Assembly (NCBI GenBank): GCA_000165345.1 | Contig: CM000429.1 | Location: 576,001 to 640,000, forward strand | DNA: 64,000 bases | Reading direction: 5' to 3' | Shown here: piece after piece, positions 1 through 64,000 of the stretch | Position numbering within the stretch: position 1 is the first letter of the stretch | Layout of the letters: every line of letters begins with the position of its first letter | The notes under the pieces: generated by a model | The model's input: the letters and a program-made list of their open reading frames with translations, nothing else | The model's database searches: none | Told to the model about the DNA's origin: nothing | Translations under genes and position numbers: made by a program

Positions 1-1
1 G

Positions 2-2779
2 TTCAAAGATTTGATTTTATTTTTTGGCACTAAAGTTCCAACTTGTTCTGATATATTTGAGAGAGCTATCAAAATAAGGAAAAATCAAAAAATTGAGATT
101 CCATTTGATTTTATTGCTGATTTCCCAAACATGATGGTTTTCAAAGATACAAATTCCATAAATATAATGGAATTTGATTCGGTATTCTCTCAAAATAACT
201 CAGTAAGTATTATTGACATAATAAAAAATTTGATAGAAAACCCTAAAGCATTTTATTTAGATTACAATTTAATTAATTCCAGTCTTTGTATTGGATTTGA
301 GTGTATTAATTATCGTGGATCTTGCATTAATATAAATATTTTCAATATTATTAGCGTAATTAATATTTCAGGAGAGTCTCTGAGTTTTAGTTTTTGTAAT
401 CCATATAACAACAAGCTAGAATACGAATGTATTGTGGAAAATTTGAATCAAGAATTTATTGACAACGTTGACACTAAAATAGATTCAGTTCTGTTAATTA
501 ATGATCCAATGAAAATAACTCATCGATTTTATATCGAATTTAATAGAGTATCTCGAGCTGAAAATCATTGTTCAATTAAAGAAAATATCATCGAATTAAA
601 TGAAACAAGATCTCAAACAAATAGTAAGAATTACAGATTATCACTGATTAAAGACAAAATTAGCTTTATTATTATTATTTGGTGCCCATTAATAATAATA
701 AATTACTCAAACCTTGATTGCATTTTAAAGATTATTAATACAGAAAACCAAGAATACTATTTTCTGGAAGGAAAAATATCTAAAAGCAATTCATGGAATT
801 CAATAAAAAAAAGAAATTTAAGTAATAAAAGCATTTTTTCACTTTCCAACATTGATCAAAAAGATTTTATTGAGTTAGAAATACAGTCGGGATGTTATGT
901 TAGTACATTCTCACCATCAAGACAAAGAGAAAACGATATTTTAATAGAAGTAGAAGATTATAAGTATTTATTAAAAAGTAATTTTATTTTAAGTATACTA
1001 GAAAGACATTCAATTAAAATAAAGGTTGTAAAGCTAATGCCGATATGGTCCATTAGAAACAAATCTAACTTCAACATTAGAATTACATATGGAAAGCATG
1101 TTAATATCCCTATTAAATCAAACTCTGGATATCTAGATAATACTTATTTAGTTCGTAATACACATTTTAATTATGACATACAAGAACAAATAAAGATAGT
1201 TTTTGATGAATTTGTTAATTTCTTTTTAATAAACCTAACAAAACATGAACCTTATGAAAGGCTAATTAATTTATATCGTAATGATAAAAATCCAAATAAG
1301 GAATGGAAATTAATTAAAATATCTTTTTACCCAATACAAAACGGCTCTGTTACAAAATTTAATACTGGAATTTATATAGAACTTAATGATTTTAACGAGA
1401 ACGAATCATCTAATTATTTTGTTTTCGAAAATAAGACAAGTTTTACGTATTTGCTGACACAAGCAAATGGCCTACTAGACTTTAATAGCATAGACATAAA
1501 TATTCATAGAAAAGAAAACTTAACACAAAAAATTTGGGAAAACACTTTAATTGAGAAGCTTTCAAAAGTTTCTTTATACGATAATAAAATATTTAATAGT
1601 AAATTTTCAATTTGTTTAGTTCCAGAACAGATTAATAATCAGCTCTTTTTTTGGGCAAAAGAGAGTATTCAAGATAATAGTCCAATTACTGTTAGTTTTT
1701 ATGATGAAACAAATAACTTAAAGGTTACATTAGAACAAATTCCTGCATATTTGTTCATTAATGGAGGAACAAAGCTAATTAGATTCAGTAATTATGATTC
1801 TAATGGAAAAAATAATATATACCAATTTTTATTAAGTATATTTAAGTTTGGGAATGAAGTTACACATATAGTTTTCCATACATCTTCATTTATTCAAACA
1901 CATTATACAATTATTCCTTCATTTTTTATTCAAAGACAAATTGAATACCAATTGGTAGCTAGAGAAGAAATTGCAAACAATTATTTTTTAAATATAAGAA
2001 AATTTGAGTTAATTTTATTTAATGACATTGATTCAGATAAAGTATTAAAAGTAAAATGGACTTCAACTCCAACCAATTCGCCTAAAGAATCTCAGAAAAA
2101 TTTGTCTCTTTTTCCATCACCAAGAAAAAATGAATTGATCGACTTTTCCCCAGTTTTTCATATCCTTTTTGAACGTCTTTCAGTAAATATTCAGGAAGGA
2201 GCAAAGAAACTTGAGTTATTCGACTCAGCATATAAGATTTATTCAAATTTAAATAAAGTTTGCTGTAAAATTTCAAATTATGAGTCCACAATATTCGAGG
2301 TAAATAATCATAGAAGTGAAATAAATCAAAACCAAGTTACAATAATTTTTGATTGCTTTAAATTTAAAAAACGAGTGAATAATAAACCAAAATTTTCTGA
2401 GAAATACCAAATAAAGGATTTAATGATTCAAATACCATTTATGGATTTTAATCTAAACTTGAATATTTACTTCCGTAATTTTTTACATAATTTTGTTACT
2501 GAAAATCAATCAAACCTAAATAATGCATGCAAACCAACAAATAGTGAATACATTTTGATTATCGACATCTTTCCCTATGAACTGTGCATCAATGAATTAT
2601 TTATCAATAAAAAATTGAGAATCGTGAATTGCAAGCACTCCATTAACTCTCCCAAAAGAATCGCGATTAACGAATTTAACTCAATAATTAACTTATCAAA
2701 ACATCTTCTAAAGAATACAACTTATAATATTGTAAAAACCTTATTAAATAAAAGTCTAAATCCTCTAATATATTTTTAG
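2..2779 (+). CDS. Hypothetical large Asn/Ile/Lys-rich protein, 5'-partial (frame open to the window edge; the track ORF at 11 starts on an alternative TTG)
   Basis: Uninterrupted ORF of about 2.77 kb with codon usage like neighbouring genes; no recognisable domain; low-complexity N/K/I-rich sequence. Confidence 0.45.
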   Translation, partial: FKDLILFFGTKVPTCSDIFERAIKIRKNQKIEIPFDFIADFPNMMVFKDTNSINIMEFDSVFSQNNSVSIIDIIKNLIENPKAFYLDYNLINSSLCIGFECINYRGSCININIFNIISVINISGESLSFSFCNPYNNKLEYECIVENLNQEFIDNVDTKIDSVLLINDPMKITHRFYIEFNRVSRAENHCSIKENIIELNETRSQTNSKNYRLSLIKDKISFIIIIWCPLIIINYSNLDCILKIINTENQEYYFLEGKISKSNSWNSIKKRNLSNKSIFSLSNIDQKDFIELEIQSGCYVSTFSPSRQRENDILIEVEDYKYLLKSNFILSILERHSIKIKVVKLMPIWSIRNKSNFNIRITYGKHVNIPIKSNSGYLDNTYLVRNTHFNYDIQEQIKIVFDEFVNFFLINLTKHEPYERLINLYRNDKNPNKEWKLIKISFYPIQNGSVTKFNTGIYIELNDFNENESSNYFVFENKTSFTYLLTQANGLLDFNSIDINIHRKENLTQKIWENTLIEKLSKVSLYDNKIFNSKFSICLVPEQINNQLFFWAKESIQDNSPITVSFYDETNNLKVTLEQIPAYLFINGGTKLIRFSNYDSNGKNNIYQFLLSIFKFGNEVTHIVFHTSSFIQTHYTIIPSFFIQRQIEYQLVAREEIANNYFLNIRKFELILFNDIDSDKVLKVKWTSTPTNSPKESQKNLSLFPSPRKNELIDFSPVFHILFERLSVNIQEGAKKLELFDSAYKIYSNLNKVCCKISNYESTIFEVNNHRSEINQNQVTIIFDCFKFKKRVNNKPKFSEKYQIKDLMIQIPFMDFNLNLNIYFRNFLHNFVTENQSNLNNACKPTNSEYILIIDIFPYELCINELFINKKLRIVNCKHSINSPKRIAINEFNSIINLSKHLLKNTTYNIVKTLLNKSLNPLIYF

Positions 2780-2844
2780 TAATATAAACTATATTTCTAG
2801 GATATTAACACATAATTGATATTTTAAATTTCTGACTTTGAGAA

Positions 2845-4266
2845 TTATATATACCAATATACAACGGCAACAATGCAGTAGCTGATAATTAGCAAAATAC
2901 CTTCAAACCAATTTGATTCACCATCCTGGACAATTCCAATTACAATAAGGTTTGTCAACAGTAAAATTATTGCAGAGACGGGCGTAAATGAAAGCGTCAT
3001 TGGCTTTCCTAATAACCAGCCAACAATGACACTGAACGGAACAACAAATAAAGCAATCTGAGTTGAGCTTCCAATAGCTACTCCAATTGTTAAATCAGTT
3101 TTGTTTTTTATTGCAACTGATACTGCAGTAATGTGTTCGGCAGCATTACCAACAAGTGGAAGTAAAATTACTCCAATAAAATTTTCGGAGAATCGCCATT
3201 CTGAAATGAATCCATTAATTGAATCGACAAGGCATTCACTGATTATAGATATGAGAATAGTACATAATAGTATCAGAACTGTTCCTATTTGCCATGAAAT
3301 AGTAGGTAATTCAAGGCAAACGTCGTATAATTGGTAATTATTAAAGTTTTGTGAAATAATAGGGTAATTCTTATAAATATTGTTATTATATATCTCAATG
3401 TTGGGAAGAGCGTTTGGATATTTAACTGAACTTATATTGTCAATCATATAAGAAGGGTAGCTTTTATCATTTGATGCAACACTTTCATCTCTGAATAGAT
3501 TGATATGCGTATATAATTGAAAGAACAAAAATAATACATAGGTAAATGAAAGTAAAATAGCGGTTAATCTTGATATCATTAAAATATTATGCTGAGGAAG
3601 GTCAAATTGGGCGACAATTGTGGGTATCGAGATTGCCATGCATGATAGCATGAGTAGGGATGTGGAAAACGATGCACCCTTTTCGTTAAATTTCTGGACA
3701 TGATGAAATATCCCACCTGCAAAGAATGACATTCCAAGTACAAGTAATAGGTTAGAAAGTATTGAGCCCAAAAGCGTTCCTTGTACAACCGTGATAAGAC
3801 CTGCTCTAATTCCCTGAACTGTTAAAATAGCTTCAACTGCATTCCCAAATGTTGCATTTAAAAGACCACCAACAACCTCACCTGTATGTAATGCTAATTC
3901 CTCTGTAAATATCCCAAGAAGATTTGCAAGGGGAATTAATGCAATGAAATTGAACCAAAACGTAGCTAGAGCACCCCATTCTAAATAATAACTTAAAACT
4001 CCAAAAGGAACAAATAAAAATAATATATTTAGTTTTGTAAAAAATATATCTAAAACAGCGATTGCATCAGATTTCCAAGTATAATTAGGTATTTTTGTCT
4101 CTTTGAATGAATTCTTACTTATACCTGTGTTCATTAAGTTCTTACATAAATCGTTTTTCTGACTAAAAATACCAACAATATAAGGTAAAGTTGTTCTTCG
4201 ACGTGAAAATGGATCTGACATTGTACGTCTTAAATAAGACGTAGCTCTCATACGTTGAAGAACCAT
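2845..4266 (-). CDS. Ca2+/H+ (cation/proton) exchanger, CaCA/CAX family
   Basis: ATG at 4266..4264; about 11 predicted TM helices; two alpha-repeat signatures GNAVEA..TVQ and GNAAEHITAV typical of CAX/VCX1 antiporters. Confidence 0.85.
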   Translation of the reverse strand: MVLQRMRATSYLRRTMSDPFSRRRTTLPYIVGIFSQKNDLCKNLMNTGISKNSFKETKIPNYTWKSDAIAVLDIFFTKLNILFLFVPFGVLSYYLEWGALATFWFNFIALIPLANLLGIFTEELALHTGEVVGGLLNATFGNAVEAILTVQGIRAGLITVVQGTLLGSILSNLLLVLGMSFFAGGIFHHVQKFNEKGASFSTSLLMLSCMAISIPTIVAQFDLPQHNILMISRLTAILLSFTYVLFLFFQLYTHINLFRDESVASNDKSYPSYMIDNISSVKYPNALPNIEIYNNNIYKNYPIISQNFNNYQLYDVCLELPTISWQIGTVLILLCTILISIISECLVDSINGFISEWRFSENFIGVILLPLVGNAAEHITAVSVAIKNKTDLTIGVAIGSSTQIALFVVPFSVIVGWLLGKPMTLSFTPVSAIILLLTNLIVIGIVQDGESNWFEGILLIISYCIVAVVYWYI

Positions 4267-4927
4267 TCTTAAAAAGGTATGCTTTTCATACGAAATATTA
4301 AAAGATTAACAGTTGTTGAATAAGATTATCGCTACAAAATGCGCTGTGAAATATGTTAGGGACAAATTAGTTATAATCGTTCTTCATTTAAAAAATAATA
4401 CATGTATATAGTGATTCTTTGAAATAAATGGTATATTTTTAGGTAAAGTCAAATTCCAAATTTGTTAATTTGACACCTGTTTATTATTATTATTTTTTTT
4501 GAACAATTGCCACTAAAGTTAATACGTAATTTTTAGATACCGCCTGAAAAGGTGCATTGTAGTTAAATCCAAATTATAGTTACTGCATATGAGCCGCCAA
4601 AATTTATTTTGCAAACGTCCGATTAATTTTCTTTTTATACAAAATATAATAAGCAACGACACAATGAGAATATTAGAATAGATTAAAATGTATTATGTAG
4701 TAGTGTATTTCATTTAATTTGTTTTTTGCTAATGTGCTGAGCAAAAAGTTTTTTTTCGACACTGTAATTTTGCAATATCTATCTGGAGAATTACATCCAA
4801 ATCATGGCGGCAATTGTGGGGATTAAGGAGTTGAGTTCAAACTACATGAAACAGATAGGAAAATGCAGAGACTTTAATGCTGTTTTAAAAAGATCTCTTC
4901 ATAATTTTAATTTCACTACGAACAATA

Positions 4928-6203
4928 ATGAAACGAGGTTTTTTAAAAAATCTCGTAAATAAACGAAGTTATGAACAGAAAAAAAATGAGACATTGAAGG
5001 TAAGGATATGATTTATGCATTGTATAACTCTAGATTGATTCTTAGGTTGAAATAGATGATTTTGAGTTATTTGAATTAATAGGTACAGGAAACTTTACTC
5101 AAGTTTTTCGTGCCTTTGATATAGTCAATAAAACATACGTTGCAATTAAAGTTGCTAACAAGTCACAATTAAGAGCATTGAAAAAAGAAGGTGAAATATT
5201 AAATGAAAAGAAAATATGTACTAAACTAAATAATTCCCGTTCAAGGAATGTAATTAAACTATTAAATTCATTTGCAAATGAAGAAAATGTTTATTTGGTA
5301 TATGAACTTTGTACAGATGGAGAGTTATGGCAAAAAATCCTCCCTATTGGAATAAAACCATTGAGACAAGCAGTTTACTATTTAGCTCAATTATTGATTG
5401 CAATAGAGGATATACACAATTTGAACATAGTTCATCGTGATATTAAAGCAGAAAACTGTTTGCTAATGAAAAATGGACAGCTTAAGTTGGCAGATTTTGG
5501 ATCATCAATTCATTTAGACGATGTTGTTTGCAACTCCCAAAATTGTGGTTCTTCGTGTGAATGCAGATTCACTATAAACAGAGGTAGAAGAGAATTTAAA
5601 TATTTTGTTGGGACGCCGCAGTTCATGGCACCTGAAACTATACGAAATAAGCCACCAACAAAAGCAGTTGATCTATGGAGTTTTGGTTGTACTGTATTCC
5701 AAGTGATTTGCGGATACCCTCCATTTAATGCTCCTAGTGAATTTCTTGTTTTTTGCAGAGTTTTTCAAAATGGATTGAGGTTTCCTCCAGATTTTCCCAA
5801 AGATGCAAAGCTATTAGTAGAGTCTTTACTCAAACAAGAACCTTCTGAAAGAGCGACAATTGAAGAGGTAAAGAAATCCAAATTTTTTGAAGATGTTAAT
5901 TTTAGAGAATTAATAAGTGAAAAAGAATATCTTAATTTTCCACCTTCATTGAAAGATTTATGCCTAATTCAGGTCGCAAAATCATATGAAAAGTATAAAA
6001 CGGAAGATCTAGAAAAGCTAAATGCTTTAGATGATTCAGACACAATTCTGGGAAGATTAAGATTCGAAGCTGAGAGAAAGGAATATGAAGGCCCGCGCGA
6101 TACATGGCAAAGCGAATTTTGCGACCAAATTTTCAATGAGAATATTTCAGGAAACACAAATAATTGCACTTCATCTTCTTCATCTGAAAGCAATAGTGAG
6201 TAA
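4928..6203 (+). CDS. PDK1-like AGC Ser/Thr protein kinase; join(4928..4999,5046..6203), one 46-nt intron GTAAGG...TTCTTAG
   Basis: Exon 2 encodes the Gly-loop GTGNFTQV, VAIK, HRDIKAEN, DFG and GTPQFMAPE; the C-lobe closely follows PDK1 (DLW..GC..YQ..G.PPF..EYL.F..I). The frame is closed by TAG at 5043 just after an acceptor; an upstream 24-codon ATG exon ends ...TTG AAG|GTAAGG in phase. Confidence 0.75.
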
Positions 6204-6311
6204 TGTAAAATTAACTAGAACATAACTAGGCGCCTTTTAAGGACTCTGACTCTTATTTAAGGTTTTTTTTCATTAAAACTATGGCGGTTCGCACTCGCGC
6301 CGGGATTAAAA

Positions 6312-6384
6312 TAGGAAGAACGGGAATCGAACCCGTGACCTCTTGCGTGTGAGGCAAGCGTCATAACCCCTAGACCATCCTCCT
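6312..6384 (-). tRNA. tRNA-Val (anticodon CAC)
   Basis: 73-nt cloverleaf on the minus strand: acceptor AGGAGGA/TCTTCCT (one G.U pair), D-loop AGGGGTTA, anticodon stem CTTGC/GCAAG with loop CTCACAC, T-arm ACGGG-TTCGATT-CCCGT, discriminator A, followed by a T-run (Pol III terminator). Confidence 0.85.
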
Positions 6385-6438
6385 GCACCAAGGGGTGCGC
6401 TTGCTAATAAAGCTATTTAAAGCAAAAGGCATAACATA

Positions 6439-6729
6439 TCATTTGTTGGTGCTTTGTAGAATGTTGGCATTAGATTGAAATTTAAATTCTCTTCTACACA
6501 TTGGGCACATTCCAGAATCATTTCTTGCACGTGAAAGCCACTCATGTATACAGTGAAGGTGGAAAGAGTGACCACATTCACCAAATGCTGGCGGACATGA
6601 ATCTCCAGGCTTAAAGCATTGAGGGCATGTTAATTCAAAAGATTCACTGCAAATACTGCAAAGGTCATCACCACACAGCCAATTCCAATACCCTATCATT
6701 CTTAGCTTATTGATTTTGATTCTGGCCAT
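6439..6729 (-). CDS. APC11: Anaphase-promoting complex subunit 11 (RING-H2 finger)
   Basis: 95 aa; CSIC...CPQC..PGDSCP..FGECGHSFHLHCIHEWL...CPMCRREFKF closely matches APC11 and is less like RBX1. Confidence 0.8.
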   Translation of the reverse strand: MARIKINKLRMIGYWNWLCGDDLCSICSESFELTCPQCFKPGDSCPPAFGECGHSFHLHCIHEWLSRARNDSGMCPMCRREFKFQSNANILQSTNK

Positions 6730-7077
6730 TTCAGTTTCAATTGAGGGAGTTAACTCGTAATATTTGCAAATATAAGATCGTGATATTGTAAACTATTGGT
6801 AGGTAATTCCATAAAAACACAAATATAAGTAAATTAATTTATTTTTGGCTTAAATCTCTTTGATGATTAAATTTTTAGGCAGTACATTATTCCCTAATTA
6901 GTTTCAAAGCGTTATTAGTACTTGCTTTTTTAGGTTACCGCTTCTGCAAAGATCCTAAAATTTTAAGCGGTAGTTGTAAAACTTGAAATAACATAAATTT
7001 TGACTTGTAGGAAGTAGCAGCTTTTAACTATTTGACAGTATGAATTCTATTTTCTTTAAAGTGCATTTAGTTTGAAA

Positions 7078-9675
7078 ATGAGAAATTTAGATCGAGAAAG
7101 AGAACTTAGACGACGCCAGTACCTGGCAGATCGAGAGAAACGTCAATTAGAGTTAGCTGAGAGAGTATTAAAGAGTAAAGAACTACTTTATGCTTCAATT
7201 GGAAAGGAAGTCAATGAAAAAAAAAAGAATGAATTGACTGCAGAGCAAAAAATATTAGCTGAGGCTGGTAAGATGGTTGAGGAGAGAGATACTGATGGCT
7301 CACTATTTGAAACATATATTATGCCGGAAAGTTATGATGAAGATTTACAAAAAAGACTTAGTACAGCAATAATTAAACCTCAAGATAGGTTAGATAAACG
7401 CAGAAAATTTAATAAGTCAGACCACGATATATGGGAGTCAAACCAAGCGAGATCTGGTGATATTTCTTTAGTTGAAAATAACAGACTGTCAACTAGGAAG
7501 GTAATTGACCAAGAGAAAAATTCCAAATCATTAATTCTTTCAGACGGATCTCTGATTGATTTTGAATTACTAGAAACAACAAGCACAGAAGTTAGCAGCG
7601 AATTTTCATCAAGAAACAAAATTATAGAAAGCCAGGACATTGAATTGATTAATGATGTTAGAAACTCTCTACCTGTTGTGAAATTTAAGGAGCAGATAAT
7701 AAAATCTCTGGAAGAACATCCAATATTGATAGTTGTCGGAGAAACTGGTTCCGGAAAAACAACTCAAATACCTCAATACTTATTTGAAGCTGGGTATTAC
7801 AAAAACGGAATAATTGCATGCACTCAACCAAGAAGAGTGGCGGCAATGAGCGTGGCTGCAAGGGTAGCTAAAGAGATGGGTTCTAGACTTGGAGGTTTGG
7901 TTGGATATTCAATAAGGTTTGAGGATTGTACAAGCGAAGAAACTGTTGTCAAATATATGACGGATGGCATTTTATTAAGGGAGTTTCTTTCAGAGCCTGA
8001 TTTAAAAAATTATTCGTGCATATTAATTGATGAAGCACATGAAAGAAGTCTCCACACGGATATTTTGTTTGGACTTGTAAAAGATGTTTCCAGATTCAGA
8101 AATTCAGATATTTATCTTGAAAACGATATTGGAAAGAATGGCAAGATAGAAGGCTGCGCCAATTATAATAAAAATCCCTTTAAATTGATTATATCATCTG
8201 CAACATTGGAAGCAAACAAGTTTAGTGAATACTTTGATAATGCACCAATAATATACATACCAGGTAGACGATTTCCAGTTAACATTTATTATACGAAGTC
8301 CCCTGAAGCAAACTTTATTGACGGGACGGTCGTAACTGTTTTGCAAATTCACTTTTCCCAAATAAAAAGGTCTAATGAAAATATGAGCTCTAAAAAGATC
8401 ATTCCAGTTGGAGGTGATATTCTTTGTTTCTTACCTGGACAACAAGAAATTGAAGAAGCGCAGGCATTATTAGAAAGTAGACTAGTAAATAAAGATCCAA
8501 ATTTACCAGAGCTTATTATACTTCCTATATACTCTTCACTTCCATCTGAACAACAAGCAAAGATTTTTCAAACAACTCCGTACGGGTTTAGAAAGGTTGT
8601 ACTTGCTACAAATATTGCAGAGACAGCATTAACCGTTGATAACATAGGGTTTGTAGTTGATTGTGGATTTTGTAAACAAAATTCATATAACCCAAAGACA
8701 GGTCTAGAAAGTTTAATTACCGTTCCTTGTAGTCAAGCTGCTGCAAACCAAAGATCAGGAAGAGCAGGTAGAGTTCGTCCGGGGAAATGCTTTAGACTTT
8801 ACACTAAGTTAAGTTTTACTACGGAAATGGAAGTATCAAATGTTCCCGAGATTCAGAGATGCAATTTGGGGAACGCTGTTTTAGTAATTAAATCTCTTGG
8901 GATTGATGATTTACTACATTTTGATTTCATGGATCCACCACCTCCAGAAACATTAATTCGCGCATTGGAACTCTTGTATTCATTAGGTGCGCTTGATGAT
9001 AAAGGGGAGCTAACGAAAGTTGGGAGAACAATGGCTGAATTACCTATCGATCCTATGCATGGCAAAATGGTCTTAGCATCTCAAAAGTACAGCGTTGTAA
9101 ATGAAGCAACTACAATAGTATCTATGCTTTCTGTTGGAAATTCGATTTTCATTAGACCAAAAGAAAAAGCTAAGCAGGCAGATAGTATTAGAAAAGCTTT
9201 CACTGTACATGGAGGAGATCTTTTGACACTATTAAATGTATATAACCAATGGCAGAGCAATGATTTTTCTGGATATTGGTGTTATGATAATTTTCTTCAA
9301 GTAAAAAGCCTTAAAAAAGCTCGCGACATTAAAACTCAGATAGATTCGCTTTTAAGTGAAAAATTAGATATTCAGATTTCAAGTAACCCCAATGAGTTAG
9401 AATATATTAGAAAGGCAATCACAGCTGGATTCTTTTTACAATCAGCACGCATTAATAAAGGTGGGAACTATACTACAATCAAGTGGCGCCATATAGTTGA
9501 CATCCATCCTTCTTCAACATTGTTCAATTTAAAGCCGTCAGCAATTACATACACGGAGCTTGTACTTACTACAAAGGAATATATGAGAAATCTTACTGAA
9601 ATAAAGACGGATTGGCTACTTGAGGTTGCTCCTCATTATTATCATACTGATGATTTTAATTCAAAAAGCAGCTAA
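7078..9675 (+). CDS. DEAH-box pre-mRNA splicing ATP-dependent RNA helicase, Prp2/DHX16-like
   Basis: GETGSGKTTQ, DEAHER, SAT, FLPGQQEIE, TNIAETALT, QRSGRAGR motifs; C-terminal WLLEVAPHYY matches Prp2/DHX16; first in-frame ATG at 7078 (the track start at 7072 is TTG). Confidence 0.85.
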   Translation: MRNLDRERELRRRQYLADREKRQLELAERVLKSKELLYASIGKEVNEKKKNELTAEQKILAEAGKMVEERDTDGSLFETYIMPESYDEDLQKRLSTAIIKPQDRLDKRRKFNKSDHDIWESNQARSGDISLVENNRLSTRKVIDQEKNSKSLILSDGSLIDFELLETTSTEVSSEFSSRNKIIESQDIELINDVRNSLPVVKFKEQIIKSLEEHPILIVVGETGSGKTTQIPQYLFEAGYYKNGIIACTQPRRVAAMSVAARVAKEMGSRLGGLVGYSIRFEDCTSEETVVKYMTDGILLREFLSEPDLKNYSCILIDEAHERSLHTDILFGLVKDVSRFRNSDIYLENDIGKNGKIEGCANYNKNPFKLIISSATLEANKFSEYFDNAPIIYIPGRRFPVNIYYTKSPEANFIDGTVVTVLQIHFSQIKRSNENMSSKKIIPVGGDILCFLPGQQEIEEAQALLESRLVNKDPNLPELIILPIYSSLPSEQQAKIFQTTPYGFRKVVLATNIAETALTVDNIGFVVDCGFCKQNSYNPKTGLESLITVPCSQAAANQRSGRAGRVRPGKCFRLYTKLSFTTEMEVSNVPEIQRCNLGNAVLVIKSLGIDDLLHFDFMDPPPPETLIRALELLYSLGALDDKGELTKVGRTMAELPIDPMHGKMVLASQKYSVVNEATTIVSMLSVGNSIFIRPKEKAKQADSIRKAFTVHGGDLLTLLNVYNQWQSNDFSGYWCYDNFLQVKSLKKARDIKTQIDSLLSEKLDIQISSNPNELEYIRKAITAGFFLQSARINKGGNYTTIKWRHIVDIHPSSTLFNLKPSAITYTELVLTTKEYMRNLTEIKTDWLLEVAPHYYHTDDFNSKSS

Positions 9676-9791
9676 GTATTTAGCGCTAAAGTATATTTTA
9701 GTTTAAATTTTCTCTAAAGTGAAGTTGAAAATTTAATATTTCATTATTTAGCTCAAGCTTGCACTGTGCATTTATCTTGTCCGAATTTAAT

Positions 9792-10271
9792 ATGCCTCAA
9801 GAGACAGCTCTAATTTATCGCCCTTTGAAACTATCTGACATTTTCAAGATTAACAAAGTTAACTTGGACAGTTTTACAGAGACATACAACATGAATTATT
9901 ATGGAGATTATCTTTCAACCTGGCCTGAACTTTGTTTTGTATGCGAAGCACCAGACCATTCAATAGCGGGCTATCTTGTTTCCAAAGTTGAAGGAGAGGG
10001 CGATCAATGGCATGGCCATGTAACTGCCCTTTCTGTTTCTCAACAATATAGAAATTCGGGTGTTGCAACTAAACTTATGAAATTCTTAGAAGACATAAGC
10101 ACACAGTTGAATTGTCATTTTATTGACTTGTTTGTGAGGCCTTCTAATGAGAAAGCAGTCAAATTTTACAAGCAACTCGGATACTATGTACACCAAACAA
10201 TTCCCTCATATTATACTGATGAAGATGGGTATGACATGAGAAAACTGATTTGCAATAAAAATCTGGAGTAA
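9792..10271 (+). CDS. NAA20: N-alpha-acetyltransferase 20 (NatB catalytic subunit)
   Basis: 159 aa from the first ATG; near-colinear with NAA20/Nat3: FNxINLDxxTETY, WPE, WHGHVTALSV, FIDLFVRPSN..AVKFYKQLGY, EDGYDMRK. Confidence 0.85.
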   Translation: MPQETALIYRPLKLSDIFKINKVNLDSFTETYNMNYYGDYLSTWPELCFVCEAPDHSIAGYLVSKVEGEGDQWHGHVTALSVSQQYRNSGVATKLMKFLEDISTQLNCHFIDLFVRPSNEKAVKFYKQLGYYVHQTIPSYYTDEDGYDMRKLICNKNLE

Positions 10272-10484
10272 AAGATTGCGATAATAGTGCAAAGAAATGA
10301 CATTAAAGCACACCTTTGATTTAATGAATAAGAAATGTCATTTTATGGCCTAACAGTTTCACTATAAACAAGTCCTCTTTTGATAAACATATTTTTAATG
10401 GTGTGAATCCAAGACATGACGCATGCATTTCATATAGAATAGGCAATTATTTGCAGAAATTGGAAATTAATGAATAATTAGAAA

Positions 10485-11099
10485 ATGGAATCATCAAGTA
10501 TATATGAGATAATTGACAAATTGGAGTAAGTGAGGAAATTGGTTAATTACTTTATTATAATAACTTTACCAGAAACAATGACACGTATTGGGGTTATGAT
10601 GATTTATTTGAGAACTCAGAAGTTCCCACTCCCGAAAGAATTACAAACAAATCAAAACTTTGTGCAATAAATTATTTAGATCCAGAAAAGAATTCCGTAA
10701 GTTCGATAACAAGTGGAGTTTGGACATAAGTAACCTTTGTTGTAGAAAATTGTAGCAAAATCCTCAGTTTTGTTTCGAAAAATTCAAGCAAATGAAAAAA
10801 GAATAAATAGTATGTTAGAGAGTATTGGAACAGATATTAAACATTTCCATATGCTTGCAAAGCAAAGGCAGTTCACAAATAAACCACAAGGTAGGAAGCA
10901 ATTATTTTATACCCCTGAAAAACAATATTCTACTCCTGATTTGTGGCTCACAAAGTCGAACAGTATTTATAATTCGTATTCTTCAAATGCCAAAGAGATT
11001 GTTGAGAATACTTTGGATTACTACCCTAATATAGGTCGTGAATGGTATATTAAGCGATGGAATGATATAAAGTCGATAAAGTTCCAAAAAGGAAATTAA
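10485..11099 (+). CDS. Hypothetical protein (about 172 aa), 3 exons: join(10485..10525,10573..10696,10746..11099)
   Basis: Introns GTAAGT...TTTACCAG (47 nt) and GTAAGT...TTGTTGTAG (49 nt) join three open frames in phase into the track ORF at 10770; no recognisable domain. Confidence 0.5.
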
Positions 11100-11154
11100 G
11101 GTATTTTAAAGCTATTAAGTAGTCTGTTAGTATTTGATCAATTTTATTAAACTA

Positions 11155-12666
11155 CTATTGGCTTTGCCTGTGTTTTTTCATTATTTGGGAAAAAGCATCC
11201 AAATATTCCTGCTTTAGTGCGCTATTTGAATTTTCGTTTGTAATTGCATCCCATAGATAACAGGCTTGATTTGCCACATCACCTATCATATGATAAACTT
11301 GAGAGCATCTGTAGTACCCTTTGCTCCATTTGGGATTTATGTAAATACATGATGTAGCATCAAATAAAGCCTTAGAAGAGTCTCCTATCTTTATGTAAGA
11401 AAGAGACCTATTAGAAAGTATACTTGATTTGAGAGTGATTGCACCTTCAGATAAGTTGTTCTTTTTCATCATTAAATGGCTGAGAGCATTTGAATACATT
11501 TCGATTGATTTTTCAAATTGGCCTTCTTTAAAAAATGAATTTGCCTCTGCTTTAAGCCGTTCAGCCTCGACTTCATTGTAATTACTTATATCTTCTAGAT
11601 CCTGTTCAATAATTACTTCAGGAGATATATCGGGCTCAGAAGATTTTTTTTCGTCGTTTAATGAAGAATATTCACTCGATTCAATCGATTCTATGGATTC
11701 AATTTGTGTAGATTGTCCTTGTTCAATTTGCTGAATATTATCAATTTTTATACTATCTAATGCATGACTTTTCAAAATTTCCATGATTTCCTCAGAACAA
11801 CGATTGTTTATTGCATATGAATAAATAGAATTCCCTTTAACAATTTGGTTTGAAGCATCGCATAACTGCAACTTCATGTATTTAATGATTAGTGATAATA
11901 ACTCAACATCATTCTTTTCAACTGCAGCAAAGATTGGTGTATACCCTTCTGAATCCATAGCTTCGGCCAAAAGTGCTCCAGATTTCAAAAGTAATTCGGT
12001 AAGTTCAGTGTTCCCAATTCCAATAGTTATCATAAGAGGAGAAGGAATTAATTTACCTAATGGGGCTTTATTTGGGTTACTCTTATTATTTAAAAGGTAA
12101 CTAATCAACTCTTTATTGTTAGTCATGCAAGCCCATTGAAGAGGAGTTCCAAATTCATCACTACATGTGTTGACAAATAAGTCTATTTCAGATGGGTTTT
12201 CACTTTTTAGGCTGGAAATAATCAGTTTCACCAGGTTGAGGTCTGCAACTTGACATGCATAATGTAACACGTTGCAACCACTTGAATTTTTTCTTGTAAT
12301 TTCGACCCCACTTTTTAACAATGTAGTGACTGATTCAATATCCTGAGCTCTTACTGAAAGAAAAAGTGGGTTTTCATTACTGTTGTCAAGACTATTAACT
12401 ATTCCTGGAGCAAGCTTTATAATAGCCTTTAATGTGTCATTTCTTTTTGCAGAGCAGACAAAATGGCAAACATTTCTTCCATTTCCATCTTTGTACCCCA
12501 ACAAATGCTCTTCAATATCCATTTTTTCTTTAGAGCTCCCGACTAGAGCCACAATATATTTGATTGCCTCTACTGTCGTTCCATTCGTAACGGTACTAAA
12601 TAGACGTGTAATGTCACCATATGCATCTCCTAAATTAGAATCCTCTTTCGATTTAACGCAACTCAT
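11155..12666 (-). CDS. Ankyrin-repeat protein with C-terminal TPR-like region
   Basis: Several ankyrin-type repeats (G.T(P/A)L..A......V..LL..GA) in the first 300 aa; C-terminal TPR-like AEANSFFKEGQFEKSIEMYSNAL; ATG at 12666. Confidence 0.6.
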   Translation of the reverse strand: MSCVKSKEDSNLGDAYGDITRLFSTVTNGTTVEAIKYIVALVGSSKEKMDIEEHLLGYKDGNGRNVCHFVCSAKRNDTLKAIIKLAPGIVNSLDNSNENPLFLSVRAQDIESVTTLLKSGVEITRKNSSGCNVLHYACQVADLNLVKLIISSLKSENPSEIDLFVNTCSDEFGTPLQWACMTNNKELISYLLNNKSNPNKAPLGKLIPSPLMITIGIGNTELTELLLKSGALLAEAMDSEGYTPIFAAVEKNDVELLSLIIKYMKLQLCDASNQIVKGNSIYSYAINNRCSEEIMEILKSHALDSIKIDNIQQIEQGQSTQIESIESIESSEYSSLNDEKKSSEPDISPEVIIEQDLEDISNYNEVEAERLKAEANSFFKEGQFEKSIEMYSNALSHLMMKKNNLSEGAITLKSSILSNRSLSYIKIGDSSKALFDATSCIYINPKWSKGYYRCSQVYHMIGDVANQACYLWDAITNENSNSALKQEYLDAFSQIMKKHRQSQ

Positions 12667-12937
12667 TTACATAAATTAATTGAATGCCAATATATCAAAA
12701 TAAATTATCTAGTTGCTTGGGTAAAGTTTGTCTTGTAATTTTCGATTTATAATTTTAATATAGTCAGAATTTACTTTTTTTTTCCATTTATGCGCCTTTT
12801 TTTTTCGTGTCAATTTATAAATTAATTTTAACATAAAAAGATATAATATACAAAAATTTGATAGGAAATTGCCATTATCTTAGAGATAAACTTAAGGAAA
12901 ATTATTTTTATTATAGGGTTATTTTAGTAATAAGATA

Positions 12938-13860
12938 ATGACTCGACCTGAAACTCAGGCTCCACCAGAGTTGGTAAGTTTAGTTGCGGATTGCATTTAG
13001 AAGCTAATTAACGGAACAACTTTTCGTAGTATTATAATGAATCAGAGGCTATAAAGTATTCAAAGAGCAGCCGAATTATTGATATTCAAACTAAGTTAAC
13101 AGAGAGAGCAATTGAACTACTTTTATTACCTCAACACCCCTGTTTGATATTGGATATTGGGTGCGGAACTGGAATAAGTGGCTCAGTTTTAGAAGATCAC
13201 AACCACGTTTGGGTTGGAATAGATATTAGCGTAGGCATGTTAAATGTACTGGATATATACGATGATGACTCAGAGTCAACCGGTGATGCTTTACTTGCTG
13301 ATATGGGAGAACTTTTACGGTTCAGACCTGGCGTTTTTGATGGAGCAATAAGTATATCTGTTTTACAATGGCTTTGTAATGCTGATAGAAAATCACATGA
13401 TCCTTATAAGAGGCTTTTAGTTTTCTTTAAATGGCTTTTCAACTCATTAAATAGAGGTTCAAGAGCAGTGTTCCAGTTTTACCCGGATTCCCCTTCTCAA
13501 GTGGAAATGATTACTTCAGCTGCTTTAAAGTCTGGCTTTGGAGGGGGATTAGTGGTTGATTTTCCAAATTCTTCAAAAGCAAAAAAATACTATCTTTGTT
13601 TATGGGCAGGGTTCTATTCTACAATACCTCAAACCCTCCCGCAAGGACTAACAGACGAAAATGATGAAGAAATGACTTCAGCAAGTAATTTGGGAAGATC
13701 AGGATGCAAGTTAAAGACAAAGAAAAGGGGCAACAAAAGAGAGCATAGAGTAAAGTCAAGGGAGTGGATTTTGGAAAAGAAGAATGTTCAGAGACTTAAG
13801 GGCTTTGAAGTCCGTCCAGATTCCAAATATACAGGAAGAAAAAGAAAGAGCGGGTTTTAA
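12938..13860 (+). CDS. BUD23: 18S rRNA (guanine-N7)-methyltransferase Bud23/WBSCR22; join(12938..12973,13030..13860), 56-nt intron
   Basis: Exon 1 MTRPETQAPPEL|GTAAGT...TTTCGTAG|YYNESEAIKY... restores the conserved N-terminus (PELFYDE.EA.KY); SAM motif LDIGCGTG, and a C-terminus conserved with WBSCR22 (RPD..YTGRKRK). Confidence 0.85.
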
Positions 13861-13980
13861 CACTTTTATAATATATTATTTGGATCACAATGAGAAGTGT
13901 TCAAGAACTAGTATCTTCGTTGCAAAGTATTATTAGAATAATTAGATTTGCCTATGATTATATATATTAATATTAAAAAG

Positions 13981-14334
13981 CTATTCTGCCATTTCCTCAT
14001 CTTTTTGAATCTCAGTTTTAGTTTCTTTAGATTCTTCAGCTCTACTTATATACAATACGTTGTTGCACCTAATAAATACTTTACCCAACGTTCCTTTCTT
14101 GGTATTGTCTATCCACTCTTCACAGTCATTTAAAAGAATGTTCATATATTCATCAAAGGAAACAAGGGTGCCTTTGTATCTCATGTTTCCCCATTTTAAG
14201 CAAACAATCGCAACCTTGTTTATAAGGCTGGAGAGAAATGGTTTGGGATTTACAGCAACAAGCTAAAAAAGGTTAAATTTAATTCGTTATTAAAAACATT
14301 TCGTGGCCAGCTATATTAAACTTACCCCAGACAT
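13981..14334 (-). CDS. SNRPF: Small nuclear ribonucleoprotein F (SmF); join(complement(14326..14334),complement(13981..14262)), 9-nt first exon and 63-nt intron
   Basis: ATGTCTGGG|GTAAGT...TTTTTTAG|CTT.. gives [60 protein letters not shown], which is colinear with SNRPF. Confidence 0.8.
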
Positions 14335-14495
14335 CGGAAGCAGATTCAATGGTTGTGGGTTTGATGGTTATTTTTAACTTGAATGTGACTAATTTGTCAA
14401 GCCCAAATTGTAGCGCGCGTGTCGTGAGATCTTGTAGATTTAAATAAAAAATTTTATTATTGTAAACTTTATTGAATCATTAGTATCTGTTTAAG

Positions 14496-15719
14496 ATGAC
14501 GGATAATACTGATGAGTTGAATGATTCCAAGATTTTTTCATGTGAAGGCTGTGGTTCCAACACAAAATCAAAATTATCATGCCCTCAATGCAAGAAGTTG
14601 GGACTAAAGACATCTTTTTTTTGTTCCCAAGTCTGCTTTAAAGAAAACTGGGCCATTCATAAACTAAAACATCAATTAGGAGGAAGTAACAAAGAAGTTG
14701 CTAAAGTTTCTCTTGACTTGGTTAAAAAGAATGTAATCCTAGATGATCCTAGAACATGGGTTAATTGCTCACATATTTCAAAGTTTATAGGCTTTAATGG
14801 TTTCACAGGGCCTTTAAGACCCTATCCAATAAGTATTAAACGAAAGGTTCCAAGCCATATCTTGAGGCCAGACTACGCTGATGATAAGGAGGGAAGACCA
14901 TTTTCTGAATTAAAAAGAAAAAAAAGTTCTGCAATTGTTACAGCAACAGCTGAAGAAATTGAGCTCCTTAGAGAATGTTGTAAGATAGGAAGAGAAGCTC
15001 TTGATATTGCTGCTTCTATGATAAAACCTGGAGTAACAACTGATGCTATTGACGAAGCTGTTCATAATTTCATTATTTCTAAAAACTCTTATCCTTCTCC
15101 ATTGAATTATTGGGAGTTTCCAAAGTCGTGTTGCACCTCTGTTAATGAGATAATATGCCATGGGATCCCTGATTTCAGGCCATTGGAAGAAGGGGATATT
15201 GTAAATGTTGACATTTCTGTATATTATAAAGGAGTACACTCGGATTTAAATGAAACGTTTCCGGTTGGAAAAGTTGACGAGAAATCAATGAAATTAATGA
15301 AAGTGGCTTATCAATGCTTAGAGGAAAGTATCAAGATTTGCAAGCCTGGTACAATGTACAGAGAAATAGGCAATCTGATTCAGTCAATTTGTGATAAACA
15401 AGGCTTTTCTGTTGTAAAAACTTACTGTGGGCATGGAGTTGGAGCTTTATTTCATTGTGCTCCTAATGTGCCTCACTATAAGAATAACAAGGCCGTCGGA
15501 ACTATGAAACCAGGCCATGTATTTACAATTGAGCCAATGATTAATGCAGGTAGATTTGAAGATATAACTTGGCCAGATGATTGGACATCGGCAACATTAG
15601 ATGGAAGTAGATCCGCTCAATTTGAACATACTTTGTTGATTACCGAGACTGGAGTAGAAGTTTTGACTAAAAGATTGGAAAGCTCACCTAAACTTGAAAT
15701 TCTTTCTGAAATAGAGTAG
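14496..15719 (+). CDS. MAP1: Methionine aminopeptidase type 1 with N-terminal zinc finger
   Basis: N-terminal C6H2 zinc finger (CEGCG...CPQCKK...CSQVCFKENWAIHKLKH) and the pita-bread catalytic domain, both characteristic of eukaryotic MetAP1. Confidence 0.85.
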   Translation: MTDNTDELNDSKIFSCEGCGSNTKSKLSCPQCKKLGLKTSFFCSQVCFKENWAIHKLKHQLGGSNKEVAKVSLDLVKKNVILDDPRTWVNCSHISKFIGFNGFTGPLRPYPISIKRKVPSHILRPDYADDKEGRPFSELKRKKSSAIVTATAEEIELLRECCKIGREALDIAASMIKPGVTTDAIDEAVHNFIISKNSYPSPLNYWEFPKSCCTSVNEIICHGIPDFRPLEEGDIVNVDISVYYKGVHSDLNETFPVGKVDEKSMKLMKVAYQCLEESIKICKPGTMYREIGNLIQSICDKQGFSVVKTYCGHGVGALFHCAPNVPHYKNNKAVGTMKPGHVFTIEPMINAGRFEDITWPDDWTSATLDGSRSAQFEHTLLITETGVEVLTKRLESSPKLEILSEIE

Positions 15720-16003
15720 ATAATTTGTTCCTAATCTCTAATTATTTTTTTATTAATATTAATCTTTATAACTTATTATTTTATTAGAAAATTGCTACAA
15801 TCTATTAATTCGTGTGTAATTAAAAAGTTTTGCCGGTAAAAAAGGTACCGGGAAAAAATTTATTCTAAATTCTTGTCATAAATTTTCGCAAGAACAAAAA
15901 AAAAATAAGATTATTGAACAGATTCAACTGAGACTTAAATTAAGCTGGAATTAAGGGATTCAATATCTTATTATTTAAATTGGTTTTAATTACTACCTTT
16001 GGG

Positions 16004-17071
16004 ATGATGTTGGGAAAGGGAATGAGATCTCCCAAGGCGGAGATTACAGAGTTAACTCCAAACTCAATAAGGTTTACCCTTTCTAACACAGATTTGAGTA
16101 TGGCAAATACTTTGAGAAGAATAATTTTAGCAGAAATTCCAACTCTAGCTATTGATCTTGTTACTATGATAGACAACACATCTGTTTTGCACGATGAATT
16201 TATTGTCCATAGAATGGGTTTGATTCCTTTAGATAGCACAAATATACGTGATTTTAACTTCAAGGATAGATGTGAATGCCAAGAACGCTGCAACAAGTGC
16301 TCTGTTGAGTATTTGTTGGATGTAACATGTGAGGGTGGTGCTACAAGGAATGTAACTCATTATGATATTCAGCCAGTTGCAACTTCTACTTTAGTTCCAA
16401 TGCCTGTCCCAAAGAAGGACGACTCAGTTGATGGCATGAATAATGGAATTTTAATAGCTAAGCTTGGCCCAGGACAGAGAATTGCAATGAGAATGACAGC
16501 TTGTAAGGGTATTGGAAAGTTTCACGCAAAATGGATCCCAGTTTCAGTTGCTACATTCACAAATGAAGCGGATGTGAGAATAAACTATTCTCTTTCTTCT
16601 AATCTAACTTTGAAACAACGTAAGGAAATTGTCAATTGTTGCCCTAAAGATGTTTTTGCTCTGGGAGGTAGTACTTCAAAGACTGAATATGCCTTGAACA
16701 AAAACTCTGCCTATTCTACCAAAACAAAGACAGAGGAACTTCCTGATCTAGAAGTTGTAAGTTCAAAGTCATGCATTTTTTGTAACGAATGTGTAAATCT
16801 AACTAAAAATTACGGTTACATTAATCCTGTCTTGATCAGAGTTGATACTAAACCTGATAAATTTCATTTCTTGGTAGAGTCTACAGGAGCCCTACCTGTC
16901 GAAAGTATTGTAGAACTTGCTTTTGAAATTTTACAAGAAAAATTAAATACTTTAAGTAGAGGAGTTGCTCGCTCTGAAACAGCACAGAGCGGATTGGATA
17001 CTAATGGTTCTGGTGGGGTAAATATTACTGCTGATGAAAGAGCAATGGATTTAGTACTAGACTTATCTTAG
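16004..17071 (+). CDS. RPB3: DNA-directed RNA polymerase II subunit RPB3
   Basis: LSMANTLRRIILAEIPTLAIDLV...DEFIVHRMGLIPL plus the zinc motif CECQERCNKCSV (present in RPB3, absent from AC40); first ATG at 16004 (the track start is TTG). Confidence 0.8.
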   Translation: MMLGKGMRSPKAEITELTPNSIRFTLSNTDLSMANTLRRIILAEIPTLAIDLVTMIDNTSVLHDEFIVHRMGLIPLDSTNIRDFNFKDRCECQERCNKCSVEYLLDVTCEGGATRNVTHYDIQPVATSTLVPMPVPKKDDSVDGMNNGILIAKLGPGQRIAMRMTACKGIGKFHAKWIPVSVATFTNEADVRINYSLSSNLTLKQRKEIVNCCPKDVFALGGSTSKTEYALNKNSAYSTKTKTEELPDLEVVSSKSCIFCNECVNLTKNYGYINPVLIRVDTKPDKFHFLVESTGALPVESIVELAFEILQEKLNTLSRGVARSETAQSGLDTNGSGGVNITADERAMDLVLDLS

Positions 17072-17285
17072 TTTAAAAATGAGCTTTAAGAACAAAATCT
17101 AGATTCGGCAATAGAACTCTATTAATATATTTATTTGTAGGCTATGATTCTAAAGTTAAATAAACTTTTAAACGAAATTAACTTATTTTTGTAACAAAAT
17201 CAAAAAGCAATAATTTATCTAAATAAAATGTGACCAGCATCTTTTCTGTCGAGGAAAATAATACATCATTAGCAATATTAATTTT

Positions 17286-19568
17286 CTAGTCTTTTAACTC
17301 AAGAACTTGGGATTTCGGGATGCGACGAATCCAATCAAACAGTAGCGCACCGATAGAATCGAGCTTGTTGTTGTTCATAAAATGAATAAATTGCTGCCTA
17401 ATATTCGACAAAGATTCTGCATCAACCCAAGACTCACAAGTCTGTATTAATGTTAGCACATCTGTAAAGTGCCTAGTAATTAAATCATCAGAGAGTATTT
17501 CTGAAAGTATATTATGAATACACCAACTGTCGCTTGGCTTCCCGACTCCTTTGAACCAAGCAGTGATCAGAGGAAATGGAGAAATACCTGGAGATATTGG
17601 GTCAATATAGCAATTGTTAACTCCAATCTTAGAACATGTATTGGATAGCGTATCAGAAAAACATGAAGAAAATGGGTTGTCCTTTAATTCAGAATCTTGG
17701 CTAAGTTCGCCTATGAAGTCTGAAGTTTGAGCGCTTGAAGTCCTAGATCCTGTTCTTAGCAGGTTGTCATGAGGGCTTTCGCCATATAAATGCCTCTCAT
17801 TCTCAATTAATGAAAGGAAATCAAGTGAGTCAGATGATGATGATGATGAAGATGATGAGTATCTTGTTGAAGGGTTTGGAGTATTGTTCTCAGAGTGCTT
17901 TACACTTAAGTCAGCGTTTGTGCCTTTCTGGCCTCGTAATGATTTGGATGAGAGAGAGAGAATTGATTTATATCTATTTGTAAAAAGAGAGTCTCTCTGC
18001 TTTGAAATTTGTATCCAAACGCATGTAAAATAAGTTCCAAGCCATTCGGCTACATCTTGTTGGAGAGAAAAGGAAAATTTAGTTACAAACTTTGTATCTA
18101 CCTCAAGGCTCTTTTTGTACAGTAAATAGAGAGTTAGCGTCCTCAACGGAAAGAACCGGATCTTAATGTCTACATTCAAATGACTGATAGTAATCTGGTC
18201 AAGAGAAATGTTATTATTAAGTGAAGGCTGTAAAATTCTTAAGGTTTCTGAGTTTCTAAATATTGCTTGATTTTCCATTAGGAGCTTTAGTAGTTCATCT
18301 TTATTTTTTTTTACAAACTCATCTATTCTGCATGTCACGAGCAGCCCAGTCTTATTGGGACCACCTGATATTATCGGACAAAACGCTTTGATACCATCGG
18401 AAGATAAATCAAATGTAGCTTCTCCAAGAAAAGTGTTTTCGAAGTAAAACTTAGCTCTAGCTGCAAAACAATTAAAAAAACCGGTACAACGAGTTTTTGG
18501 ATATGCAAAAATTCCAAGTGATGTTACACTAGTAATTGAAGCATCAGGACTTGGTGGAAGTGTTTCCATTGCAAAATTTACTGTTGTTGCAGACCCTTCG
18601 TTATCTTGGTCTGCGTAAAGTTCAAGTTCAATTGGAAACCCACTCATCTCGCCCGTAATTACATGTGGAGAGCTCTGGGCGAATTTATTAATTGTTTTTC
18701 GTTCGCTAATATACCAAAGAGTAGGTTGCCAAACATGTGAAATTGCATCAAAGATATCGTTTTCTTCTGTGACTCCTTTAAGGAAATCCTCAACTTTGGA
18801 AATTTCAGGTGACCATTGAGCTCCAAGAGACTCACAAATTGTATTGATAATCCTTATGCCATAAATTTCACTCTTATTCTTGAAAATTTCTCTAATTATT
18901 CTCCCTCCTTCAAGTGAAATCACTACATCCCTCATCTGGTGATATTGCACCAATTCAAGAAGGAGTTTAAACCCATTCTGAAGTTTTAAAGATAGGTTTA
19001 ATATCTTCTGTCTTATTTTCATGCTAACTATTGAGGATTCACATTCAAACCAGTCAAAACAACTCAACTTCCTGGCTAGCATCGACCAGAATACGTCAAC
19101 ATCAAACTCCTCACCTTCTTGACATTTGGTATTTGAACCAACCATAGGGAGAAACCCCATGTAGTCTAGGGTAATTAATATAATTTCCAAGTTGTCTGGT
19201 GTGAGTTTCCTAAATATACCATTGTTATTATGGCCGTAATCCTGAAAGATAATCTTTGCAATTTCAAAAGTCGTTTGGACTTCTGAGTTACCTTCCAAAG
19301 TAGAGCTTCTTTCACCCAATAATCTGAAATAGTTAAATCTTTTCCCCACTTCCTCAGAAACATGAAAGGTTTGATTTTTCCCCATATCTTCATTATATAC
19401 ACAAATTTCCCATCCAAAACCTTTTTTTGGCTCATCATCTATGCAAGCTTTTTTCGCCTCATTTTCTTCCTTTGAATGGTTTTCTGAGCCCATTTCCATA
19501 CTTGATCTCTTGAGATTTAATTCAAGGTCAAATGGGTCATCTAAAGAGAAAGCCTCATTTTTTTCCAT
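17286..19568 (-). CDS. Hypothetical 760-aa protein with a poly-Ser tract
   Basis: Long ORF with ATG at 19568; no confident domain; internal SSSSSSSSS run. Confidence 0.5.
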   Translation of the reverse strand: MEKNEAFSLDDPFDLELNLKRSSMEMGSENHSKEENEAKKACIDDEPKKGFGWEICVYNEDMGKNQTFHVSEEVGKRFNYFRLLGERSSTLEGNSEVQTTFEIAKIIFQDYGHNNNGIFRKLTPDNLEIILITLDYMGFLPMVGSNTKCQEGEEFDVDVFWSMLARKLSCFDWFECESSIVSMKIRQKILNLSLKLQNGFKLLLELVQYHQMRDVVISLEGGRIIREIFKNKSEIYGIRIINTICESLGAQWSPEISKVEDFLKGVTEENDIFDAISHVWQPTLWYISERKTINKFAQSSPHVITGEMSGFPIELELYADQDNEGSATTVNFAMETLPPSPDASITSVTSLGIFAYPKTRCTGFFNCFAARAKFYFENTFLGEATFDLSSDGIKAFCPIISGGPNKTGLLVTCRIDEFVKKNKDELLKLLMENQAIFRNSETLRILQPSLNNNISLDQITISHLNVDIKIRFFPLRTLTLYLLYKKSLEVDTKFVTKFSFSLQQDVAEWLGTYFTCVWIQISKQRDSLFTNRYKSILSLSSKSLRGQKGTNADLSVKHSENNTPNPSTRYSSSSSSSSSDSLDFLSLIENERHLYGESPHDNLLRTGSRTSSAQTSDFIGELSQDSELKDNPFSSCFSDTLSNTCSKIGVNNCYIDPISPGISPFPLITAWFKGVGKPSDSWCIHNILSEILSDDLITRHFTDVLTLIQTCESWVDAESLSNIRQQFIHFMNNNKLDSIGALLFDWIRRIPKSQVLELKD
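17834..17859. repeat. (GAT)n trinucleotide repeat inside the CDS, encoding poly-Ser on the minus strand
   Basis: gatgatgatgatgatgaagatgatgag seen directly in the sequence. Confidence 0.7.
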
Positions 19569-20449
19569 TATAATTATTTACAATTGTTAATTTGTAAATC
19601 AAATAAATATTTAGTCAAATGACTAATTATATAGCTTTAATTTGATGGAGCACAACAAAAGTTGTCTGTATAGGAAATAAAGGAATTCAGTATTTTTAAG
19701 CTCTGATTTTTTTTAGCGTTAGATTTGTTTATTCATCATTCAAAACTTAGTTAATATTAAAATAGTAAACTCATCTATATACTTGTTTTTAGCAAGCAAA
19801 TTTTAAAAAGCAGTTCCCCACTTAATTTATGATTCTTTCCTTTTATTTGCTAAATAAACTATTTGAAAAGCAATGATTAATAATACATATCAAGGAAATA
19901 AGCATATTGGAAAATTCCCGCTTAAAAAAAAACAAACCACGTTACCCCGTATTTATTTGAAAAAAATAAATATTGCAATAATGCCCCCACTGAAGAATCT
20001 CAAATAATTAAGCGAAATGAGTGATTAGAGGATAACTCAAGCAAATAATCTACAACAGATAACATAATAAGTACTTCCAAACAAAAATAAAAGTTGACAA
20101 AAATACTAAGCTAAAAGCTTCAAATGAAAACTGTAACATTATAAACACATACAGAATAGTATATGCCAATTTCTGATTTTCTAAACTAATAGATGTTGAA
20201 CAAAGTGTTCAAATTCTAAATTATTAAAAAAAATTCCAATTTTAGATTATATAATAAAAAAATTAAACCTAATCTCGAGCAGGAATATATCGTTGCTTGA
20301 AAAATACTCATATATCGAGGGTAGTTCAGGAGTAAATTCTTATCAATATTCATTCGGTTTATAAAAAATATAATCCCAATAGGCTTTGAAAGAATTAGCC
20401 TGATATCTTTCAAAGAAATATAGGCGGTGTTAAAAGGATACTAAAAATC

Positions 20450-22531
20450 TTAGTCATCGAGGAAGGAGGAGTAGTATCTTTCAGTATTGTAAAGGCTGCA
20501 AAAAACCTGGTTGCCGCCAAACCAGCGGTTATTAAGTGCAGGAACAGCAATTTGTGCCATGGATGGCGACTCAAATACGACGAAAATACGTACTCTATCC
20601 GAAGGTTTAGAAATATTGTTCGAAACATGTATACGAACGTCGTAAACTTTTCCATATTTACTGCACTCTATTTTAACCTCCTCTTTAAGTTCATCATCAA
20701 TTTCATCAGGGCCAACCATATTTGTAAGCAGAATAATGTTGGTGCTACTAGCAGATCCTGAAATTGCACCGGGGATCTGGTATGGCGCAGGCCCATTGCT
20801 CAATGGATACCCAGGTGGTTGTTGGTATATTGGGAGTGGAGGCGGAGCCACATTAGGCATTTGCATCATTGAAGGTAAAACCATTTGATGAGGAATACCC
20901 ATTGAGGGCATTTGGGAGGGTATCACATTTTGAATAGGATTAATCATAGGTATTTGGCCAACTGTGGCTCCAGAAACTCCTGATTGAGTTCCTCCGCCCC
21001 CACCGCCTACTTGAGGTTTAAGCGCAGTTGCAACATTAACTTTGAGTTGTTTTCCGCCTACTTCAAAGCCATTCATAGTTTCTATCGCAAGTTTTGCTTG
21101 ATCTGCAGTACCAAATTCAATAAAGCCATAGCCACGATGGGTACCTGGCTTTTCTATTGAAGGGATTAATTGGCAACTAAGGATAACACCAAAAGTCTTG
21201 AAAATATGCCTCAGATCGTCAGTTGTAAAAGAGTAGGGAACAGAACCAATATAAATTCTGTTTTGTGAATGAGTTGCAATTCCTGTTCCGTGAGTAGTTT
21301 CTGATTGAATTTGATGATTTTGATGGGTAATATGGTTGTTATTAAAAACAGCAATATTTGGATTAATGACATTCCCTGAGCCCCCTCCTCCTATGCCTCC
21401 GCTTCCGGATTGATTACCATTACTAGATGCCGCATTAGTAGGCCTGCCTACCCTAATTGGTCTTCCTTTTAGTACAAACCTGTTCATTGTGGCCAAAGCC
21501 ATCTCTGCTGACTCCTGTGATGTGTACTCGATAAAGCAGAAGCCTTTAGAGCGGTTGCCTTCTCTGGGCATGTCAATATTCACGATTGGGCCGAATGAGC
21601 CAAAAACCTGCTTAAGATCCGCCTCGTTCAGTGAATAATCCAGAGAACCGACATAGATGCGAGATATCTGACTGCTTTGCCTGGGCCCCGCCCCTGTTGT
21701 TGTACCTGAGCTCACAGTAGAGTTTGCTCCGATACTATTTCCGGATCCTATGGTAGAATGTCCAGGACCCATACCCAAATTAGAATTCGAGTTAGTTACA
21801 ACTCCATTATTTCCAGTTAAGGTACCAGATACCCCTGAGAAATGGCCATGAGGATTTCCTGGTACGGGAGCTAAGTTCGGGGAGTTGCAGCTATTGTTGC
21901 TCTGAGCGTCCCATCCCGAATTTGCTCTTTTCCTGCGTTTCTTATGGCTTGAGTCAATTGTACCTGAATTATGAGGCGAAAAGGAACCGCTGATTTTGCT
22001 AAACTCCTCAACACTCTGACCCTCCTCCAGACTAGGACTCCTAGACCTTCTTCTAGGTATCCTAGGGATACCCTTTATTCCCTGTTTGTCTGATTTTCCA
22101 GAGGCAGAATTATCGGTAACAGTCTCAGTTTCGCCAGGCTCCTCTCCCTCTTCAGAGGCAGCTTCTCCACCTGTCAACAGACCCTCCTCGGTGCGAGATC
22201 CGATACTCAGATCCTTTACCTTACCATTTATTAATTTCCTATCATTTTCGTAACTACTTACATCATCCTCTGATACATCCCCAGTAGGATGCCCATTTAA
22301 GTTAGGATCCGGTACTGAAAGCTCCGTAACATTGGCAGATGCATAGCCTTCTTCCCCAGCTTCAGTTGGGCCCGATTTTTCGAGACTTGCGAGGTCCTTG
22401 GACTCTACTTCCTTATCTGAGAAAGTGCTAAGACTACGGCCTTCCTCCTCCTCCTCAACCTCTTTATTATACCCAACTTCTTCTTCTCCAACCTTCACAA
22501 CTTCAAGCTCAGAAGCTCCTTCATCAATCAT
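20450..22531 (-). CDS. PUF60/poly(U)-binding splicing factor-like RNA-binding protein (2 RRMs plus C-terminal UHM)
   Basis: Two RRMs (RIYVGSL..KGFCFIEY; RIYIGSV..RGYGFIEF) and a C-terminal U2AF-homology motif; long acidic/Ser-rich N-terminus; ATG at 22531. Confidence 0.75.
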   Translation of the reverse strand: MIDEGASELEVVKVGEEEVGYNKEVEEEEEGRSLSTFSDKEVESKDLASLEKSGPTEAGEEGYASANVTELSVPDPNLNGHPTGDVSEDDVSSYENDRKLINGKVKDLSIGSRTEEGLLTGGEAASEEGEEPGETETVTDNSASGKSDKQGIKGIPRIPRRRSRSPSLEEGQSVEEFSKISGSFSPHNSGTIDSSHKKRRKRANSGWDAQSNNSCNSPNLAPVPGNPHGHFSGVSGTLTGNNGVVTNSNSNLGMGPGHSTIGSGNSIGANSTVSSGTTTGAGPRQSSQISRIYVGSLDYSLNEADLKQVFGSFGPIVNIDMPREGNRSKGFCFIEYTSQESAEMALATMNRFVLKGRPIRVGRPTNAASSNGNQSGSGGIGGGGSGNVINPNIAVFNNNHITHQNHQIQSETTHGTGIATHSQNRIYIGSVPYSFTTDDLRHIFKTFGVILSCQLIPSIEKPGTHRGYGFIEFGTADQAKLAIETMNGFEVGGKQLKVNVATALKPQVGGGGGGTQSGVSGATVGQIPMINPIQNVIPSQMPSMGIPHQMVLPSMMQMPNVAPPPLPIYQQPPGYPLSNGPAPYQIPGAISGSASSTNIILLTNMVGPDEIDDELKEEVKIECSKYGKVYDVRIHVSNNISKPSDRVRIFVVFESPSMAQIAVPALNNRWFGGNQVFCSLYNTERYYSSFLDD

Positions 22532-22644
22532 TAGATTAATGTGGTTTCCTATTCGAAAATCCTTATCTTTTTCAATTTAAGGACGAATTGGTGTTGCTTG
22601 TGCTTTTATTACTAAATTATAACTTTTGGTGTAGACAAAGCCAA

Positions 22645-22652
22645 TTTGGCGC
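22645..22652. promoter_or_regulatory. E2F-like site TTTGGCGC in the divergent PUF60 / 23021 promoter
   Basis: Matches the E2F/DP consensus TTTSGCGC; one of about 12 intergenic GGCGCC/GCGCGC occurrences in the window. Confidence 0.4.
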
Positions 22653-23020
22653 TGACAGCTCCCCGCAATGCCTCCTCGTTTTTTACAGCACGAGGTGCAC
22701 CTTACCGCCCAACTTGGCCCAAATTTTAGCCAGTATTTCAATGTAAGGTAGCTCCTCTCTGACGCCCCTCAAAGATTTAATTTCATTTACAGGTGAGGGG
22801 ACTAATTGCTCTCTTAAATTGAGGACTGGCAGAAACTGCATTACTAATTAATAAAAATTTTTGTTCTTTACCAGTTCTCTTAATCGCAATTAGTCTACGA
22901 TAGCAAACTAAGGCTAAAAGCTGTAACCTTTTATTTTCGATTCTGAAGATATAAAAATAGGTAGCAATAAAAATTACGAGAAATTTGAATAACATGAGGA
23001 TAATAGAATAAGAGGGCATA

Positions 23021-25606
23021 ATGGATGATCTACTTTCCAGCATTAAACTCAAGATACTATCTGAAGCACAATCTGAGAACTTAGGTGGTAGCTTCCCAGA
23101 AAACATAAGAAAACTTTTAGGGACGGTTGAGGAAGAGCTCAGAACTGTTAGAGAGTCAGTACTAGAAAGCATTGATATTTCAAACATAAACTATGTAAAG
23201 TCAAAGAAAGAATTGGACTCTCTACAAACAGAAACTGTGGCATTGAGGAAAACAATTGCATCCATTGAAACCAAGGTTGAGGGCGATTTAGGTTCTTCAA
23301 AAGGAGTTTCTGAAATGGAAGAAATAAATAGCATTAAGAGGGACCTAGCGACTCTCAAGAAAGCAAGTATTTTCTTTGAAACTATTGCACAGCTTCACTC
23401 TATATTTGCCGAATTTGATAACTACTTGGTTGAATATGAGTTTGATTTGGCAGCAGACGCCCTAAGTAATGCTGATCAAAAGCTGAATGAGATCAACTTT
23501 GACGACAGCAACATTAACCAAATTGGGTCAGAAAATATTACAGGGAACCGAGCTATACAACAAGTCGAAGAAGAAAAGGACATTTTTGAAGAAGTGAAGA
23601 TTGAGTACCTCCATAGAAGGGGAAGACTTGTGAGTATCGTTGAGCTACTATTTAGATATATTTTCCATTTCGAACGCAACGAAATAAGAATAAGACTGAG
23701 TCTTCCAAGAAGCGTGCTTATGGAGGTGTCAGATTTTAGCCTTGGGTATGACTCAGAAAAGCCTTGTTCAGAAGACGGGGATGAGGTCAGAATCTCTCTT
23801 CAAGACGTCTGGTACTCTCTTATATCACTTGGCGTTGTGAATGAACATGTAGCGTATCTTTCAAAACTTTGTATTGAAAATATTCTAGATCCTCTGGTTT
23901 CCAAATCAAGCAAACTCTCTACAGAGAAAAATTGCGGGTATAAATTGCTTCCCTTTGAAACTAGATTTCACAATGAATGCAAATGGGAATATAAGGTTGT
24001 GTGTAACAAGTCAGGTGACAAAAATAAGGAATTTGATGGAGTAGAAGACTGTGATAACCAACGATCAGTTTATGAACATGCAATTCCTGTTTTAATCTCG
24101 ATTCTTAAGTTTTTATCTGATGACTGCTTTACAGGTAATATTCAAGTGATCTCCTTGTTTGGTAAGTACACCTGGAGTTGGATTTCACCCAGATTATTGC
24201 ACGGTGTTTCTTCAACACCCACCACAAAAGATTGTCAGATTTTGAGAGAATTTGAAGTTCAAGCCAGATCACTTCAAATTATCCCAGCAGGAGAAGACAC
24301 AATTTCAAATTACGTTAACCAACTGGAGACAAGTAGATATGAGGAGAGGAAGTTGCATGCTTTGAACTTCGCAAGGGAGATTATAATGCGCGATGATCCC
24401 TCTATCATTTTAGTTGACGATTCCACAGAAATTGGGTCTCTTACAAATCTGCTTGAGCAATGTGGGGTACAAAAATCAAAGGCAGATAAATGCGATGACC
24501 TTTCAAACCTAATTAGCCTTATTGGTGAAGGAGATCTTATCGGTAATATGGAGATTGATTCATTTTCTTCAATCCAAAATGAAAACGAAAGTTTTCTCCA
24601 ACTTCAAATTTGCGGAGTTAGTTCTTGTGCTCATTCTCTGATTCAAAAGATACATCAGCTTCTCGATGAAGCTCTCTTGGATGCTCAAAAGCATTGCTTA
24701 AGCTCTGCAAAGCAAGGATACTTCCTTGTCAGGGAGTTAGTAATGCTATTTATATTACTCAGACCAACTATTCACAAAGAAAGGTTAGACAGTGATCCTC
24801 TCTTTGCTGCTACATTTTATACAGATTGCACCTATTTAATTCACCATCTAATATTAATTCCTTTCACATATGGTAGTAAATTTCCACCACCAATTCCAAA
24901 TATTGGTTCATTTGTTGACCTCCTATTAACTCTCAGGAAACTTCAAGAAACTGCAATTTCCAGCCTTTTGACCAAAGAGTCTGAATCAATACGTGAGTTA
25001 CTAGAAGAAAAGGCACTTTCAATGGAATCAATGAAGAATATGTCTTTAGATCAAACATTCATAGAAGTTGAAACAATAATTGTTGACATAGTCCAACGGC
25101 TTAAGAGAGTTTCTTCAATGTTTTCTTCCACTCTTCCAATCAATATTTATCTTGAAAGCTTTGGAATTCTTGTTGACGAGACTATAAGAATTACTCTTGA
25201 CCAAGTTTTAAAACTTGCAACCTCTGACGATGTGCAGGATGTTTCACCAGACGATGCGTCTGCCTTAGTCCTTCTATTAAATAACCTGGCATCACAAATA
25301 CAAAGACTTTTTGAATGCCATATATTCAAAATTAATAATAAGGATGGATCAGCATCTAATTTTGGTGTGCACAACTCTAGACTAATATATAATGACCCGC
25401 CTTCCCTTGTTGGCTACCTTAAGCACTGGGAATCTTTCACCGTACTTAGAGATACTCTTGATGCAGATATTGCGAGCGTAGTTCAGCAAAAAAATAAAAT
25501 AAAAGCACTTTTCCAAGATTATGAAATAAGGGGAATCCTAAACTTGAACCCATTTCTCTCATCTAACGTCGATGAGGTATATTATATTATTGTTTCCTCT
25601 ATTTAA
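23021..25606 (+). CDS. Hypothetical 861-aa protein with N-terminal coiled-coil; possibly a vesicle/kinetochore tethering factor (ZW10/Dsl1-like), unverified
   Basis: Clean ATG with a long ORF; the N-terminal heptad-rich region followed by a helical body resembles tethering-complex subunits, but I cannot confirm the family from sequence alone. Confidence 0.5.
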   Translation: MDDLLSSIKLKILSEAQSENLGGSFPENIRKLLGTVEEELRTVRESVLESIDISNINYVKSKKELDSLQTETVALRKTIASIETKVEGDLGSSKGVSEMEEINSIKRDLATLKKASIFFETIAQLHSIFAEFDNYLVEYEFDLAADALSNADQKLNEINFDDSNINQIGSENITGNRAIQQVEEEKDIFEEVKIEYLHRRGRLVSIVELLFRYIFHFERNEIRIRLSLPRSVLMEVSDFSLGYDSEKPCSEDGDEVRISLQDVWYSLISLGVVNEHVAYLSKLCIENILDPLVSKSSKLSTEKNCGYKLLPFETRFHNECKWEYKVVCNKSGDKNKEFDGVEDCDNQRSVYEHAIPVLISILKFLSDDCFTGNIQVISLFGKYTWSWISPRLLHGVSSTPTTKDCQILREFEVQARSLQIIPAGEDTISNYVNQLETSRYEERKLHALNFAREIIMRDDPSIILVDDSTEIGSLTNLLEQCGVQKSKADKCDDLSNLISLIGEGDLIGNMEIDSFSSIQNENESFLQLQICGVSSCAHSLIQKIHQLLDEALLDAQKHCLSSAKQGYFLVRELVMLFILLRPTIHKERLDSDPLFAATFYTDCTYLIHHLILIPFTYGSKFPPPIPNIGSFVDLLLTLRKLQETAISSLLTKESESIRELLEEKALSMESMKNMSLDQTFIEVETIIVDIVQRLKRVSSMFSSTLPINIYLESFGILVDETIRITLDQVLKLATSDDVQDVSPDDASALVLLLNNLASQIQRLFECHIFKINNKDGSASNFGVHNSRLIYNDPPSLVGYLKHWESFTVLRDTLDADIASVVQQKNKIKALFQDYEIRGILNLNPFLSSNVDEVYYIIVSSI

Positions 25607-25722
25607 ATCACTATATTATACATTTTTAAGTAGGTTTACTTCATTTTTATATAAATTTTTGTTCTCGCTGTCGTTTTTTGCTAGTTACATTTCGATATAA
25701 GTCTTTAGAATTAAACATGTAC

Positions 25723-25730
25723 TTGGCGCC
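25723..25730. promoter_or_regulatory. E2F-like site TTGGCGCC, 62 bp upstream of the AAA-ATPase ATG
   Basis: As above. Confidence 0.4.
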
Positions 25731-25791
25731 TTATGTCCTACAATAACTTTTTATTGGGAATTACTTAAGTTGATCTTTTTGGGAATAGCAA

Positions 25792-27687
25792 ATGACTGTA
25801 TATAAGTCTCTACTGAATTCAAATGCACTAAATATTTTTAGAGGATACATAAAAGGTATTTTATCAGATAAAAATGGAGGTTTTAGCCCACGATCAACAA
25901 ACATATGCATATATAAGCAAGTAGCAGATTCACTTTCCAATAATATTAAGGGTCTAGTTCTGCATATTCTTAATGAAGAATTGGAAAAAAATTCAGAAAA
26001 AGAGTTAGCAAGCACAATCGATCTTAACTTAATTGATCTGATTACTGATAATTACTTATATTTAAATGCTCCAATATTGCCACTTGAAAGTCTATTAAAC
26101 AATGAGTTCGAAAGAATAATTAACAGTAGCAAAGATAAGTCTAATAACTTCATAATTATTGAACTCCCAAGACATTTTACGTCGAACTCCTTATTCTTTA
26201 AGAATTCAGCTAATAAACAAGTTGAAGAAGAAGATGGTCTAGACTCTGATAATGAGTTTTGTAAAGAAGTAACACATTTTGGAGTTTTCAACACTACCAC
26301 AGATGATGCCTCCAACAAGCTTGAAGAATCTATTTACAGAGTCTTGAAAAGATTTATTGAACGCGCTATGATGCAAGAAAATTTTAATATTCATTTAATA
26401 ATGCTTTCACCATATTTCAAACCACCTCAATTTTTATTGGGAAAGGGAATGTTCGAGATCTACCTTTCTATTGAATGGGAAGCTAGTAAATCTAATTTAA
26501 TTCAACTAATTAAAGATGTTTTTAAGGGTATTGAAGTTGAGAATGGTGTAATTGAGATGATAATTGCTTCCGTTTCACATCAAGACAGTGCATTTTCCAA
26601 ATTGATCGAATTATGTTTTGAATTAAAACACTCTCTTGCTACTAAATATATTGGGAGAAGGATCTTAAAAAGAGAGGATATAAATTTAAATTGCAAAATG
26701 AAAATTAGAAATGAAGATGCACAAGATTTCTTGCAAAAATATAATTCAAAATTATTAAATTCCTACTATTCTTCTTCTATTGACTCTTTGATTGCAACCA
26801 AAATCTCAATAGATAGTGATTTTGTAGGACTAAATGAGCTTAGAAAATCTATCAAAGATTCAATAAATGCATTAGAGCAGTTTAGTGAACGTTCTGAAGT
26901 TTCAGAAAACGAAATTGATACATATGGATATCCAATATCTTGGTTTTTATGGGGAAGCTCAGGAAGTGGAAAAAGTACTCTTGTCAGAAGTATGGTATCT
27001 ATTAGCCCAAAAGTGAAGGTATTACTTTGTAATGTTATTGATTTAATAAGCCCCTTTCACGGAATTACAACACGTAATCTTAGACGCATATTTAAAAATG
27101 CAATAAATTCTAGACCATGTATATTGGTATTCGATGATATTGAAACTTTGGGAGCTTTTACAAAAAAAGATGATATATCTGAAGGTGAAGTCAGATCAAA
27201 AATTAATAAAGAGCTTGCATCTACTTTTCTATATCTTCTGGATTCAGTTATATCAATTAATCAAGATGGAGATTTAGGTAATGATCTATTGCAACAAATG
27301 AAGATAAACGTACAAGATAGGAGCTTAGAGGAGGCGATTGATCATTTTAATTCTAAAGTATCAAGAAAAGTTGCAGGAATAATGATCATTATGACAAGTA
27401 GAAATAATATGGGTGACTTCTCAACTGAACTTTTACTGAAAGTCCAAAGACATTCTTTTTTACAATTACCATCTACAAAAGAACTTTTAGAAAGTATACG
27501 TGAAAAAGATAATGATGAAGTATCAGCTACTGCAGAAGAAATTGCCAATGAAATTCAGAATCTGCAAGGTGATCGGCTAATTAATGTCAGTGAATTTAAA
27601 ATCCTTGTTCAAAATAAGCTTTATGAAAAATATGCGAGCAGGGAAGCAAATTCAAAAACTTCTGAAAAAAAATCCTTAACTAAATAG
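25792..27687 (+). CDS. AAA-family ATPase-like protein (C-terminal AAA domain with divergent Walker A)
   Basis: WGSSGSGKST (Walker A), ILVFDDIE (Walker B), MIIMTSRN (sensor 1) and a following R-rich helix in classical AAA spacing; 400-aa N-terminal region of unknown function. Confidence 0.55.
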   Translation: MTVYKSLLNSNALNIFRGYIKGILSDKNGGFSPRSTNICIYKQVADSLSNNIKGLVLHILNEELEKNSEKELASTIDLNLIDLITDNYLYLNAPILPLESLLNNEFERIINSSKDKSNNFIIIELPRHFTSNSLFFKNSANKQVEEEDGLDSDNEFCKEVTHFGVFNTTTDDASNKLEESIYRVLKRFIERAMMQENFNIHLIMLSPYFKPPQFLLGKGMFEIYLSIEWEASKSNLIQLIKDVFKGIEVENGVIEMIIASVSHQDSAFSKLIELCFELKHSLATKYIGRRILKREDINLNCKMKIRNEDAQDFLQKYNSKLLNSYYSSSIDSLIATKISIDSDFVGLNELRKSIKDSINALEQFSERSEVSENEIDTYGYPISWFLWGSSGSGKSTLVRSMVSISPKVKVLLCNVIDLISPFHGITTRNLRRIFKNAINSRPCILVFDDIETLGAFTKKDDISEGEVRSKINKELASTFLYLLDSVISINQDGDLGNDLLQQMKINVQDRSLEEAIDHFNSKVSRKVAGIMIIMTSRNNMGDFSTELLLKVQRHSFLQLPSTKELLESIREKDNDEVSATAEEIANEIQNLQGDRLINVSEFKILVQNKLYEKYASREANSKTSEKKSLTK

Positions 27688-27770
27688 TCTAATTAGTGGG
27701 ATATCAAATTTCAGAACTAAATCAAGAATTATAAAAATTTATCAATGCTTTATTTTAATTTATATTTATT

Positions 27771-28964
27771 CTACTTTTTTCCTGAATTAGTAACATTGAA
27801 TTTAAAGAAAATTATATCTCCATCTTCGACAACATAATCTTTGCCTTTTTGTAAATATTTTCCTGCAGCTTTAATTGCGGCTTCGCTTCCCAATTCCATT
27901 AGGTCGGTAAATTTGTACACTTCTGCGCAAATGAAGCCTCTCTCAAAGTCAGTGTGGATAATACCTGCAGCTTGTGGAGCTTTTGTTCCACTTCTGATAG
28001 TCCAACATTTAACTTCATCTTCTCCTGCTGTGAAATAATGTAATAAGTTTAGTGCCGAATAACCAGTGTTGATGATTTTGTCGATCATACTCTTAGAGGC
28101 CCCCTTTTCCTTGATGTATGCCATTTTTTCTTCTTCAGTGTGGAGCTCAGCCAAAGCCGCTTCAAACTCAGCACTGTAAGGTATTATTACTCCATCAATG
28201 TGCTCTTTAACCCATTCAGCAATTTTGGGGAGGAACTTATTCTTTTGACGAATATAATCCTTTTCAGAAAGATTTACTAAATAAACAACAGGTTTTGCTG
28301 TCAAAAACTGGTGCTCGTTAAGCAATTCAACCTCTGAGGACTTCCAATCATATTTGCTACTAATCCAGTTGCCAGCCTCAAGGTGAGCATAGACGTCCTT
28401 AAGAATTTGTAAAGCAGCTACTTGTTCCTTCTTTGTTCTGTCTGTCCCATTCTTCGTAAGCCTGTTCAGCTCTGAAATTAGCTTGTCAACTCTCTCTAAA
28501 TCCTTCATCCTCAACTCATTACTGATTGTTTCCAAATCCTTGACAGGGTTAACCTCCCCCTCCGTATGTACAATTTCGTCGCTTTCAAATGCTCGAACTA
28601 CATGATAAATTCCATCAACTGCCTGGATATTGGAAAGAAAAGCGTTTCCAAGACCTTCACCCTTATGAGCTCCTGGGACAAGCCCCGCAATATCGAAGAT
28701 TGTCAAAGTTGCAGGAACTTCACTTTTTGGGCTGAAATGCTTACAAAGTGCTCTAAAACGATCATCTGGTACATTCATCCTCGCCTCATGAGGCTCTATT
28801 GTACAAAATGGAAAATTCTCCGCTGGAACTGCCTGCTTACAAAGTAGGTTGAAAGTTGTTGATTTTCCCACATTAGGCAAGCCTACCAATCCCATCTTTA
28901 GATTCCCCCTGGGTCTCCCCAAAAGCACCTTAACTTCCTTCTGTTCATTCTTTTTTGGTGGCAT
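27771..28964 (-). CDS. OLA1: Obg-like ATPase 1 (OLA1/YchF)
   Basis: GLVGLPNVGKSTTFN G1 motif, YchF-type TGS C-terminus, 397 aa. Confidence 0.85.
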   Translation of the reverse strand: MPPKKNEQKEVKVLLGRPRGNLKMGLVGLPNVGKSTTFNLLCKQAVPAENFPFCTIEPHEARMNVPDDRFRALCKHFSPKSEVPATLTIFDIAGLVPGAHKGEGLGNAFLSNIQAVDGIYHVVRAFESDEIVHTEGEVNPVKDLETISNELRMKDLERVDKLISELNRLTKNGTDRTKKEQVAALQILKDVYAHLEAGNWISSKYDWKSSEVELLNEHQFLTAKPVVYLVNLSEKDYIRQKNKFLPKIAEWVKEHIDGVIIPYSAEFEAALAELHTEEEKMAYIKEKGASKSMIDKIINTGYSALNLLHYFTAGEDEVKCWTIRSGTKAPQAAGIIHTDFERGFICAEVYKFTDLMELGSEAAIKAAGKYLQKGKDYVVEDGDIIFFKFNVTNSGKK

Positions 28965-29275
28965 TTTTCAACAGATATTTCGTATTTCACTTAATTAAAT
29001 GTAACAATAATAACTGCAAATTTTATTGCCCTAACTCATTTATTTCCAAATAATTAATATTTGCCATATAAATGGAGTTACCGCCGAATTAAGAGACGCA
29101 TTCCCCCTCGCAAAGCCAATAAATACAATTTATGAATTGATGTAAAATGTCAAAAAAAAACCAGAAAAAATAAGATTTTGTGTGCCTTAACAAAATTAAC
29201 AAATATAAGCTATGCTAATGATTACTTAAGTAATATTAAAATAGATTCCTTTGTAGTTTGTTTTCAATATATCTC

Positions 29276-32200
29276 TTAATTACTAATAGGAACATCCTCT
29301 TGTTGGAGATGTAGGCGAATAACTATATTCATTGCTGCAAGCTCATTTGAAAGATATCTAAAGATATATGGAAGCGTAATAATTCTGCAGGGAGATTTAC
29401 AAACCCTACAAACCGCAATAGGTGGGATGCAATTTGAAAGCTTGCTACTAGACATTGATTGTGCCATAGCCCTCTTTGAAATGGAAGAGATTATAAGTCC
29501 GCATTTTGGACAAACATATGCTCTGTGCTCGTCTGAGCAAATAAGTAACCTATCAACAAGAATAGAGCTGACACCATACGAAATTAGAGAGTCTCTTTCC
29601 ATCTCTCCAAATCTAATACCACCATGTCTTTTTCTTCCCTTAACAGGCTGTCTAGTTAACGCGTCAATTGGACCGGTTGCTCTAACTTGAGCCTTATCAG
29701 CAACCATATGACGAAGTCTTTGATAATAAATAACTCCCATAAAGATATGACATGGGAGCTCTACTCCCGTCATTCCATTATAAAGTGGTTCGCACCCATA
29801 ATATTGGAAACCTGCTCTTTCTAAAGCTTTACCAAAGTAGTCCACAGTAGTCTTTTCACCCGCTTTGTCATCCTCGCAATTCTCTTCAGATCTTGAAAGA
29901 TCATCAGAAATATTAATGTTGAATGGAGTTGCATCCAAACTTCTTGCTCCATGAATACAAGCTGCTTTTCCTCCCATAGACTCTAAGAGCATACCGATAG
30001 TCATACGAGAAGGAAAACCATGCGGATTGAATAGAATATCAGGAACCATACCAGATTCGCTAAATGGCATGTTTTCTTGTGGCCAAAGCATTGAAAGAAT
30101 ACCTTTTTGGCCATGTCTAGAGGCAAATTTATCACCAACCATAGGATTTCTTACGATTCTTAGTTTGATAGACACCTTTTCTCCGTAACCAGAAGAACTT
30201 GAAGCCCCATCTCCTCCCCCTCCACTTAAAGAATCTTGTTGAAGTTCAATAGAAATCCCGCTAGCTATCCTATTAATTTTCTCGACAAATGCAACCTCAT
30301 CGTCATGATAAGTTTGAATAGTTGCATTGGAAGGGCCCCCTCCAGAACCTATACGTTCAACCCTACATATTGGTGAGCCTTTTGTAAGTCTTTGGCCAAT
30401 ATTAGGAAGCCCATCTGCTGAAAGCTCTTTAACAACTAGCTCACCGTCTGGCCCAATATTATGAAAGAAGTAGCTTTCTGCATCACTCTTTTTTGTAGCA
30501 CTAGGAGGAGCTGCTGAAATGATTTTGGTTTTATAGACACAGGCATGGAACATTCCTCTATCATAAGATGATTTGTTAAGAATCATAGCATCCTCCATAT
30601 CATAACCTGAATATGACATTACAGCAACGATTGCATTTGTTCCAGTTGGATATTCAGAAAAACCAAAGGATGAATATCCTTTAGTAATAATAGTTGGCTC
30701 TTGAGGAGTTAAAAGCCTATACATCTTATTGTCGGTTCTATATGGGTGGTTAAGGCAAGGAGTACCCATTGTTTGTTTAAGCATCTGGCACTGATACATA
30801 TTTCTTGGACTTTGGTTATGGTGAGCATAAGGAATAAGGCTTGCAGTAACTGATAGAATTGTTGATGGATGGAGCTCCATGTGAGTGTAGTTAACCGGTA
30901 CAGATGAAAGCACTCTGTCATTATCTTTAATTAGTTTCTTTAAAGCTTTAAGGTCGTTTTTTAGCTGTTCTTCAGACTCAGTATCCGAAATACCAATTAA
31001 TCTTTTTTGAATTTCAAGGAGTTTTGTTGATTTACGAGTCTCTTCTTCCGTTACACCAATATTCATCCATGGTTGGCCAAGCGGCCCAATCCAGTCTACT
31101 TGAGCAGTCTCAAGGTGCATAATTGGTCTTACAAGTCTTCCAGGAGCGGTGAAAATGTAAATTCCTGAAAACATACCAGAATCTGGTGGAACACATGCTA
31201 TTTCTGCATGAACCGGTAATACAGAGGGGTTTGTTTGCCACTTTAAGGTTCTTAATTTATTTTCCCATACCATAAAATCTTCTCTCGGGATATGAAATAA
31301 AACTCTACCATCTAGCATTACAGGAATGGATTTTGTTAAATCTGGTGAATATAAATCATCTCTTGAAGATGACTCTATACCCCAAGTTGAAGAAAGAGAT
31401 CCCAGCCCATCATCGCATGAAATACCATGTGAAATTAAATAATTTCTTAATCGTCTGAGAGTTTCTTGTGAATCCCATTGAGTCACAGGAATACAATCCT
31501 GGGAAAGATGGAGAAGTAAACCGCATGGCTCACCGTCAGGAGTATGTACTGGACAAAGAAATCCCCATGTTTCACCTGTTAATTTTCTGACATCCGTAGT
31601 CTTCATAGTGGTAAAAAACTGTCCTCTATGTACAGCTCTAAAATGGGATAGAAATCTATTAAAATTTAGTCTATCTGCAACAACAGTCCATCCTGATAGT
31701 TGTTGAAGGTCCAATTGAGTGGTTTTCACATTACCTGTTGCCATAAAATATTGGAGACGCTTAGGTATCATGGAAATATTTTTTGATAAAACTGATTTAA
31801 AGTATGCTGTATCTCGAAGCAGGTTAACACCATTTTTACTCTCTTTATTCTTTTCACCACTTTTAGATCTTATCTCAATCAAATATGTAGACCTTATCTT
31901 TTGTAGAAATGAAAAAATTGCATCTTTAAATAGTGCTGAGTATAGGTTTCCTGGAGATAATAATTCTTGATACGCAAAAGAATCTATAGACTCTTCACGA
32001 ATTTCATTAAGCTGAAGTTTGATTAGTTTTATAAACATTAAAATAAGGCATTCCAATTTTGCATTCCACTCTTCCAAATGGACTAACACATAATTATCTA
32101 TTAAGAATCTCCCTGCCTCTTGTAAAAGGCTACCTGGAGGAAGATGGAAGGCTACGCCCTCCCATACCAATCTACCTATTTGATGTAAGTATCGATTTTC

Positions 32201-33121
32201 TAAAATATCTGTATCTCCAGGCCCCTTATTTCCAAATGATACAGAATTAAATTCTGCATCAACACCGACTGAGTTATCAAGCCCCCATTCAAGAGTAAGC
32301 ATATTAATTGTGTTGAATAAATTTTCATCTTTTGGATTACAATATTGGAGGATCTTGCTCCTGAGCACATTTGAGTCATAAATTGATCCTACTGCCATTA
32401 ATAAAGGCCAGAATGGAATTAGCCACTCCTGTCTATTTAATAAAACTCTGTAAATACATTGATGATCAGACGTTCCGTATAGATAGTTTGCTGTAGAAGT
32501 TCCATCGTCTCTTAATGACCTCATTAAAACGGCATATTCCGAGCCAAATGAATCAAAGGTCGCAAACCTTGGACGTTTAAGTCCAATTGGATAATTACAT
32601 CTTTGTTGAATTACATACCTAATAACTCTTTCATTACCATTGATAATAAAGTAGCCACCAACCTCATTAGGGTCTTCGCCTTTTTCAACCAATTCCTTTG
32701 TACCAAGACCAAATAAATGGCAACTTGAACTCTTAACCATGATTGGAATTGTTCCAGCATAAATACTATGCTTTGAAACAGTATCTAAAGATGAATTATA
32801 ACCTTCAAATTCTAGCCATAGTGGAGCACTGTAACTAATATGTCCATTTCTGGCATGCTGAGGAGTCAGCTTTGTACCAGATGATTCAGAATTACCAAAA
32901 ATAGGCTTTCCTATTTTTGCAGATGTAACTCCTATTCTAAGGTATTCAGCTGGGCTATAAGCTGCATTTAGCTCGCAATCATCTTGAATAAATCCAGAGT
33001 CCACATAAATCTTGGGTAAATTCTTCACAATATTTTTTAACCCAACAGAAAGGAATGTATTGAATGATTCAATGTGCGGCCAAACTGCAGAAAGTAGTCT
33101 ATCCCGAGTCTGGTACTCCAT
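29276..33121 (-). CDS. RPA2: DNA-directed RNA polymerase I second-largest subunit (RPA2/RPA135)
   Basis: The N-terminus aligns with yeast RPA135 (VWPHIESFN, SSCHL, GGYFIINGNERVIR..QQRCNYP); GDKFASRHGQKG; C-terminal zinc ribbon CPKCG...CRVCKS; first ATG at 33121. Confidence 0.85.
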   Translation of the reverse strand: MEYQTRDRLLSAVWPHIESFNTFLSVGLKNIVKNLPKIYVDSGFIQDDCELNAAYSPAEYLRIGVTSAKIGKPIFGNSESSGTKLTPQHARNGHISYSAPLWLEFEGYNSSLDTVSKHSIYAGTIPIMVKSSSCHLFGLGTKELVEKGEDPNEVGGYFIINGNERVIRYVIQQRCNYPIGLKRPRFATFDSFGSEYAVLMRSLRDDGTSTANYLYGTSDHQCIYRVLLNRQEWLIPFWPLLMAVGSIYDSNVLRSKILQYCNPKDENLFNTINMLTLEWGLDNSVGVDAEFNSVSFGNKGPGDTDILENRYLHQIGRLVWEGVAFHLPPGSLLQEAGRFLIDNYVLVHLEEWNAKLECLILMFIKLIKLQLNEIREESIDSFAYQELLSPGNLYSALFKDAIFSFLQKIRSTYLIEIRSKSGEKNKESKNGVNLLRDTAYFKSVLSKNISMIPKRLQYFMATGNVKTTQLDLQQLSGWTVVADRLNFNRFLSHFRAVHRGQFFTTMKTTDVRKLTGETWGFLCPVHTPDGEPCGLLLHLSQDCIPVTQWDSQETLRRLRNYLISHGISCDDGLGSLSSTWGIESSSRDDLYSPDLTKSIPVMLDGRVLFHIPREDFMVWENKLRTLKWQTNPSVLPVHAEIACVPPDSGMFSGIYIFTAPGRLVRPIMHLETAQVDWIGPLGQPWMNIGVTEEETRKSTKLLEIQKRLIGISDTESEEQLKNDLKALKKLIKDNDRVLSSVPVNYTHMELHPSTILSVTASLIPYAHHNQSPRNMYQCQMLKQTMGTPCLNHPYRTDNKMYRLLTPQEPTIITKGYSSFGFSEYPTGTNAIVAVMSYSGYDMEDAMILNKSSYDRGMFHACVYKTKIISAAPPSATKKSDAESYFFHNIGPDGELVVKELSADGLPNIGQRLTKGSPICRVERIGSGGGPSNATIQTYHDDEVAFVEKINRIASGISIELQQDSLSGGGGDGASSSSGYGEKVSIKLRIVRNPMVGDKFASRHGQKGILSMLWPQENMPFSESGMVPDILFNPHGFPSRMTIGMLLESMGGKAACIHGARSLDATPFNINISDDLSRSEENCEDDKAGEKTTVDYFGKALERAGFQYYGCEPLYNGMTGVELPCHIFMGVIYYQRLRHMVADKAQVRATGPIDALTRQPVKGRKRHGGIRFGEMERDSLISYGVSSILVDRLLICSDEHRAYVCPKCGLIISSISKRAMAQSMSSSKLSNCIPPIAVCRVCKSPCRIITLPYIFRYLSNELAAMNIVIRLHLQQEDVPISN

Positions 33122-33576
33122 ATCGTCTATCAAAAACTGAGCTTATAAGCATATATACCTGAATTAAAGCTTTAGAACCAAACTACTGCCCAGATAAGAC
33201 AAACCAATTTTTTTTTCGTTTATGGATTTTTATGCGTTTTTGCCTCTTGTAAATTTGACCTTTAGCACTTTTACCATTTACCGGTTAAAAAGTACTGCGC
33301 GCGCATTTTCGATTTGCAGTCAATTAAAGAATTGGAAAAAAATTATTACTGGAAGAAAAATTTTAAATTTAGGAAGAACTACGTACTCAGTCAACACGCC
33401 TATTCGATTACTATTCTGATTTATTCCATGAAAACTGTATATCAAGCTTAGGCTCACTGAATATTAATTTTTTTTTTCAAGGCTGCCCTCCTAATCTAAG
33501 GCCTATTTTTTCGTCCAAATGGATCATGAAACCTTGATGAACCTGGATTAATTCAGTTTTTGAACATCCTGCTAAA

Positions 33577-34443
33577 ATGAATTATAATGATTATGGGTGC
33601 TTTAAACCATTCATTCTTTCCACTTACAAGAGCTATTTCAATATTTCTCTTGGGAAAGCTCTCCAAATATGGAGTATTATTTGCATCATTTTTAATATAT
33701 TAATTTACCAGATAACTTTCAAGAACCCAAATGGCCTCCCTTTTTTAGTATATACTGCGGATACAACCACTTTCTATTATTATTATTTTACAATGCTTTC
33801 TTCATCCATTTTGGCTTTACTCACCTCCATATTTTCTACAAGAAAGCTTGCAATTTCCTGCTTGTCTTTGACTTTAATCAATCTGATAGCTAACATAGCT
33901 ATGCTGACAAATATGAACTACATTTTTCTTGATAAATCTTCGTTTGGAAATCATTGCATTTTTGAATCCGAGTTTTTCCGAGATTGGAAGAAACCTTTAC
34001 TGCAACAATGTTCTGAAAGCTATTCTAAAATTTGTATATCTAATGAGAAGTTCTATAGCGATCATCTAATTAGAAATTGTGGCATTTTAATACTTGAAGA
34101 CGATTTAAGTTGTGGTAATTTTCAGAAACAACTCATCTCTAATGGTATTATTGATAAATTTGTCAATATTTGTATCAGCCCATCAAAGTACAAATATCAG
34201 GCTTACCTCACAATTTTTGTCACGTATTTGCACTACTTGTTCATTTTAATCACTACTCCAATTGGATTTTCTATTTTGAGAGTAGTTTACTCAATTTATT
34301 GCATTGTTTCTGTTGGAGGTACTGGATGGGAATATTTATCAGCTGAGGAGTTATTGCTTTCACCTCAAGCCGGATTACTAAATGAAAATCCAATTATTCC
34401 TTTCAGATATTCGTTGAATGGCAAAAATTTTTTAAGAGTTTAA
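33577..34443 (+). CDS. Hypothetical polytopic membrane protein
   Basis: 288-aa ORF with several hydrophobic helices; no recognisable family. Confidence 0.4.
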   Translation: MNYNDYGCFKPFILSTYKSYFNISLGKALQIWSIICIIFNILIYQITFKNPNGLPFLVYTADTTTFYYYYFTMLSSSILALLTSIFSTRKLAISCLSLTLINLIANIAMLTNMNYIFLDKSSFGNHCIFESEFFRDWKKPLLQQCSESYSKICISNEKFYSDHLIRNCGILILEDDLSCGNFQKQLISNGIIDKFVNICISPSKYKYQAYLTIFVTYLHYLFILITTPIGFSILRVVYSIYCIVSVGGTGWEYLSAEELLLSPQAGLLNENPIIPFRYSLNGKNFLRV

Positions 34444-34572
34444 TTATCATAATTATTATGTATGCTTATCTTACTAATGCATCAGTCTATTAATTAATTT
34501 GCTATATATACTAGACTATGAAATCTTTGTTAAAAAATTTGAGACATAGTTGCCTAAGTTTTTATTTATGTG

Positions 34573-35272
34573 TTAATCAAGCTTCAAGTTTAATGATAAC
34601 TTACCTCCAGGAATAGATCCTGTAATTTCTTCCATAGCTTCTGCATCTAGACTTTCTTGTAACATGGGAAGAATAAATGTAATTCCCAGAGAAACTGCAG
34701 AAATCAAGACTAGAGGGTTTTTCAATAGGGACAATAAGTTTTGAAGTCCACCGTAGTTATCACTTTCTGTTTTTGTCGAGTATAAGGGCTTTATATTCAA
34801 AACATAACTATTTACTATTGCACCTGGTTTTCCTGTTTTAAAATCAAAAACACTCTTTTTACAAACAAGTCTTGTTCCATCCTTAGATTCCTGTTCGGTT
34901 ATTTGTAGAATGTAGGAATCGTATACATATTCTGGTCCCAGAATTCTTAATAGGTATTCTCCTTTTGGTAAATTGTTGCTAAACAATAATTATACATTTT
35001 ATATAAATATGCACAACTTACATTTGAAAATGCCCAGACGAATTGGGATAAATTGGATGTTCTCTCCCGGTCAAATAAATCTGAGTTCTCATTAAAGAAG
35101 ATTCAGGAGCATCTACTTTTCCAAAAATATCCATCTTTTCATCGCAATACACAGTAGAAGTGTAAGAAAGGAATATAAAGCTGATTGAAAAAACAGTGAT
35201 AAGGAAATAATTAAGCTCAGTAGAAACTTACAAAAAGTACAAAAGAATAATTCTTGTCAAATTATTATTCAT
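34573..35272 (-). CDS. EMC7: ER membrane protein complex subunit 7-like (EMC7); join(complement(35232..35272),complement(35022..35180),complement(34573..34978)), introns of 51 and 43 nt
   Basis: Exon 1 MNNNLTRIILLYFF (signal/TM); introns GTAAGT...CAATCAG and GTAAGT...TTGTTTAG are in phase; the body GHFQINNLPKGEYLLRILGPEYVYD parallels EMC7's [25 protein letters not shown]; C-terminal TM helix. Confidence 0.65.
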
Positions 35273-35464
35273 TTCAAGAGTGCATAAATTGTGTTTATTA
35301 GTAATTCTTCAAATTTCAATTATTAATTAAAAAAAAAAAAATTTCCCTCCATTTAATTTCCTCACGCTAAAAGAAAAATTTGAGCACATCTTTTATTATT
35401 AGTTCAATATTTAAATCAACTCACAAATATATTTAGTATCATAATATAGTTTTTATATAGATTT

Positions 35465-35896
35465 ATGAGTTCAGGCACGAAAGTTTCTTTTAAAATAATT
35501 CTCGCATCTGATAGAAATAGACCTTACAAGATGTAAGTTATTTATTGTTGATATTTATTGTTAATAAATTGCCAGACTATCAGTACCAGAGGATGCTCCA
35601 TTTACTGCAGTGATTAAGTTTGCATCTGAACAGGTAAGTTTTTTTAAAGGCTCCATTTAGCATAAATTATGATTATTACTCTGAATGGTCAGTTTAAGGT
35701 ATCTTCTGCAACGAGCGCAGTGATAACTTTGGAAGGTGTTGGAATAAATCCAAACAACACTGCAGGACAAATTTTCCTCAAGCATGGGTCAGAGCTACAA
35801 CTAATTCCAAGAGATCGAGTTGGTTGCAGCATCAACTCCAACATTGCTCGCAATACATATGGTAAGGGGAGTCTTTTTTATTCTCCAATTTTTTAA
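35465..35896 (+). CDS. UFM1: Ubiquitin-fold modifier 1 (UFM1); join(35465..35532,35576..35633,35693..35896), introns of 43 and 59 nt
   Basis: [22 protein letters not shown]|[20 protein letters not shown]|[44 protein letters not shown] is almost colinear with human UFM1; followed by a 23-aa C-terminal extension before the TAA. Confidence 0.8.
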
Positions 35897-36049
35897 AATG
35901 CTTCAAATCCATTGACCTATATATTATGTAATTTGAAAGTGGATATAAATAATGAATAATATATAAAGGGGAGAAAAATTAAAACGCTAAAGTATTTTAA
36001 AACTCTAATTATATATAAATGAAAAAGTTATTTAACCCTATCAATATAT

Positions 36050-36571
36050 TTAGTCGCTCAATTTGCCAGAATTTTCTTTAGACAAGTCATCTAGCAAACT
36101 TTTATATTCTTCTAAATGTTGTTTCATCTGATCTAAAAGTTGATTTTTTTCATTCACCTGCGCCTCTAATTCATCACAAATCTGGTGATAGGTTTGTATT
36201 ATTCTGAGCTTCTCCAATATATGGTTCATATTATTATATATTTTAATTATCTTCTTGACTGATGAAGTATCTACAACTCCCTTTCCTGAATTCTCCAAAA
36301 GTTTGAGTATTTCCATTTGAAACATTTCATTTAACATCATCAACTCCGCTGGCAAGTCAACATTGGATTCATTATACAAGATTGTGTCGCTATCTAACGG
36401 ATGAATTGAAATATCCGAAGAGAGCTGAGAGCCAAAGCAAGTAAAGGGCCCCTCAATGCAGGGAGGTGGCTTTATTTTTGCTACTTTGTCTTCATGATCA
36501 AAGAGACGGAAGTATGGTGGTGGAGGTGGAAAAGATGAAACTATATTTTGTTGGCCATTTGCATTATCCAT
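36050..36571 (-). CDS. MED7: Mediator complex subunit 7
   Basis: FPPPPPYFRLF...KPPP...FGSQ...I.PLDS motif pattern, and a C-terminal helical region matching MED7. Confidence 0.7.
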   Translation of the reverse strand: MDNANGQQNIVSSFPPPPPYFRLFDHEDKVAKIKPPPCIEGPFTCFGSQLSSDISIHPLDSDTILYNESNVDLPAELMMLNEMFQMEILKLLENSGKGVVDTSSVKKIIKIYNNMNHILEKLRIIQTYHQICDELEAQVNEKNQLLDQMKQHLEEYKSLLDDLSKENSGKLSD

Positions 36572-36626
36572 AGATAAGAATTTTTCGCGAATAATTGCAA
36601 TTGGTCAAATATAATTAATTTTCGAA

Positions 36627-36636
36627 TTTTGGCGCC
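36627..36636. promoter_or_regulatory. E2F-like site TTTTGGCGCC, 56 bp upstream of MED7
   Basis: As above. Confidence 0.4.
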
Positions 36637-36799
36637 TAGTCTTTATAATAAACACCAGTTATGAGAATATTTTCTGGAGAAACAGACTTGCTGATAAATG
36701 TAGAGTAGACCAAACTAGTAAACCCTTTGTTTTTAAGCCAAAATAGCCTATTAGTATAAATTAGTCAGTATAGAAACCTAGGTAATCACTATTTAAAAC

Positions 36800-38310
36800 T
36801 TACCTACATGAGTCTAGAATGTATTTTGCTTTGAATCCGTAATTGCTTCTATAATCACTGGTTCCAGTGGACCAGGAAGAAATGGATGCAAGAAAATTAA
36901 AGCACTCTTCTGTATTATCGAAAAGGCCTTCTTGTGTAGCTATTTGATTGAGCATTTCGGCCCCAAGATGCTGTGAAATCAAGCATCTGTGATGGCAACA
37001 GGGGGACATTATTATAATAAGCATAGAACCACTTTTCATCTCTTTAATAGCGCTTTGAGATGATTTAAGACCTAAGTCGAATCCATTTCCGCACAAATGT
37101 TTAGAAATTACAAAAATCTTTAGAATTTTTTTTTTTGCAAAATTGTTAATTATAGTTTCTTCAAGCCTAAAATGCATCAATAAGTACATTTTTATAATGA
37201 TTTCAAGTGCTGAACTTACCTCGAAATATCAGGGCCACCTCCATTTGATAAAGTAGTCAAGATATATTTGAGTTCTTCTTTACTGAGTTGTTCAACTTCT
37301 TCAATTGTCTGAATTTGTTTTCCTGATGAATCATGCATCCATATTTTTTGCTCAAGTAAAGTACTAATAATCCATGGTACATTTCCATTTCCCAAACTTG
37401 AGTACATATGAGCTCTTATTGACTCTTTAGAAATGTCTTCATTGTTGCAAACCAAAATTAGAGAATTAATATCAAACTGTTCAATATCAAGTCTTAATCT
37501 GATGGAAGAAATAGATTCATCAAGCTTTTCCATTTGTTTCCTCCTTGACTCTCTGTCAATTATCACACTTCTAAATTTAGAAGGTTTAATCTTATTTTGA
37601 GGCTTTCCACATTCTTTAATGAACCAATAAGACAAAATTGCATTTCCAGCTCCATACTCTATTATTAAAGAGTTTTCAGCATCAAATAAGAGGTTGTTAT
37701 TTGAATTATTACAAGATATAGAGTTTTCACTATTAATTAGTCTCTTGGTGAATTCTTTGGAAATACTTATAGCTTGTAGTTCATGCCTATTCAAATTTAA
37801 ATTATCAATATCTACCTGTCTTGATTCAAAATGGGGGTTTTTACCAAATTCACGTACACAAAAATCATGAAGTTTATCAACAAATTCCAATCTTTCTTTT
37901 GAAACTATTAATTTTTTCTTGGAATCTGAATGATTGTTTTTATTCGCTTTTCGATTGATTTCTTCTATATGTGAAGTTTCAGTTACTTGTAATTTCTCTC
38001 TAATATTCAACAAGTTGTGAGGAGGCCCATTATTATGCATACAAAATGGCTGATTAAGTTCATATGCAATATCTCTAACTCTAGAGCACTTTCTAATATG
38101 AGATCTTATTTTATTTATAGAAACAAAATGTCTACCATCAATAAAACAAGGAATAATCTTGTTAACTAATTTTTCATGATTCTCATCACAAACTTGATCT
38201 TGTATTCCTTTGTGTAAGTTGCAGAAGTTAGAATCTCCATATCTAGGAAATTTGCAATTTCTAGATTTTGACTTTATAAAAAAAGTGCAAGTTTGTACCT
38301 GAATTTCCAT
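36800..38310 (-). CDS. TRM13: tRNA:m4X 2'-O-methyltransferase TRM13; join(complement(37220..38310),complement(36800..37166)), 53-nt intron
   Basis: N-terminal CHHC zinc fingers (C..FPRYGDSNFCNLH; CFIDGRHFVSINKIRSHIRKC), a methyltransferase core, and C-terminal HLCGNGFDLGL...CCHHRC; GTAAGT...CATTTTAG joins the two track ORFs in frame. Confidence 0.7.
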
Positions 38311-38486
38311 AAAGAGTCAAGATTGACAATTTCTCAAAATATTTCTACCTTAAAAAAAAAATTCTATCAACAACTAATTCAAGGAACTCAGACATGAAAA
38401 TTTTTCAGGTTTGCGTATTTCTGAAGTAACTTATTGTAGTAAAACAAACTTTTTTTTTTGGAATTCGGGAGATCTACCTAATTTCG

Positions 38487-38494
38487 TTGGCGCC
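38487..38494. promoter_or_regulatory. E2F-like site TTGGCGCC in the divergent TRM13 / syntaxin-5 promoter
   Basis: As above. Confidence 0.4.
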
Positions 38495-38642
38495 TTCTGC
38501 TAGCCCCTCTTTAAATAATATACCTGTAATATTTGTGTTCATGTTATTAACCAAGTAAATCCGCCACATGTACATTAATAAGGCGAATAGATAAAAGGGA
38601 AATAGGTAAAGGATCAAATAAGTTTGATGGTGGAAAGTAAAG

Positions 38643-39617
38643 ATGCTAAATAGCGATAGAACAGCAGATTTTTTTAATTTCGTAGAAAAGCATGACAGCA
38701 CAAGAAGTGAGGGAAGGATAGGAAATTCTGGGCAATCTAACAGATATTCCAATTCGATCCAGGGTAGCCAATTTAATCTATTGGCATCAGAAATTAGCCA
38801 AGAAATGAATTCTACGTCTTTAAAGATTGAGGAGTTGAATAGAATAGTTAAACAAAAAGGTCTTTTTAGAGATAGAACAAATCAAATACATCAGCTTACT
38901 GAGGATATTAAGACAAGCGTGACAGAACTAAACTCCAGGCTTGAAGTCCTACAGCAACATGCTCAACAAGGCTTTCCATCATCTGGTGGTTATTATCAAA
39001 GCAGCCAACATTATATGACAATGGTAGAAACTTTGAAAGCAAGAATGCTTGATATTACACGAGACTTCAAGGATACACTTCAGAAAAGAACTGAAGTAAT
39101 TCAGCAACAAGATTGGAGAAGGAATCTATATTCATATTCATCAAATTCAAATAATTTATCAGGTTTTGGGAGCTCAATAGGAGATTCAAAAACTTCGTTT
39201 AGTAGCGGAACAAAGTACTCTAAGATGAGTAGAGTTCCTTTTGATATAGAGAGTGGAGAACATGGCATGGATCAAGGAGGGACTGAATTTGAATTTGGAG
39301 CAGCCCAAAGTATGATGCAGCACCAAAATCAGTCCTTTTCATATGCAAGATCTAGAGCAGAAGCTGTAGAGAATGTTCAAAGAATGATTGGTGAGTTGGC
39401 ACAAATCTTCCAGAAAGTTGCAGGAATGGTCACTCAGCAAGAGGAAATGATTCAAAGAATAGATGAAGATATCTCAAATACCTTTTCAAACGTTGAACAT
39501 GGCCATGCAGAGCTTATTAAATACTATAACTATGTGAAATCCAACAGAGGTTTGATCATTAAGCTATTTTTACTATTGATTGCTTTCATCATATTCTATG
39601 TAATCTTCCTAACTTGA
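38643..39617 (+). CDS. STX5: Syntaxin-5 (Sed5-like Qa-SNARE)
   Basis: N-terminal DRTADF (Sly1-binding DRTxxF motif), C-terminal SNARE heptads and a TM anchor. Confidence 0.75.
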   Translation: MLNSDRTADFFNFVEKHDSTRSEGRIGNSGQSNRYSNSIQGSQFNLLASEISQEMNSTSLKIEELNRIVKQKGLFRDRTNQIHQLTEDIKTSVTELNSRLEVLQQHAQQGFPSSGGYYQSSQHYMTMVETLKARMLDITRDFKDTLQKRTEVIQQQDWRRNLYSYSSNSNNLSGFGSSIGDSKTSFSSGTKYSKMSRVPFDIESGEHGMDQGGTEFEFGAAQSMMQHQNQSFSYARSRAEAVENVQRMIGELAQIFQKVAGMVTQQEEMIQRIDEDISNTFSNVEHGHAELIKYYNYVKSNRGLIIKLFLLLIAFIIFYVIFLT

Positions 39618-39715
39618 AAAAGATCTTAATTTAGAATTAAAAAAGAAGAAATAATATATAAATCAATTATAGAATTTTTATGCTAAGTATAAATAAAATA
39701 TATTAAGTTATATAA

Positions 39716-42700
39716 TTAATGCATATTTTTAAGTTGCTCAATTAGAGTTTCTAATTGGTTTACATTGTCAGGTAGTTTTAGTTTTCTTGCAGACTTGAAT
39801 GAATGTAGTTCTTTTAAGACTGATTTCTGCAGATCTATAGGAAAATCAAGGAATAATTCTATAGTATCTCCGCATACAAATCCTCTGGGAGTTCCTGAAC
39901 AATCATATTCAAAGTTATAACTTTCTTTCGTACTATTTAATTCCCATCTTAATGGTAGGTAATCCTTCCCACAAAGAACTCCCACTACTCCTGTAAATAT
40001 AGAAGAGTTGGAGTTTCTTATAAATAACTTCTTCAAGTCTGAATCCCTTAAATTGTATACCTTATTTCTTAATTTTATGTCCATATTACTATTTTTTAAA
40101 GCATGAATGATTGCTTCTTCAATCAATACTAACTGAGAGAAAAATTTTGGATCATCTTTAATACTGAATAAAAGGTAGATTCCTCCTTGAGAGCTCCCAA
40201 AAGCTATTTGTTCATCAAACATTAGTTTCCCAGGACTTTCTTCCATGCAATCTTGTCCACCTGTGCACTTTCTCGTTTCAGGATATGCCTGAGTAAATTT
40301 CCCTTGTTGAAAGGTGGTTATTGATTCCCCAACATGAAGATGAGCAATACATGACAAGCTAGTATAAGTTTCATCATTTTCTGGGTTTAAAGTTCGCATA
40401 AGGACTCTCAAATTTCGATTCTCATCAGAAATTAAGTACATATCCTTTGATAGGAATATTCCCTCTACTACCCAAGCTATGGAGTTATCTCTACAAACTT
40501 CGTGAAATTTACCAGTATATCTATCAAACTCCCAAAGTCCAACTGATCTCATCAGATCTCCAACAAGGATATATTCTCCATTCAAAATTTTAATAAACAC
40601 TATCATTGTATGAGTACAATAAGTTTCTTTCCTTTTAAGTTCAATACTTGTCAATTCAAGATCCATTTCTGTGTTCATCCAAATATCAGATGAGCTCGAA
40701 GAGCTTGAACTAGAAGAATCTGCTAAATTTTTGGAAATGTGAAGTTCCAGGCAAATTAGTGAATTCTCAATAGAAATTAGTAATTGAGACATTTTGAATT
40801 CTTTTATTACAAATGGAGCAACTTCAGTCTCATATACGGCAGACTCTAATAGAGTATATGAATAATGTTTGTTGATAATTGAATAAAGCGTAATTTTTCC
40901 GAAACTCTCGGTTCCCATATTTGAGTTCGAATTTGAATCAATATTTGATTCAACTTTACTGGTACCAATGGCCAAGAAGGATCTAACATCATTTTCATCA
41001 TTGGAAGCACGCAAAGTTACATATTCCAAACATGTTGGGTACGTATTGGTTTCTAAAAATTTGCAATAGTGAATCTTCATATCTTTTGCTGATATGAGGC
41101 AAATTACTGATTGTATAAATGTTAATTCATTTTCTTTGATAGAATCTTTTTCATTATTTTCAATCATTTCAGATTCCAAAATAGGCTCGAGTATTGTGGA
41201 TCTACCCTTATATCTTTCCTTAACTCCGGCTACTGCATACATATTGAGATCCTTAATAAAACAAACCTTTTCTGGAGTAAATTCAAGAGGGATGCTCCTA
41301 CAATTGTACCTCTGAAGAGTGTCTACAAGTCCAATTTTTATTAAAGCTTGTTGGCTTGTTTTTCTTGATATTTGGATTCCACCCAATTTCTCAGGATCTT
41401 GATTTGCCAAGTTATCAATATGAATTTCATTGGCGGCTTTTTCTTCATGAGTTATATACAAAATACATGTCTTGGTTGCATAATTATCTTTTTTGGTTAA
41501 TTCTTGTTTTAGTAGAGGGCTTGGAGGTATTCTAATTTGGCATAGGAAAGGAATCCATGATGAATGTATGTTAAAGAAGCTCCATACACCAAGCCCGTGT
41601 TTTCCTTTACCAGAGTTATAGCTCCAAAACAAGACTTTAGGTTGTTCACAACAAATGAAAAAATGTCTATTTAAGCTTTCAGAAATTTCCATCTCGTAGA
41701 TTTCAGAAATAAAGCTATTGGAGATTTTCCATGTATTATAATGGTTAAATCTACAATTGTCCTTTAATTCGACCTTTTCTTGTCCATTTCTCATTAAATT
41801 TCTTATTGAATCTTTGGAAATATATTGCAATTGCAAGTACCCGTTATTTGTGCCAACTATTAGTCCAATAAATTCTTCTGTATGTTTTTGATTCTGTGTT
41901 TCAATCATCCTTTCTAGCTCAAAGACCTTTAAAGAGGTAACCATAGTCTCATATTCTCGAAATTCAGTTTCAATATTCAATAAAAGTTCAAAATTTGGGA
42001 TTTTTCCAGTTTCCTGCTTATTGTAGTAAATACAACTTAATTTACTTCCATTCATCCATGTCCCTAAGATGATAAGTATATAGTTGTCTATAGAAAAGAG
42101 TCCCATAATACAAACTTCATCCATTGTATTCGAAATTGAATTATTTAGTATATTCTTTTCATTATTCAAATCTTTACTTTCTTCTGATAAGTGATTGATT
42201 CGCAAGTCCTCGGAGATTAGTTCAAAAAGTTCAGTTTTAGTTCTGAAATAAATCAAGCTAAGAACACTTTCATCATCAAACCTATACAATAACAATAATC
42301 CAGTGCCTGTACAGATGACAACAACTTCGTTTTTTTCACAAAAATCAAACTTCTCAATATATTCCAAACTAGAATCAGCAATAGGAGGAAGATTATCTTT
42401 TAGCAACCATTTTTTATGATGATCATTCGTCTCTCCTGTGGGGAACAATCCTGAAGGAGTTACTTGATAGGAGTAATTGCCTCTAAAAGTACAAACTTTG
42501 ATTGTTTCTTCATCTTTCACAAGCCCCCATAGTTCGCACTTTTCGAAGTTAATAAAACATTTCTTAGGAGAAACAGGACTTGAATTTTTCCCTTTTGGTT
42601 GGTTGGGATTTTCTTTATTAAAGCCATCAACAGAATCCATTACTTTACAATCATCTTTGCCTTTCTCATAACTCCATGCTATTTTGTAGCAATAAGAATG

Positions 42701-44197
42701 ATCAATTCCTGTCACAATAACTTTGCCAATAGTGCTACAAAGTGAGAATATCCTTGTAATTTGGCCCACAAATGAGTCGTTACTTATATATATGTTTTGG
42801 AGACCAATACCATTACAAATCGACTTCAAAGCTCCTCCCGATCCAAATCCGCAAGCTGCAATGAGTGGTAAAGGATCTCTTTTTGATATTTGGCTTGGAA
42901 TATCTTCATATTTAGTTTCTTCCTTTCTATCAAAATTTGTAAAAATGAGATCTTTTATTGGGCCAATATTTGGCAAACTCGAAATAATATAAAAATTGTT
43001 ATTTTTGGAATATAATAACAAGGAATCTGAAAGCTTTGAAGCTAAAAAGAATAAATCATCCCCCAGATTTACGATTCTAGAGAATGGAGAGTATCTATTG
43101 AGTATATTCAGCCTTATATCAACTACTTTGTCGATATCATCTTGATCATACTCTACAAGCATTATAAAAAGCCGACCCAGATTGTCTAGAACCAGCCATC
43201 TTGAACCATCATCCAAGTTCAAAATATCAGTTATTGATAAAGGAGAGAGACCAATATCCATTCCACTGAATGCTGATGAATTAAATCTGCTTGTCACTAT
43301 TTTTTGGGTACTTGAAATAGTTTCTGAATTTTTGGTTTTATTTGGCATAATTTCCTCAATCGATCGGTACTCTACAATCCCATCTCCAAATAAAAAGAAA
43401 CCTTTAACCATTTTTTGTTTTTTAGACCTATAATATAGTGGGGCTATTTTGAAGACATTTTGTTGCATAACATGGCCTATATTTGTATTATAAGACCATT
43501 TACGTAGATCAATCGGTAGTTCAATAATTTTCATCAGCCTAGGATCTTTTGAATACCCTGAATCATATAAAATCCCCAATAGGCTCCTTTCATTTGTAGT
43601 ATTTGCTAGGCAAATATCAGTTACAGATAGTTCTGAAAGTCGGATAATTAAAGGGGAAGTAAAAACAGCCTTATCTTCTTCATCTTTGCTCGAAATTTCA
43701 CATCCCACAACCTGTAAACAACCCTCATAAGCCAAAATCACTATTCTATTCTTTTCAGAATGAACCATCATTTTGATTAATTGTGATTTTCTTAAATTCT
43801 CTCTATACAAGGAAACCTTATCTAATATGCTCATACATAAAATCTTCTCAGAATCAGAATTCAGCAAATGTGCTCTTAGTAAAATGAGCTCATATTCCCT
43901 GGTAAAAATCAACACATCATCGAAATCCTGGTTTTTTGGACGAAATCTATCAATTTCTATTATGTCCTTGTATATTTCTACTGTCCCAACTTTATTCAAA
44001 GCAGGTATGTCAACAATTTCATCATCAAAAAGTTTCTCATCAAAAAAAACTGCATCCTTATTAATTTCATATATTTCAATACTTCTTGTTTTTATTGCTA
44101 ATAGTCTAATTATACCATCTCCAAATAAATCCACCTTTAAAATCCCTTTAAAAGACCCCGATTCAAAGGCTGTCACCACATAGTTGTACTGAGACAT
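39716..44197 (-). CDS. DDB1: DNA damage-binding protein 1 (DDB1, CUL4 adaptor), 1493 aa
   Basis: N-terminal MSQYNYVVTAFESG (DDB1 MSYNYVVTAQKP), internal ILVGDLMRSVGLWEF (DDB1 ILVGDLMRSVLLLAY), C-terminal GFVCGDTIELFLD...LIEQLKNMH (DDB1 GFIDGDLIESFLD...VVEELTRIH); ATG at 44197. Confidence 0.8.
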   Translation of the reverse strand: MSQYNYVVTAFESGSFKGILKVDLFGDGIIRLLAIKTRSIEIYEINKDAVFFDEKLFDDEIVDIPALNKVGTVEIYKDIIEIDRFRPKNQDFDDVLIFTREYELILLRAHLLNSDSEKILCMSILDKVSLYRENLRKSQLIKMMVHSEKNRIVILAYEGCLQVVGCEISSKDEEDKAVFTSPLIIRLSELSVTDICLANTTNERSLLGILYDSGYSKDPRLMKIIELPIDLRKWSYNTNIGHVMQQNVFKIAPLYYRSKKQKMVKGFFLFGDGIVEYRSIEEIMPNKTKNSETISSTQKIVTSRFNSSAFSGMDIGLSPLSITDILNLDDGSRWLVLDNLGRLFIMLVEYDQDDIDKVVDIRLNILNRYSPFSRIVNLGDDLFFLASKLSDSLLLYSKNNNFYIISSLPNIGPIKDLIFTNFDRKEETKYEDIPSQISKRDPLPLIAACGFGSGGALKSICNGIGLQNIYISNDSFVGQITRIFSLCSTIGKVIVTGIDHSYCYKIAWSYEKGKDDCKVMDSVDGFNKENPNQPKGKNSSPVSPKKCFINFEKCELWGLVKDEETIKVCTFRGNYSYQVTPSGLFPTGETNDHHKKWLLKDNLPPIADSSLEYIEKFDFCEKNEVVVICTGTGLLLLYRFDDESVLSLIYFRTKTELFELISEDLRINHLSEESKDLNNEKNILNNSISNTMDEVCIMGLFSIDNYILIILGTWMNGSKLSCIYYNKQETGKIPNFELLLNIETEFREYETMVTSLKVFELERMIETQNQKHTEEFIGLIVGTNNGYLQLQYISKDSIRNLMRNGQEKVELKDNCRFNHYNTWKISNSFISEIYEMEISESLNRHFFICCEQPKVLFWSYNSGKGKHGLGVWSFFNIHSSWIPFLCQIRIPPSPLLKQELTKKDNYATKTCILYITHEEKAANEIHIDNLANQDPEKLGGIQISRKTSQQALIKIGLVDTLQRYNCRSIPLEFTPEKVCFIKDLNMYAVAGVKERYKGRSTILEPILESEMIENNEKDSIKENELTFIQSVICLISAKDMKIHYCKFLETNTYPTCLEYVTLRASNDENDVRSFLAIGTSKVESNIDSNSNSNMGTESFGKITLYSIINKHYSYTLLESAVYETEVAPFVIKEFKMSQLLISIENSLICLELHISKNLADSSSSSSSSSSDIWMNTEMDLELTSIELKRKETYCTHTMIVFIKILNGEYILVGDLMRSVGLWEFDRYTGKFHEVCRDNSIAWVVEGIFLSKDMYLISDENRNLRVLMRTLNPENDETYTSLSCIAHLHVGESITTFQQGKFTQAYPETRKCTGGQDCMEESPGKLMFDEQIAFGSSQGGIYLLFSIKDDPKFFSQLVLIEEAIIHALKNSNMDIKLRNKVYNLRDSDLKKLFIRNSNSSIFTGVVGVLCGKDYLPLRWELNSTKESYNFEYDCSGTPRGFVCGDTIELFLDFPIDLQKSVLKELHSFKSARKLKLPDNVNQLETLIEQLKNMH

Positions 44198-44684
44198 CTT
44201 GATTCAGCCATTTCAGCACAGACTAAAAATGTGGCAGCTATATAATTTTTTATTCTTCTATTAACTCTTCACACGCCCAGATTTTTGTTGCTTTAATTCT
44301 GCAACTACAATTAAACTTTAATATTAAGAAAATAATTTACCGCCAAGTATTTGATGCACTACTATGCCGGCATACAATTATCTTTCAAAGACCACACAAA
44401 TTGGAATTCACTAACAAAAAAAAAAAAGATATAATTGCTCGAAATTTTAAAAGCCTCATTTTTTGTAATCAATTAAAAGCAATTATTATATGATCGTTTA
44501 CCTACATGCAAACTATTTGAAAAGTTAATTCTATCTCTTATGTATAATATAATTTCTATGAATATTCTGTATAAATATGAAAAGGATATTTTCTTGCTGG
44601 GGGAGACTTATTTATGACTCCCTTTTTTCATTACCCTTATCTTCAAATAAAACACTTTTTTTTCTTACTATATAACAATTTTTG

Positions 44685-47600
44685 TTATACAGCTCTTAAC
44701 TGAGATAAAGCTTTAATATCATTCTTTTGATTATTCACAATTGAATGGCCACTACTCAATTTGTATTGATTAATATAACTCAATTGTTTCAATATCTTCT
44801 TCTCGTTATTGACTAGATAATCAAATACTTCCTTTGAAGATGCCCTGAGATCAGGATTGGGTCTTAGACACATGGTAATCAAGTTGTATAAAGAATCGGG
44901 AAGTGGAGGAATTTTCAATTCTCCTTCAATTTTGTTTGAATGAATCAGGTTATAGAGTGTTGAGTGCTTACCACTTTCATCAACTTTATCCAAAATATGC
45001 TGCAAAGGAGTCCTCTTGCATAAGATTTCTAAAAAGATGCAACCCATACTCCAAACGTCCACCTTCTCATTAGCGTTTGAATTAGGCCTCGCTGGGTCAG
45101 TACACCCCACAATTTCCGGAGGCGCATATTGCCATGTAACTGCTGTACAGCATGTTATAGTATTATAATGGAGTTCCTCAGCATCACCAAAATCACAAAT
45201 TCGAATATTGTAATTCTCATCAATAAGAATATTATTTGACTTGAGATCTTTATGTACTATTTTTGGAGACAAAGAGTGTAAAAATCTTATTGAATCTGCC
45301 AATTGATACATCACTTTGTACCTATATTCTACGCTTTCTCTAAAAGCTTTACTACGAGAACCATTACCATGAATCAACTTGAATAAATCACCTGTCCTGA
45401 TATATTCCGTTACCAACCAAATTTCATATTCATTAATCCTGATTCCTCCAATTAGATTTAAGATATTCGGATGCCTGTTACACCTATAAAGTAACTTCCA
45501 TTCAGTATAACATCTATATCTTGACATTAATGGGTCTGAATCATGAATTCTTTTTTGGGGACATTTTACAGCTGCAACACATTCATTATGCCTTACCTTA
45601 TATACTGTGCAAAATGTTCCTCTATTGATACTATCCCATTCCCTTCCCTTCCCAGGAGTAGAGCCTTTTACTTGGCTCACATTTGTCTCACCATCCTGAG
45701 AGTTTGTGGGGAATCTTTTAACTTTTATTGCACTTGGCTCCGAAGAAATTGGACGTGTTAGAAACTCTATATCACCTACATACATTTCTTTTGGTAGAGG
45801 AGGAAATTGGCTTGAATCCGCTAAATACTGATACATTTTATTTACATATCCTTTTCTTGTATTTTGGTTTCTATAATTGAGATTCTCCTCTCTGGTATAA
45901 TTTTCCTTATGAATAGAGTTCCCTCCAATAGGAGCCTTACTAGGCCCAACATAATTTTTTACAGTTCTAACTAATCTATATCCAAGGTTTTGAGGAACCC
46001 CCACAGGAGCTCTTCTATAAATATGAGAATTCAAACCTCCATCAAAAATTCTTCCACCCCGTGAGCTTCCAGGGACTAATCCATTTATTGGATTACTTCC
46101 TTGAGTATTAGAAGCTTGAGATTGCTTTGATAGGGAATTTCCAGCATAGCCGACAGTACCAGGTATTATATTAATATTTGAGTTAATTTTGGGGTTGGCC
46201 ATCTCAATAACTCCAGGGCTACCGACTCCACTAGGCACAACAGGATAATTTGGGATAAGTAAAGGAGCTACAGGCGTATATACCGTCTCCTTATATTCAT
46301 TACTACCCATAACGTTCATATTTCTTGGAGAATTTGATCCATTTGAAGAGCTCATAATACCATTATTCCCTGTAATCTCCGTTGTAACATATTTACATGC
46401 ATCATTACTTGAAAGCTGAGGAGGAACAGTTTTAACCTTAAGATTACTTGCAATATCTCTATATCTTACCATTGGAGTTACAAGATAGTCCAAAGTACTT
46501 CTATAATTAATTACTGGACTAGCCTGAGGGATAAATCCCTTATGTAAATCATGTTCATTCTCACTCTTTATCTTTTCTTGAGCATTGCTGTTCTCTTTAA
46601 CCGTTGTTTTCGTAGTATCCAAATTAGTATTGGAAGGCCTCTCTTGTATTGCCTTAGCATTAACGATATGATTACTCATTGTCACACTCCCAGTATCACT
46701 AGACGTTGTTGTTGTAAGTGAAAGAGTCTGAAAATTCCCATTATTTGCTCTTAAAACTTGTTTCGAAGCCTGAGCAGTTTGCTTGCTAGAAGATACGTTC
46801 TCCTTTCTCTTTATATTATCTTCTTCCAAAGTTTTCACTTGTATTGGAATCCCAAGCCCAAAAGATGAAATAGGCTGGCATACGCTTCCAGCAGAACCTA
46901 CAGAACCTACAGTCCCATTTCTGGGATGGCTCATACTACTAGCAGCAGCTTCATTACTTGATTGAAGCCTTGTTTCTTGGTTCACATCCAAAAGCTCTGC
47001 GCCAGAAGATTGATTTGAATCTATATTACTAAAACCATTGCTTGGAACATGAGACATACTTCTATAACCAACTAACGGAGTTCCAAACCCTAATATTTGA
47101 TTATTTATCGAATTACCTAAATAAGAATTTGTGTTTGGTAATGCATTTATCGTTCCCACTCCGACTGGATAAAGTCCAGGTAATTCTTTTCCTAGAATTA
47201 AGTTATTTGTACCAACAATAGCTTCCTGAGAGTACAAATTCTTGTGTACTAGCCCATGCCCCACAGATCCAGCAAGTCCATTGCTACCCATTTCAACTTG
47301 ATTATGAGTATATATAGGCTGATAGACGATTTTATTTGTTTGAGGAATAACCCTTTTAGTAATTAGTGGAGTGTTATAAACAATCTGATGCTGTTTACCT
47401 ACCATTTGAACCGGAATCTGCCTAAATTGTATTATAGGAGAAGGCACAATTATTGAATTATGATTTGGAACATTTGGGATTTGCGCCACTTCCTTTTCAG
47501 AACCAGAATGCATTGTATCTGCTTGCTCAACAATTTTATGAGCTACCTTAAACTTATTCTTTCCATAAGAGTATTTTGCATGTACTGGTCTACCACTAAC

Positions 47601-48152
47601 ATGTGCTATAATTTGTAACTGTGAGTTATCACCATTCTTTTCGTAGGCTAATTTTGAAGCTGCTCCTCCATTACTTTTTGAAGTTGTTTTGCTCGATGGG
47701 TTCGACTTGTTTCCAGAACTTAATAAAGCTACTGAGTTGCTTGCTTCAAGTTTTGAATTAACAATTTGGCTTTCTCCAGAATTTGGATTCTCGTCTTCAA
47801 CATCAGTTCCAACTGCAACAGTTTCACCGCCTCTAATTTGATGAACACCCATTATATCACTTACATTCTGCCTCCCGATATTTGGTTTTTGGTTAACTGG
47901 TACCTCCGAGAAGTTTGTTTCATTAACCGACTGAACAGTATCTCCATACCCAAATAAAGACATGAAATTGTTGGCTATTGCTCTAAATGCAGAATCCCTC
48001 ACTGCTTTGTTATTTTTAGAAGTTCTCTTATGCTCATTATTCTGGAATTGCGAATTTATACTATGTGATTTGGAATTTTCATTCGCATAAATATCATCAG
48101 AAATTATATTATTGGAAATATTACTTGTGTTCTCTTTTACCAGACCGATCAT
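44685..48152 (-). CDS. Protein kinase with a long low-complexity N-terminal region (C-terminal Ser/Thr kinase domain)
   Basis: GTFCTVYKV..VAAVK, HKDLKSNNILI, DFGDAEE, APPE, DVWSMGCIFLE; about 800 aa of N/S/G-rich sequence upstream; first ATG at 48152 (the track start at 48179 is GTG). Confidence 0.7.
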   Translation of the reverse strand: MIGLVKENTSNISNNIISDDIYANENSKSHSINSQFQNNEHKRTSKNNKAVRDSAFRAIANNFMSLFGYGDTVQSVNETNFSEVPVNQKPNIGRQNVSDIMGVHQIRGGETVAVGTDVEDENPNSGESQIVNSKLEASNSVALLSSGNKSNPSSKTTSKSNGGAASKLAYEKNGDNSQLQIIAHVSGRPVHAKYSYGKNKFKVAHKIVEQADTMHSGSEKEVAQIPNVPNHNSIIVPSPIIQFRQIPVQMVGKQHQIVYNTPLITKRVIPQTNKIVYQPIYTHNQVEMGSNGLAGSVGHGLVHKNLYSQEAIVGTNNLILGKELPGLYPVGVGTINALPNTNSYLGNSINNQILGFGTPLVGYRSMSHVPSNGFSNIDSNQSSGAELLDVNQETRLQSSNEAAASSMSHPRNGTVGSVGSAGSVCQPISSFGLGIPIQVKTLEEDNIKRKENVSSSKQTAQASKQVLRANNGNFQTLSLTTTTSSDTGSVTMSNHIVNAKAIQERPSNTNLDTTKTTVKENSNAQEKIKSENEHDLHKGFIPQASPVINYRSTLDYLVTPMVRYRDIASNLKVKTVPPQLSSNDACKYVTTEITGNNGIMSSSNGSNSPRNMNVMGSNEYKETVYTPVAPLLIPNYPVVPSGVGSPGVIEMANPKINSNINIIPGTVGYAGNSLSKQSQASNTQGSNPINGLVPGSSRGGRIFDGGLNSHIYRRAPVGVPQNLGYRLVRTVKNYVGPSKAPIGGNSIHKENYTREENLNYRNQNTRKGYVNKMYQYLADSSQFPPLPKEMYVGDIEFLTRPISSEPSAIKVKRFPTNSQDGETNVSQVKGSTPGKGREWDSINRGTFCTVYKVRHNECVAAVKCPQKRIHDSDPLMSRYRCYTEWKLLYRCNRHPNILNLIGGIRINEYEIWLVTEYIRTGDLFKLIHGNGSRSKAFRESVEYRYKVMYQLADSIRFLHSLSPKIVHKDLKSNNILIDENYNIRICDFGDAEELHYNTITCCTAVTWQYAPPEIVGCTDPARPNSNANEKVDVWSMGCIFLEILCKRTPLQHILDKVDESGKHSTLYNLIHSNKIEGELKIPPLPDSLYNLITMCLRPNPDLRASSKEVFDYLVNNEKKILKQLSYINQYKLSSGHSIVNNQKNDIKALSQLRAV

Positions 48153-48550
48153 TCTATAACCCTTTCTCTCTCCTATCACCGATATTGATGTTTATTTATG
48201 TTGAAGTCGCTCTTTCCGTCATGAAATTACTTATCACCTTCCATTAATTAATATTGTCCCTAAGATCCTTTTTGCTACCTATTGCCTTTTTATCCTTTCT
48301 TATACCCACTAAGATTCAATTTTAACATGAAAGAGAGACAGCTGACGTTGTGTGGGTTTGTGGCACTAATTACATTATCGAGAAGTGGACAGTTCAAGAA
48401 TAAATCAGATTTTGATTCAAATCTATTTAAAATGACTCATTATTTATTTAAAAGAAAGTATCACTCAACGGTTGACTTTTTTGTAGAATTATTCCTCAAT
48501 CAACATTTAATCCTCGAAATTAAATAATGATTACCTCCACAAAAATAGTG

Positions 48551-48560
48551 ATTGGCGCCA
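48551..48560. promoter_or_regulatory. Palindromic E2F-like site TTGGCGCCAA upstream of the 44685 kinase gene
   Basis: As above. Confidence 0.4.
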
Positions 48561-49110
48561 AACTTCTTAAATTAAATGATTAAAAAAAAGATTAAGAAAT
48601 AATGAAATATACTCGTTTCAAGTAACTTTTGGTTAATTATAGGAGTAAAAAGTTTAGTATTTTTTTTTTAGTGAGAACATTATATATCTTTGAGCTCCTA
48701 GCTGCACCTTTTGTTCAATTAGTTTTTTAGGCAAACCGTTTCAGGAGCTATTTCTATAGGGAAAAAAAAGGATTAATATTGATGTGTGTACATGTTCAAA
48801 AGCGTTCTTCTTGTTTAACATCTTAACAGATTATTGTATTTTTGCCTCATCAATGATAGTAATAGCGGGATATGAAGGCAGGTTATGAGGTAACAGTAAA
48901 GGCCAAGGATATAATGGCAGGGAATTGGGTAAAATAAAAATCTTGCAAAGAAAATCATGAAACACGTTTTTTAGTTTACATTTTTTTTCTTCAAGTTATT
49001 GTCTTACTTATATATTTGTAAAACTAAACCAATTATTGAAATAAATGCAACTTTTAATACAAATTTTACTTTTTAAAGAATAAACATTAAAGGTTTAAAT
49101 CGAAATATTA

Positions 49111-50148
49111 ATGAACAATTTAAGAAATATATCAAAAAGTGGTATTGGGTATAGTTTTTGTCGCTCGTTAGTCAGGAAAACACATAATTTGTTTGGATTC
49201 AAATTTTTGAATATTGGCATTAAGAATCAAATTAATCTTGCAAGAGCAGCTAGGTTTAATTCAACCATTAAAGACTCGAACACTGGTGAAAATAACAAAT
49301 ACGTTTACTTTGGGGATCGTATTGTGGACAAAGATACTAAAAGGAAGCTAATTGAACAGGTTTTTAGCTCAGTTTCGAATAAATATGATTTAATGAATGA
49401 TTTGATGAGTCTTGGATTACATAGGTGTTGGAAGGACATATTTGTAGAGAATATCATTTCTCCTGAATCATTTTTGAGAATAAAAAGAGAGAAAGACGAA
49501 GATTTCTCAAATGTAACTATTTTGGATGTTGCTGGAGGAACAGGAGATGTTTCTTTTAGGATTATTGATAAGTTCAGAAAAGATAATATTGAGGTTTTAC
49601 CAAATATTATAGTTGTCGATTCTAATAATGAAATGATTGAGCAAGGACAGCTAAAATCAATTGAAAAAGGAGACTGCAGCATTATTTGGATTAAAGATGA
49701 TGGAGAACAACTTAGTCAAATTCCTAGTAACAGTGTAGATGTTGTTGCGATATCGTTTGGAATTCGCAACTTTACAAATATTGAAAAAGGCCTCAAATCA
49801 TTCTATAGGGTACTAAAACCTGGGGGAAGATTTCTATGTTTAGAGTTCAGCAAAGTCAATAATCCTTTAATTTCTTCTATTTACCAACTTTACTCATCCA
49901 TTGCAATTCCTAGTCTTGGTGAATTTGTTGCAGGAGATAGAGAATCATATAATTATCTAGTAAGTTAAATGTTAAGTACTTCACTTTTTCATGACTAAAA
50001 TAAATAGGTTGAAAGCATACGCCGATTTCCAGATGCTGAGAAGTTTGCTCAACTTTTAATTAATGCTAATTTTACAGATGTAAAGTCTTCAACTATGACC
50101 TTTGGAGTAGTTGCAATACATAGCGGATTCAAGCCAACAGATGCTTAG
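49111..50148 (+). CDS. COQ5: 2-methoxy-6-polyprenyl-1,4-benzoquinol methylase COQ5/UbiE; join(49111..49959,50008..50148), 48-nt intron
   Basis: YDLMNDLMSLGLHRCWK and VAGGTGD motifs; the donor CTA|GTAAGT and acceptor AAATAG|GTT restore the conserved C-terminus YNYLVESIRRFP...VVAIHSGFK; the N-terminus looks like a mitochondrial presequence. Confidence 0.85.
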
Positions 50149-50466
50149 AGTTAGCTATAGAACTATTTAGAGTTACTAGCTAAATACTAACTCATTTTTA
50201 TTTTTAATTGCAAAAAATGCATCAAAAATTTTATTACATAGATATTGTATTTGCATGCAATATTTAGTGATTTGTTTTATTTTATTTTTCCAGCTTAAGC
50301 CAACAAAATTTGAATTAATTTTTTTGGCGGTTTATTTATTTAATAATCCCTCGTAACTTTGTTGTGTTAAACTATAAACAGGTGCAAAAGAATGTAAGCA
50401 TCCGGAACTTATCATCATTTTAGAATCACAGACTAACTGAGTAGCCTTTCATAGATATAGGTATAG

Positions 50467-52545
50467 ATGAATTTCATTTTTGGAGCAATTTTGTGGGGCT
50501 TGTTAATCTTTCCTGCTCTCTTCCAAAAATGTCATGGTAATAAATATAGAACAAATTTGGACAAATATACTAAAATTTATCAGTACCAAACAAGCGAAAT
50601 TGAGCTTTATTTTCCAAATAATGATATTTTTGAGAATGAAAGAGAAAATTCCCAGGCTAAAGAGGAAATAAAAGATTTAAAGTCAACTAAAGTGAGCGAT
50701 ATTAGGTATAGCTTCATGAAATTAGGTAGAAAAGAATTTCTATGTGGTTTTGAGGGATATGGAAAAAATGATAGCCTTAATTTATCAGAAGAGACTAATC
50801 AATCTTGGGATAATATGAATTCTAAAGTCAAGAACTATTTAAAGAAGAGTAAAATTTCATGGTTAATGGAACGGTGCTTCATATATACAAAGAAGAAAGA
50901 TATTAATAATGGTATTCATGTCCAAGTAGATAACTTTGAAATATGTGTCGGTGTTTCAGTTCGTCACAAAAGACAGATAATTGACAAAGAAACCAGTGAC
51001 AATATATTAGAAAGTCAGTTCAATATTGTAGGCGATTATAAACCTACGGAAGACACATTTTATGAAAATGGAACAATCATCCAGTACTATAACCCAGCGA
51101 TAGAAAACTTAAAAGGAGATTCTGGGTATTCGGCTTCAATTGAGTTTAAATGTAGCTATAATAAATCAGGAATCAGTCAAGTAACAGAAGATGTTAACAA
51201 AGAATTTAAACCTGTGATTAAAGTAGACTTTTTGTCCCCTTCATTTTGTGATTGGAGGGTAGACGAAAGCAAGAATATTACATCTTTGCATAAGCTGGAA
51301 TCTTTACTGCTACCATTAGAAAACAGATGCCAAAACTTTACGGATTCAAGATTTTGGAATTATGAGCTTTGTAATCTGTACGTCGTATCTCAGTTCAAAA
51401 AAGACTCCTCAACTCAAGAATTGAGACTATTCAATTTAGGAATTCATCCAAACACTGCTCAAATACTAAATATAACAGATGATTTAGAAGAATATTTATC
51501 TAAGAATTTAATTTCAAATATAGTTAATACAATAAAGCCTGGTAGAGTTTCTTTACTTGAAAATATAACAACAAAAATCGAACCAAGAAACATAAACGAG
51601 TTGATTTCTGGAAAATATGTGCATAGTAAATATGTTATCACAGTAATGTTGTTAAATGGAACTTATTGTCCAGAAAATAATCAGAAAAGAAGTATTAAAT
51701 TAGTATTCGAATGCCCTGATAACTTTGAGAGTATCTCTGATTATTTTAGAATAGTAAATGTTATTGAGGATTCAACATGTAATTATGAAATGTTAATCAT
51801 TTCCCCCGTAATCTGCTCTCACCCTTTGTTGATGCCTCCTCCAATTTATAAGCACGGGAGAGTCAAATGCATACCTAAGAATTTGATTATTAACAAATTA
51901 ATAGAGGATGAATCTACAGAGCATTTGTTTGAATCTCAAGAAACAAGAAGTGAAAGTGGACTAGTTAGTATTAGTCAAATTGGCAATCAATTTGAAGCAG
52001 TTAATATAGAATATATAGATTCGACCAAGAATGGGAGCAGTACTCAACATTTCTTTACTCTGAGCGATTCTCCCAGGATTAGGAGCTCTAACCTAACTAG
52101 TCCAAAATTTTTGGTTGGTCAGATTGTGCAACATTTATGGTGGAACTATTATGGCGTCGTAGTTGGGTGGGATTGGGAACTAAATGCACCAAAACAATGG
52201 GCAGACAACATTTATCAAAAATACCCTCCAGAATCAAGGAAAAGGCCTCACTATTTGTTACTAGTTCATCAGGAAGAAACTCTCTTCAACAATTCATCGC
52301 CAATTGAATCTATTCCATCAAATCTCACACACACGTACATTCCAGAAATTGCATTAAAGCACGTTCCCAACTTAGATTCTGACAATCATTTCTCCAACAA
52401 AGATATCATTATTAATAAATATCTAAACACGTACTTCTCCTATTGGTCAGAAATCCATCAGAGATTTATACCTAACACAAATAGTACCCTTTGGAGAATT
52501 TACCCGAATGATTTCGACAAACTAAACGAAAGGGACGAACTATAG
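50467..52545 (+). CDS. Secreted/ER-lumenal protein with MRH (mannose-6-phosphate receptor homology) lectin-like domains and a C-terminal HspQ/YccV-like domain
   Basis: Signal peptide MNFIFGAILWGLLIFPALF; cysteine spacing typical of MRH domains (e.g. YCPENNQKRSIKLVFECPDN...STCNYEMLIISPVICSHP); C-terminal GQIVQHLWWNYYGVVVGWDWE...PHYLLLV resembles the HspQ/YccV hemimethylated-DNA-binding fold. Confidence 0.55.
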   Translation: MNFIFGAILWGLLIFPALFQKCHGNKYRTNLDKYTKIYQYQTSEIELYFPNNDIFENERENSQAKEEIKDLKSTKVSDIRYSFMKLGRKEFLCGFEGYGKNDSLNLSEETNQSWDNMNSKVKNYLKKSKISWLMERCFIYTKKKDINNGIHVQVDNFEICVGVSVRHKRQIIDKETSDNILESQFNIVGDYKPTEDTFYENGTIIQYYNPAIENLKGDSGYSASIEFKCSYNKSGISQVTEDVNKEFKPVIKVDFLSPSFCDWRVDESKNITSLHKLESLLLPLENRCQNFTDSRFWNYELCNLYVVSQFKKDSSTQELRLFNLGIHPNTAQILNITDDLEEYLSKNLISNIVNTIKPGRVSLLENITTKIEPRNINELISGKYVHSKYVITVMLLNGTYCPENNQKRSIKLVFECPDNFESISDYFRIVNVIEDSTCNYEMLIISPVICSHPLLMPPPIYKHGRVKCIPKNLIINKLIEDESTEHLFESQETRSESGLVSISQIGNQFEAVNIEYIDSTKNGSSTQHFFTLSDSPRIRSSNLTSPKFLVGQIVQHLWWNYYGVVVGWDWELNAPKQWADNIYQKYPPESRKRPHYLLLVHQEETLFNNSSPIESIPSNLTHTYIPEIALKHVPNLDSDNHFSNKDIIINKYLNTYFSYWSEIHQRFIPNTNSTLWRIYPNDFDKLNERDEL

Positions 52546-54572
52546 ATACATTTATCGATATCTCACATTTAAAAATTAGAAATTTGTTAGTTATAGCTAC
52601 TTATAGTTTACATAATTACTTAGTAAAACACAATTAATTTTAGATTTAATCTTGTTTTCCTCATCATTTAAAATTAAAAAAATTATACGTAAGACTCTCC
52701 CCCGCCACACATGGCGCCATAACGTCACGTCGAGCCACGCAATTTTTTTGCAAATTGAGATTGAATCTAATCAGTATTAATCTGTCTTTCATTACTTGAA
52801 ATTCAGAATTCAGTAAGCATATTGCTCATTTTCAGTGGACCTTTAGGATTAAAGCTTTTCGTTTTCTGATGTGAATGGCACTATCATGGTAATTATAACG
52901 CTTCGATTGGCTCTATCATGGTAATATTTCTTTGATGGCTGTACAATGATTTGATTTGTATCATGGAAGATATTTGCATTTGATTTTTGTCACTAATGAA
53001 CGATGATAGTATTGAATTATGTGTTTTATGAGTGGAAAAACCACTCCAACTCTTTCGGAATTTCCTTATGAGTTTCTTTTATTATCTGGTTGTTAAAAGG
53101 GTGAACTATTTTTTTTCAGGTAATATCGATGACTTGCATAGTTTGATTATCTTCATGGTTTTTCATATCTTTATCAACTGGACCTGTTTTTGCCTAACTC
53201 TAGAACATATTTTTCTACTATTATCATCAGTATTCAGCAGTGACAAACCTGATTAACAAGCTATTGGTAAACTAAGGTAAATCATTGGTTGAGAATGAAA
53301 ATATCCTTTCTTGACTTAGTGGATCAATCTTCCTTGTGACTTGCCAGAGTTCCCCTAATATTTATTGTCAGATGAACGTGTATCAAATGACCTCTTATAT
53401 GTGAATTTATCCCTGAATTCCTAATCTTAGTGAGTATTATTCTAATTGGCCTTTGAACAGTATTTATATTACTGGTAGACCTTTTAAGGTTGCTTCTGTC
53501 TCAAATTCCATGACATCTCTTACCTGAGCTTATATATATCTTTTCCAAAGCCTTTTAAAAAAAAAATTGTTTGAAGTTTCAGATATCTTGAAAATATTAC
53601 GATCAATTTATCCATGTTTATTGTTAAAGAGCATTAGTTCCTTGGGATAGAATTTTGGTGTATTATGATTGAGTGTATATAGAGTTGCTTTATCCATACT
53701 TGGTTCCGGTAATACTTAACTAGATAATATTATTTGAACTATTTTATCTGGCAGTCACATGGAAGGGGTACTTGTACATTGTTGTGATCATTCCATTTTC
53801 TTGGCTTGTTATTTCAAAAGTATCGTCACTGCTGGATATATGATATACAATATTGAAAACAATTCGTCCATTTATGTATTTTTAATCACCAAACATTCAT
53901 TTGGTTTATACATTGTGCTACGCCATCATCCGTTATTCCAATCTCTATCTTATTTGAAATACAACAATTCAACGTTTTCCAACAAGCTTGTCTTATTTTT
54001 CTTTTTAAACTTTTAATTATTGCCATTAGATGAAGATATGTTGTATCATTGGATTTTGTGTATTCAAAGCAATATACATAATATTTGTAAAATAGTAATT
54101 TTATACAGGCTGAATTGTTTTTCTTTTAGGGATAAAGAAGATAACTTATTTCGAGAAAAGAAGATTTCTTTATATTGAAGATTTCAAGGATGCCAATTGA
54201 TAACGAACTCAAGCGGTTCCGAGCTATGAATAACTAAGATTTATAAGGATGTCTGTAATGCATCTCTTAGCATACTAATTCAGGTTATGTTTCAAGTTTA
54301 ACGCTTTTCCTAATGTTTTGGTTAGGTTATAAAGTCAATTTTTGAAGAAAAAGAGGAAAGAGGCTTTAATCTATTGTGGCGCAAATTTGCTCGAGATTAT
54401 GGGAGATGATAATTGATGTTCTAATGGCAGTGTTTTCAACATAATTAGAGGGATGTGTAGATAACTGGCGGTGCTTGATGATGAGAAATTTAGATTGTGT
54501 TCGGATGTCGAATCCGCTTCGAATTTGTTTCATTAGGTGAGGTTTAGTTGCAAGGTCATGTTTATGCATGTT

Positions 54573-54586
54573 GTGCGCGCCAAAAG
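54573..54586. promoter_or_regulatory. E2F-like site (TTTTGGCGCGCAC on the minus strand), about 290 bp upstream of UTP21
   Basis: As above; located in the ORF-free GC-richer island. Confidence 0.35.
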
Positions 54587-54869
54587 TTGCTGCCATCCTC
54601 TAAGGTTGTATGAATGCCTTTCATCGTATTAGTCGCTTATTCTGAATGAGGTTTAGTGACTTTTTGCGAAAAAAGTCTTAATTTCGGAGTTAGGGTCATT
54701 AGTTCTTTTTAATTTTCTGTTTTTTTCCGATTATGTCTGAGCGGTGCCTCTGCTGTTCTGGTTAAGGATATACGCGGGAGACGGCCTTGTATTAGGCGGC
54801 AAGTGTGGTCTATAGTAATTTTTGACAATTGGTTGTAATGAGACTGATAATTGAATTAAATGAAATAAC

Positions 54870-57815
54870 ATGGAGGTGAACTCGAGTAATTTGTTAGTTC
54901 CTTTACATAGTATAGGATTTGTGACAGATGAAGTTCCATTTGCATTGGAGAAGCTAGGAGATGAATATTTTATTGTAGTTGCAACAGGTCACTACTATCA
55001 AGTATATGACTTGGACCAACTAAGGATTAAATATATATCTCAGAGGATGGAGAATAGAATAGAGAATTTGGTTACAAAGTATGAGACTGTTTATGTATCT
55101 ATGGGCAATAAAATTGTTGGTTATAATAGGCATGAAAAAACGTTTGAGATTGAACATAACTCAAGAGTAAAAGGAATGCTTGTTCTTGGTGAATTATTGA
55201 TTTCATGGGATAAGGAGACCATAATAGTTTCTGAGATAGATTCTAATAGACTAAAATGTGAAATTCTGGTTGATATGGATGTCTCCGAAGAAATTGTCAC
55301 AATTTTACATCCAGTCACATATTTGAACAAGGTATTAGTAGTTACATCGAAAGGATGTGAACTTTGGAATATTAATACTAAAAAAATGATACATAGATTT
55401 TCTTCAATACAAGTTGTTTTAAATGCTTCCAAAAGTATGAAGAATAAAATTGATAATAACGATAAGCAGAAAATAATTACTGCAGTAGCAAGCTCTCATC
55501 CAGATATAGTTGGGATTGGAACTCAAAATGGGATGGTGTATACACTAGATATTGCAAATGATATTATTTTACTTTCTCTCGAGCATATGCCTGAGCAGAA
55601 AGGGGTGAGAAGTGTAAGCTTTTGCTCTGAAAAGGCCATTTTGATTTCAGGTTGTGAAAATGGAGATATTGTACTATGGGATTTAGAAAATGCACGAGTT
55701 TTAAGTATATTAGACTCTGCTCATGAATCTGAGGTTGTTAAAGTTCAGTTTGTTCCAGGTGTTTTAATGTTTATTACCTCCGGTAAAGATAATGCACTAT
55801 TGGAATTTGTTATTGATAACCAAAATTCTCCACCTAGAGAACTTAGATCTAGGAGAGGGCACTTAAGCTCAATAATTAAAACACAGTTCTATAATGCTCT
55901 TCCAGAAAAAAGTAGAGACTTACTTTGTATTAGTAACTTTAGGAATTGTGGTTATCTTGGAAAAACATCTACAATACAACAACATCAAAATCGCATTTTT
56001 TCGCAAAACTCTCTTAAAAAGAAGTTTAATGAAAAGTATCAATTCCCCTTTAGCAGGTTACCACCTATAATAGATTTCTCATTTGCAGAATCTAGGCATT
56101 TTGACTGGCCAAATATAGTAACTATTCATCAAGGAATGCATGAAGTATTTGTTTGGAGTGGGCATAACTTTGCATTAACTCCAAATTTAATAACATTAGA
56201 GAACGTCCAAAGGCTTGACAAAAATAAGCAATCTAAGAGTAATCAATCCCAAAATTTTGTATCGCATGGTCTAACAGTTAAAAGAAAATCTCTACCTTTA
56301 GCAAAAGCCATCTCAGTTTCAGGTTGTGGAAACTATGTAGTTGTTGGATACTCTGATGGATCCATACATAGATTTAATCTACAATCATGTATTCATTCTG
56401 GGCAATTAATTCTTCCTGATAATTCTGAAATTAATCAACCAACTATGGAAATTCTTTCAATACATATTTCACACTCCACAATGGTTCTTTGCATTATAAG
56501 AGATTTGGATAATTACTACTTATCAACATGGTCGGTTAAGCCTATTAAATATTTAAATACCAAGATTATCCTAAGTAGAGCTTCTGTTCTATCAAATATA
56601 GAGACTCAAGAAGTGTTTATTTCCAAGCTGTTTGGATATTTATTAGCTTTAGGATTATCCGATGGCAGGGTTATTCTTTATGACTTCCAATCACAAGTAA
56701 TTTCTAGAGAATTCCAATGTGGTCATCATCATATTTTAGATATTACAATGTCTTCAGACAATAGGTGGATTGCAGTTTCAACAAAAAATAGTGAACTTTT
56801 TATATTTGATATAATTTCTTCAAACCTTTTGGATTGGGTCAAATTCAAATCTCCAGCTATTTGCTGTGTATTTGATCATTCAGATGCATTTCTAATAACA
56901 TCTCATGATCAATCAAAGGGATTACTTTCTGTTTGGGCAAATAAACATGCCTTAAGCATTTCAGTTGGAATTGAAGGTTTATCAAATCCTCCATCTGAAC
57001 CTTATTATATAGATGATCCTCCTAATAGAGTACTTTACTTTGAAGATTCAGACCAAACTTTAAAGAATGATAAAGATTCTACAAAGGCATCAGAATCTAG
57101 TGACAATACAAATTTGTCTGACTTTGATCTTCCTGAAAATGGAGACTATGATCCTTCCTTAATAGACAGAAAACTAATGTCATTTTCTGGAATTCCATTT
57201 TCAACTCTTCAAGCAATCTTATTTATTGATGAAATTAAAGAAAGAAACAAACCAATTGAACCACCAAAGAAACCAGAGAGTGCTCCATTTTTTCTACCAA
57301 ATACTACAGAATTCTCATCTACAATTCATAAACCCTCGAAAGAAAGCGATAATGAGGAAATAATCTCAAAAGATTTGGCAGAATCTAAAGATCCAAGTTC
57401 ATCACTTAAGACTGAGCTCCAAGAACTTTTAGAAAAAACTTCCTTGGATGATTCAGACTCTTTTTTAAGTATTACTAAGCTTTTAAAATCCAAATCTCCT
57501 TCTGGTGTAAATCTTCTTTTGAGACAATTAGGGCCTCTCAGTGGAGGATCTTTCCAAGAAATTGCTCAAATGATACATTACTTTAATATATCTATATCAA
57601 AAAGAACAGATTCTGAGTTGATTCAAACATACCTAAATATCTTTCTTAAAATTCATTCCACAACAATACTGGAAAATGAATCGGAATTTAAAGATTTTCA
57701 AGATATTATTCTTAAGCTTAATAACCTTGTAAAGAGTGACTGGGACTCTCTCCAAGACAGGCTTCATAATATCTCATGTTTTCTAAAGTTTGTTACAAAT
57801 ATTCAAATGGATTAA
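54870..57815 (+). CDS. UTP21: U3 snoRNP protein UTP21/WDR36 (WD40 repeats plus C-terminal Utp21 domain)
   Basis: The N-terminus aligns with yeast Utp21 (PFA.G..G..FYIV..G...QIYD); RELRSRRGH; EPPKKPESAPFFLP (Utp21 EAPKKSEKLPFFLQ). Confidence 0.8.
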   Translation: MEVNSSNLLVPLHSIGFVTDEVPFALEKLGDEYFIVVATGHYYQVYDLDQLRIKYISQRMENRIENLVTKYETVYVSMGNKIVGYNRHEKTFEIEHNSRVKGMLVLGELLISWDKETIIVSEIDSNRLKCEILVDMDVSEEIVTILHPVTYLNKVLVVTSKGCELWNINTKKMIHRFSSIQVVLNASKSMKNKIDNNDKQKIITAVASSHPDIVGIGTQNGMVYTLDIANDIILLSLEHMPEQKGVRSVSFCSEKAILISGCENGDIVLWDLENARVLSILDSAHESEVVKVQFVPGVLMFITSGKDNALLEFVIDNQNSPPRELRSRRGHLSSIIKTQFYNALPEKSRDLLCISNFRNCGYLGKTSTIQQHQNRIFSQNSLKKKFNEKYQFPFSRLPPIIDFSFAESRHFDWPNIVTIHQGMHEVFVWSGHNFALTPNLITLENVQRLDKNKQSKSNQSQNFVSHGLTVKRKSLPLAKAISVSGCGNYVVVGYSDGSIHRFNLQSCIHSGQLILPDNSEINQPTMEILSIHISHSTMVLCIIRDLDNYYLSTWSVKPIKYLNTKIILSRASVLSNIETQEVFISKLFGYLLALGLSDGRVILYDFQSQVISREFQCGHHHILDITMSSDNRWIAVSTKNSELFIFDIISSNLLDWVKFKSPAICCVFDHSDAFLITSHDQSKGLLSVWANKHALSISVGIEGLSNPPSEPYYIDDPPNRVLYFEDSDQTLKNDKDSTKASESSDNTNLSDFDLPENGDYDPSLIDRKLMSFSGIPFSTLQAILFIDEIKERNKPIEPPKKPESAPFFLPNTTEFSSTIHKPSKESDNEEIISKDLAESKDPSSSLKTELQELLEKTSLDDSDSFLSITKLLKSKSPSGVNLLLRQLGPLSGGSFQEIAQMIHYFNISISKRTDSELIQTYLNIFLKIHSTTILENESEFKDFQDIILKLNNLVKSDWDSLQDRLHNISCFLKFVTNIQMD

Positions 57816-57987
57816 GATACTTTATTATGATTTAATTTCATTGATTTCACTCATTTCACTTTCAAAAATTTTAATAGTTTGTTTAAACTCTTCAAAACCT
57901 TATAACTTACTTATTTTCTTTCAATATTTTTGTTAATATTTTTTTATTATTTTTTTTCAATTTCTACTTGTGCAATTCATTTTTAGA

Positions 57988-58009
57988 TTAATGGTACCGG
58001 TACCATTAA
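57988..58009. repeat. Perfect 22-bp palindrome TTAATGGTACCGGTACCATTAA, with a second partial copy (CGGTACCGGCATTAATGG, 58019..58036) 9 bp downstream
   Basis: The sequence is its own reverse complement; GGTACCGG core plus ATTAATGG arms repeated; lies about 140 bp upstream of the 58151 ATG. Confidence 0.8.
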
Positions 58010-58150
58010 AAATTATAACGGTACCGGCATTAATGGAAAAAATGTCAATAAGATCAAAATTGAAAATTTAATAAATAATTAATAAATAATTACAATGATT
58101 AATTTTTAAAGTTATTTTATTTTGATAATTTCAGTTATAACAATATTAAA

Positions 58151-59923
58151 ATGAGTGATAGAAACATTGAACAATTATTAGAAGTAATTAATGGTAATAG
58201 TACTCACCAAAGTAATTTGGAGAAACTAATAACTAATTCTATACCAGAATTAGAGTCAAATTTTGAGATTCTTGAATTAGAAAAAAAGCTAATTATCACT
58301 AAGTTTTCATTGGGCCTAATGGAATTTAAGTCAGATTCAAAAACTTTTCATCAAGCAAGAATGTCTTTATTGGCCTTAATTTTGGAAAAGCAAGAAATTA
58401 AGGAAATACTTGAATTTAACTTTAATGGCTTTAATCCTTCAGTCCATATTTTGCACTCTGTGGAAATAGCTTCTTTGGAAATTAGATTATTTTTGGAATC
58501 TAAGCTTGTAGAGTTGGAAGACTTTAAATTTAGCCTTGATGAATCAAAGGATAAAAAACAAGTACAAGACGATGAGGAAATTGATCTTTTAACAAGTAGC
58601 TTTCGAATATTAGATTCTCTTCTTACTCAGCTAAACAAAGATGAAAATTTGGATTTTTTGGAATTTTCTGAGAAGATTACAGGAGTTCAGGTAGTTGAGT
58701 TATTAGATTCATTAAAGGGCACTGCAAAACATTGTATTGAATTTATATTGGATATTGAAGGAATCATTCGAGATGAATATGAAATGGATCTTAATAAGGG
58801 AGTATTAGAACTTAAAGGTAATACTAACTCTAAAACATCAAGTTTGTATTGGATTATTTATTATTCTTGCTCAATATCATCTAAATGGCAAATTAACGAG
58901 CCTGATCAAGACCTTGATAAGTATATTAAATTGCTAGAAATTGCATCCAGGTATTTGAATCCTCTCCATTTTGCATCTGTATTCCCCACACTCATCCATA
59001 TTTCTGTAATAGACTGGGCAAATATTCCTGGTATATTAGAAACTGTATTAACATCAATGCTTTCATTCTCTACTTTAATTAAACAAGAAAATAAGAAAGA
59101 AGGGATTTATAGTGGATTATATTATGCAGCACTCCTAATCACATCTGCCTGGTGGTCTCCAGGAATAGATACATATAGAATAGCAGCTTCAAAAATGAAA
59201 GATGGTTCAAGATCTCTTGAATATATTTCAAGAAATTATTTAAATCTGGATCACTTAGATAAGATACAGGATAGTAAAGTCTCTTTATCAAAACTTAGAG
59301 TAGAAGAAGAGAAGAAATCTGGGACAAAAATGCCAGAATTCGTACCTTTAGATACAAATGCAATTCCCGAATACTCATTTGAGGATAATCCTGGAGTGGA
59401 TAGAGTTAGAAGGATCTCGCTCATTATTTTTGGACTAATTAAAGAGATTTATCAAGAAGATATTAATCAATTTCAAGGAGACCAGATTAATAAAGTCTTG
59501 TTTATTAGACATTTAGATGACCCAAATTCACAAAATTTCGAGAAATTCTCAGCTTTTATTCAGACCCTTATTTGCATTTTAACATTATTAACTTGTAGAA
59601 TCCAAAACTCTTATGTACCATCAGAACTTTGGAATATTATATTTAAACTAATAATTGTATTGACTCCAAAATCTAGTAAAGGGTATTATTACGATTCCCC
59701 TAGAAAAATCACATTTTTTATTTCATTACTTAGAACTACAGCTATAGCATTTTCGAGTGGATATTCTGATCAAGCCAAGCAATTTGATAAATTACTCGAG
59801 GATCTAAAAATTGAAACAACATATAATATTCCAAAGCTAATAATAAGAGACGATTGTGAGGAATTCTCTGAGCAAGATGAAGAATCAATCAAATTCTTCC
59901 GTAATTTATTAGATATTAGTTAG
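58151..59923 (+). CDS. Hypothetical 590-aa helical protein
   Basis: Clean ATG ORF with no domain I can identify. Confidence 0.45.
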   Translation: MSDRNIEQLLEVINGNSTHQSNLEKLITNSIPELESNFEILELEKKLIITKFSLGLMEFKSDSKTFHQARMSLLALILEKQEIKEILEFNFNGFNPSVHILHSVEIASLEIRLFLESKLVELEDFKFSLDESKDKKQVQDDEEIDLLTSSFRILDSLLTQLNKDENLDFLEFSEKITGVQVVELLDSLKGTAKHCIEFILDIEGIIRDEYEMDLNKGVLELKGNTNSKTSSLYWIIYYSCSISSKWQINEPDQDLDKYIKLLEIASRYLNPLHFASVFPTLIHISVIDWANIPGILETVLTSMLSFSTLIKQENKKEGIYSGLYYAALLITSAWWSPGIDTYRIAASKMKDGSRSLEYISRNYLNLDHLDKIQDSKVSLSKLRVEEEKKSGTKMPEFVPLDTNAIPEYSFEDNPGVDRVRRISLIIFGLIKEIYQEDINQFQGDQINKVLFIRHLDDPNSQNFEKFSAFIQTLICILTLLTCRIQNSYVPSELWNIIFKLIIVLTPKSSKGYYYDSPRKITFFISLLRTTAIAFSSGYSDQAKQFDKLLEDLKIETTYNIPKLIIRDDCEEFSEQDEESIKFFRNLLDIS

Positions 59924-60009
59924 AAAAGTTCTATAGTAGGCAATATTTGTTATAAACAAAATGATATAATTAATTATAATCTGTCACAACTGCTTTATTG
60001 AATATAAAT

Positions 60010-60429
60010 CTATTTATTACCATGAATATTTGGAGGTAAAGGAGGGACTCCTGGAGGTGGAATGGGTAGGCCTCCAATTGAAGGATTAATTAGTGGGAAT
60101 TGCCCAGGAGGTATCATAGGAGGAGGAATTAAAGGCGGACCTCTAGCTATAGTCTGAATATTTCCTGCAAAAGTAGGTTCAACAGGCTTAGTTGATTGAT
60201 TCTTTGGGGGTGCCTCTGCAACGAAAGTCACAATATTTTCCCCTCTAAGCATTATTAATCCGAGAGATCTCTTTAGCTCTTTTGACTCTTCTCCTTTCTT
60301 TACACGTCTATATTCTTGGCAATCAGATAAGACCAAATTCATATGTCTATCAAATGCCATAAGATTCCCAACCATAACTCTGTCATCTTGAACAGTTACT
60401 CTTATTCTATAATTTATATATTTTTGCAT
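60010..60429 (-). CDS. SNRPB: Small nuclear ribonucleoprotein-associated protein B (SmB)
   Basis: YRIRVTVQDDRVMVGNLMAFDRHMNLVLSDCQEYR...LGLIMLRGENIV Sm fold plus a Pro-rich PPGMIPPG tail. Confidence 0.8.
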   Translation of the reverse strand: MQKYINYRIRVTVQDDRVMVGNLMAFDRHMNLVLSDCQEYRRVKKGEESKELKRSLGLIMLRGENIVTFVAEAPPKNQSTKPVEPTFAGNIQTIARGPPLIPPPMIPPGQFPLINPSIGGLPIPPPGVPPLPPNIHGNK

Positions 60430-60772
60430 ATTTTCACCTTTTCTTTACAAGTTAGAAATTTTATTATTTTATTTGATCATAAGCCGTTTCCCGCCAAAAG
60501 TACCGAATTATTTAAGCTTTAAATATTGGAAAACTATTATTCAAATAAGGACGAGCTTTTACTGAGATCAAATGATATTTAAAAAAAAGTTTGATTTCCT
60601 AATTAGATTTCCTAAGTAGTTTTGCTGAAGTAATTGGTAGATTGTTCCTTATTTTATTCTTTTGTTTTTTTTTCTTATTAGTTAAAGATTAAAGATAATA
60701 ATATTTTGATGAGATAAATGTTATATATAATTAAAATATTCCTGAAAAATAAGGTAAAAGGCTATAAACTGT

Positions 60773-61435
60773 TCACTTACGATAAACATAGTGAATAAAT
60801 AAATAAATAGTAATAAAAATCAGTGATGTAAGGAGAATGCATCCATAAACTAGAATCTGGTCAACTAGGTTTCGTCTCTCGATATTTGAAAGCAAGGAAT
60901 GGCTGATTCCTAATCGACTGGCCATATCTAGGGCTTTTTTCCTTACAGATTTAAGCATTCTATTTTGGTTTTTTAGATTAAAAACAATACTTCTTGCTTG
61001 CTCTAGTGCATGATCAATAGCAATATGGCTCTCTTGCCAAATAGCTTTTTCACGTATTAGGGCTCCGACCCCACTATTCTTTTCTGGAGAAGAATATGAT
61101 AATTTCTTCTGCTCTTCAATCTGACTTTTGTGAATATGGTCTAACTGCTTTGAAATAGATTCTCTTAAAGAATTGGAATCAGATACTAAATTATCAATTC
61201 TTCGATCCCAAATCTTTTCTTGAGAGCGGTCAATAGATTTGGAGGATTTTAGTTTATCAAGAACTTGTTTTAATTCTGTTACTTGCCTGCAAAAATCATT
61301 AAGGATAGCTGATAACCTTTGTTGTAAAGCAATTGAACGATCCAACCCCAACTCAAACTGCTCTAGCAGCCTTTCTGCCTCATTTTTAGACTTTGTTGCC
61401 TTTGGATACAAAGCAGAGAGTGTTTCTAAACTCAT
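60773..61435 (-). CDS. Qb-SNARE membrin/Bos1 (GOSR2-like)
   Basis: C-terminal KKALDMASRLGISHSLLSNIERRNLVDQILVYGCILLTSLIF parallels GOSR2's [41 protein letters not shown]; C-terminal TM anchor. Confidence 0.7.
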   Translation of the reverse strand: MSLETLSALYPKATKSKNEAERLLEQFELGLDRSIALQQRLSAILNDFCRQVTELKQVLDKLKSSKSIDRSQEKIWDRRIDNLVSDSNSLRESISKQLDHIHKSQIEEQKKLSYSSPEKNSGVGALIREKAIWQESHIAIDHALEQARSIVFNLKNQNRMLKSVRKKALDMASRLGISHSLLSNIERRNLVDQILVYGCILLTSLIFITIYLFIHYVYRK

Positions 61436-61498
61436 TTAATTTTAAACTCTCTGATTTGTTTCTTATTCTTCGGATATATTTACTTTATTTTATAAAAA

Positions 61499-61506
61499 CT
61501 TGGCGC
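61499..61506. promoter_or_regulatory. E2F-like site TTGGCGCC, 64 bp upstream of the membrin gene
   Basis: As above. Confidence 0.4.
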
Positions 61507-61618
61507 CACTCTGTCATATTTTATTTAGTCTTTAATTATTACATGGATAATAATATTTTCACTTGGAAAATACAAGCAGAAAAAAAAATGTAATAAAGAA
61601 ATGCTTGATTTTATTAGT

Positions 61619-63679
61619 TTAAAAAGCTTCTTCCTTTTCAAATACATACTCATCAGAGTCTATTTCATCTTTTTCTGCTTGAACCTTTATATTTGACCCT
61701 TGTTCCATTCTATTTATAAACCACTTACAAAAAATGGAATTTAGTCGTTCTCTGAGTTTTTCTTCATCATTTCCCTCTAAAAAAGGATTAGAAAGATATA
61801 TTTTTAATTGTGTGATTTACCACACAAAACCTACCTAGTAAATCTGACAAATTTGTTGAATTCTCAGGATCGCATCTAGAAAGTATTTCAAATAGGCCAT
61901 TTTTAAATACTATGGAATCCGATCTCATCACCATAGATGCTAAGTTCTTGGAAATGATTGGGGAATATTTTTCTACCGAGCTTTTATAGTTAAATTCTTT
62001 GATATTAACAAGTTCCATTGGAAACTTAACTTGACAACCTTTCATTAAACTTTTTAACGATTGTTGAATAATTGTAGAAAGCCCAACATTGCTTTTCAGA
62101 CTACTCTTTCCCAAAGTACCATACTGAATTCCATGGCCTTTAACATTAATAAATAGAACTCTAATACTAAATTCAACCGTTGGAATTACCATTATTGGAA
62201 GTAAGAATTCACTCTAAAATTATTATAATTTAGATATTGTATTTTAATATATCGCTATTAAAATAGCTAACTTACCCCAGAAAATACTGAAAGTTTCTCA
62301 TGATTATTTTCTAATATTTCATCTTTTTTTGCCAATTTCATTCCAAAGATATTTCCTTTCTTTCTGATGAAGCTTTTAACTGATGTTACAATATCACAAT
62401 ATTCTGTATCTTTACAAATAATTGGCATTCCATTCGAAAAACGGTAAACGTAAAGATAGCCTGTCTTTAGAGAAGTTGTTTGAGATGTATTGGATATATT
62501 TAAGTTTGATTGGTTTTCTTTATCAACATTTTGATATTCAATATCATCTACTTGGTTTTCTTTTTTCACATGAAATTCTCTTAAAAAACCGAAAACTGAA
62601 TCAATCTTATATTTAGATCCTTTATTACTTGAATACCGAATAAAATTATCTTCAAAAATATCGAAAAATGATAAATTGATATTTCCTTTTATCAAATCAG
62701 AAGCATCCATTTTCATATTTGTTTCAAAGTTTAAGAAAATATGGCTATTCCAAAATTTAGAAAGTACCAAATAACTTTGAATCTTCTTAAGGCATGATTT
62801 TGCATAAAGTTCCATAGAAAAGTACTTCTCTTGTAAGTATTCTAGTCCTAAGCTCATTTTCATAGACACTGAGAATTCAGTTATCCAATCCCAATTGGTA
62901 TAATCAAAACTCTCACTATTCCCTACATAAAAAGATCCATCATTCAGGTTACAAAGCAGAGTAAACTCCCAAATCTTGTTTCCCATTCTCATCTTAACTT
63001 TAACGTTTCCTTCTCCATGTTGTGTAGCATAAAGTAATATCATTTTAAGGCCTACCCCAAATTGTCCTGTATAATAAGAATCTCTTTTATTTATTTTCTT
63101 ACTAAAAGATGAATCAGAATTAAAAATTTAATCAATCACTTTAAATACAATTAATATTTAAACTCACTTTGTTCCAAAAAGAGTTCCCAATAGGTCAATG
63201 GATTCTAAAGGTATTCCGCATCCTGTATCTCTTACAATGATGTTTATTCTTGCCTTAAAGTTCAAACCAATTTTAATAAAAAATCAAATTTATTAATACT
63301 AGTCCTGTATTTTACTTACCTGATCATCCAATTCTAAATTCTCAAAATTCACAGAGATTTCTATTTTTTTTGGAAAATCATGCCACTCTGCTTTTGCCTT
63401 ATTATTACATGCATCTATAGAGTTATCAAAAAGTTCCTAAATAAAAAAAATCAATCCAAATTAAACTAAAAGCTACATTGCAAATTAAATCTTATTTAAC
63501 TTACCTTGAAAGCCATAAAAGGAGCATTTTCTGAGTCAAATCCAGTAATCCCAATGTCTATAGAATCATAGAAAAGTTAGTTATTACTTGTAAATCCACT
63601 CAAAGAAATATATATTTCACAAAAGAATCACAAAAAACTTACTTTCTGAAAAGAAATTAATTGCTGAAATATTGGACAT
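61619..63679 (-). CDS. DNA topoisomerase VI subunit B-like GHKL ATPase, 7 exons: complement(join(61619..61776,61835..62213,62276..63101,63168..63253,63320..63436,63505..63557,63643..63679))
   Basis: Bergerat-fold motifs are spread over exons 3-5: ELFDNSIDAC (N-box), IIVRDTGCGIP (G1), LLGTLFGT.K, GQFGVGLKMILLYATQH (close to Topo VI-B GLGVKAAVLYSQMH). All six introns are 56-85 nt with GT(A/G)AGT donors and AG acceptors in phase; the exon 6/7 join (GTAGGT donor) is less certain. Confidence 0.6.
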
Positions 63680-63783
63680 TTTAGAAAAATATCTTTTTAG
63701 ATTGATGCAAATTATTTCTCTGATTCCACTTTTAATTAATATTTTTTCACACATTGGCTGTCAATTATGACTGTGGGGGCCCG

Positions 63784-63791
63784 TTGGCGCC
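63784..63791. promoter_or_regulatory. E2F-like site TTGGCGCC, about 105 bp upstream of the Topo VI-B-like gene
   Basis: As above. Confidence 0.4.
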
Positions 63792-64000
63792 GAATGGAGT
63801 TATAATTATTTCCTAAATTCCTAATACTTTGAAAAATAAAATAAAATAAAACAGAGAAAACTTCTGAATAATAATTAATATTGCATTTCTATTATACTTT
63901 GAAATATTGAAATAATGAGATACTCACAAGTATACTCCAAACTTTTATATGATAAGATTCTCAAATTGAATCAAATATATTTGAACATAATTAAAAGTGG

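What the first reader, a model, noticed from the sequence alone, without database searches (positions are those of the whole stretch)
6227..63791. Recurrent promoter-proximal E2F-like GGCGCC/GCGCGC motif
TTGGCGCC-type elements occur in at least 12 intergenic positions: 22645, 25723, 36627, 38487, 48551, 52711, 54575, 61499, 63784, GCGCGCG at 14413 and 33297, and TGCGCC at 12791. They are usually 50-130 bp upstream of an ATG and often sit in bidirectional promoters (SmF/MetAP1, TRM13/Stx5, PUF60/23021, RPA2/33577). In a sequence of about 30% GC, an 8-bp all-G/C-core motif at this frequency is strongly non-random. It matches the E2F/DP consensus TTTSGCGC.
Basis: partly seen in the sequence, partly recalled or inferred. 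Interest (0 to 1): 0.55.

Follow-up and report, generated by a model that had tools for sequence, protein, structure and literature searches.

The report
Known Cryptosporidium E2F-like promoter motif
The recurring TTGGCGCC element is real, sits almost only in gene-upstream spacers and is conserved between Cryptosporidium species.

Summary
The window is Cryptosporidium parvum chromosome 1; two of its proteins match C. parvum Iowa II entries exactly. TTGGCGCC occurs 7 times against 0.37 expected, and GGCGCC 9 times against 0.92. Thirteen of 16 strict sites lie in the 19% of the DNA that is intergenic (p=1.7e-7). After composition correction, TGGCGC and GGCGCC are the top hexamers of intergenic DNA. 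Adding the variant TTGGCGG gives sites in 14 of 23 promoter-containing spacers and in 1 of 10 convergent (3'-3') spacers. The median distance to the nearest ATG is 140 bp. Eleven of 12 cores are fully conserved in C. ubiquitum, against 21-28% of background 6-mers. More distant species (C. xiaoi, C. bovis, C. felis, C. muris) often keep a site at the same promoter, sometimes swapping GGCGCC for GGCGG. The E2F reading matches the literature: Oberstaller 2013 motif 3 (DTTGSCGCCH) and motif 4 (TTTGGCGGGAAV) are the most over-represented upstream motifs in C. parvum. These motifs are also enriched in sporozoite ATAC-seq peaks, and the genome encodes two E2F and two DP proteins. Direct binding by E2F/DP has not been shown. 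Verdict: confirmed, interpretation supported, already known. One side lead is a conserved TACCGG(TA) element upstream of RNA polymerase I/III subunit genes, which is not among the 25 published motifs.

The parts
4594..4600 (-). TTGGCGG variant site in the divergent Na/Ca-exchanger / kinase spacer, about 330 bp from either ATG
   Evidence: No orthologous sequence was available to test conservation.
14413..14419 (.). GCGCGCG site in the SmF / MetAP1 bidirectional promoter, 80 bp from each ATG
   Evidence: Conserved in C. ubiquitum (GGCGCGCG) and C. felis (GGCGCG).
22645..22652 (+). TTTGGCGC site in the RRM(PUF60-like) / ZW10 bidirectional promoter, 115 bp from the RRM ATG
   Evidence: Kept in C. 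ubiquitum, C. xiaoi and C. muris (GGCGCCAA).
25723..25730 (+). TTGGCGCC site 66-69 bp upstream of the AAA-ATPase ATG, in a tandem spacer after ZW10
   Evidence: C. xiaoi has GGCGCC 51 bp upstream of the orthologous ATG.
33297..33304 (.). GCGCGCGC site in the RPA2 / unknown-288 bidirectional promoter, 177 bp from the RPA2 ATG
   Evidence: Core fully conserved in C. ubiquitum at 169 bp.
36629..36636 (+). TTGGCGCC site 58 bp upstream of the Med7 ATG. Its last base overlaps the TRM13 stop codon, in a 64-bp tandem spacer.
   Evidence: Kept in C. ubiquitum and C. xiaoi; replaced by CCGCCAA in C. muris at 74 bp.
38487..38494 (+). TTGGCGCC site in the TRM13 / syntaxin-5 bidirectional promoter, 177 and 156 bp from the two ATGs
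   Evidence: Kept in C. ubiquitum (183/158 bp); C. xiaoi has the CCGCCAA variant.
44340..44346 (-). TTGGCGG variant site 143 bp upstream of the SF3b3/CPSF_A-type gene ATG
   Evidence: Conserved in C. ubiquitum (147 bp) and present in C. muris (267 bp).
48552..48561 (.). Perfect palindrome TTGGCGCCAA in the kinase / COQ5 divergent spacer, 400 bp from the kinase ATG
   Evidence: Present at 406, 397 and 397 bp in C. ubiquitum, C. xiaoi and C. bovis.
50324..50330 (+). TTGGCGG variant site 143 bp upstream of the YccV-like gene ATG
   Evidence: Conserved in C. ubiquitum (148 bp); C. muris has TTGGCGCC 67 bp upstream of the ortholog.
52712..52719 (.). TGGCGCCA site 168 bp after the YccV-like stop, at the left edge of a 2.3-kb gene-free gap. 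No protein ATG is nearby, so it may be a non-coding RNA promoter.
   Evidence: Conserved in C. ubiquitum at 169 bp. E2F motifs upstream of lncRNAs are published (PMC7840661).
54575..54584 (-). TTTGGCGCGC site 291-294 bp upstream of the Utp21 ATG
   Evidence: 5 of 6 core bases conserved in C. ubiquitum.
60487..60498 (-). Perfect canonical E2F site TTTGGCGGGAAA, 62 bp upstream of the LSM-domain gene ATG
   Evidence: It matches published motif 4, TTTGGCGGGAAV.
61500..61507 (+). TTGGCGCC site 65 bp upstream of the V-SNARE gene ATG
   Evidence: Conserved in C. ubiquitum at 64 bp.
63784..63791 (+). TTGGCGCC site 105 bp upstream of the HATPase_c gene ATG, in a divergent spacer
   Evidence: Kept in C. 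ubiquitum (102 bp) and C. bovis (144 bp).
6229..6301 (.). Doubtful members: GGCGCC at 6229 and CGCGCC at 6296, in the convergent spacer between the kinase 3' end and the tRNA-Val 3' end. Neither is upstream of any ATG.
   Evidence: 6229 is GGCACT in C. ubiquitum.
9484..9491 (.). Doubtful member: TGGCGCCA inside the DEAH helicase ORF (codons W-R-H), 307 bp upstream of the GNAT ATG. The rare CGC Arg codon is kept in four species.
12791..12796 (+). Doubtful member: TGCGCC partial match in the Ank / WBS-methyltransferase divergent spacer
   Evidence: Core not conserved in C. ubiquitum, and no family site in this spacer in any species.

Best explanation
These are instances of the published 'E2F-like' cis-element family of Cryptosporidium parvum: a palindromic T-GGCGCC-A / SGCGCS core plus the TTTGGCGG(GAAA) variant.

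The most likely mechanism is as follows. An E2F/DP winged-helix heterodimer, made from the parasite's two E2F and two DP proteins, binds the site inside the short nucleosome-free spacer upstream of a gene. From there it helps set up transcription, often in both directions, because the core is symmetric and many spacers are divergent.

Shown here: non-random excess, confinement to promoter-containing spacers, position about 60-400 bp from the ATG, purifying selection on the core across species, and functional equivalence of the GGCGCC and GGCGG forms (they replace each other at one promoter between species).

Taken from the literature: genome-wide over-representation, enrichment in open chromatin, and the presence of E2F/DP genes.

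Inferred, not shown anywhere: that E2F/DP is the protein that binds, and whether it activates or represses.
For: - Organism: C. parvum.
- Excess over shuffles.
- Intergenic location: 13 of 16 strict sites, p=1.7e-7. For the wider family the intergenic/genic density ratio is 14x in the window and 13-19x in C. ubiquitum, C. xiaoi and C. muris.
- De novo ranking: with an order-2 Markov correction, TGGCGC (13 observed, 1.8 expected) and GGCGCC (7 observed, 0.5 expected) are the top intergenic hexamers.
- Spacer type: sites occur in 14 of 23 promoter-containing spacers against 1 of 10 convergent ones in the window, and in 28 of 71 against 1 of 28 in the other species (p=2e-4).
- Conservation: 11 of 12 cores are fully conserved against C. 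ubiquitum, where only 21-28% of background 6-mers are (p about 3e-7 to 7e-6).
- Distances to the ATG are conserved, for example 400/406/397/397 bp upstream of the kinase gene.
- Variant swaps occur at the Med7, Stx5 and YccV promoters.
- Flanks: T is enriched at position -1.
- A perfect TTTGGCGGGAAA sits at 60487.
- Literature: PMC3734150, PMC4117751, bioRxiv 10.1101/2025.01.17.633476, PMC12246861, PMC7840661.
Against: - No direct E2F/DP binding data exist. The 2025 review states that most regulatory components lack functional validation.
- In the window, the motif-bearing promoters serve housekeeping genes of every kind (snRNP, tRNA methylase, SNAREs, kinase, Pol I subunit). They are not a cell-cycle set, which is atypical for classical E2F regulons.
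- Nine of 23 promoter-containing spacers have no clear site.
- Conservation falls off in C. muris, where 5 sites lie in about 15 kb of spacer.
- Three sites (6229, 6296, 52713) are not near any protein-coding start.
- By density alone, the window does not separate promoter from convergent spacers (1.46 against 1.02 per kb). The separation comes from the other species.
Confidence: 0.8

Rival explanations
1. The element is a genuine promoter motif, but it is bound by a factor other than E2F/DP, for example an ApiAP2, Myb or zinc-finger protein with a GC-palindrome preference. On this reading the resemblance to E2F sites is coincidental.
For: No binding experiment links E2F/DP to the motif. The target genes are not a cell-cycle set. 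The motif occurs upstream of 161 of 200 expression clusters, whatever their timing.
Against: The match extends beyond the core to the full canonical TTTGGCGGGAAA and to T/A flanks. According to the literature, Cryptosporidium is the only apicomplexan genus that keeps E2F/DP, and E2F-like motifs top its upstream over-representation lists. Protein-binding microarrays of C. parvum AP2 domains yielded TGCAT, CACACA and G-box motifs, not this one.
Confidence: 0.12
2. The GC palindrome acts mainly as a structural or boundary signal in a very compact genome. It could position nucleosomes, or mark the end of one transcription unit and the start of the next, including internal promoters of dicistrons. 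It would not be a classical regulated transcription-factor site.
For: The site at 36629 abuts the TRM13 stop codon in a 64-bp spacer. Sites occur at 3'-3' positions beside a tRNA. The literature reports the motif in 160 of 201 inter-ORF regions of polycistronic transcripts, and one open-chromatin peak per unit.
Against: Convergent spacers, which also need boundaries, almost never carry it: 1 of 28 in the other species. The exact sequence, not just GC content, is conserved. This reading is compatible with E2F/DP binding rather than an alternative to it.
Confidence: 0.06
3. The pattern is a chance or compositional artefact of a small sample of AT-rich spacers.
For: Raw intergenic-versus-genic k-mer rankings are dominated by composition (AT-rich words).
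Against: No shuffle reaches the observed counts. The motif tops the Markov-corrected ranking. Other G/C words are not enriched in spacers. The core is conserved across species well above background.
Confidence: 0.01

Closest known systems
C. parvum 'E2F-like' upstream motif family: Oberstaller et al. 2013 motif 3 (DTTGSCGCCH) and motif 4 (TTTGGCGGGAAV). According to that paper it was first noted on chromosome 6 by Bankier 2003. The GGCG-core motif of Mullapudi 2007 belongs to the same family.
   Same: Same organism, same sequences, same upstream location, and same association with bidirectional promoters and open chromatin. The window's sites are simply local instances.
   Different: Nothing essential. 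I did not find these described in the papers I read.
Metazoan and plant E2F/DP binding sites (TTTSSCGC; palindromic TTTGGCGCCAAA and TTTGGCGGGAAA)
   Same: The core SGCGCS with T-rich and A-rich flanks, a symmetric site for a heterodimer of two winged-helix domains, and a promoter-proximal position. That these are the canonical consensus forms is my own knowledge.
   Different: Classical E2F sites mark cell-cycle and DNA-replication genes and are controlled by pocket proteins (Rb). C. parvum lacks Rb orthologues. The motif sits upstream of most gene classes, and in this window upstream of housekeeping genes of all kinds.
ApiAP2 palindromic promoter motifs of Apicomplexa (for example TGCATGCA and the G-box)
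   Same: Short, often palindromic elements enriched in the compact spacers of apicomplexan genomes.
   Different: The sequence is different, and the published AP2-domain binding arrays do not recover GGCGCC.

Membership tests
Published C. parvum E2F-like upstream motif family (motifs 3 and 4 of PMC3734150) | The sequence comes from Cryptosporidium parvum | tested here: met
   The MetAP1 and Utp21 ORFs are identical to C. parvum Iowa II EAK88357.1 and EAK88349.1. An exact gene match lies on an 881-kb chromosome record.
Published C. parvum E2F-like upstream motif family (motifs 3 and 4 of PMC3734150) | Match to consensus DTTGSCGCCH or TTTGGCGGGAAV | tested here: met
   Exact DTTGSCGCCH with a GGCGCC core at 36628, 38486 and 48551/48553; the other exact matches (4805, 7838, 20510) have the GCCGCC core and two of them lie inside ORFs. 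One-mismatch matches at 25722, 52712, 54575, 61499 and 63783. Exact TTTGGCGGGAAA at 60487.
Published C. parvum E2F-like upstream motif family (motifs 3 and 4 of PMC3734150) | Over-represented in upstream/non-coding DNA relative to coding DNA | tested here: met
   13 of 16 strict sites lie in 19% of the DNA. The density ratio is 14x. The motif tops the Markov-corrected hexamer ranking.
E2F/DP transcription-factor binding site (functional sense) | Core SGCGCS with a T-rich 5' flank and an A-rich 3' flank (TTTSSCGC) | tested here: met
   T at position -1 in 12 of 24 half-sites in the window and 24 of 38 in other species, against a 36% background. TT flank in 17 of 62, against 15%.
E2F/DP transcription-factor binding site (functional sense) | The organism encodes E2F and DP proteins with the conserved DNA-contact residues | not testable with these tools
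   No E2F_TDP domain was found among the ORFs of at least 120 aa scanned. The literature reports two E2F genes (cgd1_1560/70, cgd6_1430) and two DP genes (cgd7_3650, cgd8_1850).
E2F/DP transcription-factor binding site (functional sense) | Physical occupancy or specific binding by E2F/DP (ChIP, EMSA, protein-binding microarray) | not testable with these tools
   No such experiment was found in the held literature, and the 2025 review says validation is lacking.
E2F/DP transcription-factor binding site (functional sense) | Target genes enriched for cell-cycle or DNA-replication functions | tested here: inconclusive
   Motif-bearing promoters in the window serve SmF, MetAP1, Med7, TRM13, syntaxin-5, SNAREs, kinases, RPA2, ZW10 and others. 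There is no obvious cell-cycle bias, but 23 promoters are too few to test.
E2F/DP transcription-factor binding site (functional sense) | Purifying selection on the site (evidence of function) | tested here: met
   11 of 12 cores are fully conserved in C. ubiquitum against a 21-28% background. Sites are retained or replaced by a variant at the same promoter in C. xiaoi, C. bovis, C. felis and C. muris.

The most novel reading that the evidence does not exclude
E2F/DP in Cryptosporidium may not be a cell-cycle regulator. It may instead be the default promoter-defining factor of a compacted genome. On this reading, one position-locked palindrome per spacer fixes the nucleosome-free region and the start sites for both flanking genes, and also marks the internal promoters of dicistrons and lncRNA promoters. 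Two observations fit this: the distance to the ATG is held within about 10 bp between species whose spacers are 30% diverged, and the GGCGCC and GGCGG forms replace each other at the same promoter. The published authors have raised the general idea of unusual reliance on E2F. The position-locking and the variant swapping seen here would be new supporting details.
Probability: 0.3. Interest if true: 0.45.

Novelty: already known. Interest (0 to 1): 0.15.

Why it matters
Cryptosporidium is a major cause of childhood diarrhoea, and its gene regulation is poorly understood. According to the literature, it is the only apicomplexan genus that keeps E2F/DP. The E2F-like motif is the commonest candidate regulatory site in its genome, so it is central to any regulatory map of the parasite. 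That significance belongs to the published work.

What this window adds is modest: a clean, locus-by-locus demonstration that the sites are under selection across the genus, and a short list of well-behaved bidirectional promoters (SmF/MetAP1, TRM13/Stx5, RRM/ZW10) suitable for the missing binding and mutagenesis experiments.

Tried and rejected
1. Raw intergenic-versus-genic k-mer ranking was dominated by AT-rich words. I replaced it with an order-2 Markov expectation within intergenic DNA.

2. I first thought the 2.3-kb gene-free gap (52546-54869), flanked by two sites, was an unusually conserved lncRNA, because 1.6 kb is 75% identical to C. ubiquitum with no frame preference. The average spacer identity is 69.5% and the gap as a whole is 70%, so conservation does not single it out. 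Rfam finds nothing there.

3. I checked whether the GC-rich sites at 6229 and 6296 belong to a second RNA gene beside tRNA-Val. Rfam at a permissive threshold finds only the tRNA.

4. I tried to name the unannotated ORFs next to motif-bearing or TACCGG-bearing promoters (58151-59923, 33577-34443, 131-2779, 17286-19568). None has a Pfam hit even at E<=1. The two ORFs also searched against solved structures (58151-59923 and 33577-34443) have no relative there.

5. A literature search for the TACCGG element returned only PCR primers.

6. Bankier 2003 (PMC403770) is not in the held library. Its priority is cited second-hand.

7. An orientation bias of the asymmetric TTGGCGCC form was considered. 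All six non-palindromic copies are on the + strand, but they serve genes on both strands, so no gene-relative orientation rule emerges.

8. The E2F/DP proteins themselves could not be fetched.
Full report
**Origin of the sequence**

The window is 32.9% G+C and tightly packed with mostly intron-less eukaryotic ORFs. The MetAP1 ORF (14496-15719) is found exactly on an 881-kb chromosome record. The MetAP1 and Utp21 proteins are identical to Cryptosporidium parvum Iowa II entries EAK88357.1 and EAK88349.1. Orthologues in C. ubiquitum, C. felis, C. xiaoi, C. bovis and C. muris are 51-92% identical. So the window is C. parvum chromosome 1.

Yes.
- TTGGCGCC occurs 7 times against 0.37 expected, and GGCGCC 9 times against 0.92. 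No shuffle reaches either count.
- I refined the gene models by synteny with annotated C. ubiquitum loci and added a tRNA-Val at 6312-6384. With these models, 19.4% of the window is intergenic, yet 13 of 16 strict site clusters lie there (p=1.7e-7).
- Other G/C-only words (GGCC, GGGCCC) show no such bias.
- A raw k-mer comparison is swamped by AT-rich words. Against an order-2 Markov expectation within intergenic DNA, TGGCGC (13 observed, 1.8 expected) and GGCGCC (7 observed, 0.5 expected) are the two most over-represented hexamers. They are followed by TGGCGG and GGCGGT.

**Extent of the family**

TTGGCGG occurs six times, four of them in spacers that lacked a strict site: 4594, 44340, 50324 and 60491. 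The last of these is a perfect TTTGGCGGGAAA.

With both forms counted, the window has 22 site clusters, 17 of them intergenic. That is a 14-fold density excess over genic DNA, and the ratio is 13-19-fold in C. ubiquitum, C. xiaoi and C. muris.

Sites by spacer type in the window:

| Spacer type | Spacers with a site |
|---|---|
| Divergent | 7 of 10 |
| Tandem | 7 of 13 |
| Convergent | 1 of 10 |

In the other species the figures are 28 of 71 promoter-containing spacers against 1 of 28 convergent ones (p=2e-4). The median distance to the nearest ATG is 140 bp, and 14 of the 15 sites lie 61-403 bp from it; the fifteenth (52713) is 2154 bp away. In six of the seven tandem spacers the site is nearer the downstream ATG than the upstream stop.

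**Evidence of function from related genomes**

Three anchors (MetAP1, syntaxin-5, Utp21) gave fully syntenic loci from five other species. I aligned 24 spacers to C. ubiquitum.
- Overall spacer identity is 69.5%.
- Eleven of 12 motif cores are conserved at all six positions, and the twelfth at five.
- Only 21% of all 6-mers in spacers, and 25-28% of GC-rich ones, are fully conserved. This gives p of about 3e-7 to 7e-6.

In species whose spacers no longer align, a site is still present at the same promoter in many cases:

| Promoter | Species that keep a site |
|---|---|
| RRM/ZW10 | C. ubiquitum, C. xiaoi, C. muris |
| Med7 | C. ubiquitum, C. xiaoi, C. muris |
| Kinase at 48152 | C. ubiquitum, C. 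xiaoi, C. bovis, at 406, 397 and 397 bp (400 bp in the window) |
| HATPase gene | C. ubiquitum, C. bovis |

At the Med7, Stx5 and YccV promoters, GGCGCC in one species is replaced by GGCGG in another. That argues the two forms are read by the same factor. Other sites are lost (SmF/MetAP1 in C. xiaoi and C. muris, RPA2 in C. xiaoi), which is ordinary binding-site turnover.

**Weak or atypical members**

- 12791 (TGCGCC) is a partial match and is not conserved.
- 6229 and 6296 lie between the 3' end of a kinase gene and the 3' end of tRNA-Val. They serve no ATG, and 6229 is not conserved.
- 52713 sits 168 bp after a stop codon at the edge of a 2.3-kb gene-free gap. It is conserved in C. ubiquitum and may drive a non-coding transcript. 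E2F motifs upstream of C. parvum lncRNAs are published.
- 9485 lies inside the DEAH helicase ORF (codons Trp-Arg-His). The rare CGC arginine codon is retained in four species while neighbouring synonymous sites vary. This hints at dual use as a promoter element for the downstream GNAT gene, but it is a single codon and no more than a hint.

**What it is**

The sequence, its flanks and its location fit an E2F/DP site. T sits at position -1 in 36 of 62 half-sites against a 36% background.

This is already published for this genome.
- Oberstaller et al. 2013 list motif 3 (DTTGSCGCCH), over-represented in 114 expression clusters, and motif 4 (TTTGGCGGGAAV), in 47. They call these E2F-like and describe them as the most over-represented upstream motifs. 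They credit Bankier 2003 and Mullapudi 2007 with earlier sightings.
- The 2014 paper reports the motif upstream of 161 of 200 clusters, and its AP2-domain arrays did not recover it.
- A 2025 preprint finds the E2F motif to be the dominant motif in sporozoite ATAC-seq peaks, more than half of which are bidirectional promoters. It also finds the motif in 160 of 201 inter-ORF regions of polycistronic transcripts.
- C. parvum encodes two E2F and two DP proteins but no Rb.
- A 2025 review states that experimental validation is still lacking. A search for newer binding data found none.

**Mechanism and confidence**

I am nearly certain that these are instances of the known motif family and that they are functional promoter elements under selection. 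That E2F/DP is the binding protein is a strong inference from sequence identity and from the co-retention of factor and motif in this genus, but nobody has shown it. Overall confidence in the stated mechanism is 0.8.

The main rival is a different binding protein (0.12). A mainly structural or boundary role (0.06) is not exclusive of E2F binding. Chance is excluded.

**Seen in passing**

A second, unrelated element appeared in the de novo ranking. GGTACCGG occurs 4 times in intergenic DNA against 0.02 expected, and TACCGG 12 times against 4.3.
- An inverted pair, CCGGTA-N7-TACCGG, lies 158-171 bp upstream of the AC40 gene (RNA polymerase I/III subunit). It is an island of identity in C. parvum, C. 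ubiquitum, C. felis and C. xiaoi, within a spacer that is otherwise unalignable.
- TACCGGTT lies about 160 bp upstream of RPA2 in three species.
- TACCGGTA-type copies lie upstream of the unannotated gene after Utp21 in three species.
- The AC40 and unknown-590 promoters have no E2F-like site.
- The element is not among the 25 published motifs, and its strings are absent from the two key papers.

It is a candidate element for an RNA polymerase I / ribosome-biogenesis regulon. It is more likely to be new than the finding under review, but it rests on three promoters.

**Verdict**

The finding is already known, so interest is low.

Noticed in passing
window 15833-15851; 33279-33284; 57993-58027 (orthologous: L004:11339-11358, L005:11306-11324, L006:11332-11352, L008:4613, L009:4787, L011:13104-13131, L012:13124-13131): A second conserved cis-element, TACCGG(TA), lies upstream of three genes. 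Upstream of AC40 (RNA polymerase I/III subunit) it forms an inverted pair, CCGGTA-N7-TACCGG. It also occurs upstream of RPA2 (Pol I subunit) and of the unannotated gene downstream of Utp21. GGTACCGG occurs 4 times in intergenic DNA against 0.02 expected. The AC40 copy is an island of identity across four species in an otherwise unalignable spacer. The element is not among the 25 published C. parvum motifs. It may belong to a Pol I / ribosome-biogenesis regulon.
   Followed up: partly
window 6312-6384 (- strand): A tRNA-Val(CAC) gene lies between the kinase and RING/APC11 genes and is conserved in C. ubiquitum, C. xiaoi and C. felis. The C. ubiquitum annotation appears to run its RING gene call (L004:1739-2169) across the tRNA.
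   Followed up: partly
window 52546-54869: A 2.3-kb stretch between the YccV-like and Utp21 genes has no ORF and no Rfam family. It is also gene-free in C. ubiquitum, C. bovis and C. muris, which is unusual for this compact genome. E2F-like sites sit at both edges. It is 70% identical to C. ubiquitum with no frame preference, the same as the average spacer, so conservation does not single it out. It may be an lncRNA locus.
   Followed up: partly
window 49111-49968: A COQ5/UbiE-type methyltransferase ORF is intact here (Pfam E=2.5e-57) and in C. muris (332 aa). It is split into 64- and 79-aa gene calls in C. ubiquitum and is absent from the syntenic position in C. xiaoi and C. bovis. This pattern suggests lineage-specific decay of a ubiquinone-pathway gene.
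   Followed up: no
window 36572-36638: The TRM13 stop codon (36636-36638, - strand) overlaps the last base of the Med7-promoter GGCGCC, and the whole spacer is 64 bp. The TRM13 3' UTR must therefore overlap the Med7 promoter or gene. This arrangement resembles the published dicistronic units that carry an E2F motif in the inter-ORF region.
   Followed up: no
window 9484-9491: TGGCGCCA lies inside the DEAH helicase ORF (Trp-Arg-His), 307 bp upstream of the GNAT ATG. The rare CGC Arg codon is kept in C. parvum, C. ubiquitum, C. xiaoi and C. felis while nearby synonymous positions vary. C. xiaoi has an extra GGCGCC 50 bp upstream of GNAT. This may be a promoter element embedded in coding DNA.
   Followed up: partly
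window 25723, 36629, 38487, 61500, 63784 (and 22645): All non-palindromic TTGGCGC(C) copies are on the + strand of the window, although they serve genes on both strands. This is probably coincidence (about p=0.03) and no gene-relative orientation rule emerges.
   Followed up: no

Follow-up and report, generated by a model that had tools for sequence, protein, structure and literature searches.

In the window analysed here, a 64,000-nt stretch of Cryptosporidium parvum chromosome 1, the largest gap without ORFs is probably the gene for a conserved, structured and unclassified long non-coding RNA (lncRNA) on the + strand, a reading to which we give a probability of about 70%. The gap spans 2324 nt (52546-54869; the runner-up has 1063 nt) and is flanked by a YccV/MRH-domain gene upstream and by UTP21, on the + strand, downstream. 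An earlier note on this DNA had proposed a structured ncRNA locus and not a protein gene. That proposal is supported by conservation free of any reading frame and by covarying long-range helices, whereas the specific arguments offered for it fail. Judged from the alignments, a folded core is most likely kept across most of the genus.

The gap is kept in synteny in ten Cryptosporidium genomes, with a length of 2.1-2.7 kb in nine further Cryptosporidium loci (1.3 kb in C. muris). The mean intergenic distance in the genome is 504 bp (PMC7840661). The Cryptosporidium genome is among the most compact in eukaryotes, so 2 kb of conserved non-coding sequence would be costly to retain.

Comparison between genomes shows the gap to be non-coding. 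As stated in the earlier note, 52546-54869 contains no ORF longer than 85 aa, with ATG, GTG and TTG starts checked. The longest stop-free stretch has 92 codons, similar to shuffled sequence (mean 83, SD 17), and ORF lengths equal the shuffled expectation in all species compared. A six-frame tblastn search for hidden exons was noisy and returned only blocks conserved at the nucleotide level, in every frame. No reading frame in the gap is conserved across species, and many indels in the alignments have lengths not divisible by three. The cross-species check proposed earlier, conservation without codon signal, gave the expected outcome: sequence and structure are kept, and a reading frame is not. 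A protein-coding gene, spliced ones included, is contradicted by the non-conserved frames, the shuffled-like ORF lengths and a nonsynonymous excess. Two small ORFs are annotated in the gap:

54366-54596, - strand: 76-codon ORF named '13 kDa membrane protein subunit' (cgd1_2880 / CPATCC_0036420 / cpbgf_1002887)
53759-54016, + strand: 85-codon ORF (CPATCC_0036430 / cpbgf_1002880), its frame not conserved

If the existing annotation were correct, these would be two small, fast-evolving, species-specific proteins of 76 aa and 85 aa (hypothetical). Entries exist in GenBank, CryptoDB and UniProt, and an antigen-type name traces to a sporozoite cDNA of the 1990s, but we consider the annotation very unlikely to be right. 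The lengths do not exceed random expectation, and the frames are lost outside C. parvum, C. hominis and C. tyzzeri. The deposited 119-aa product is interrupted by stop codons in the genomic frame and opens with the residues EFGTR, which we take to be encoded by a cloning adaptor. Between C. parvum and C. hominis, 11 codons of the 76-codon ORF differ nonsynonymously and 1 synonymously, and a dN/dS above 1.1 has been reported for it (PMC4637869). Its start ATG reads TTG in C. hominis, its frame is missing from the chipmunk genotype onward, and it excludes the conserved parts of the gap. The frame of the 85-codon ORF shifts among C. parvum, C. hominis, the chipmunk genotype and C. ubiquitum, and cpbgf_1002880 has been listed as a species-specific singleton (PMC11655656); both ORFs are singletons, without an ortholog even in C. 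meleagridis. Translation of cgd1_2880 is probably absent, and it and cpbgf_1002880 look like artefactual ORFs on sense and antisense transcripts of about 2 kb.

Conservation in the gap is concentrated in its first part, where the following features were defined:

52757-54131, + strand: conserved core of the lncRNA, about 1.37 kb, delimited by the conservation profile, alignments and identity above the neutral four-fold rate
52873-52925, + strand: two tandem 21-nt units, GA(A/T)TGGC(A/T)CTATCATGGTAAT, starting at 52873 and 52905, 32 nt apart
52985-53250, + strand: 5' domain, holding the blocks of highest conservation (82-88% identical positions in 4 species) and a predicted long irregular stem
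54123-54131, + strand: CUUUUAGG after a U-rich tract, with conservation falling just 3' of it

The 5' limit of the core was deduced from the CpBGF gene model (coordinates from Table 5 of PMC11655656), and its 3' limit is the point of conservation collapse directly after CUUUUAGG. The constrained stretch itself runs from about 52860 to 54130 on the + strand. Its constrained blocks are 79-85% identical, compared with 68-71% at neutral sites, and still 49-61% identical at distances where neutral sites are saturated. For 52860-53350, the identity to the chipmunk genotype, C. ubiquitum and C. canis is 85%, 79% and 61%, against a neutral reference of 71%, 68% and 34% at the 4-fold sites of the adjoining UTP21 (saturation 37%). 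Measured against this reference, the core is under selection at the sequence level. Searches of C. bovis, C. ryanae and C. muris with the core (nhmmer) gave marginal matches (E ~1.5) at consistent positions. No homolog of the core was established in C. muris, and CUUUUAGG is recognisable in all species examined, including C. muris, with the variants UUGUAGG in C. canis and UUUUAAG in C. felis. This motif resembles a 3' splice site or an Sm-like site.

The direct repeats described in the earlier note are real, conserved and located inside the RNA, but their positions need correction: TATCATGG occurs at 52882, 52914 and 52959, not at 52871, 52903 and 52948, and the first two of the latter positions correspond to where the larger 21-nt repeats begin. 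Both 21-nt copies are present in C. parvum, C. hominis, the chipmunk genotype, C. ubiquitum, C. canis and C. felis. The units were found nowhere else in the window, and a third, degenerate copy lies at 52955-52968.

The structural evidence comes from nested helices, H1-H5, that span 400-600 nt, and from a local hairpin:

53234-53263, + strand: 5' arms of H1 (53234-53246, UCAGCAGUGACAA; partner 53823-53835) and H2 (53254-53263, UAACAAGCUA; partner 53802-53811)
53328-53347, + strand: 5' arms of H3 (53328-53333; partner 53761-53766), H4 (53335-53340; partner 53754-53759) and H5 (53342-53347; partner 53748-53753)
53748-53835, + strand: 3' arms of H5, H4 and H3 (53748-53766), H2 (53802-53811) and H1 (53823-53835)
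54057-54078, + strand: conserved hairpin UGUGUAUU-CAAAGC-AAUAUACA inside the invariant block TGTATTCAAAGCAA

In the 8-species alignment, 88.8% of the cells in the helix arms pair, compared with 31-47% when the partners are slid. Both sides have changed in 15 pairs, compared with 2-9 for slid partners and with no shuffle out of 500 attaining 15, a count that is not a probability, as the set consists of 8 related sequences from which the helices were partly derived. The cells of H1 and H2 are paired in 97%, 95% and 96% of cases (H2 counted as two parts), with compensatory changes in C. felis, C. bovis and C. ryanae. In H3-H5, 8 of 18 pairs have changed on both sides and 88% of the cells are paired; the counterpart of this helix in C. 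bovis and C. ryanae is GUCAACCAG x CUGGUUGAC. An independent RNAalifold analysis of these two species returned the same nested helices with different sequences, and both also carry a hairpin containing AUUCAAAG. Single-sequence minimum free energy (MFE) folding joins the H1 arms (segments B and C, ~590-700 nt apart) in 7 of the 8 species. In this alignment, H1-H5 covary, and with compensatory substitutions above controls the core is a conserved structured RNA. Sliding 160-nt RNAalifold windows found little conserved structure, because the helices are long-range.

The 5' domain has 61 predicted pairs, most of them invariant and 7 with a compensatory change; covariation neither supports nor refutes its helices, because they barely vary. 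Within it, segment A (TTTGTCACTAATG, 52986-52998) can pair with segment B (53234-53246) in place of H1. The A-B pairing is chosen by MFE in C. canis only, and C. bovis and C. ryanae are without segment A. According to these folding models, the A-B and B-C (53234-53246 x 53823-53835) pairings might form a conformational switch.

The helices also show which strand is under selection. The consensus fold is more stable on the + strand (-277 kcal/mol) than on the - strand (-214 kcal/mol), and the core MFE z-scores are -2.7 and -1.9, respectively. With 43 G.U and 7 A.C combinations among the helix cells, the paired fraction is 92.9% for the + strand and 81.7% for the - strand. In the aligned genomes, this asymmetry establishes the + strand as the strand of selection.

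This result bears on the idea that the sequence works as DNA, for instance as a replication origin, a centromere-like element or an extended cis-regulatory region. A large region without ORFs, direct repeats 32 bp apart and motif copies in both orientations would suit such a function, but compensatory changes between segments 400-600 nt apart, together with the strand-asymmetric G.U cells, point to RNA pairing, and the base composition of the gap is ordinary, not extreme. The centromere idea was dropped in view of a report that C. parvum is holocentric, its CENH3 sites being GA-rich and dispersed, and that it lacks a regional centromere (bioRxiv 10.1101/2025.09.30.679541). A function at the DNA level is therefore highly improbable in our view.

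The 3' part of the gap behaves differently from the core:

54132-54727, strand not assigned: fast-evolving segment including the GC-richer island; would form the 3' part of the annotated + transcript and the 5' part of the antisense transcript
54728-54869, strand not assigned: probable promoter, bidirectional, of UTP21 (+) and the antisense RNA (-), with conserved GCGGGAG, GGCGG.AAGTGTGG and GTAAT.TTTGAC blocks

The identity of 54132-54727 is 58% to the chipmunk genotype and 50% to C. ubiquitum, compared with 71% and 68% at neutral 4-fold sites, and the 54728-54869 block gave BLAST matches from the L014 species. The earlier note had put emphasis on the island (54400-54860), but it is the least conserved part of the gap and belongs to neither the conserved nor the structured core. 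It is GC-richer, at 38.8% compared with 32.9% for the window and 28.5% for intergenic sequence, but among 461-nt windows this ranks no higher than the 91st percentile, and coding regions reach 48%. It is indeed G/T-rich (G 119, T 173, C 60, A 109). As + strand RNA, its fold is slightly more stable than that of shuffles (z = -2.5); for the - strand, z is -0.5.

An alternative is that the functional product is the antisense transcript of ~2.1 kb from the UTP21 bidirectional promoter, acting as an RNA of its own or by regulating the genes on either side; the signals on the + strand would in that case be secondary. The sole physical cDNA mapped at the locus is antisense: AAB32917.1, the product of the 1990s sporozoite cDNA, aligns with the - strand between 54725 and 54390. 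This cDNA and the CpBGF model suggest an antisense 5' end at ~54727. CpBGF also holds an antisense model of 2164 nt, the helices are complementary on either strand, and the - strand, too, folds better than shuffles. Against this, the 43 G.U cells of the + strand become A.C on the - strand while only 7 do the reverse, the consensus fold is weaker on the - strand, and the 5' 600 nt of the antisense RNA evolve at or below the neutral rate in conservation. We regard an antisense product as unlikely. The CpBGF and IOWA-ATCC gene models across the gap measure 1965 and 2164 nt, and a + strand transcript is suggested by the annotated models and the G.U strand bias. A search for RNA-derived Logan contigs with the 85-aa ORF matched genome assemblies only, and no mention of the Cdg1_FLc transcripts was found in the literature. 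None of 12 motifs from the locus is present in ~90% of the published C. parvum lncRNA set (Li et al., 2021); the annotation of the locus as protein-coding may explain its absence from that list.

Upstream of the core lies a conserved, promoter-like block:

52712-52749, + strand: promoter-proximal block with the E2F-like palindrome TGGCGCCA (52712-52719), an ACGTC..GTC.A..ACGC block and a T7 run (52743-52749)

GGCGCC occurs 9 times in the window, compared with 0.92 expected (~10-fold), and 8 of the 9 sites are intergenic, beside gene starts; no ORF follows the one at 52713. The palindrome is intergenic and upstream, as in the E2F-type (GGCGCC) promoter pattern of C. parvum, which marks it as a candidate promoter element. 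The TGGCGCCA site is exact in C. parvum, C. hominis, the chipmunk genotype, C. ubiquitum and C. felis, and one base off in C. canis (TGGCGCCT). The block as a whole aligns across 6 species, and related GCGC..ACGT(C/T)TTGTCTA blocks are found at the equivalent position in C. bovis, C. ryanae and C. muris.

This block is also relevant to the possibility that the conserved sequence is not an independent gene and represents a long structured 3' UTR of the YccV/MRH gene, or a 5' leader or intron of UTP21. All three features share the + strand, CUUUUAGG follows a U-tract like a 3' splice site, and the annotated + model stops near the UTP21 start. But the promoter-type TGGCGCCA separates the conserved RNA from the upstream stop codon, the annotations of two assemblies carry separate gene models, a conserved 5' splice site was not found in the alignment, and conserved promoter blocks of UTP21's own are present ~50-100 nt ahead of its ATG. 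A UTR or leader is therefore an improbable source of the conservation.

The T7 run that follows the GC-rich block is present as described, but the earlier suggestion of a Pol III terminator does not hold, as the run lies upstream of the conserved RNA and adjoins the TGGCGCCA promoter motif. A Pol III transcript, expected to stop at the first T4-6 run, was rejected also because it would not pass the internal runs, a T8 (53109-53116) inside the conserved RNA and a T7 (54720-54726) inside the annotated model.

Known RNA classes were not recovered. At gathering thresholds, Rfam 15 gave no match at the locus, including snRNAs, RNase P/MRP, SRP, U3, telomerase and Plasmodium RUFs, and at E up to 10 four chance-level matches were obtained for 52400-55000. 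In the whole window, Rfam detected a tRNA-Val alone (6312-6384). A small-RNA cluster or host gene, for box C/D or H/ACA snoRNAs or for a Pol III product terminated by the T7 run, could account for the UGAUGA and CUGA strings and for weak - strand Rfam matches to snR78 and snoR64 (E = 3-7). The sole + strand UGAUGA lies at 54476, not at 54463 as reported, and already the chipmunk genotype lacks it; the - strand copies (53224 and 53933) have been lost from the chipmunk genotype, C. ubiquitum or C. felis. A box C/D snoRNA is unsupported, given boxes that are not conserved and Rfam matches far short of the gathering scores (20 bits compared with 45-48). With the T7 upstream of the conserved RNA as well, a small-RNA locus has very little credibility.

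The missing telomerase RNA of Cryptosporidium, large as in Plasmodium or yeasts, was also considered. The size, the probable Pol II origin and the long-range helices are compatible with it, our literature search found no named Cryptosporidium telomerase RNA, and CUAAACCU occurs twice on the - strand in C. parvum and C. hominis. But the telomere repeat is TTTAGG (PMC8848321), for which a C-strand (CCUAAA) template longer than one repeat and shared by all species is expected, and no C-strand-repeat 7-mer is present on the + strand in any of 9 species. C. canis is without a repeat 7-mer on either strand, and the - strand 8-mers are confined to the parvum group at non-conserved positions. The candidate, prompted by AGGTTTAG twice on the + strand, was rejected for its non-conserved template, and by these sequence comparisons a telomerase RNA is close to refuted.

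For the structured + strand lncRNA that we favor, we infer that the TGGCGCCA (E2F-type) element at 52712 would drive an RNA polymerase II transcript starting at ~52757-52850, with an annotated model of ~2 kb extending to ~54720. Selection would be limited to the first 1.3-1.4 kb, ending at CUUUUAGG. As the covariation shows, the core forms a multi-domain structure closed by the nested helices H1, H2 and H3-H5; its unpaired motifs include some that are strictly conserved, above all two tandem GGCNCUAUCAUGGUAAU units. Speculatively, the RNA would act as a protein-binding scaffold within a stable ribonucleoprotein (RNP), and not as a guide or template RNA. The antisense RNA from the UTP21 bidirectional promoter would overlap the lncRNA and would correspond to the '13 kDa membrane protein' cDNA. 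A bolder and doubtful version of this proposal, which we hold to be possible, is that a previously unrecognised, Cryptosporidium-specific large structured RNA forms the core of a new RNP and has been masked for 30 years by a spurious '13 kDa membrane protein', possibly with an A-B/B-C switch.

If this is true, an orphan family of large structured RNAs would exist in a parasite with few described intergenic lncRNAs, and it would offer a defined target for genetics and RNP purification. Two "species-specific protein" genes would leave the annotation, one of which earlier work has considered a membrane antigen and a gene under positive selection, and "singleton" ORFs in Cryptosporidium annotations could flag ncRNA genes.

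Plasmodium telomerase RNA (~2.2 kb) and budding-yeast TLC1 (~1.2 kb) are large Pol II RNAs that scaffold RNPs. The C. parvum locus is similar to them in its kilobase size, its domains closed by long-range helices, its fast-evolving arms between short conserved cores, and in having been missed or mislabelled by annotation, but it has neither an all-species telomere-complementary template on either strand nor an Rfam telomerase match. Like the 33 C. parvum lincRNAs reported previously (Li et al., 2021, PMC7840661), it appears to be an AT-rich intergenic transcript of the same organism with an E2F-like GGCGCC/CCCGCC motif upstream; unlike them, it combines conservation across most of the genus with covarying long-range helices, which were unreported there. 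The database gene models occupy the same locus and cover nearly the whole gap on both strands. However, they are listed as protein-coding and species-specific, whereas our results indicate a non-coding gene that is conserved across most of the genus.

The proposed lncRNA gene lies on the + strand in a gap (52546-54869) between two protein-coding genes:

50467-52545, + strand, YccV-like/PRKCSH-domain protein ORF
54870-57815, + strand, UTP21/WDR36 ORF

The UTP21 protein has an exact match in C. parvum assemblies (e.g., CP044422.1) and is 98% identical between C. hominis and C. parvum, which assigns the window to C. parvum chromosome 1. Intergenic distances in the C. parvum genome average 504 bp (PMC7840661). 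No other ORF-free stretch in the window is as long as this gap (2324 nt); the runner-up measures 1063 nt. As the earlier note had claimed, it contains no ORF above 85 aa, and its longest stop-free stretch (92 codons) equals that of shuffled sequence (83 ± 17). The T7 run (52743-52749) and the direct repeats (TATCATGG at 52882, 52914, and 52959) are also real, and the UGAUGA box placed at 54463 is actually at 54476. The 1063-nt gap, in 34987-36586, adjoins a 173-aa ORF (36050-36571, cpbgf_1002800) that is likewise listed as a C. parvum "species-specific" singleton (PMC11655656). This locus, too, may be non-coding or wrongly annotated. The COQ5/UbiE methyltransferase (49111-50148) is annotated by NCBI with 329 aa (1038 nt) against a continuous ORF of 285 aa, implying a short intron near its 3' end. 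Introns are rare in Cryptosporidium.

Syntenic loci were retrieved via UTP21 orthologues from C. hominis, chipmunk genotype I, C. ubiquitum, C. canis, C. felis, C. bovis, C. ryanae, C. muris, and L014, a Cryptosporidium lineage in Logan assembly SRR31860986. Every locus carried an ORF-free gap between the same two flanking genes, 2.1-2.7 kb long (1.3 kb in C. muris). In L014, whose UTP21 is 73% identical to that of C. parvum, the syntenic gap is 2.69 kb with 40% GC and larger insertions within the RNA. The portion alignable by BLASTN and MAFFT was the 5' two-thirds (~52700-54130), not the 3' island (54400-54860). The GC content of this island is raised (38.8%), as had been noted, but only modestly, at the 91st percentile of equal-size windows. 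Identity was calibrated against UTP21 4-fold degenerate sites.

Identity to C. parvum (chipmunk genotype; C. ubiquitum; C. canis)
UTP21 4-fold sites (neutral): 71%; 68%; 34%
Core, 52860-53350: 85%; 79%; 61%
Island, 54131-54720: 58%; 50%; 28%

The 4-fold comparisons of C. canis, C. felis (38%), and L014 (34%) were all saturated (random expectation 37%); despite this, core identity was 50% in C. felis and 49% in L014. The island (54131-54720) was at or below the neutral rate.

ORF lengths were random in every species compared and frames were not kept between close species, supporting the earlier proposal of a non-coding locus rather than a protein gene. A six-frame tblastn search for hidden coding matched only nucleotide-conserved blocks, in all six frames, with none in distant species. 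Two ORFs carry annotations in the IOWA-ATCC and BGF assemblies; both shift frame between close species. The deposited 119-aa "13 kDa membrane protein" product maps to the - strand, 54725 to 54390, where genomic stop codons interrupt its frame; its first residues are presumably adaptor-encoded. Between C. parvum and C. hominis, the codons of this protein show 11 nonsynonymous and 1 synonymous differences, and its ATG is TTG in C. hominis. The published dN/dS > 1.1 for the gene (PMC4637869) fits neutral, non-coding evolution. PMC11655656 (Table 5) lists both gap gene models as species-specific singletons for which not even C. meleagridis has an ortholog. They span 1965 and 2164 nt, so that annotated models of ~2 kb cover nearly the whole gap on both strands. 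Their BGF coordinates, converted with cpbgf_1002800 and the cDNA end as anchors, are:

~52757-54721, possibly up to 90 nt further right, + strand, BGF model
~52565-54728, - strand, BGF antisense model

Little structure emerged from an RNAalifold scan with 160-nt sliding windows because the helices are long-range. Nested helices were obtained by folding the whole 1.4 kb in a 6-species alignment, and the consensus fold was more stable on the + strand (-277 kcal/mol) than on the - strand (-214 kcal/mol). The best-supported set is:

53234-53246 with 53823-53835, + strand, helix H1
53254-53263 with 53802-53811, + strand, helix H2
53328-53333 with 53761-53766, + strand, helix H3
53335-53340 with 53754-53759, + strand, helix H4
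53342-53347 with 53748-53753, + strand, helix H5

In C. canis, C. felis, C. bovis, and C. ryanae, the arms differ in sequence and keep complementarity, and folding C. bovis plus C. ryanae independently gave the same nested arrangement, together with a 14-bp helix across 1100 nt. Covariation was counted in an 8-species alignment of the joined arms, with slid partners and 500 shuffles as controls. Paired cells amounted to 88.8%, compared with 31-47% for slid partners, and 15 pairs had changed on both sides, compared with 2-9; none of the 500 shuffles reached the observed values. In single-sequence MFE folds, the H1 arms, ~590-700 nt apart, were paired in 7 of 8 species, the exception being C. 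canis, in which segment A (52986-52998) is the alternative partner. A long stem is predicted for the 5' domain (52985-53250), on which covariation says little because it is nearly invariant.

On the + strand, H1-H5 hold 43 G.U and 7 A.C cells; pairing was 92.9% on the + and 81.7% on the - strand, and the MFE z-scores were -2.7 and -1.9, respectively. The G.U excess, higher pairing, and stronger z-score indicate that the + strand RNA is the target of selection.

The UUGUCACU/AGUGACAA motif occurs in three copies, A (52986-52998), B (53234-53246), and C (53823-53835), and the A-B and B-C pairings are mutually exclusive. B-C is kept in eight species, from C. parvum to C. bovis/C. ryanae; A-B is confined to the parvum/canis/felis group, and in C. 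canis it is the pairing selected by MFE folding. The two alternatives might represent a conformational switch, or they might be coincidental.

The Rfam check matched no family to the locus; the sole Rfam or ARAGORN match in the window is a tRNA-Val(CAC) (6312-6384, - strand). The suggested snoRNA boxes lack conservation across species, which argues against that reading. A telomerase RNA would require a CCUAAA-type template because the telomere repeat is TTTAGG (PMC8848321), and none is conserved on either strand. After a U-rich tract, CUUUUAGG occurs at 54123-54131 (~5190 and ~5775 in the related loci L009 and L011) and can be recognised in every species, C. muris included; its - strand, CCUAAAAG or ACCUAAA, gives a 6-7-nt telomere C-strand match. 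As a telomerase template, this match is too short, and it is broken in C. canis and C. felis. The reported holocentricity of C. parvum argues against a regional centromere. The locus was absent from the part of the published C. parvum lncRNA set that was searched, and earlier protein-coding annotation may be the reason.

Taken together, our reading is that this locus encodes a conserved, structured lncRNA belonging to an unclassified family, with Pol II as the inferred polymerase. The structured ncRNA proposed in the earlier note holds for the covarying helices and the non-coding status, but not for the island, which lies outside the alignable, conserved part. The locus would carry a fast-evolving 3' extension plus an overlapping antisense transcript, and the antisense transcript would account for the island and the old cDNA. 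A scaffold/RNP function is suggested by conserved unpaired motifs (tandem GGCNCUAUCAUGGUAAU units) and the covarying helical framework.

A Pol III terminator had also been suggested; the RNA has T7 and T8 runs inside it, which speak against Pol III. The GGCGCC motif, including TGGCGCCA at 52712, has 9 sites in the window compared with 0.92 expected, a ~10-fold over-representation (6229, 25725, 36631, 38489, 48554, 52713, 61502, 63786, and 9485). Eight of the nine are intergenic, just upstream of gene starts. No ORF lies downstream of the promoter-type TGGCGCCA site at 52712; a conserved ACGTC..GTC block comes after it and can be recognised even in C. bovis, C. ryanae, and C. muris. This placement of GGCGCC fits the E2F-like promoter motif already reported from C. 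parvum.

Follow-up and report, generated by a model that had tools for sequence, protein, structure and literature searches.

The UTP21 intergenic region contains two TACCGG boxes

The stretch analysed is a 64-kb window of Cryptosporidium parvum chromosome 1 (the window, in what follows, denotes this whole stretch), with a G+C content of about 32% and an ORF density of about 75%. The elements described here lie in a 335-bp intergenic gap between two genes arranged head to tail, UTP21 and a gene encoding a 590-aa protein, and the UTP21 3' UTR must fall inside this same gap. The features of the locus are as follows:

54870..57815, plus strand: UTP21, small-subunit processome (Pfam), the upstream gene
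57981..57988, plus strand: TTTTAGAT block directly 5' of box 1, conserved in eight of eight species as TTTTAGATY
57988..58009, unstranded: perfect 22-bp palindrome TTAATGGTACCGGTACCATTAA, read from the sequence as box 1 plus C. parvum-specific symmetric flanks
57995..58002, unstranded: box 1 core TACCGGTA, formed by overlapping TACCGG on both strands; the conserved part by cross-species comparison
58020..58027, plus strand: box 2 GGTACCGG, with its TACCGG core at 58022-58027, centred 27 bp from box 1
58029..58036, plus strand: ATTAATGG, a direct repeat of 57987-57994
58151..59923, plus strand: gene for a 590-aa protein, the downstream gene and presumed target of the boxes

The product of the 58151-59923 ORF matches exactly a C. 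parvum protein encoded on CP044422.1. A Pfam search detected no domain in this protein, which by sequence is known from Cryptosporidium alone, with three clusters out of 1.8 billion representatives, and is predicted by structural modeling to adopt a generic ARM/HEAT-like helical solenoid, with a predicted disordered insert at residues 336-414. The gene order UTP21, 590-aa gene, LSM gene and SNARE gene is kept in all the species compared, among which the identity of the flanking-gene product ranges from 93% down to 49%. Searches of the UTP21-58151 intergenic region with Rfam (at a permissive E-value) and ARAGORN revealed no RNA genes, and the sole RNA-gene hit in the whole window with ARAGORN and Rfam gathering scores is a tRNA-Val at 6312.

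Two further observations concern the gene content of the window. Directly 5' of UTP21, 2.3 kb of DNA (52546-54869) lack any ORF longer than 85 aa, which is unusual in a compact genome; this stretch has no Rfam match, and within it a CCGGTA stands alone at 53706 and E2F-like sites are located at 54467 and 54795. The TRM13 tRNA methyltransferase (minus strand, 36800-38310) is divided into two adjacent ORFs (36800-37189 and 37216-38310), which suggests a short intron or a frameshift.

The 22-bp palindrome is only moderately unusual in length

The original prediction, made from the letters alone, had described an exact 22-bp inverted repeat followed by a second core flanked by the same arm, some 140 bp upstream of the 58151 ORF in the intergenic region following UTP21. 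These observations were all borne out: the palindrome spans 57988-58009, the second core and the repeated arm are found at 58020-58027 and 58029-58036, the distance from the end of TTAATGGTACCGGTACCATTAA to the ATG at 58151 is 141 bp, and Pfam identifies the upstream gene as UTP21. The palindrome is flanked on the outside by A and A, so that its symmetry stops at 22 bp. Together, 57987-58004 and 58020-58036 constitute a larger imperfect inverted repeat made up of the ATTAATGG copies and the boxes; the ATTAATGG flank is partly common to Cryptosporidium chipmunk genotype I (ATTAAT) and missing in C. meleagridis.

The same prediction considered such a repeat very unlikely to arise by chance, a claim that holds better for its base composition than for its length. 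No other perfect palindrome in the window is as long as TTAATGGTACCGGTACCATTAA, the runner-up measuring 16 bp, but perfect palindromes of at least 22 bp appeared in 21 of 300 locally composition-matched simulations (approximately 7%), and the analytic expectation for a perfect palindrome of this length is 0.056 per window. Palindrome length by itself is thus only moderately unusual in AT-rich DNA. When at least 8 G/C bases are required, the expectation drops to 0.0075 palindromes per window, and GGTACCGG occurs four times in the window versus 0.15 expected. Two C. parvum assemblies of independent origin (a Logan read-set assembly and CP044422.1) show an identical sequence, and related boxes are found at the orthologous position in seven other species, indicating that the palindrome is not the assembly or cloning-site artefact that had been put forward as a way for the prediction to fail.

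A TACCGG core is conserved upstream of the 590-aa gene

The locus was compared across eight species: C. parvum, C. meleagridis, chipmunk genotype I, C. ubiquitum, C. canis, C. felis, C. xiaoi and the species represented by SRR31860986. MAFFT misaligned the intergenic regions of the distant species, and we therefore anchored the comparison on TTTTAGAT and relied on alignment-free tests of hexamer presence instead. Every one of the eight species has TTAGAT immediately 5' of its boxes, and in each of them boxes of the (G)GTACCGG or TACCGGTA type (near-matches in the SRR31860986 species) lie 4-55 bp after the TTTTAGAT block.

Exact TACCGG hexamers occur at the orthologous site in seven of the eight species, with their CCGG centres 104-183 bp 5' of the downstream ATG. 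Two exact boxes are present in six of these (C. parvum, C. meleagridis, chipmunk genotype I, C. ubiquitum, C. canis and C. xiaoi), with CCGG centres 104-167 bp from the ATG and a box-to-box spacing of 20 to 53 bp. The C. felis region has one box, at -183, together with a stray TCCGGTAA at -31, and the SRR31860986 species presents near-matches only, GGTACCCG and GGTACCGT (TACCCG and TACCGT). The DNA around the boxes cannot be aligned in the distant species. In C. meleagridis, the flanks are approximately identical to those of C. parvum and the spacer between the boxes is wholly different, with both TACCGG cores intact.

The symmetry to which the original prediction had given most weight is, in contrast, a peculiarity of the C. 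parvum lineage. Perfect symmetry around box 1 extends over 22 bp in C. parvum but over just 4 bp in C. meleagridis, a very close relative; it likewise covers 4 bp in C. canis and C. felis, 8 bp in C. ubiquitum and C. xiaoi, and 10 bp in chipmunk genotype I. The full TACCGGTA octamer is found in C. parvum box 1, C. meleagridis box 2, both chipmunk genotype I boxes, C. ubiquitum box 1, C. xiaoi box 1 and box 1 of the C. felis RPB3 gene, and the remaining boxes consist of TACCGG alone, an asymmetric hexamer. The boxes point in different directions in different species, and half- and full-palindrome forms both occur. As judged from these sequences, the conserved unit is a 6-8 bp centre, TACCGG(TA), and not the 22-bp palindrome; the most conspicuous part of the element is hence its least conserved one, which calls for caution in reading such symmetry.

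We also scanned all 2080 hexamers (with reverse complements merged) for presence across orthologous intergenic regions relative to the composition of each region, bearing in mind that presence counts come from related species and are not independent events. At the main locus, GGTACC ranked first and TACCGG second, followed by GTACCG and ACCGGT, when all eight species were considered, and TACCGG ranked first among the six divergent species. In the unlinked region upstream of RPB3, ACCGGG came first and TACCGG second.

The comparison also bears on how the symmetry may have arisen. Chipmunk genotype I shares GTACCGGTACC with C. parvum, as well as the ATTAAT after box 2, suggesting from the sequences that a 10-bp palindromic core is ancestral to the group that includes C. 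parvum and chipmunk genotype I; in that case, the lengthening from 10 to 22 bp would have taken place within the lineage of C. parvum. Its right arm, TACCATTAA, complements the conserved left flank exactly, as a templated quasi-palindrome mutation would give, and such a mutation is a possible origin for the extension.

The TTTTAGAT block was also considered as a general motif and rejected, as it showed no enrichment window-wide. The block may belong to the same promoter, or else mark where transcription of the next gene begins or where the UTP21 transcript has its 3' end. In its TTTTAGATY form, it bears a loose likeness to two published motifs of low robustness, motif 15 (GAYCTMD) and motif 19 (HTAGVTCW) (PMC3734150).

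TACCGG boxes recur upstream of RNA polymerase subunit genes

TACCGG boxes also precede two genes encoding RNA polymerase subunits in the window:

15828..15856, unstranded: RPB3 element TTTTGCCGGTA-N7-TACCGGGAAAA, forming an interrupted palindrome, with conserved counterparts in C. canis, C. felis and C. bovis
33279..33295, unstranded: RPA2 element TACCGGTTAAAAAGTAC, 158 bp 5' of the ATG at 33121 (minus strand) of an RNA polymerase I subunit gene

At RPB3, the CCGG of the two boxes are centred 154 and 169 bp 5' of the ATG at 16004. The element contains the only other GGTACCGG in the window (15844), which adjoins a CCGGTA at 15833 in the 284-bp region 5' of the gene. The orthologous sequences are CCGGTAAATATAGGGACCGGGAAAA in C. 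canis, TACCGGTATTCCGAATACCGGGAAAA in C. felis and CCCGGTAAACTCAATACCGGGAAAT in C. bovis, and the form kept in these three species and C. parvum is TTTTSCCGGTA-N7/8-TACCGGGAAAA, with a fixed centre spacing of 15-16 bp and a distance of 104-170 bp from the ATG. Overall, TACCGG is found upstream of RPB3 in four of five species; in the fifth, the gastric C. serpentis, a search for TACCGG upstream of RPB3 found none.

The position of the RPB3 pair is occupied in C. serpentis (9863-9880 of the sequence from that species) by two copies of GGGTATC in direct orientation, GATACCC on the complement, which lie 138 and 127 bp from the ATG. At the main locus, C. xiaoi presents GATACCC where box 1 is located. 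GGGTATC/GATACCC may be a diverged form of the TACCGG site.

The third instance lies upstream of RPA2 (29276-33121, minus strand), in the divergent promoter region between this gene and the 33577 gene, where TACCGGTTAAAAAGTAC is followed by GCGCGCGC (33279-33304). Its layout, read in C. parvum alone, resembles that of the RPB3 element. A metagenome scan with RPA2 found no relative, and a scan for TTTTAGATTAATGRTACCGG returned six contigs, all of them unrelated.

A Pfam survey of the ORFs identifies RPB3 and RPA2 as the only RNA polymerase core subunits among the approximately 30 genes of the window, and both have TACCGG boxes at about equal distance from the ATG. By a crude count, this co-occurrence of boxes and polymerase genes, which concerns two genes in one 64-kb window, stands at the level of approximately 1-3% and is suggestive. 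In the three well-placed loci of the window, the boxes lie 129-171 bp from an ATG. The motif is thus conserved upstream of RPB3 and present also upstream of RPA2, and is not the unique occurrence that the original prediction had named as an outcome against function.

Enrichment was evaluated on the window and on four loci of 16-21 kb from other species. In non-ORF DNA, 19 TACCGG sites were observed versus 3.75 expected (an approximately 5-fold excess), and in ORFs the 10 observed sites compare with 10.1 expected. Without the two conserved regions, the non-ORF count is 8 sites versus approximately 3.6 expected, a weak excess. In the non-ORF DNA of the window, GGTACC, GTACCG and TACCGG rank 10-12 of 2080 hexamers, after E2F-like and AT-repeat words only. 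The top hexamers, by a wide margin, are the E2F-like GGCGCC, TGGCGC, GCGCGC and TGGCGG, and the fact that these known words come first validates the approach. The TACCGG motif is rare, being found in perhaps one in ten promoters of the window.

TACCGG as a probable proximal-promoter site

A core conserved amid diverging flanks, over-representation in non-coding DNA and recurrence with a positional preference point to TACCGG being, most likely, a proximal-promoter site for a sequence-specific factor that acts on the downstream gene, with binding itself predicted from sequence. The proximal promoter of the 590-aa gene would harbor a pair of such sites, read by a protein that recognizes TACCGG on double-stranded DNA. 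Head-to-head overlap of two hexamers would generate the palindrome TACCGGTA, and the hexamer would also be used singly or as inverted pairs. Boxes located roughly 105-185 bp from the start codon would sit just upstream of the transcription start, where the bound factor may contribute to establishing or adjusting the transcription of that downstream gene. The symmetry over 22 bp would constitute a lineage-specific by-product in fast-evolving flanks, and not a functional unit.

The dimeric transcription-factor site envisaged in the original prediction agrees with this evidence in what concerns the site; a dimer bound to one palindrome is not obligatory, because many of the conserved boxes are just the asymmetric TACCGG. 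The occurrence of the box in either orientation, as half and as full palindromes, is in keeping with recognition of duplex DNA, and not of an RNA signal. The factor, by our guess, is most likely either an ApiAP2 or a Myb-related protein, neither being preferred. The RNA polymerase subunit genes are possibly under shared control, and the boxes might also work at the 3' end of the gene that precedes them, given that both conserved instances are found between head-to-tail genes. Two further candidates were rejected: CCGGTACCGG, the fungal Leu3 site, since zinc-cluster proteins are not known outside fungi, and AACCGGTT, the Grainyhead site, since its flanks differ and this family has no known member in Apicomplexa.

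Alternative readings of the boxes

The first alternative is that the boxes are bound by a factor acting, in the way of yeast Reb1, as a roadblock or boundary between tandem genes, which would terminate or insulate read-through from the upstream genes (UTP21 and MetAP) and keep the next promoter free of nucleosomes. The yeast Reb1 site, TTACCCGG, organizes nucleosome-free promoters and blocks read-through. The boxes are one base longer or shorter than this site, and the SRR31860986 species reads GGTACCCG. Both conserved instances are in short (220-335 bp) head-to-tail intergenic regions, many boxes are flanked by A/T runs and, as read from the sequence, AATAAA signals after the UTP21 stop are found only downstream of the boxes. 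The RPA2 box, however, lies in a divergent region, with no upstream transcript to stop. We consider this reading unlikely, and it overlaps with that of a transcription-factor site, a sequence-specific DNA-binding factor being needed in both.

It is very unlikely, in turn, that the boxes are non-canonical E2F/DP sites, that is, weak variants of the dominant promoter motif of Cryptosporidium. E2F-like hexamers head the non-ORF enrichment list, and TGGCGGT(A) sites are located at similar distances from the ATG (-62 to -175). Moreover, RPB3 box 1 (TTGCCGGTAA) is one base off the TTGGCGGTAA at 44340, and RPB3 box 2 (CCGGGAAAA) is one base apart from the E2F site GCGGGAAA. The boxes, however, are centred on CCGG without the GCGC/GCGG core and are not accommodated within TTTSSCGC, and the orthologous boxes listed here never switch to GGCGG or GGCGC. 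The TA of TACCGG is conserved, though E2F sites need no TA, and T-run flanks are present only at RPB3, the main-locus boxes of C. parvum having no T-run.

The original prediction also proposed a cruciform-forming element, and a structure-dependent signal could likewise take the form of a hairpin in the UTP21 3' UTR or in the 5' UTR of the next mRNA. The C. parvum sequence folds stably both as DNA (-12.4 kcal/mol, z = -3.6 vs shuffles) and as RNA (-18.9 kcal/mol, z = -3.7 vs shuffles), and pairing between box 1 and box 2 through species-specific arms is seen in C. ubiquitum (z = -3.7), in the SRR31860986 species (z = -4.4) and, more weakly, in chipmunk genotype I (z = -1.7). These folds follow from the motif itself, because two inverted copies of a palindromic word always pair. 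Box 1-box 2 pairing is significant in only three of the eight species, and C. meleagridis, C. canis, C. felis and C. xiaoi have no significant fold (z from -0.9 to +0.1). Complementarity of the arms is not kept, and the shrinking of the palindrome to 4-10 bp outside C. parvum, with inter-box spacing varying from 20 to 53 bp, indicates that a cruciform or other structural signal is not what selection maintains. The flips in orientation between species would not be tolerable for an RNA signal, and no Rfam match rises above chance. Altogether, we regard a structural element as highly improbable. Nothing was found in support of the replication or recombination signal that completed the original list of options.

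Lastly, a functionless palindrome, neutral, due to chance or introduced by cloning or assembly (KpnI and AgeI sites), would accord with the simulated frequency of such repeats and with the lack of conservation of the extended arms, but is largely refuted by the cross-species data, the core being conserved across species and also at a second locus, and is further opposed by the identity of the independent assemblies and the scarcity expected of G/C-containing palindromes, leaving it next to no probability.

The TACCGG box in the context of Cryptosporidium promoter motifs

Gene regulation in Cryptosporidium is poorly understood: its motif catalogue consists mostly of E2F, G-box and TGCAT-type sites, and most of its approximately 60 candidate DNA-binding proteins are without a known site. 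A box that purifying selection has clearly preserved throughout the intestinal Cryptosporidium clade provides a concrete probe for its factor, and its position before two RNA polymerase subunit genes suggests a housekeeping regulon that can be tested. The box belongs to a familiar class, that of conserved promoter motifs, and is not a new kind of element. What sets it apart is that the motif is missing from the accessible published Cryptosporidium catalogues, that it is placed at polymerase genes, and that it matches an oomycete motif, raising a possible link to a motif long predicted in oomycete pathogens.

TACCGG is absent from the 25 over-represented upstream motifs of C. parvum (PMC3734150) and is not reported among the motifs of sporozoite ATAC-seq peaks (bioRxiv 10.1101/2025.01.17.633476). 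None of the AP2 motifs named in the text of PMC4117751 (TGCAT, CACACA, G-box and GGTGCACC) matches it, and none of the motifs in the text and tables of PMC4117751 and PMC3734150 contains CCGG or GTAC, a comparison that covers all but the figure-only motifs (about five domains). Full-text literature searches for the core and for TACCGGTA yielded no apicomplexan report. Given its absence from the published motif and ATAC lists, TACCGG must be rare or stage-restricted.

Other motifs were noted during this survey. TGGCGGT(A) sites cluster 60-175 bp from start codons (e.g. 44340, 50326 and 60491), in line with published reports. At 22694-22710, GGTGCACC adjoins TTACCGCC, 172 bp 5' of an RRM-protein gene (20450-22531, minus strand). 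Palindromes centred on TTTGCAAA recur in non-ORF DNA (5267-5282, 6760-6773, 4608 and 52747), including the 16-bp TTCATTTGCAAATGAA and the 14-bp ATATTTGCAAATAT, and may constitute another promoter word, related to the published 'CAAT-box-like' TTTTGCM.

Comparison with known regulatory systems

Within Cryptosporidium, the closest parallels are found in two families of sites. ApiAP2 proteins are the main apicomplexan transcription-factor family, and two of them in C. parvum have palindromic sites, TGCATGCA for cgd2_3490 and GGTGCACC for cgd4_3820 (PMC4117751). [quoted passage not shown] The Cryptosporidium E2F/DP sites TTTGGCGGGAAA and TTGGCGCC (PMC3734150) resemble the boxes in lying about 60-175 bp from the ATG, in having a CG-centred GC core in AT-rich DNA and in being frequently flanked by T/A runs; they differ in their GCGC/GCGG core, as opposed to CCGG, in the conservation of TA in the boxes and in that orthologues show no interconversion between the two.

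Outside the Apicomplexa, the TACCGGTA octamer corresponds to M94, a predicted promoter motif of Phytophthora infestans (Roy et al. 2013, PMC3597505). Related forms are motif-9, GTACCGGTA, which is found upstream of 1,284 Phytophthora genes (Seidl et al. 2012, PMC3520976; sequence as quoted in PMC10031896), and streme-5, ATACCGGTAT, of Plasmopara halstedii (PMC10031896). The Cryptosporidium boxes share the sequence that defines M94 and motif-9, with TACCGGTA located upstream of start codons; the core is identical, and box 2 of chipmunk genotype I reads ATACCGGTAT. The oomycete motif is likewise an inverted repeat located a few hundred bases 5' of start codons, and is likewise known from over-representation and conservation, not from binding assays. 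The two lineages are nonetheless distinct, oomycetes being stramenopiles and Cryptosporidium an alveolate. The oomycete motif is abundant and tied to infection-stage and effector genes, whereas the Cryptosporidium motif is rare, its known neighbours are housekeeping genes and, unlike in oomycetes, many of its boxes are just the half-palindrome TACCGG.

A sister palindrome, TACATGTA, is bound by the Myb-related protein PsMyb37, as shown by yeast one-hybrid and gel-shift assays (PMC11134190). Both TACATGTA and TACCGGTA are 8-bp palindromes with the same TAC...GTA outer bases and only two differing central bases; PsMyb37 binding concerns TACATGTA, whose central dinucleotide is not that of the CCGG version, and by analogy offers a precedent for a Myb-related factor that might read such sites. 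A broader proposal would hold that TACCGG(TA) is an undescribed element, dating back to the ancestor of stramenopiles and alveolates and perhaps read by a Myb-related factor shared with oomycetes, that co-ordinates RNA polymerase subunit genes (RPB3 and RPA2) and associated factors in the manner of the yeast PAC box. We regard this combined proposal as rather doubtful.

Two yeast systems complete the comparison. The Reb1 site TTACCCGG is a near-identical word to the box. The PAC ('polymerase A and C') box is a short motif that was first noticed as common to the promoters of RNA polymerase subunit genes. It has another sequence and belongs to an unrelated organism, and the polymerase link described here amounts to two genes in one 64-kb window; the likeness resides in the placement of the boxes, with two of the three well-placed boxes of the window preceding RPB3 and RPA2.

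Follow-up and report, generated by a model that had tools for sequence, protein, structure and literature searches.

The locus at 61619-63679 on the minus strand of the window (the whole 64-kb stretch of DNA that was analysed) codes for the apicomplexan 'putative TOP6B' (pTOP6B) in its Cryptosporidium version, an orthologue of the others, and most likely the B-type subunit of a meiotic Spo11 complex. We infer that the protein binds ATP, binds Spo11 and has a meiotic role. Both the family and its member in Cryptosporidium have been described before: Allen and Maxwell (2024; PMC11302465) included the C. ubiquitum protein in their analysis, and reclassified the apicomplexan pTOP6B as a meiotic Topo VIB-like protein. 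The useful outcome here is a corrected gene model; the biology itself is not new.

GenBank CP029780.1 (chromosome 1, C. parvum/tyzzeri clade) matches the window at 100% identity. In C. parvum the gene has historically had two IDs, cgd1_2940 and cgd1_2930, which together correspond to it. The table-11 ORF list holds just the two fragments given in the earlier note on this DNA, 61788..62192 (134 aa) and 62267..63043 (258 aa), and each lies on the minus strand. Rebuilding the exons independently from the sequence gave seven exons with a coding total of 1656 nt including the stop, joined across six GT..AG introns of 58-85 nt (85, 68, 66, 66, 62 and 58 nt for introns 1-6; intron GC 16-26%). The product is 551 aa, identical in length to the earlier prediction. 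Four donors read GTAAGT and the other two GTGAGT and GTAGGT. Retention of any of the six introns brings in an in-frame stop; the term 'in-phase', used of them before, was loose, the phases of introns 1-6 being 1, 0, 0, 2, 0 and 1. In order of transcription the features are:

63643..63679, minus: exon 1, 37 nt; ATG at 63679-63677; codes MSNISAINFFSE, the beginning of the N-terminal strap
63558..63642, minus: intron 1, 85 nt, phase 1; GTAAGT..TATAG, with an ACTAAC branch-like box
63505..63557, minus: exon 2, 53 nt; from the rebuilt model, the chipmunk genotype I exon lengths and the relatives' intron positions
63437..63504, minus: intron 2, 68 nt, phase 0; position kept in relatives; stop if retained
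63320..63436, minus: exon 3, 117 nt; N-box ELFDNSIDA, aa 31-39, at 63436-63410
63254..63319, minus: intron 3, 66 nt, phase 0; position kept in relatives; stop if retained
63168..63253, minus: exon 4, 86 nt; G1 box DTGCG, aa 78-82, at 63229-63215
63102..63167, minus: intron 4, 66 nt, phase 2; GTGAGT donor; read-through gives AAG TGA
62276..63101, minus: exon 5, 826 nt; G2 box, G3-equivalent, variable linker and start of the transducer-like sheet
63067-63044, minus: G2 box GQFGVGLK, aa 110-117, in exon 5, upstream of the ORF's first Met
62893-62867, minus: G3-equivalent WDWITEFSV, in exon 5
aa 183-309, minus: variable linker in exon 5
62443-62423, minus: RFSNGMP in exon 5, opening part of the transducer-like sheet
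62214..62275, minus: intron 5, 62 nt, phase 0; the same junction is annotated in C. tyzzeri UGA55
61835..62213, minus: exon 6, 379 nt; remaining transducer-like domain and C-terminal helices; carries the cgd1_2930 primers
62108-62106, minus: switch lysine K409 in YGTLGK, in exon 6
61777..61834, minus: intron 6, 58 nt, phase 1; GTAGGT donor; least certain of the six junctions
61619..61776, minus: exon 7, 158 nt; last helix and acidic tail DSDEYVFEKEEAF; stop TAA at 61621-61619

The gene is real and under purifying selection. The annotated orthologue of chipmunk genotype I has exon lengths identical to those of the window gene (37/53/117/86/826/379/158), and its exons are 86% identical to ours with zero indels, the differences falling 41/30/154 on codon positions 1/2/3. 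Intron identity between the two is lower, at 68-85%, and indels occur there. Introns 1-4 and 6 share their alignment column and phase with C. bovis and C. andersoni, and intron 5 is present in C. bovis and absent from C. andersoni. The 37-nt first exon recurs in chipmunk genotype I, C. bovis and C. andersoni, the phase and position of intron 1 are common to three Cryptosporidium lineages, and the position of intron 4 is kept in every Cryptosporidium lineage examined.

Deposited annotations divide the same locus. CP029780.1 lists three hypothetical proteins (98, 258 and 134 aa) and C. tyzzeri UGA55 (GCA_007210665.1) two genes (98 and 438 aa), both cut exactly at intron 4, whose read-through stop is the end of the 98-aa 'gene'. 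The C. ryanae gene model has no ATPase domain, and that of C. felis is fused to the adjacent XAP5 gene. Two or three small genes, or a decaying pseudogene, could in principle lie behind a seven-exon model that is an artefact, and the cut shared by the two GenBank annotations would fit such a reading, as would the donors of introns 4 and 6, which differ from the GTAAGT consensus. We find it barely credible. In the 258-aa ORF the first Met comes only after the invariant G2 box, which no in-frame ATG precedes and which is therefore translatable only after intron 4 has been spliced. The identical exon lengths in a second species and the intron positions kept across the genus also argue against an artefact, as do a third-codon-position bias throughout all exons, the end-to-end alignment of the full protein with Topo VI-B as well as with its relatives in haemosporidians and chromerids, and published qPCR profiles and levels of cgd1_2940 and cgd1_2930 that are superimposable. 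At intron 6, the C. tyzzeri UGA55 annotation has an alternative of 46 nt, with a GTAAAT donor 14 nt and an acceptor 2 nt downstream, which yields LLGRFCVGND where the rebuilt model yields LLEGND. We kept the rebuilt junction because C. bovis and C. andersoni have the consensus GTAAGT at that position.

Topo VI-B was the best match to the protein in both profile and fold searches, as had been proposed from the sequence. In NCBIfam, the Top6B model PRK04184 scored E 9e-19 versus 6e-6 for Hsp90, with a match confined to residues 2-164 that missed the curated equivalog cut-offs (67.4 bits vs. 274 for PRK04184; 45 vs. 380.7 for TIGR01052). A phmmer search of PDB sequences returned only Topo VI-B chains below E 1e-3, and no MutL, Hsp90 or MORC chain at E ≤ 1. 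The top 15 Foldseek matches were all Topo VI-B, the closest solved structures being true Topo VI-B. Aligned with hhalign, the family profile matched the canonical Top6B profile with 99.8% probability (E 8e-28; residues 3-462 to 20-492), pairing RFSNGMPI with RFANKIPLL and YGTLGK with YKSVGKE. For the transducer region, this alignment makes remote homology clear. A word-index search with the profile returned eight Cryptosporidium proteins and no relative from outside the genus; relatives beyond Cryptosporidium came from an exhaustive HMMER search. The HMMER hits numbered 189. Among these, Hepatocystis VWU50243.1 ('DNA topoisomerase VI, b subunit, putative') matched the Cryptosporidium profile at E 2.3e-43 over positions 4-533, and a Vitrella protein gave a full-length match at E 5e-51.

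These searches bear on the idea that the protein is a GHKL ATPase that has departed from the Spo11/Topo VI system, for example a MORC-, MutL- or Hsp90-like chromatin or repair factor, whose likeness to Topo VI-B would be ancestry only. Pfam sees only generic HATPase_c domains, and the orthologues appear in databases as 'histidine kinase/HSP90-like ATPase' or 'uncharacterized', both of which are compatible with such a departure. Against it, Topo VI-B ranked first in every search, whereas GyrB/ParE/Topo II ATPase, MutL/MLH1/PMS1, Hsp90 and MORC ranked lower each time and lack the Topo VI-B N-terminal motif. The earlier note had named a best match to MutL, Hsp90 or MORC as the result that would speak against its assignment, and this did not occur. 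In the Cryptosporidium protein the exon 1 peptide aligns with the Topo VI-B motif ISxAEFF, its SAINFF with SxAEFF, and this Topo VI-B-specific motif and the transducer motifs are still present. Each apicomplexan genome has one such protein beside two SPO11 paralogues (PMC11302465), and the Plasmodium orthologue is reported, in the account given there, to bind Spo11. A departure of this kind is therefore quite improbable.

The ATPase domain retains most of its hallmarks. An N-box with its catalytic Glu and Mg-binding Asn, ELFDNSIDA (ExxxNxxDA; E31, N35, D38), aligns with ELIENSLDA of S. shibatae Topo VI-B; the G1 (DxGxG) and G2 (GxxGxG) boxes are present, and Pfam HATPase_c matches above cut-off (E 1.5e-10). 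N-box, G1, G2 and K409 are invariant across Cryptosporidium and the alveolate relatives compared, the G2 box from C. andersoni through Vitrella. K409 stands opposite the invariant lysine in canonical YKSVGKE (GK-E motif), which contacts the ATP gamma-phosphate, and is kept in 8/8 family sequences. The Bergerat fold had been called complete, which holds for the N, G1 and G2 boxes; the glycine of the G3 box is replaced by W170 (WDWITEF), and no Gly stands there in any Cryptosporidium, Hepatocystis or Vitrella sequence, in agreement with PMC11302465.

Of the two Pfam profiles proposed earlier as a check, HATPase_c was thus found and the Topo-VIb transducer was not: PF09239 (Topo-VIb_trans) did not match the window protein at E ≤ 1, nor the Hepatocystis and Vitrella relatives at E ≤ 0.01. 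In seven canonical Top6B sequences it matched at E 1e-45 to 1e-57, alongside H2TH-type matches. The window protein had no H2TH, NFACT_N or S13-type Pfam match, which canonical Top6B sequences do have, and hhalign left about 80 poorly aligned residues in the H2TH region versus about 160 in the canonical profile. An AF2 model was made on the 89%-identical chipmunk orthologue (equal length, same exon structure) with five sequences. This model, of moderate confidence (pLDDT 63.5, pTM 0.58), puts strands and a disordered part (aa 219-309) in the position of H2TH, and predicts C-terminal helices at 411-436, 449-470, 474-487, 489-500 and 504-524; statements on helix length and on the absence of H2TH lean on it. 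Because the G3 glycine, H2TH and the canonical transducer signature are missing, the protein is Topo VIB-like and not a true Topo VI-B.

This architecture, GHKL-like plus transducer-like without H2TH, is that of the apicomplexan pTOP6B proteins. One of these, C. ubiquitum cubi_00287 from the sample of PMC11302465, is 86% identical to the window protein. Plasmodium falciparum TopoVIB belongs to the same orthologous group, and nothing essential differs. The Cryptosporidium form is compact at 551 aa, whereas the haemosporidian and chromerid relatives have low-complexity inserts. Canonical Topo VI-B (S. shibatae 1mx0/2zbk, M. mazei 2q2e, plant TOP6B) shares with it the GHKL fold, strap, N-box, G1 and G2, as well as the ribosomal-S5-like transducer sheet with its RF(A/S)N..P motif and switch lysine, but has the H2TH, G3 glycine and PF09239 transducer that the Cryptosporidium protein lacks. 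Its C-terminal region is also one long helix, where several of 12-26 residues are predicted in Cryptosporidium. Arabidopsis MTOPVIB, mouse TOPOVIBL and yeast Rec102/Rec104 resemble the Cryptosporidium protein in the predicted role of Spo11 partner and in a GHKL-like plus transducer-like architecture without H2TH. In contrast, their ATP-binding motifs are degenerate or missing; the N, G1 and G2 boxes and the switch lysine all survive in the Cryptosporidium protein, which ordinary sequence searches place with Topo VI-B. According to literature quoted in PMC11302465, the meiotic Topo VIB-like proteins of other eukaryotes have no N-box. Fully conserved ATP-binding motifs are atypical of meiotic Topo VIB-like proteins, and judged by these motifs a genuine topoisomerase would fit equally well.

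We weighed whether the protein could instead serve a functional type IIB topoisomerase (a Topo VI-like decatenase/relaxase) as its ATPase subunit, paired with one Spo11 paralogue and acting on nuclear DNA in the rapid divisions of merogony or in microgamont formation, as claimed for Plasmodium TopoVIB/Spo11. The intact N-box, G1, G2, strap and switch lysine, invariant across alveolate relatives, would suit such an enzyme, and so would the true Topo VI-B identity of the nearest solved structures. Work cited in PMC11302465 reports decatenation and radicicol sensitivity for the Plasmodium TopoVIB/Spo11 pair. The C. parvum Spo11 genes are cgd8_1350 and cgd3_2720, both female-enriched, in line with the meiotic reading; expression of cgd8_1350 shows a peak at 12 h, in asexual growth, which would favour this alternative. 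The missing H2TH, G3 glycine and Pfam transducer signature count against it. On the published tree, the apicomplexan sequences belong to neither the prokaryotic nor the eukaryotic TOP6B clade, and SPO11-3, RHL1 and BIN4 are reported absent from Apicomplexa, Cryptosporidium included (PMC11302465).

Published qPCR points the same way. The transcripts of cgd1_2940 (forward primer at 63185-63206, in exon 4) and cgd1_2930 gave no signal at 2-6 h and very little at 12-24 h, the period of most active merogony; their level climbed steadily to a maximum at 72 h, when the culture is dominated by sexual stages. The gene, which is very weakly expressed, is not among the matches listed in female-versus-asexual expression tables. 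A functional type IIB topoisomerase is, on this evidence, unlikely. The protein had been put forward earlier as a 'meiotic or endoreduplication factor' partnering Spo11. The meiotic placement agrees with PMC11302465; endoreduplication is less likely because that role belongs to the plant-type Topo VI with SPO11-3, RHL1 and BIN4.

For a B-type subunit of a meiotic Spo11 complex, the reading that we prefer, the parts would work together as follows. The N-terminal GHKL domain would bind ATP, and two copies of the protein would dimerise via the N-terminal strap; the transducer-like domain would sense the nucleotide through the switch lysine K409, while the C-terminal helices would hold a Spo11 subunit. 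The protein may thereby assemble or license the Spo11 dimer, with double-strand breaks made as the zygote enters meiosis inside the oocyst. As is well established, C. parvum lacks both mitochondrial and plastid genomes, and the Cryptosporidium host differs in its lack of organellar DNA from the other pTOP6B hosts compared. A mitochondrial (organellar) role has reportedly been proposed for the Plasmodium protein; in C. parvum, without organellar genomes, such a role cannot explain the gene's retention.

A more speculative variant, possible though doubtful, is that the Cryptosporidium protein, together with its alveolate relatives, stands functionally midway from true Topo VI-B to the degenerate Topo VIB-like proteins of meiosis. 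It would then be a gate that hydrolyses ATP and dimerises, and that still controls its Spo11 partner by nucleotide state. If so, meiotic breaks would be ATP-gated, or the complex would keep strand-passage activity on nuclear DNA, and C. parvum, with no organellar genome, would offer the cleanest way of telling this role apart from the mitochondrial one proposed in Plasmodium.

Split models matter in practice, as counts of meiotic genes, per-gene expression and knock-out analyses that use them would miss or mis-assign the probable Spo11 partner. The 551-aa model lets the Spo11 complex be tested in the now tractable Cryptosporidium crosses and knock-outs, and makes the Plasmodium 'Topo VI' controversy addressable in a parasite lacking organellar DNA. 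It also makes the ATP pocket assessable as a radicicol-type target, whose drug value would be limited if the role is meiosis-only.

Scans for tRNA and Rfam families gave no match within or near the locus. Upstream of the gene lie putative promoter elements, given here without strand:

63773..63791, unstranded: putative promoter elements, 94-112 nt upstream of the ATG
63773-63779, unstranded: G-box-like GTGGGGG, putative promoter element
63785-63791, unstranded: E2F-like TGGCGCC, putative promoter element

TGGCGCC has 12 strand matches in the window versus 0.66 expected. We considered the E2F-like motif as a clue to stage regulation and rejected it, since it is the commonest C. parvum promoter motif and is tied to no particular expression pattern. 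G-box-like and E2F-like motifs are together the commonest upstream motifs in C. parvum, and both are therefore uninformative about stage.

The intron positions of the Cryptosporidium gene differ from those of Hepatocystis, with at most one in common: intron 5 and one Hepatocystis intron occupy the same alignment column in the same phase. The stretch is weakly aligned, so that an ancestral shared intron is suggestive at most, and we did not retain it. The surrounding DNA is intron-poor, as described before, with 25 uninterrupted ORFs of at least 200 aa covering 72% of the window. In C. parvum, 10.8% of genes are published as having introns, and those have 2-10 exons (mean 2.6). A gene with six introns, called unusual in the earlier note, does lie in the upper tail of C. 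parvum exon numbers, yet within the known range.

Rebuilding the minus strand between 61619 and 63679 gave a seven-exon gene whose spliced product is 551 aa long, the same length as in the earlier note, which had predicted the gene from sequence alone. In a bacterial-style list of open reading frames (ORFs), this interval holds no more than two ORFs of appreciable size on the minus strand, 134 and 258 aa long. All six introns are short (58-85 nt), poor in GC (16-26%) and bounded by GT..AG, and retention of any one of them introduces an in-frame stop.

Exons of the Topo VIB-like gene
63679-63643, minus strand, exon 1 (37 nt)
63557-63505, minus strand, exon 2 (53 nt)
63436-63320, minus strand, exon 3 (117 nt)
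63253-63168, minus strand, exon 4 (86 nt)
63101-62276, minus strand, exon 5 (826 nt)
62213-61835, minus strand, exon 6 (379 nt)
61776-61619, minus strand, exon 7 (158 nt, stop included)

At 33% GC the window is rich in AT; its genetic code is the standard one, and 25 uninterrupted ORFs, each 200 aa or longer, take up 72% of its length. Its sole RNA gene by ARAGORN and Rfam is a tRNA-Val (CAC) at 6312-6384 on the minus strand. A six-intron gene had been called unusual here. Seven exons are indeed uncommon, but they fall inside the published C. parvum range, in which 10.8% of genes have introns and those genes have 2-10 exons. On the minus strand at 34570-38310, GTAAGT donors are clustered (34599, 35016, 35226, 36798 and 37214): a 364-aa ORF (37216..38310) stops right at a donor and seems to be continued by a 129-aa ORF (36800..37189), and a 137-aa ORF (34573..34986) apparently needs an upstream exon. 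Judging by these donor-linked ORFs, introns (one or two per gene) therefore also occur in a few neighbouring genes. Med7, a gene listed for this part of the chromosome, may correspond to the ORF at 36050..36571.

The nearest database proteins are Cryptosporidium orthologues of the 551-aa product, from Cryptosporidium sp. chipmunk genotype I (89% identity, 551 aa), C. ubiquitum (86%, 551 aa), C. canis (70%), C. bovis (58%) and C. andersoni (43%). Introns were compared by aligning annotated orthologue proteins back to their own genomic loci. The exon lengths of the chipmunk gene are identical to those of our model, and at introns 1-4 and 6 the model agrees in both alignment column and phase with chipmunk, C. 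bovis and C. andersoni. Intron 5 is also present in C. bovis and was lost in C. andersoni; an extra intron in the latter two species was lost in the window lineage. Thus, the genus ancestor probably had eight exons in this gene, and its intron richness is inherited, not newly gained. Window and chipmunk exons are 86% identical with zero indels, and their differences are distributed 41/30/154 over the three codon positions, a bias that is the signature of purifying selection. The introns are 68-85% identical, with indels. The G2 box, invariant in all relatives, is encoded 5' to the initial Met of the 258-aa ORF, and no in-frame ATG precedes it, so expression of this box requires removal of intron 4. 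The intron-6 junction is provisional: in C. tyzzeri UGA55 (GCA_007210665.1) this intron is annotated in a 46-nt version that puts five residues in place of one; C. bovis and C. andersoni have a consensus GTAAGT donor at the position in our model.

The window is 100% identical over 6.2 kb to CP029780.1 (GCA_031892065.1), a chromosome of 881 kb; for C. tyzzeri UGA55 the identity is 97.6%. The gene order (kinase, XAP5, this gene, V-SNARE, LSM, 590-aa protein, Utp21) is kept in chipmunk genotype I and C. andersoni, and is that of C. parvum cgd1_2960 to cgd1_2890. The published forward primer for cgd1_2940 matches exon 4 exactly (63185-63206), its reverse primer lies in exon 5, and the cgd1_2930 pair lies in exon 6; the seven-exon gene is therefore cgd1_2940 plus cgd1_2930. 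In each reverse qPCR primer (cgd1_2930, 61943-61963; cgd1_2940, 62969-62990), a homopolymer run differs from the window by one base (AA vs. AAA; CC vs. CCC). The discrepancy may be a text artefact; alternatively, the 2004 C. parvum Iowa II reference may contain homopolymer errors, and these might have helped to split the gene models. Besides these two C. parvum identifiers for one gene, the locus is entered in CP029780.1 as three genes (98, 258 and 134 aa), of which the 98-aa one ends at a TGA formed by read-through into the intron-4 donor, and in C. tyzzeri UGA55 as two (98 and 438 aa). The C. ryanae model starts at an internal Met and misses the whole ATPase domain, the C. felis model (832 aa) is fused with the upstream XAP5 gene, and one C. 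canis model contains a frameshifted stretch. The useful outcome is a corrected model of a gene that public annotations fragment.

In keeping with the earlier note, Topo VI-B was the best profile match, rather than MutL, Hsp90 or MORC: NCBIfam placed Topo VI-B PRK04184 first (E = 9e-19, residues 2-164; score far under the equivalog cut-off) and Hsp90 next (E = 6e-6). Pfam returned only the generic HATPase_c (E = 1.5e-10), and the significant matches in a PDB sequence search were Topo VI-B chains only. An exhaustive HMMER search gave 189 matches, with full-length relatives in Vitrella (E = 5e-51), Hepatocystis ('DNA topoisomerase VI, b subunit, putative'; E = 2e-43) and Chromera; canonical (archaeal/plant-type) Top6B matched only in the GHKL domain. 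XP_053992779.1, a full-length relative (E = 2e-30) on a 2.76-Mb contig annotated as the bee Hylaeus volcanicus, is more likely apicomplexan contamination, e.g. from a gregarine symbiont or parasite, than a bee gene. In every canonical Top6B compared, Pfam detects Topo-VIb_trans (E = 1e-45 to 1e-57) together with H2TH-type signals; it found neither in the Cryptosporidium, Hepatocystis and Vitrella proteins. Aligned profile to profile, the alveolate family and canonical Top6B match over a stretch that begins at the N-terminal strap and takes in the transducer (residues 3-462 vs. 20-492; probability 99.8%, E = 8e-28), pairing RFSNGMPI with RFANKIPLL and K409, the lysine of YGTLGK, with the invariant switch lysine of YKSVGKE. 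Invariant across the family are E31, N35 and D38 (N-box), D78, G80 and G82 (G1), G110, G113 and G115 (G2) and K409; the G3 glycine is substituted (W170 in WDWITEF).

The chipmunk orthologue (89% identical) was modelled with AlphaFold2 at moderate quality (pLDDT 63.5, pTM 0.58), and with this model Foldseek returned Topo VI-B in 15 of the 15 top matches. In the position expected for H2TH, this moderate-quality model has strands plus a stretch of disorder, and its C-terminal region is made up of five helices, each 12-26 residues long, not of a single long one. The acidic tail (aa 525-551; 61622-61702) is predicted to be disordered (pLDDT < 50); its motif DSD[DE]Y.FEKEE is conserved in intestinal Cryptosporidium species and might act as a short linear interaction motif.

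These features match the apicomplexan 'putative TOP6B' (pTOP6B) of Allen & Maxwell 2024 (PMC11302465), in which Cryptosporidium is represented by C. ubiquitum: a GHKL domain with N, G1 and G2 boxes and no G3 glycine, no H2TH, and a bundle of short helices replacing the transducing helix. Both that family and a Cryptosporidium member of it have been described before, which leaves little novelty. The gene reported in the earlier note stands, and so does its interpretation, with the refinement that the protein is Topo VIB-like, not true Topo VI-B. The intact ATPase motifs keep alive the main rival, a genuine ATP-dependent type IIB topoisomerase serving nuclear divisions, against which stand the missing H2TH and the published phylogeny, where pTOP6B forms its own clade within the Topo VI-B tree (PMC11302465). 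According to that paper, each apicomplexan genome has two SPO11 paralogues and one pTOP6B, and SPO11-3, RHL1 and BIN4 are absent; earlier Plasmodium biochemistry reported decatenation activity and a mitochondrial role (PMC11302465).

Spo11/Topo VI-A, which the earlier note suggested looking for elsewhere in the genome, exists in C. parvum as two genes, cgd8_1350 and cgd3_2720, both enriched in female gametes with DMC1, HOP2 and HORMA. Mauzy et al. (2012) followed expression over time by qPCR, and their profiles for cgd1_2940 and cgd1_2930 are superimposable, which supports one transcription unit: no signal at 2-6 h, about 1e-8 at 12-24 h and 1-2.6e-7 at 72 h, when sexual stages dominate the cultures. 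Such late expression also argues against a type IIB topoisomerase serving nuclear divisions. Of the roles suggested earlier, meiosis is the better guess and endoreduplication the less good one, and the protein is most likely the B-type subunit of a meiotic Spo11 complex. Given the conserved residues and how Topo VI works, ATP bound by the GHKL domain would drive dimerisation via the N-terminal strap, K409 would couple nucleotide state to the transducer, and the C-terminal helices would hold Spo11. C. parvum is known to lack both mitochondrial and plastid genomes, so a mitochondrial role such as that reported for the Plasmodium orthologue cannot explain retention here.

The E2F-like motif TGGCGCC(A) occurs in the window at eight sites (9484, 25724, 36630, 38488, 48553, 52712, 61501 and 63785; 12 strand matches vs. 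0.66 expected), mainly in intergenic gaps. One lies 106 nt 5' of the ATG of the gene, beside a G-box-like GTGGGGG, and another between its stop and the V-SNARE start. Since these are the commonest known C. parvum promoter motifs, the upstream elements give no hint of stage. A second GHKL protein with sexual-stage expression, cgd8_1610 (Tandel et al. 2019, supplement), is encoded outside the window and should not be confused with the present gene.
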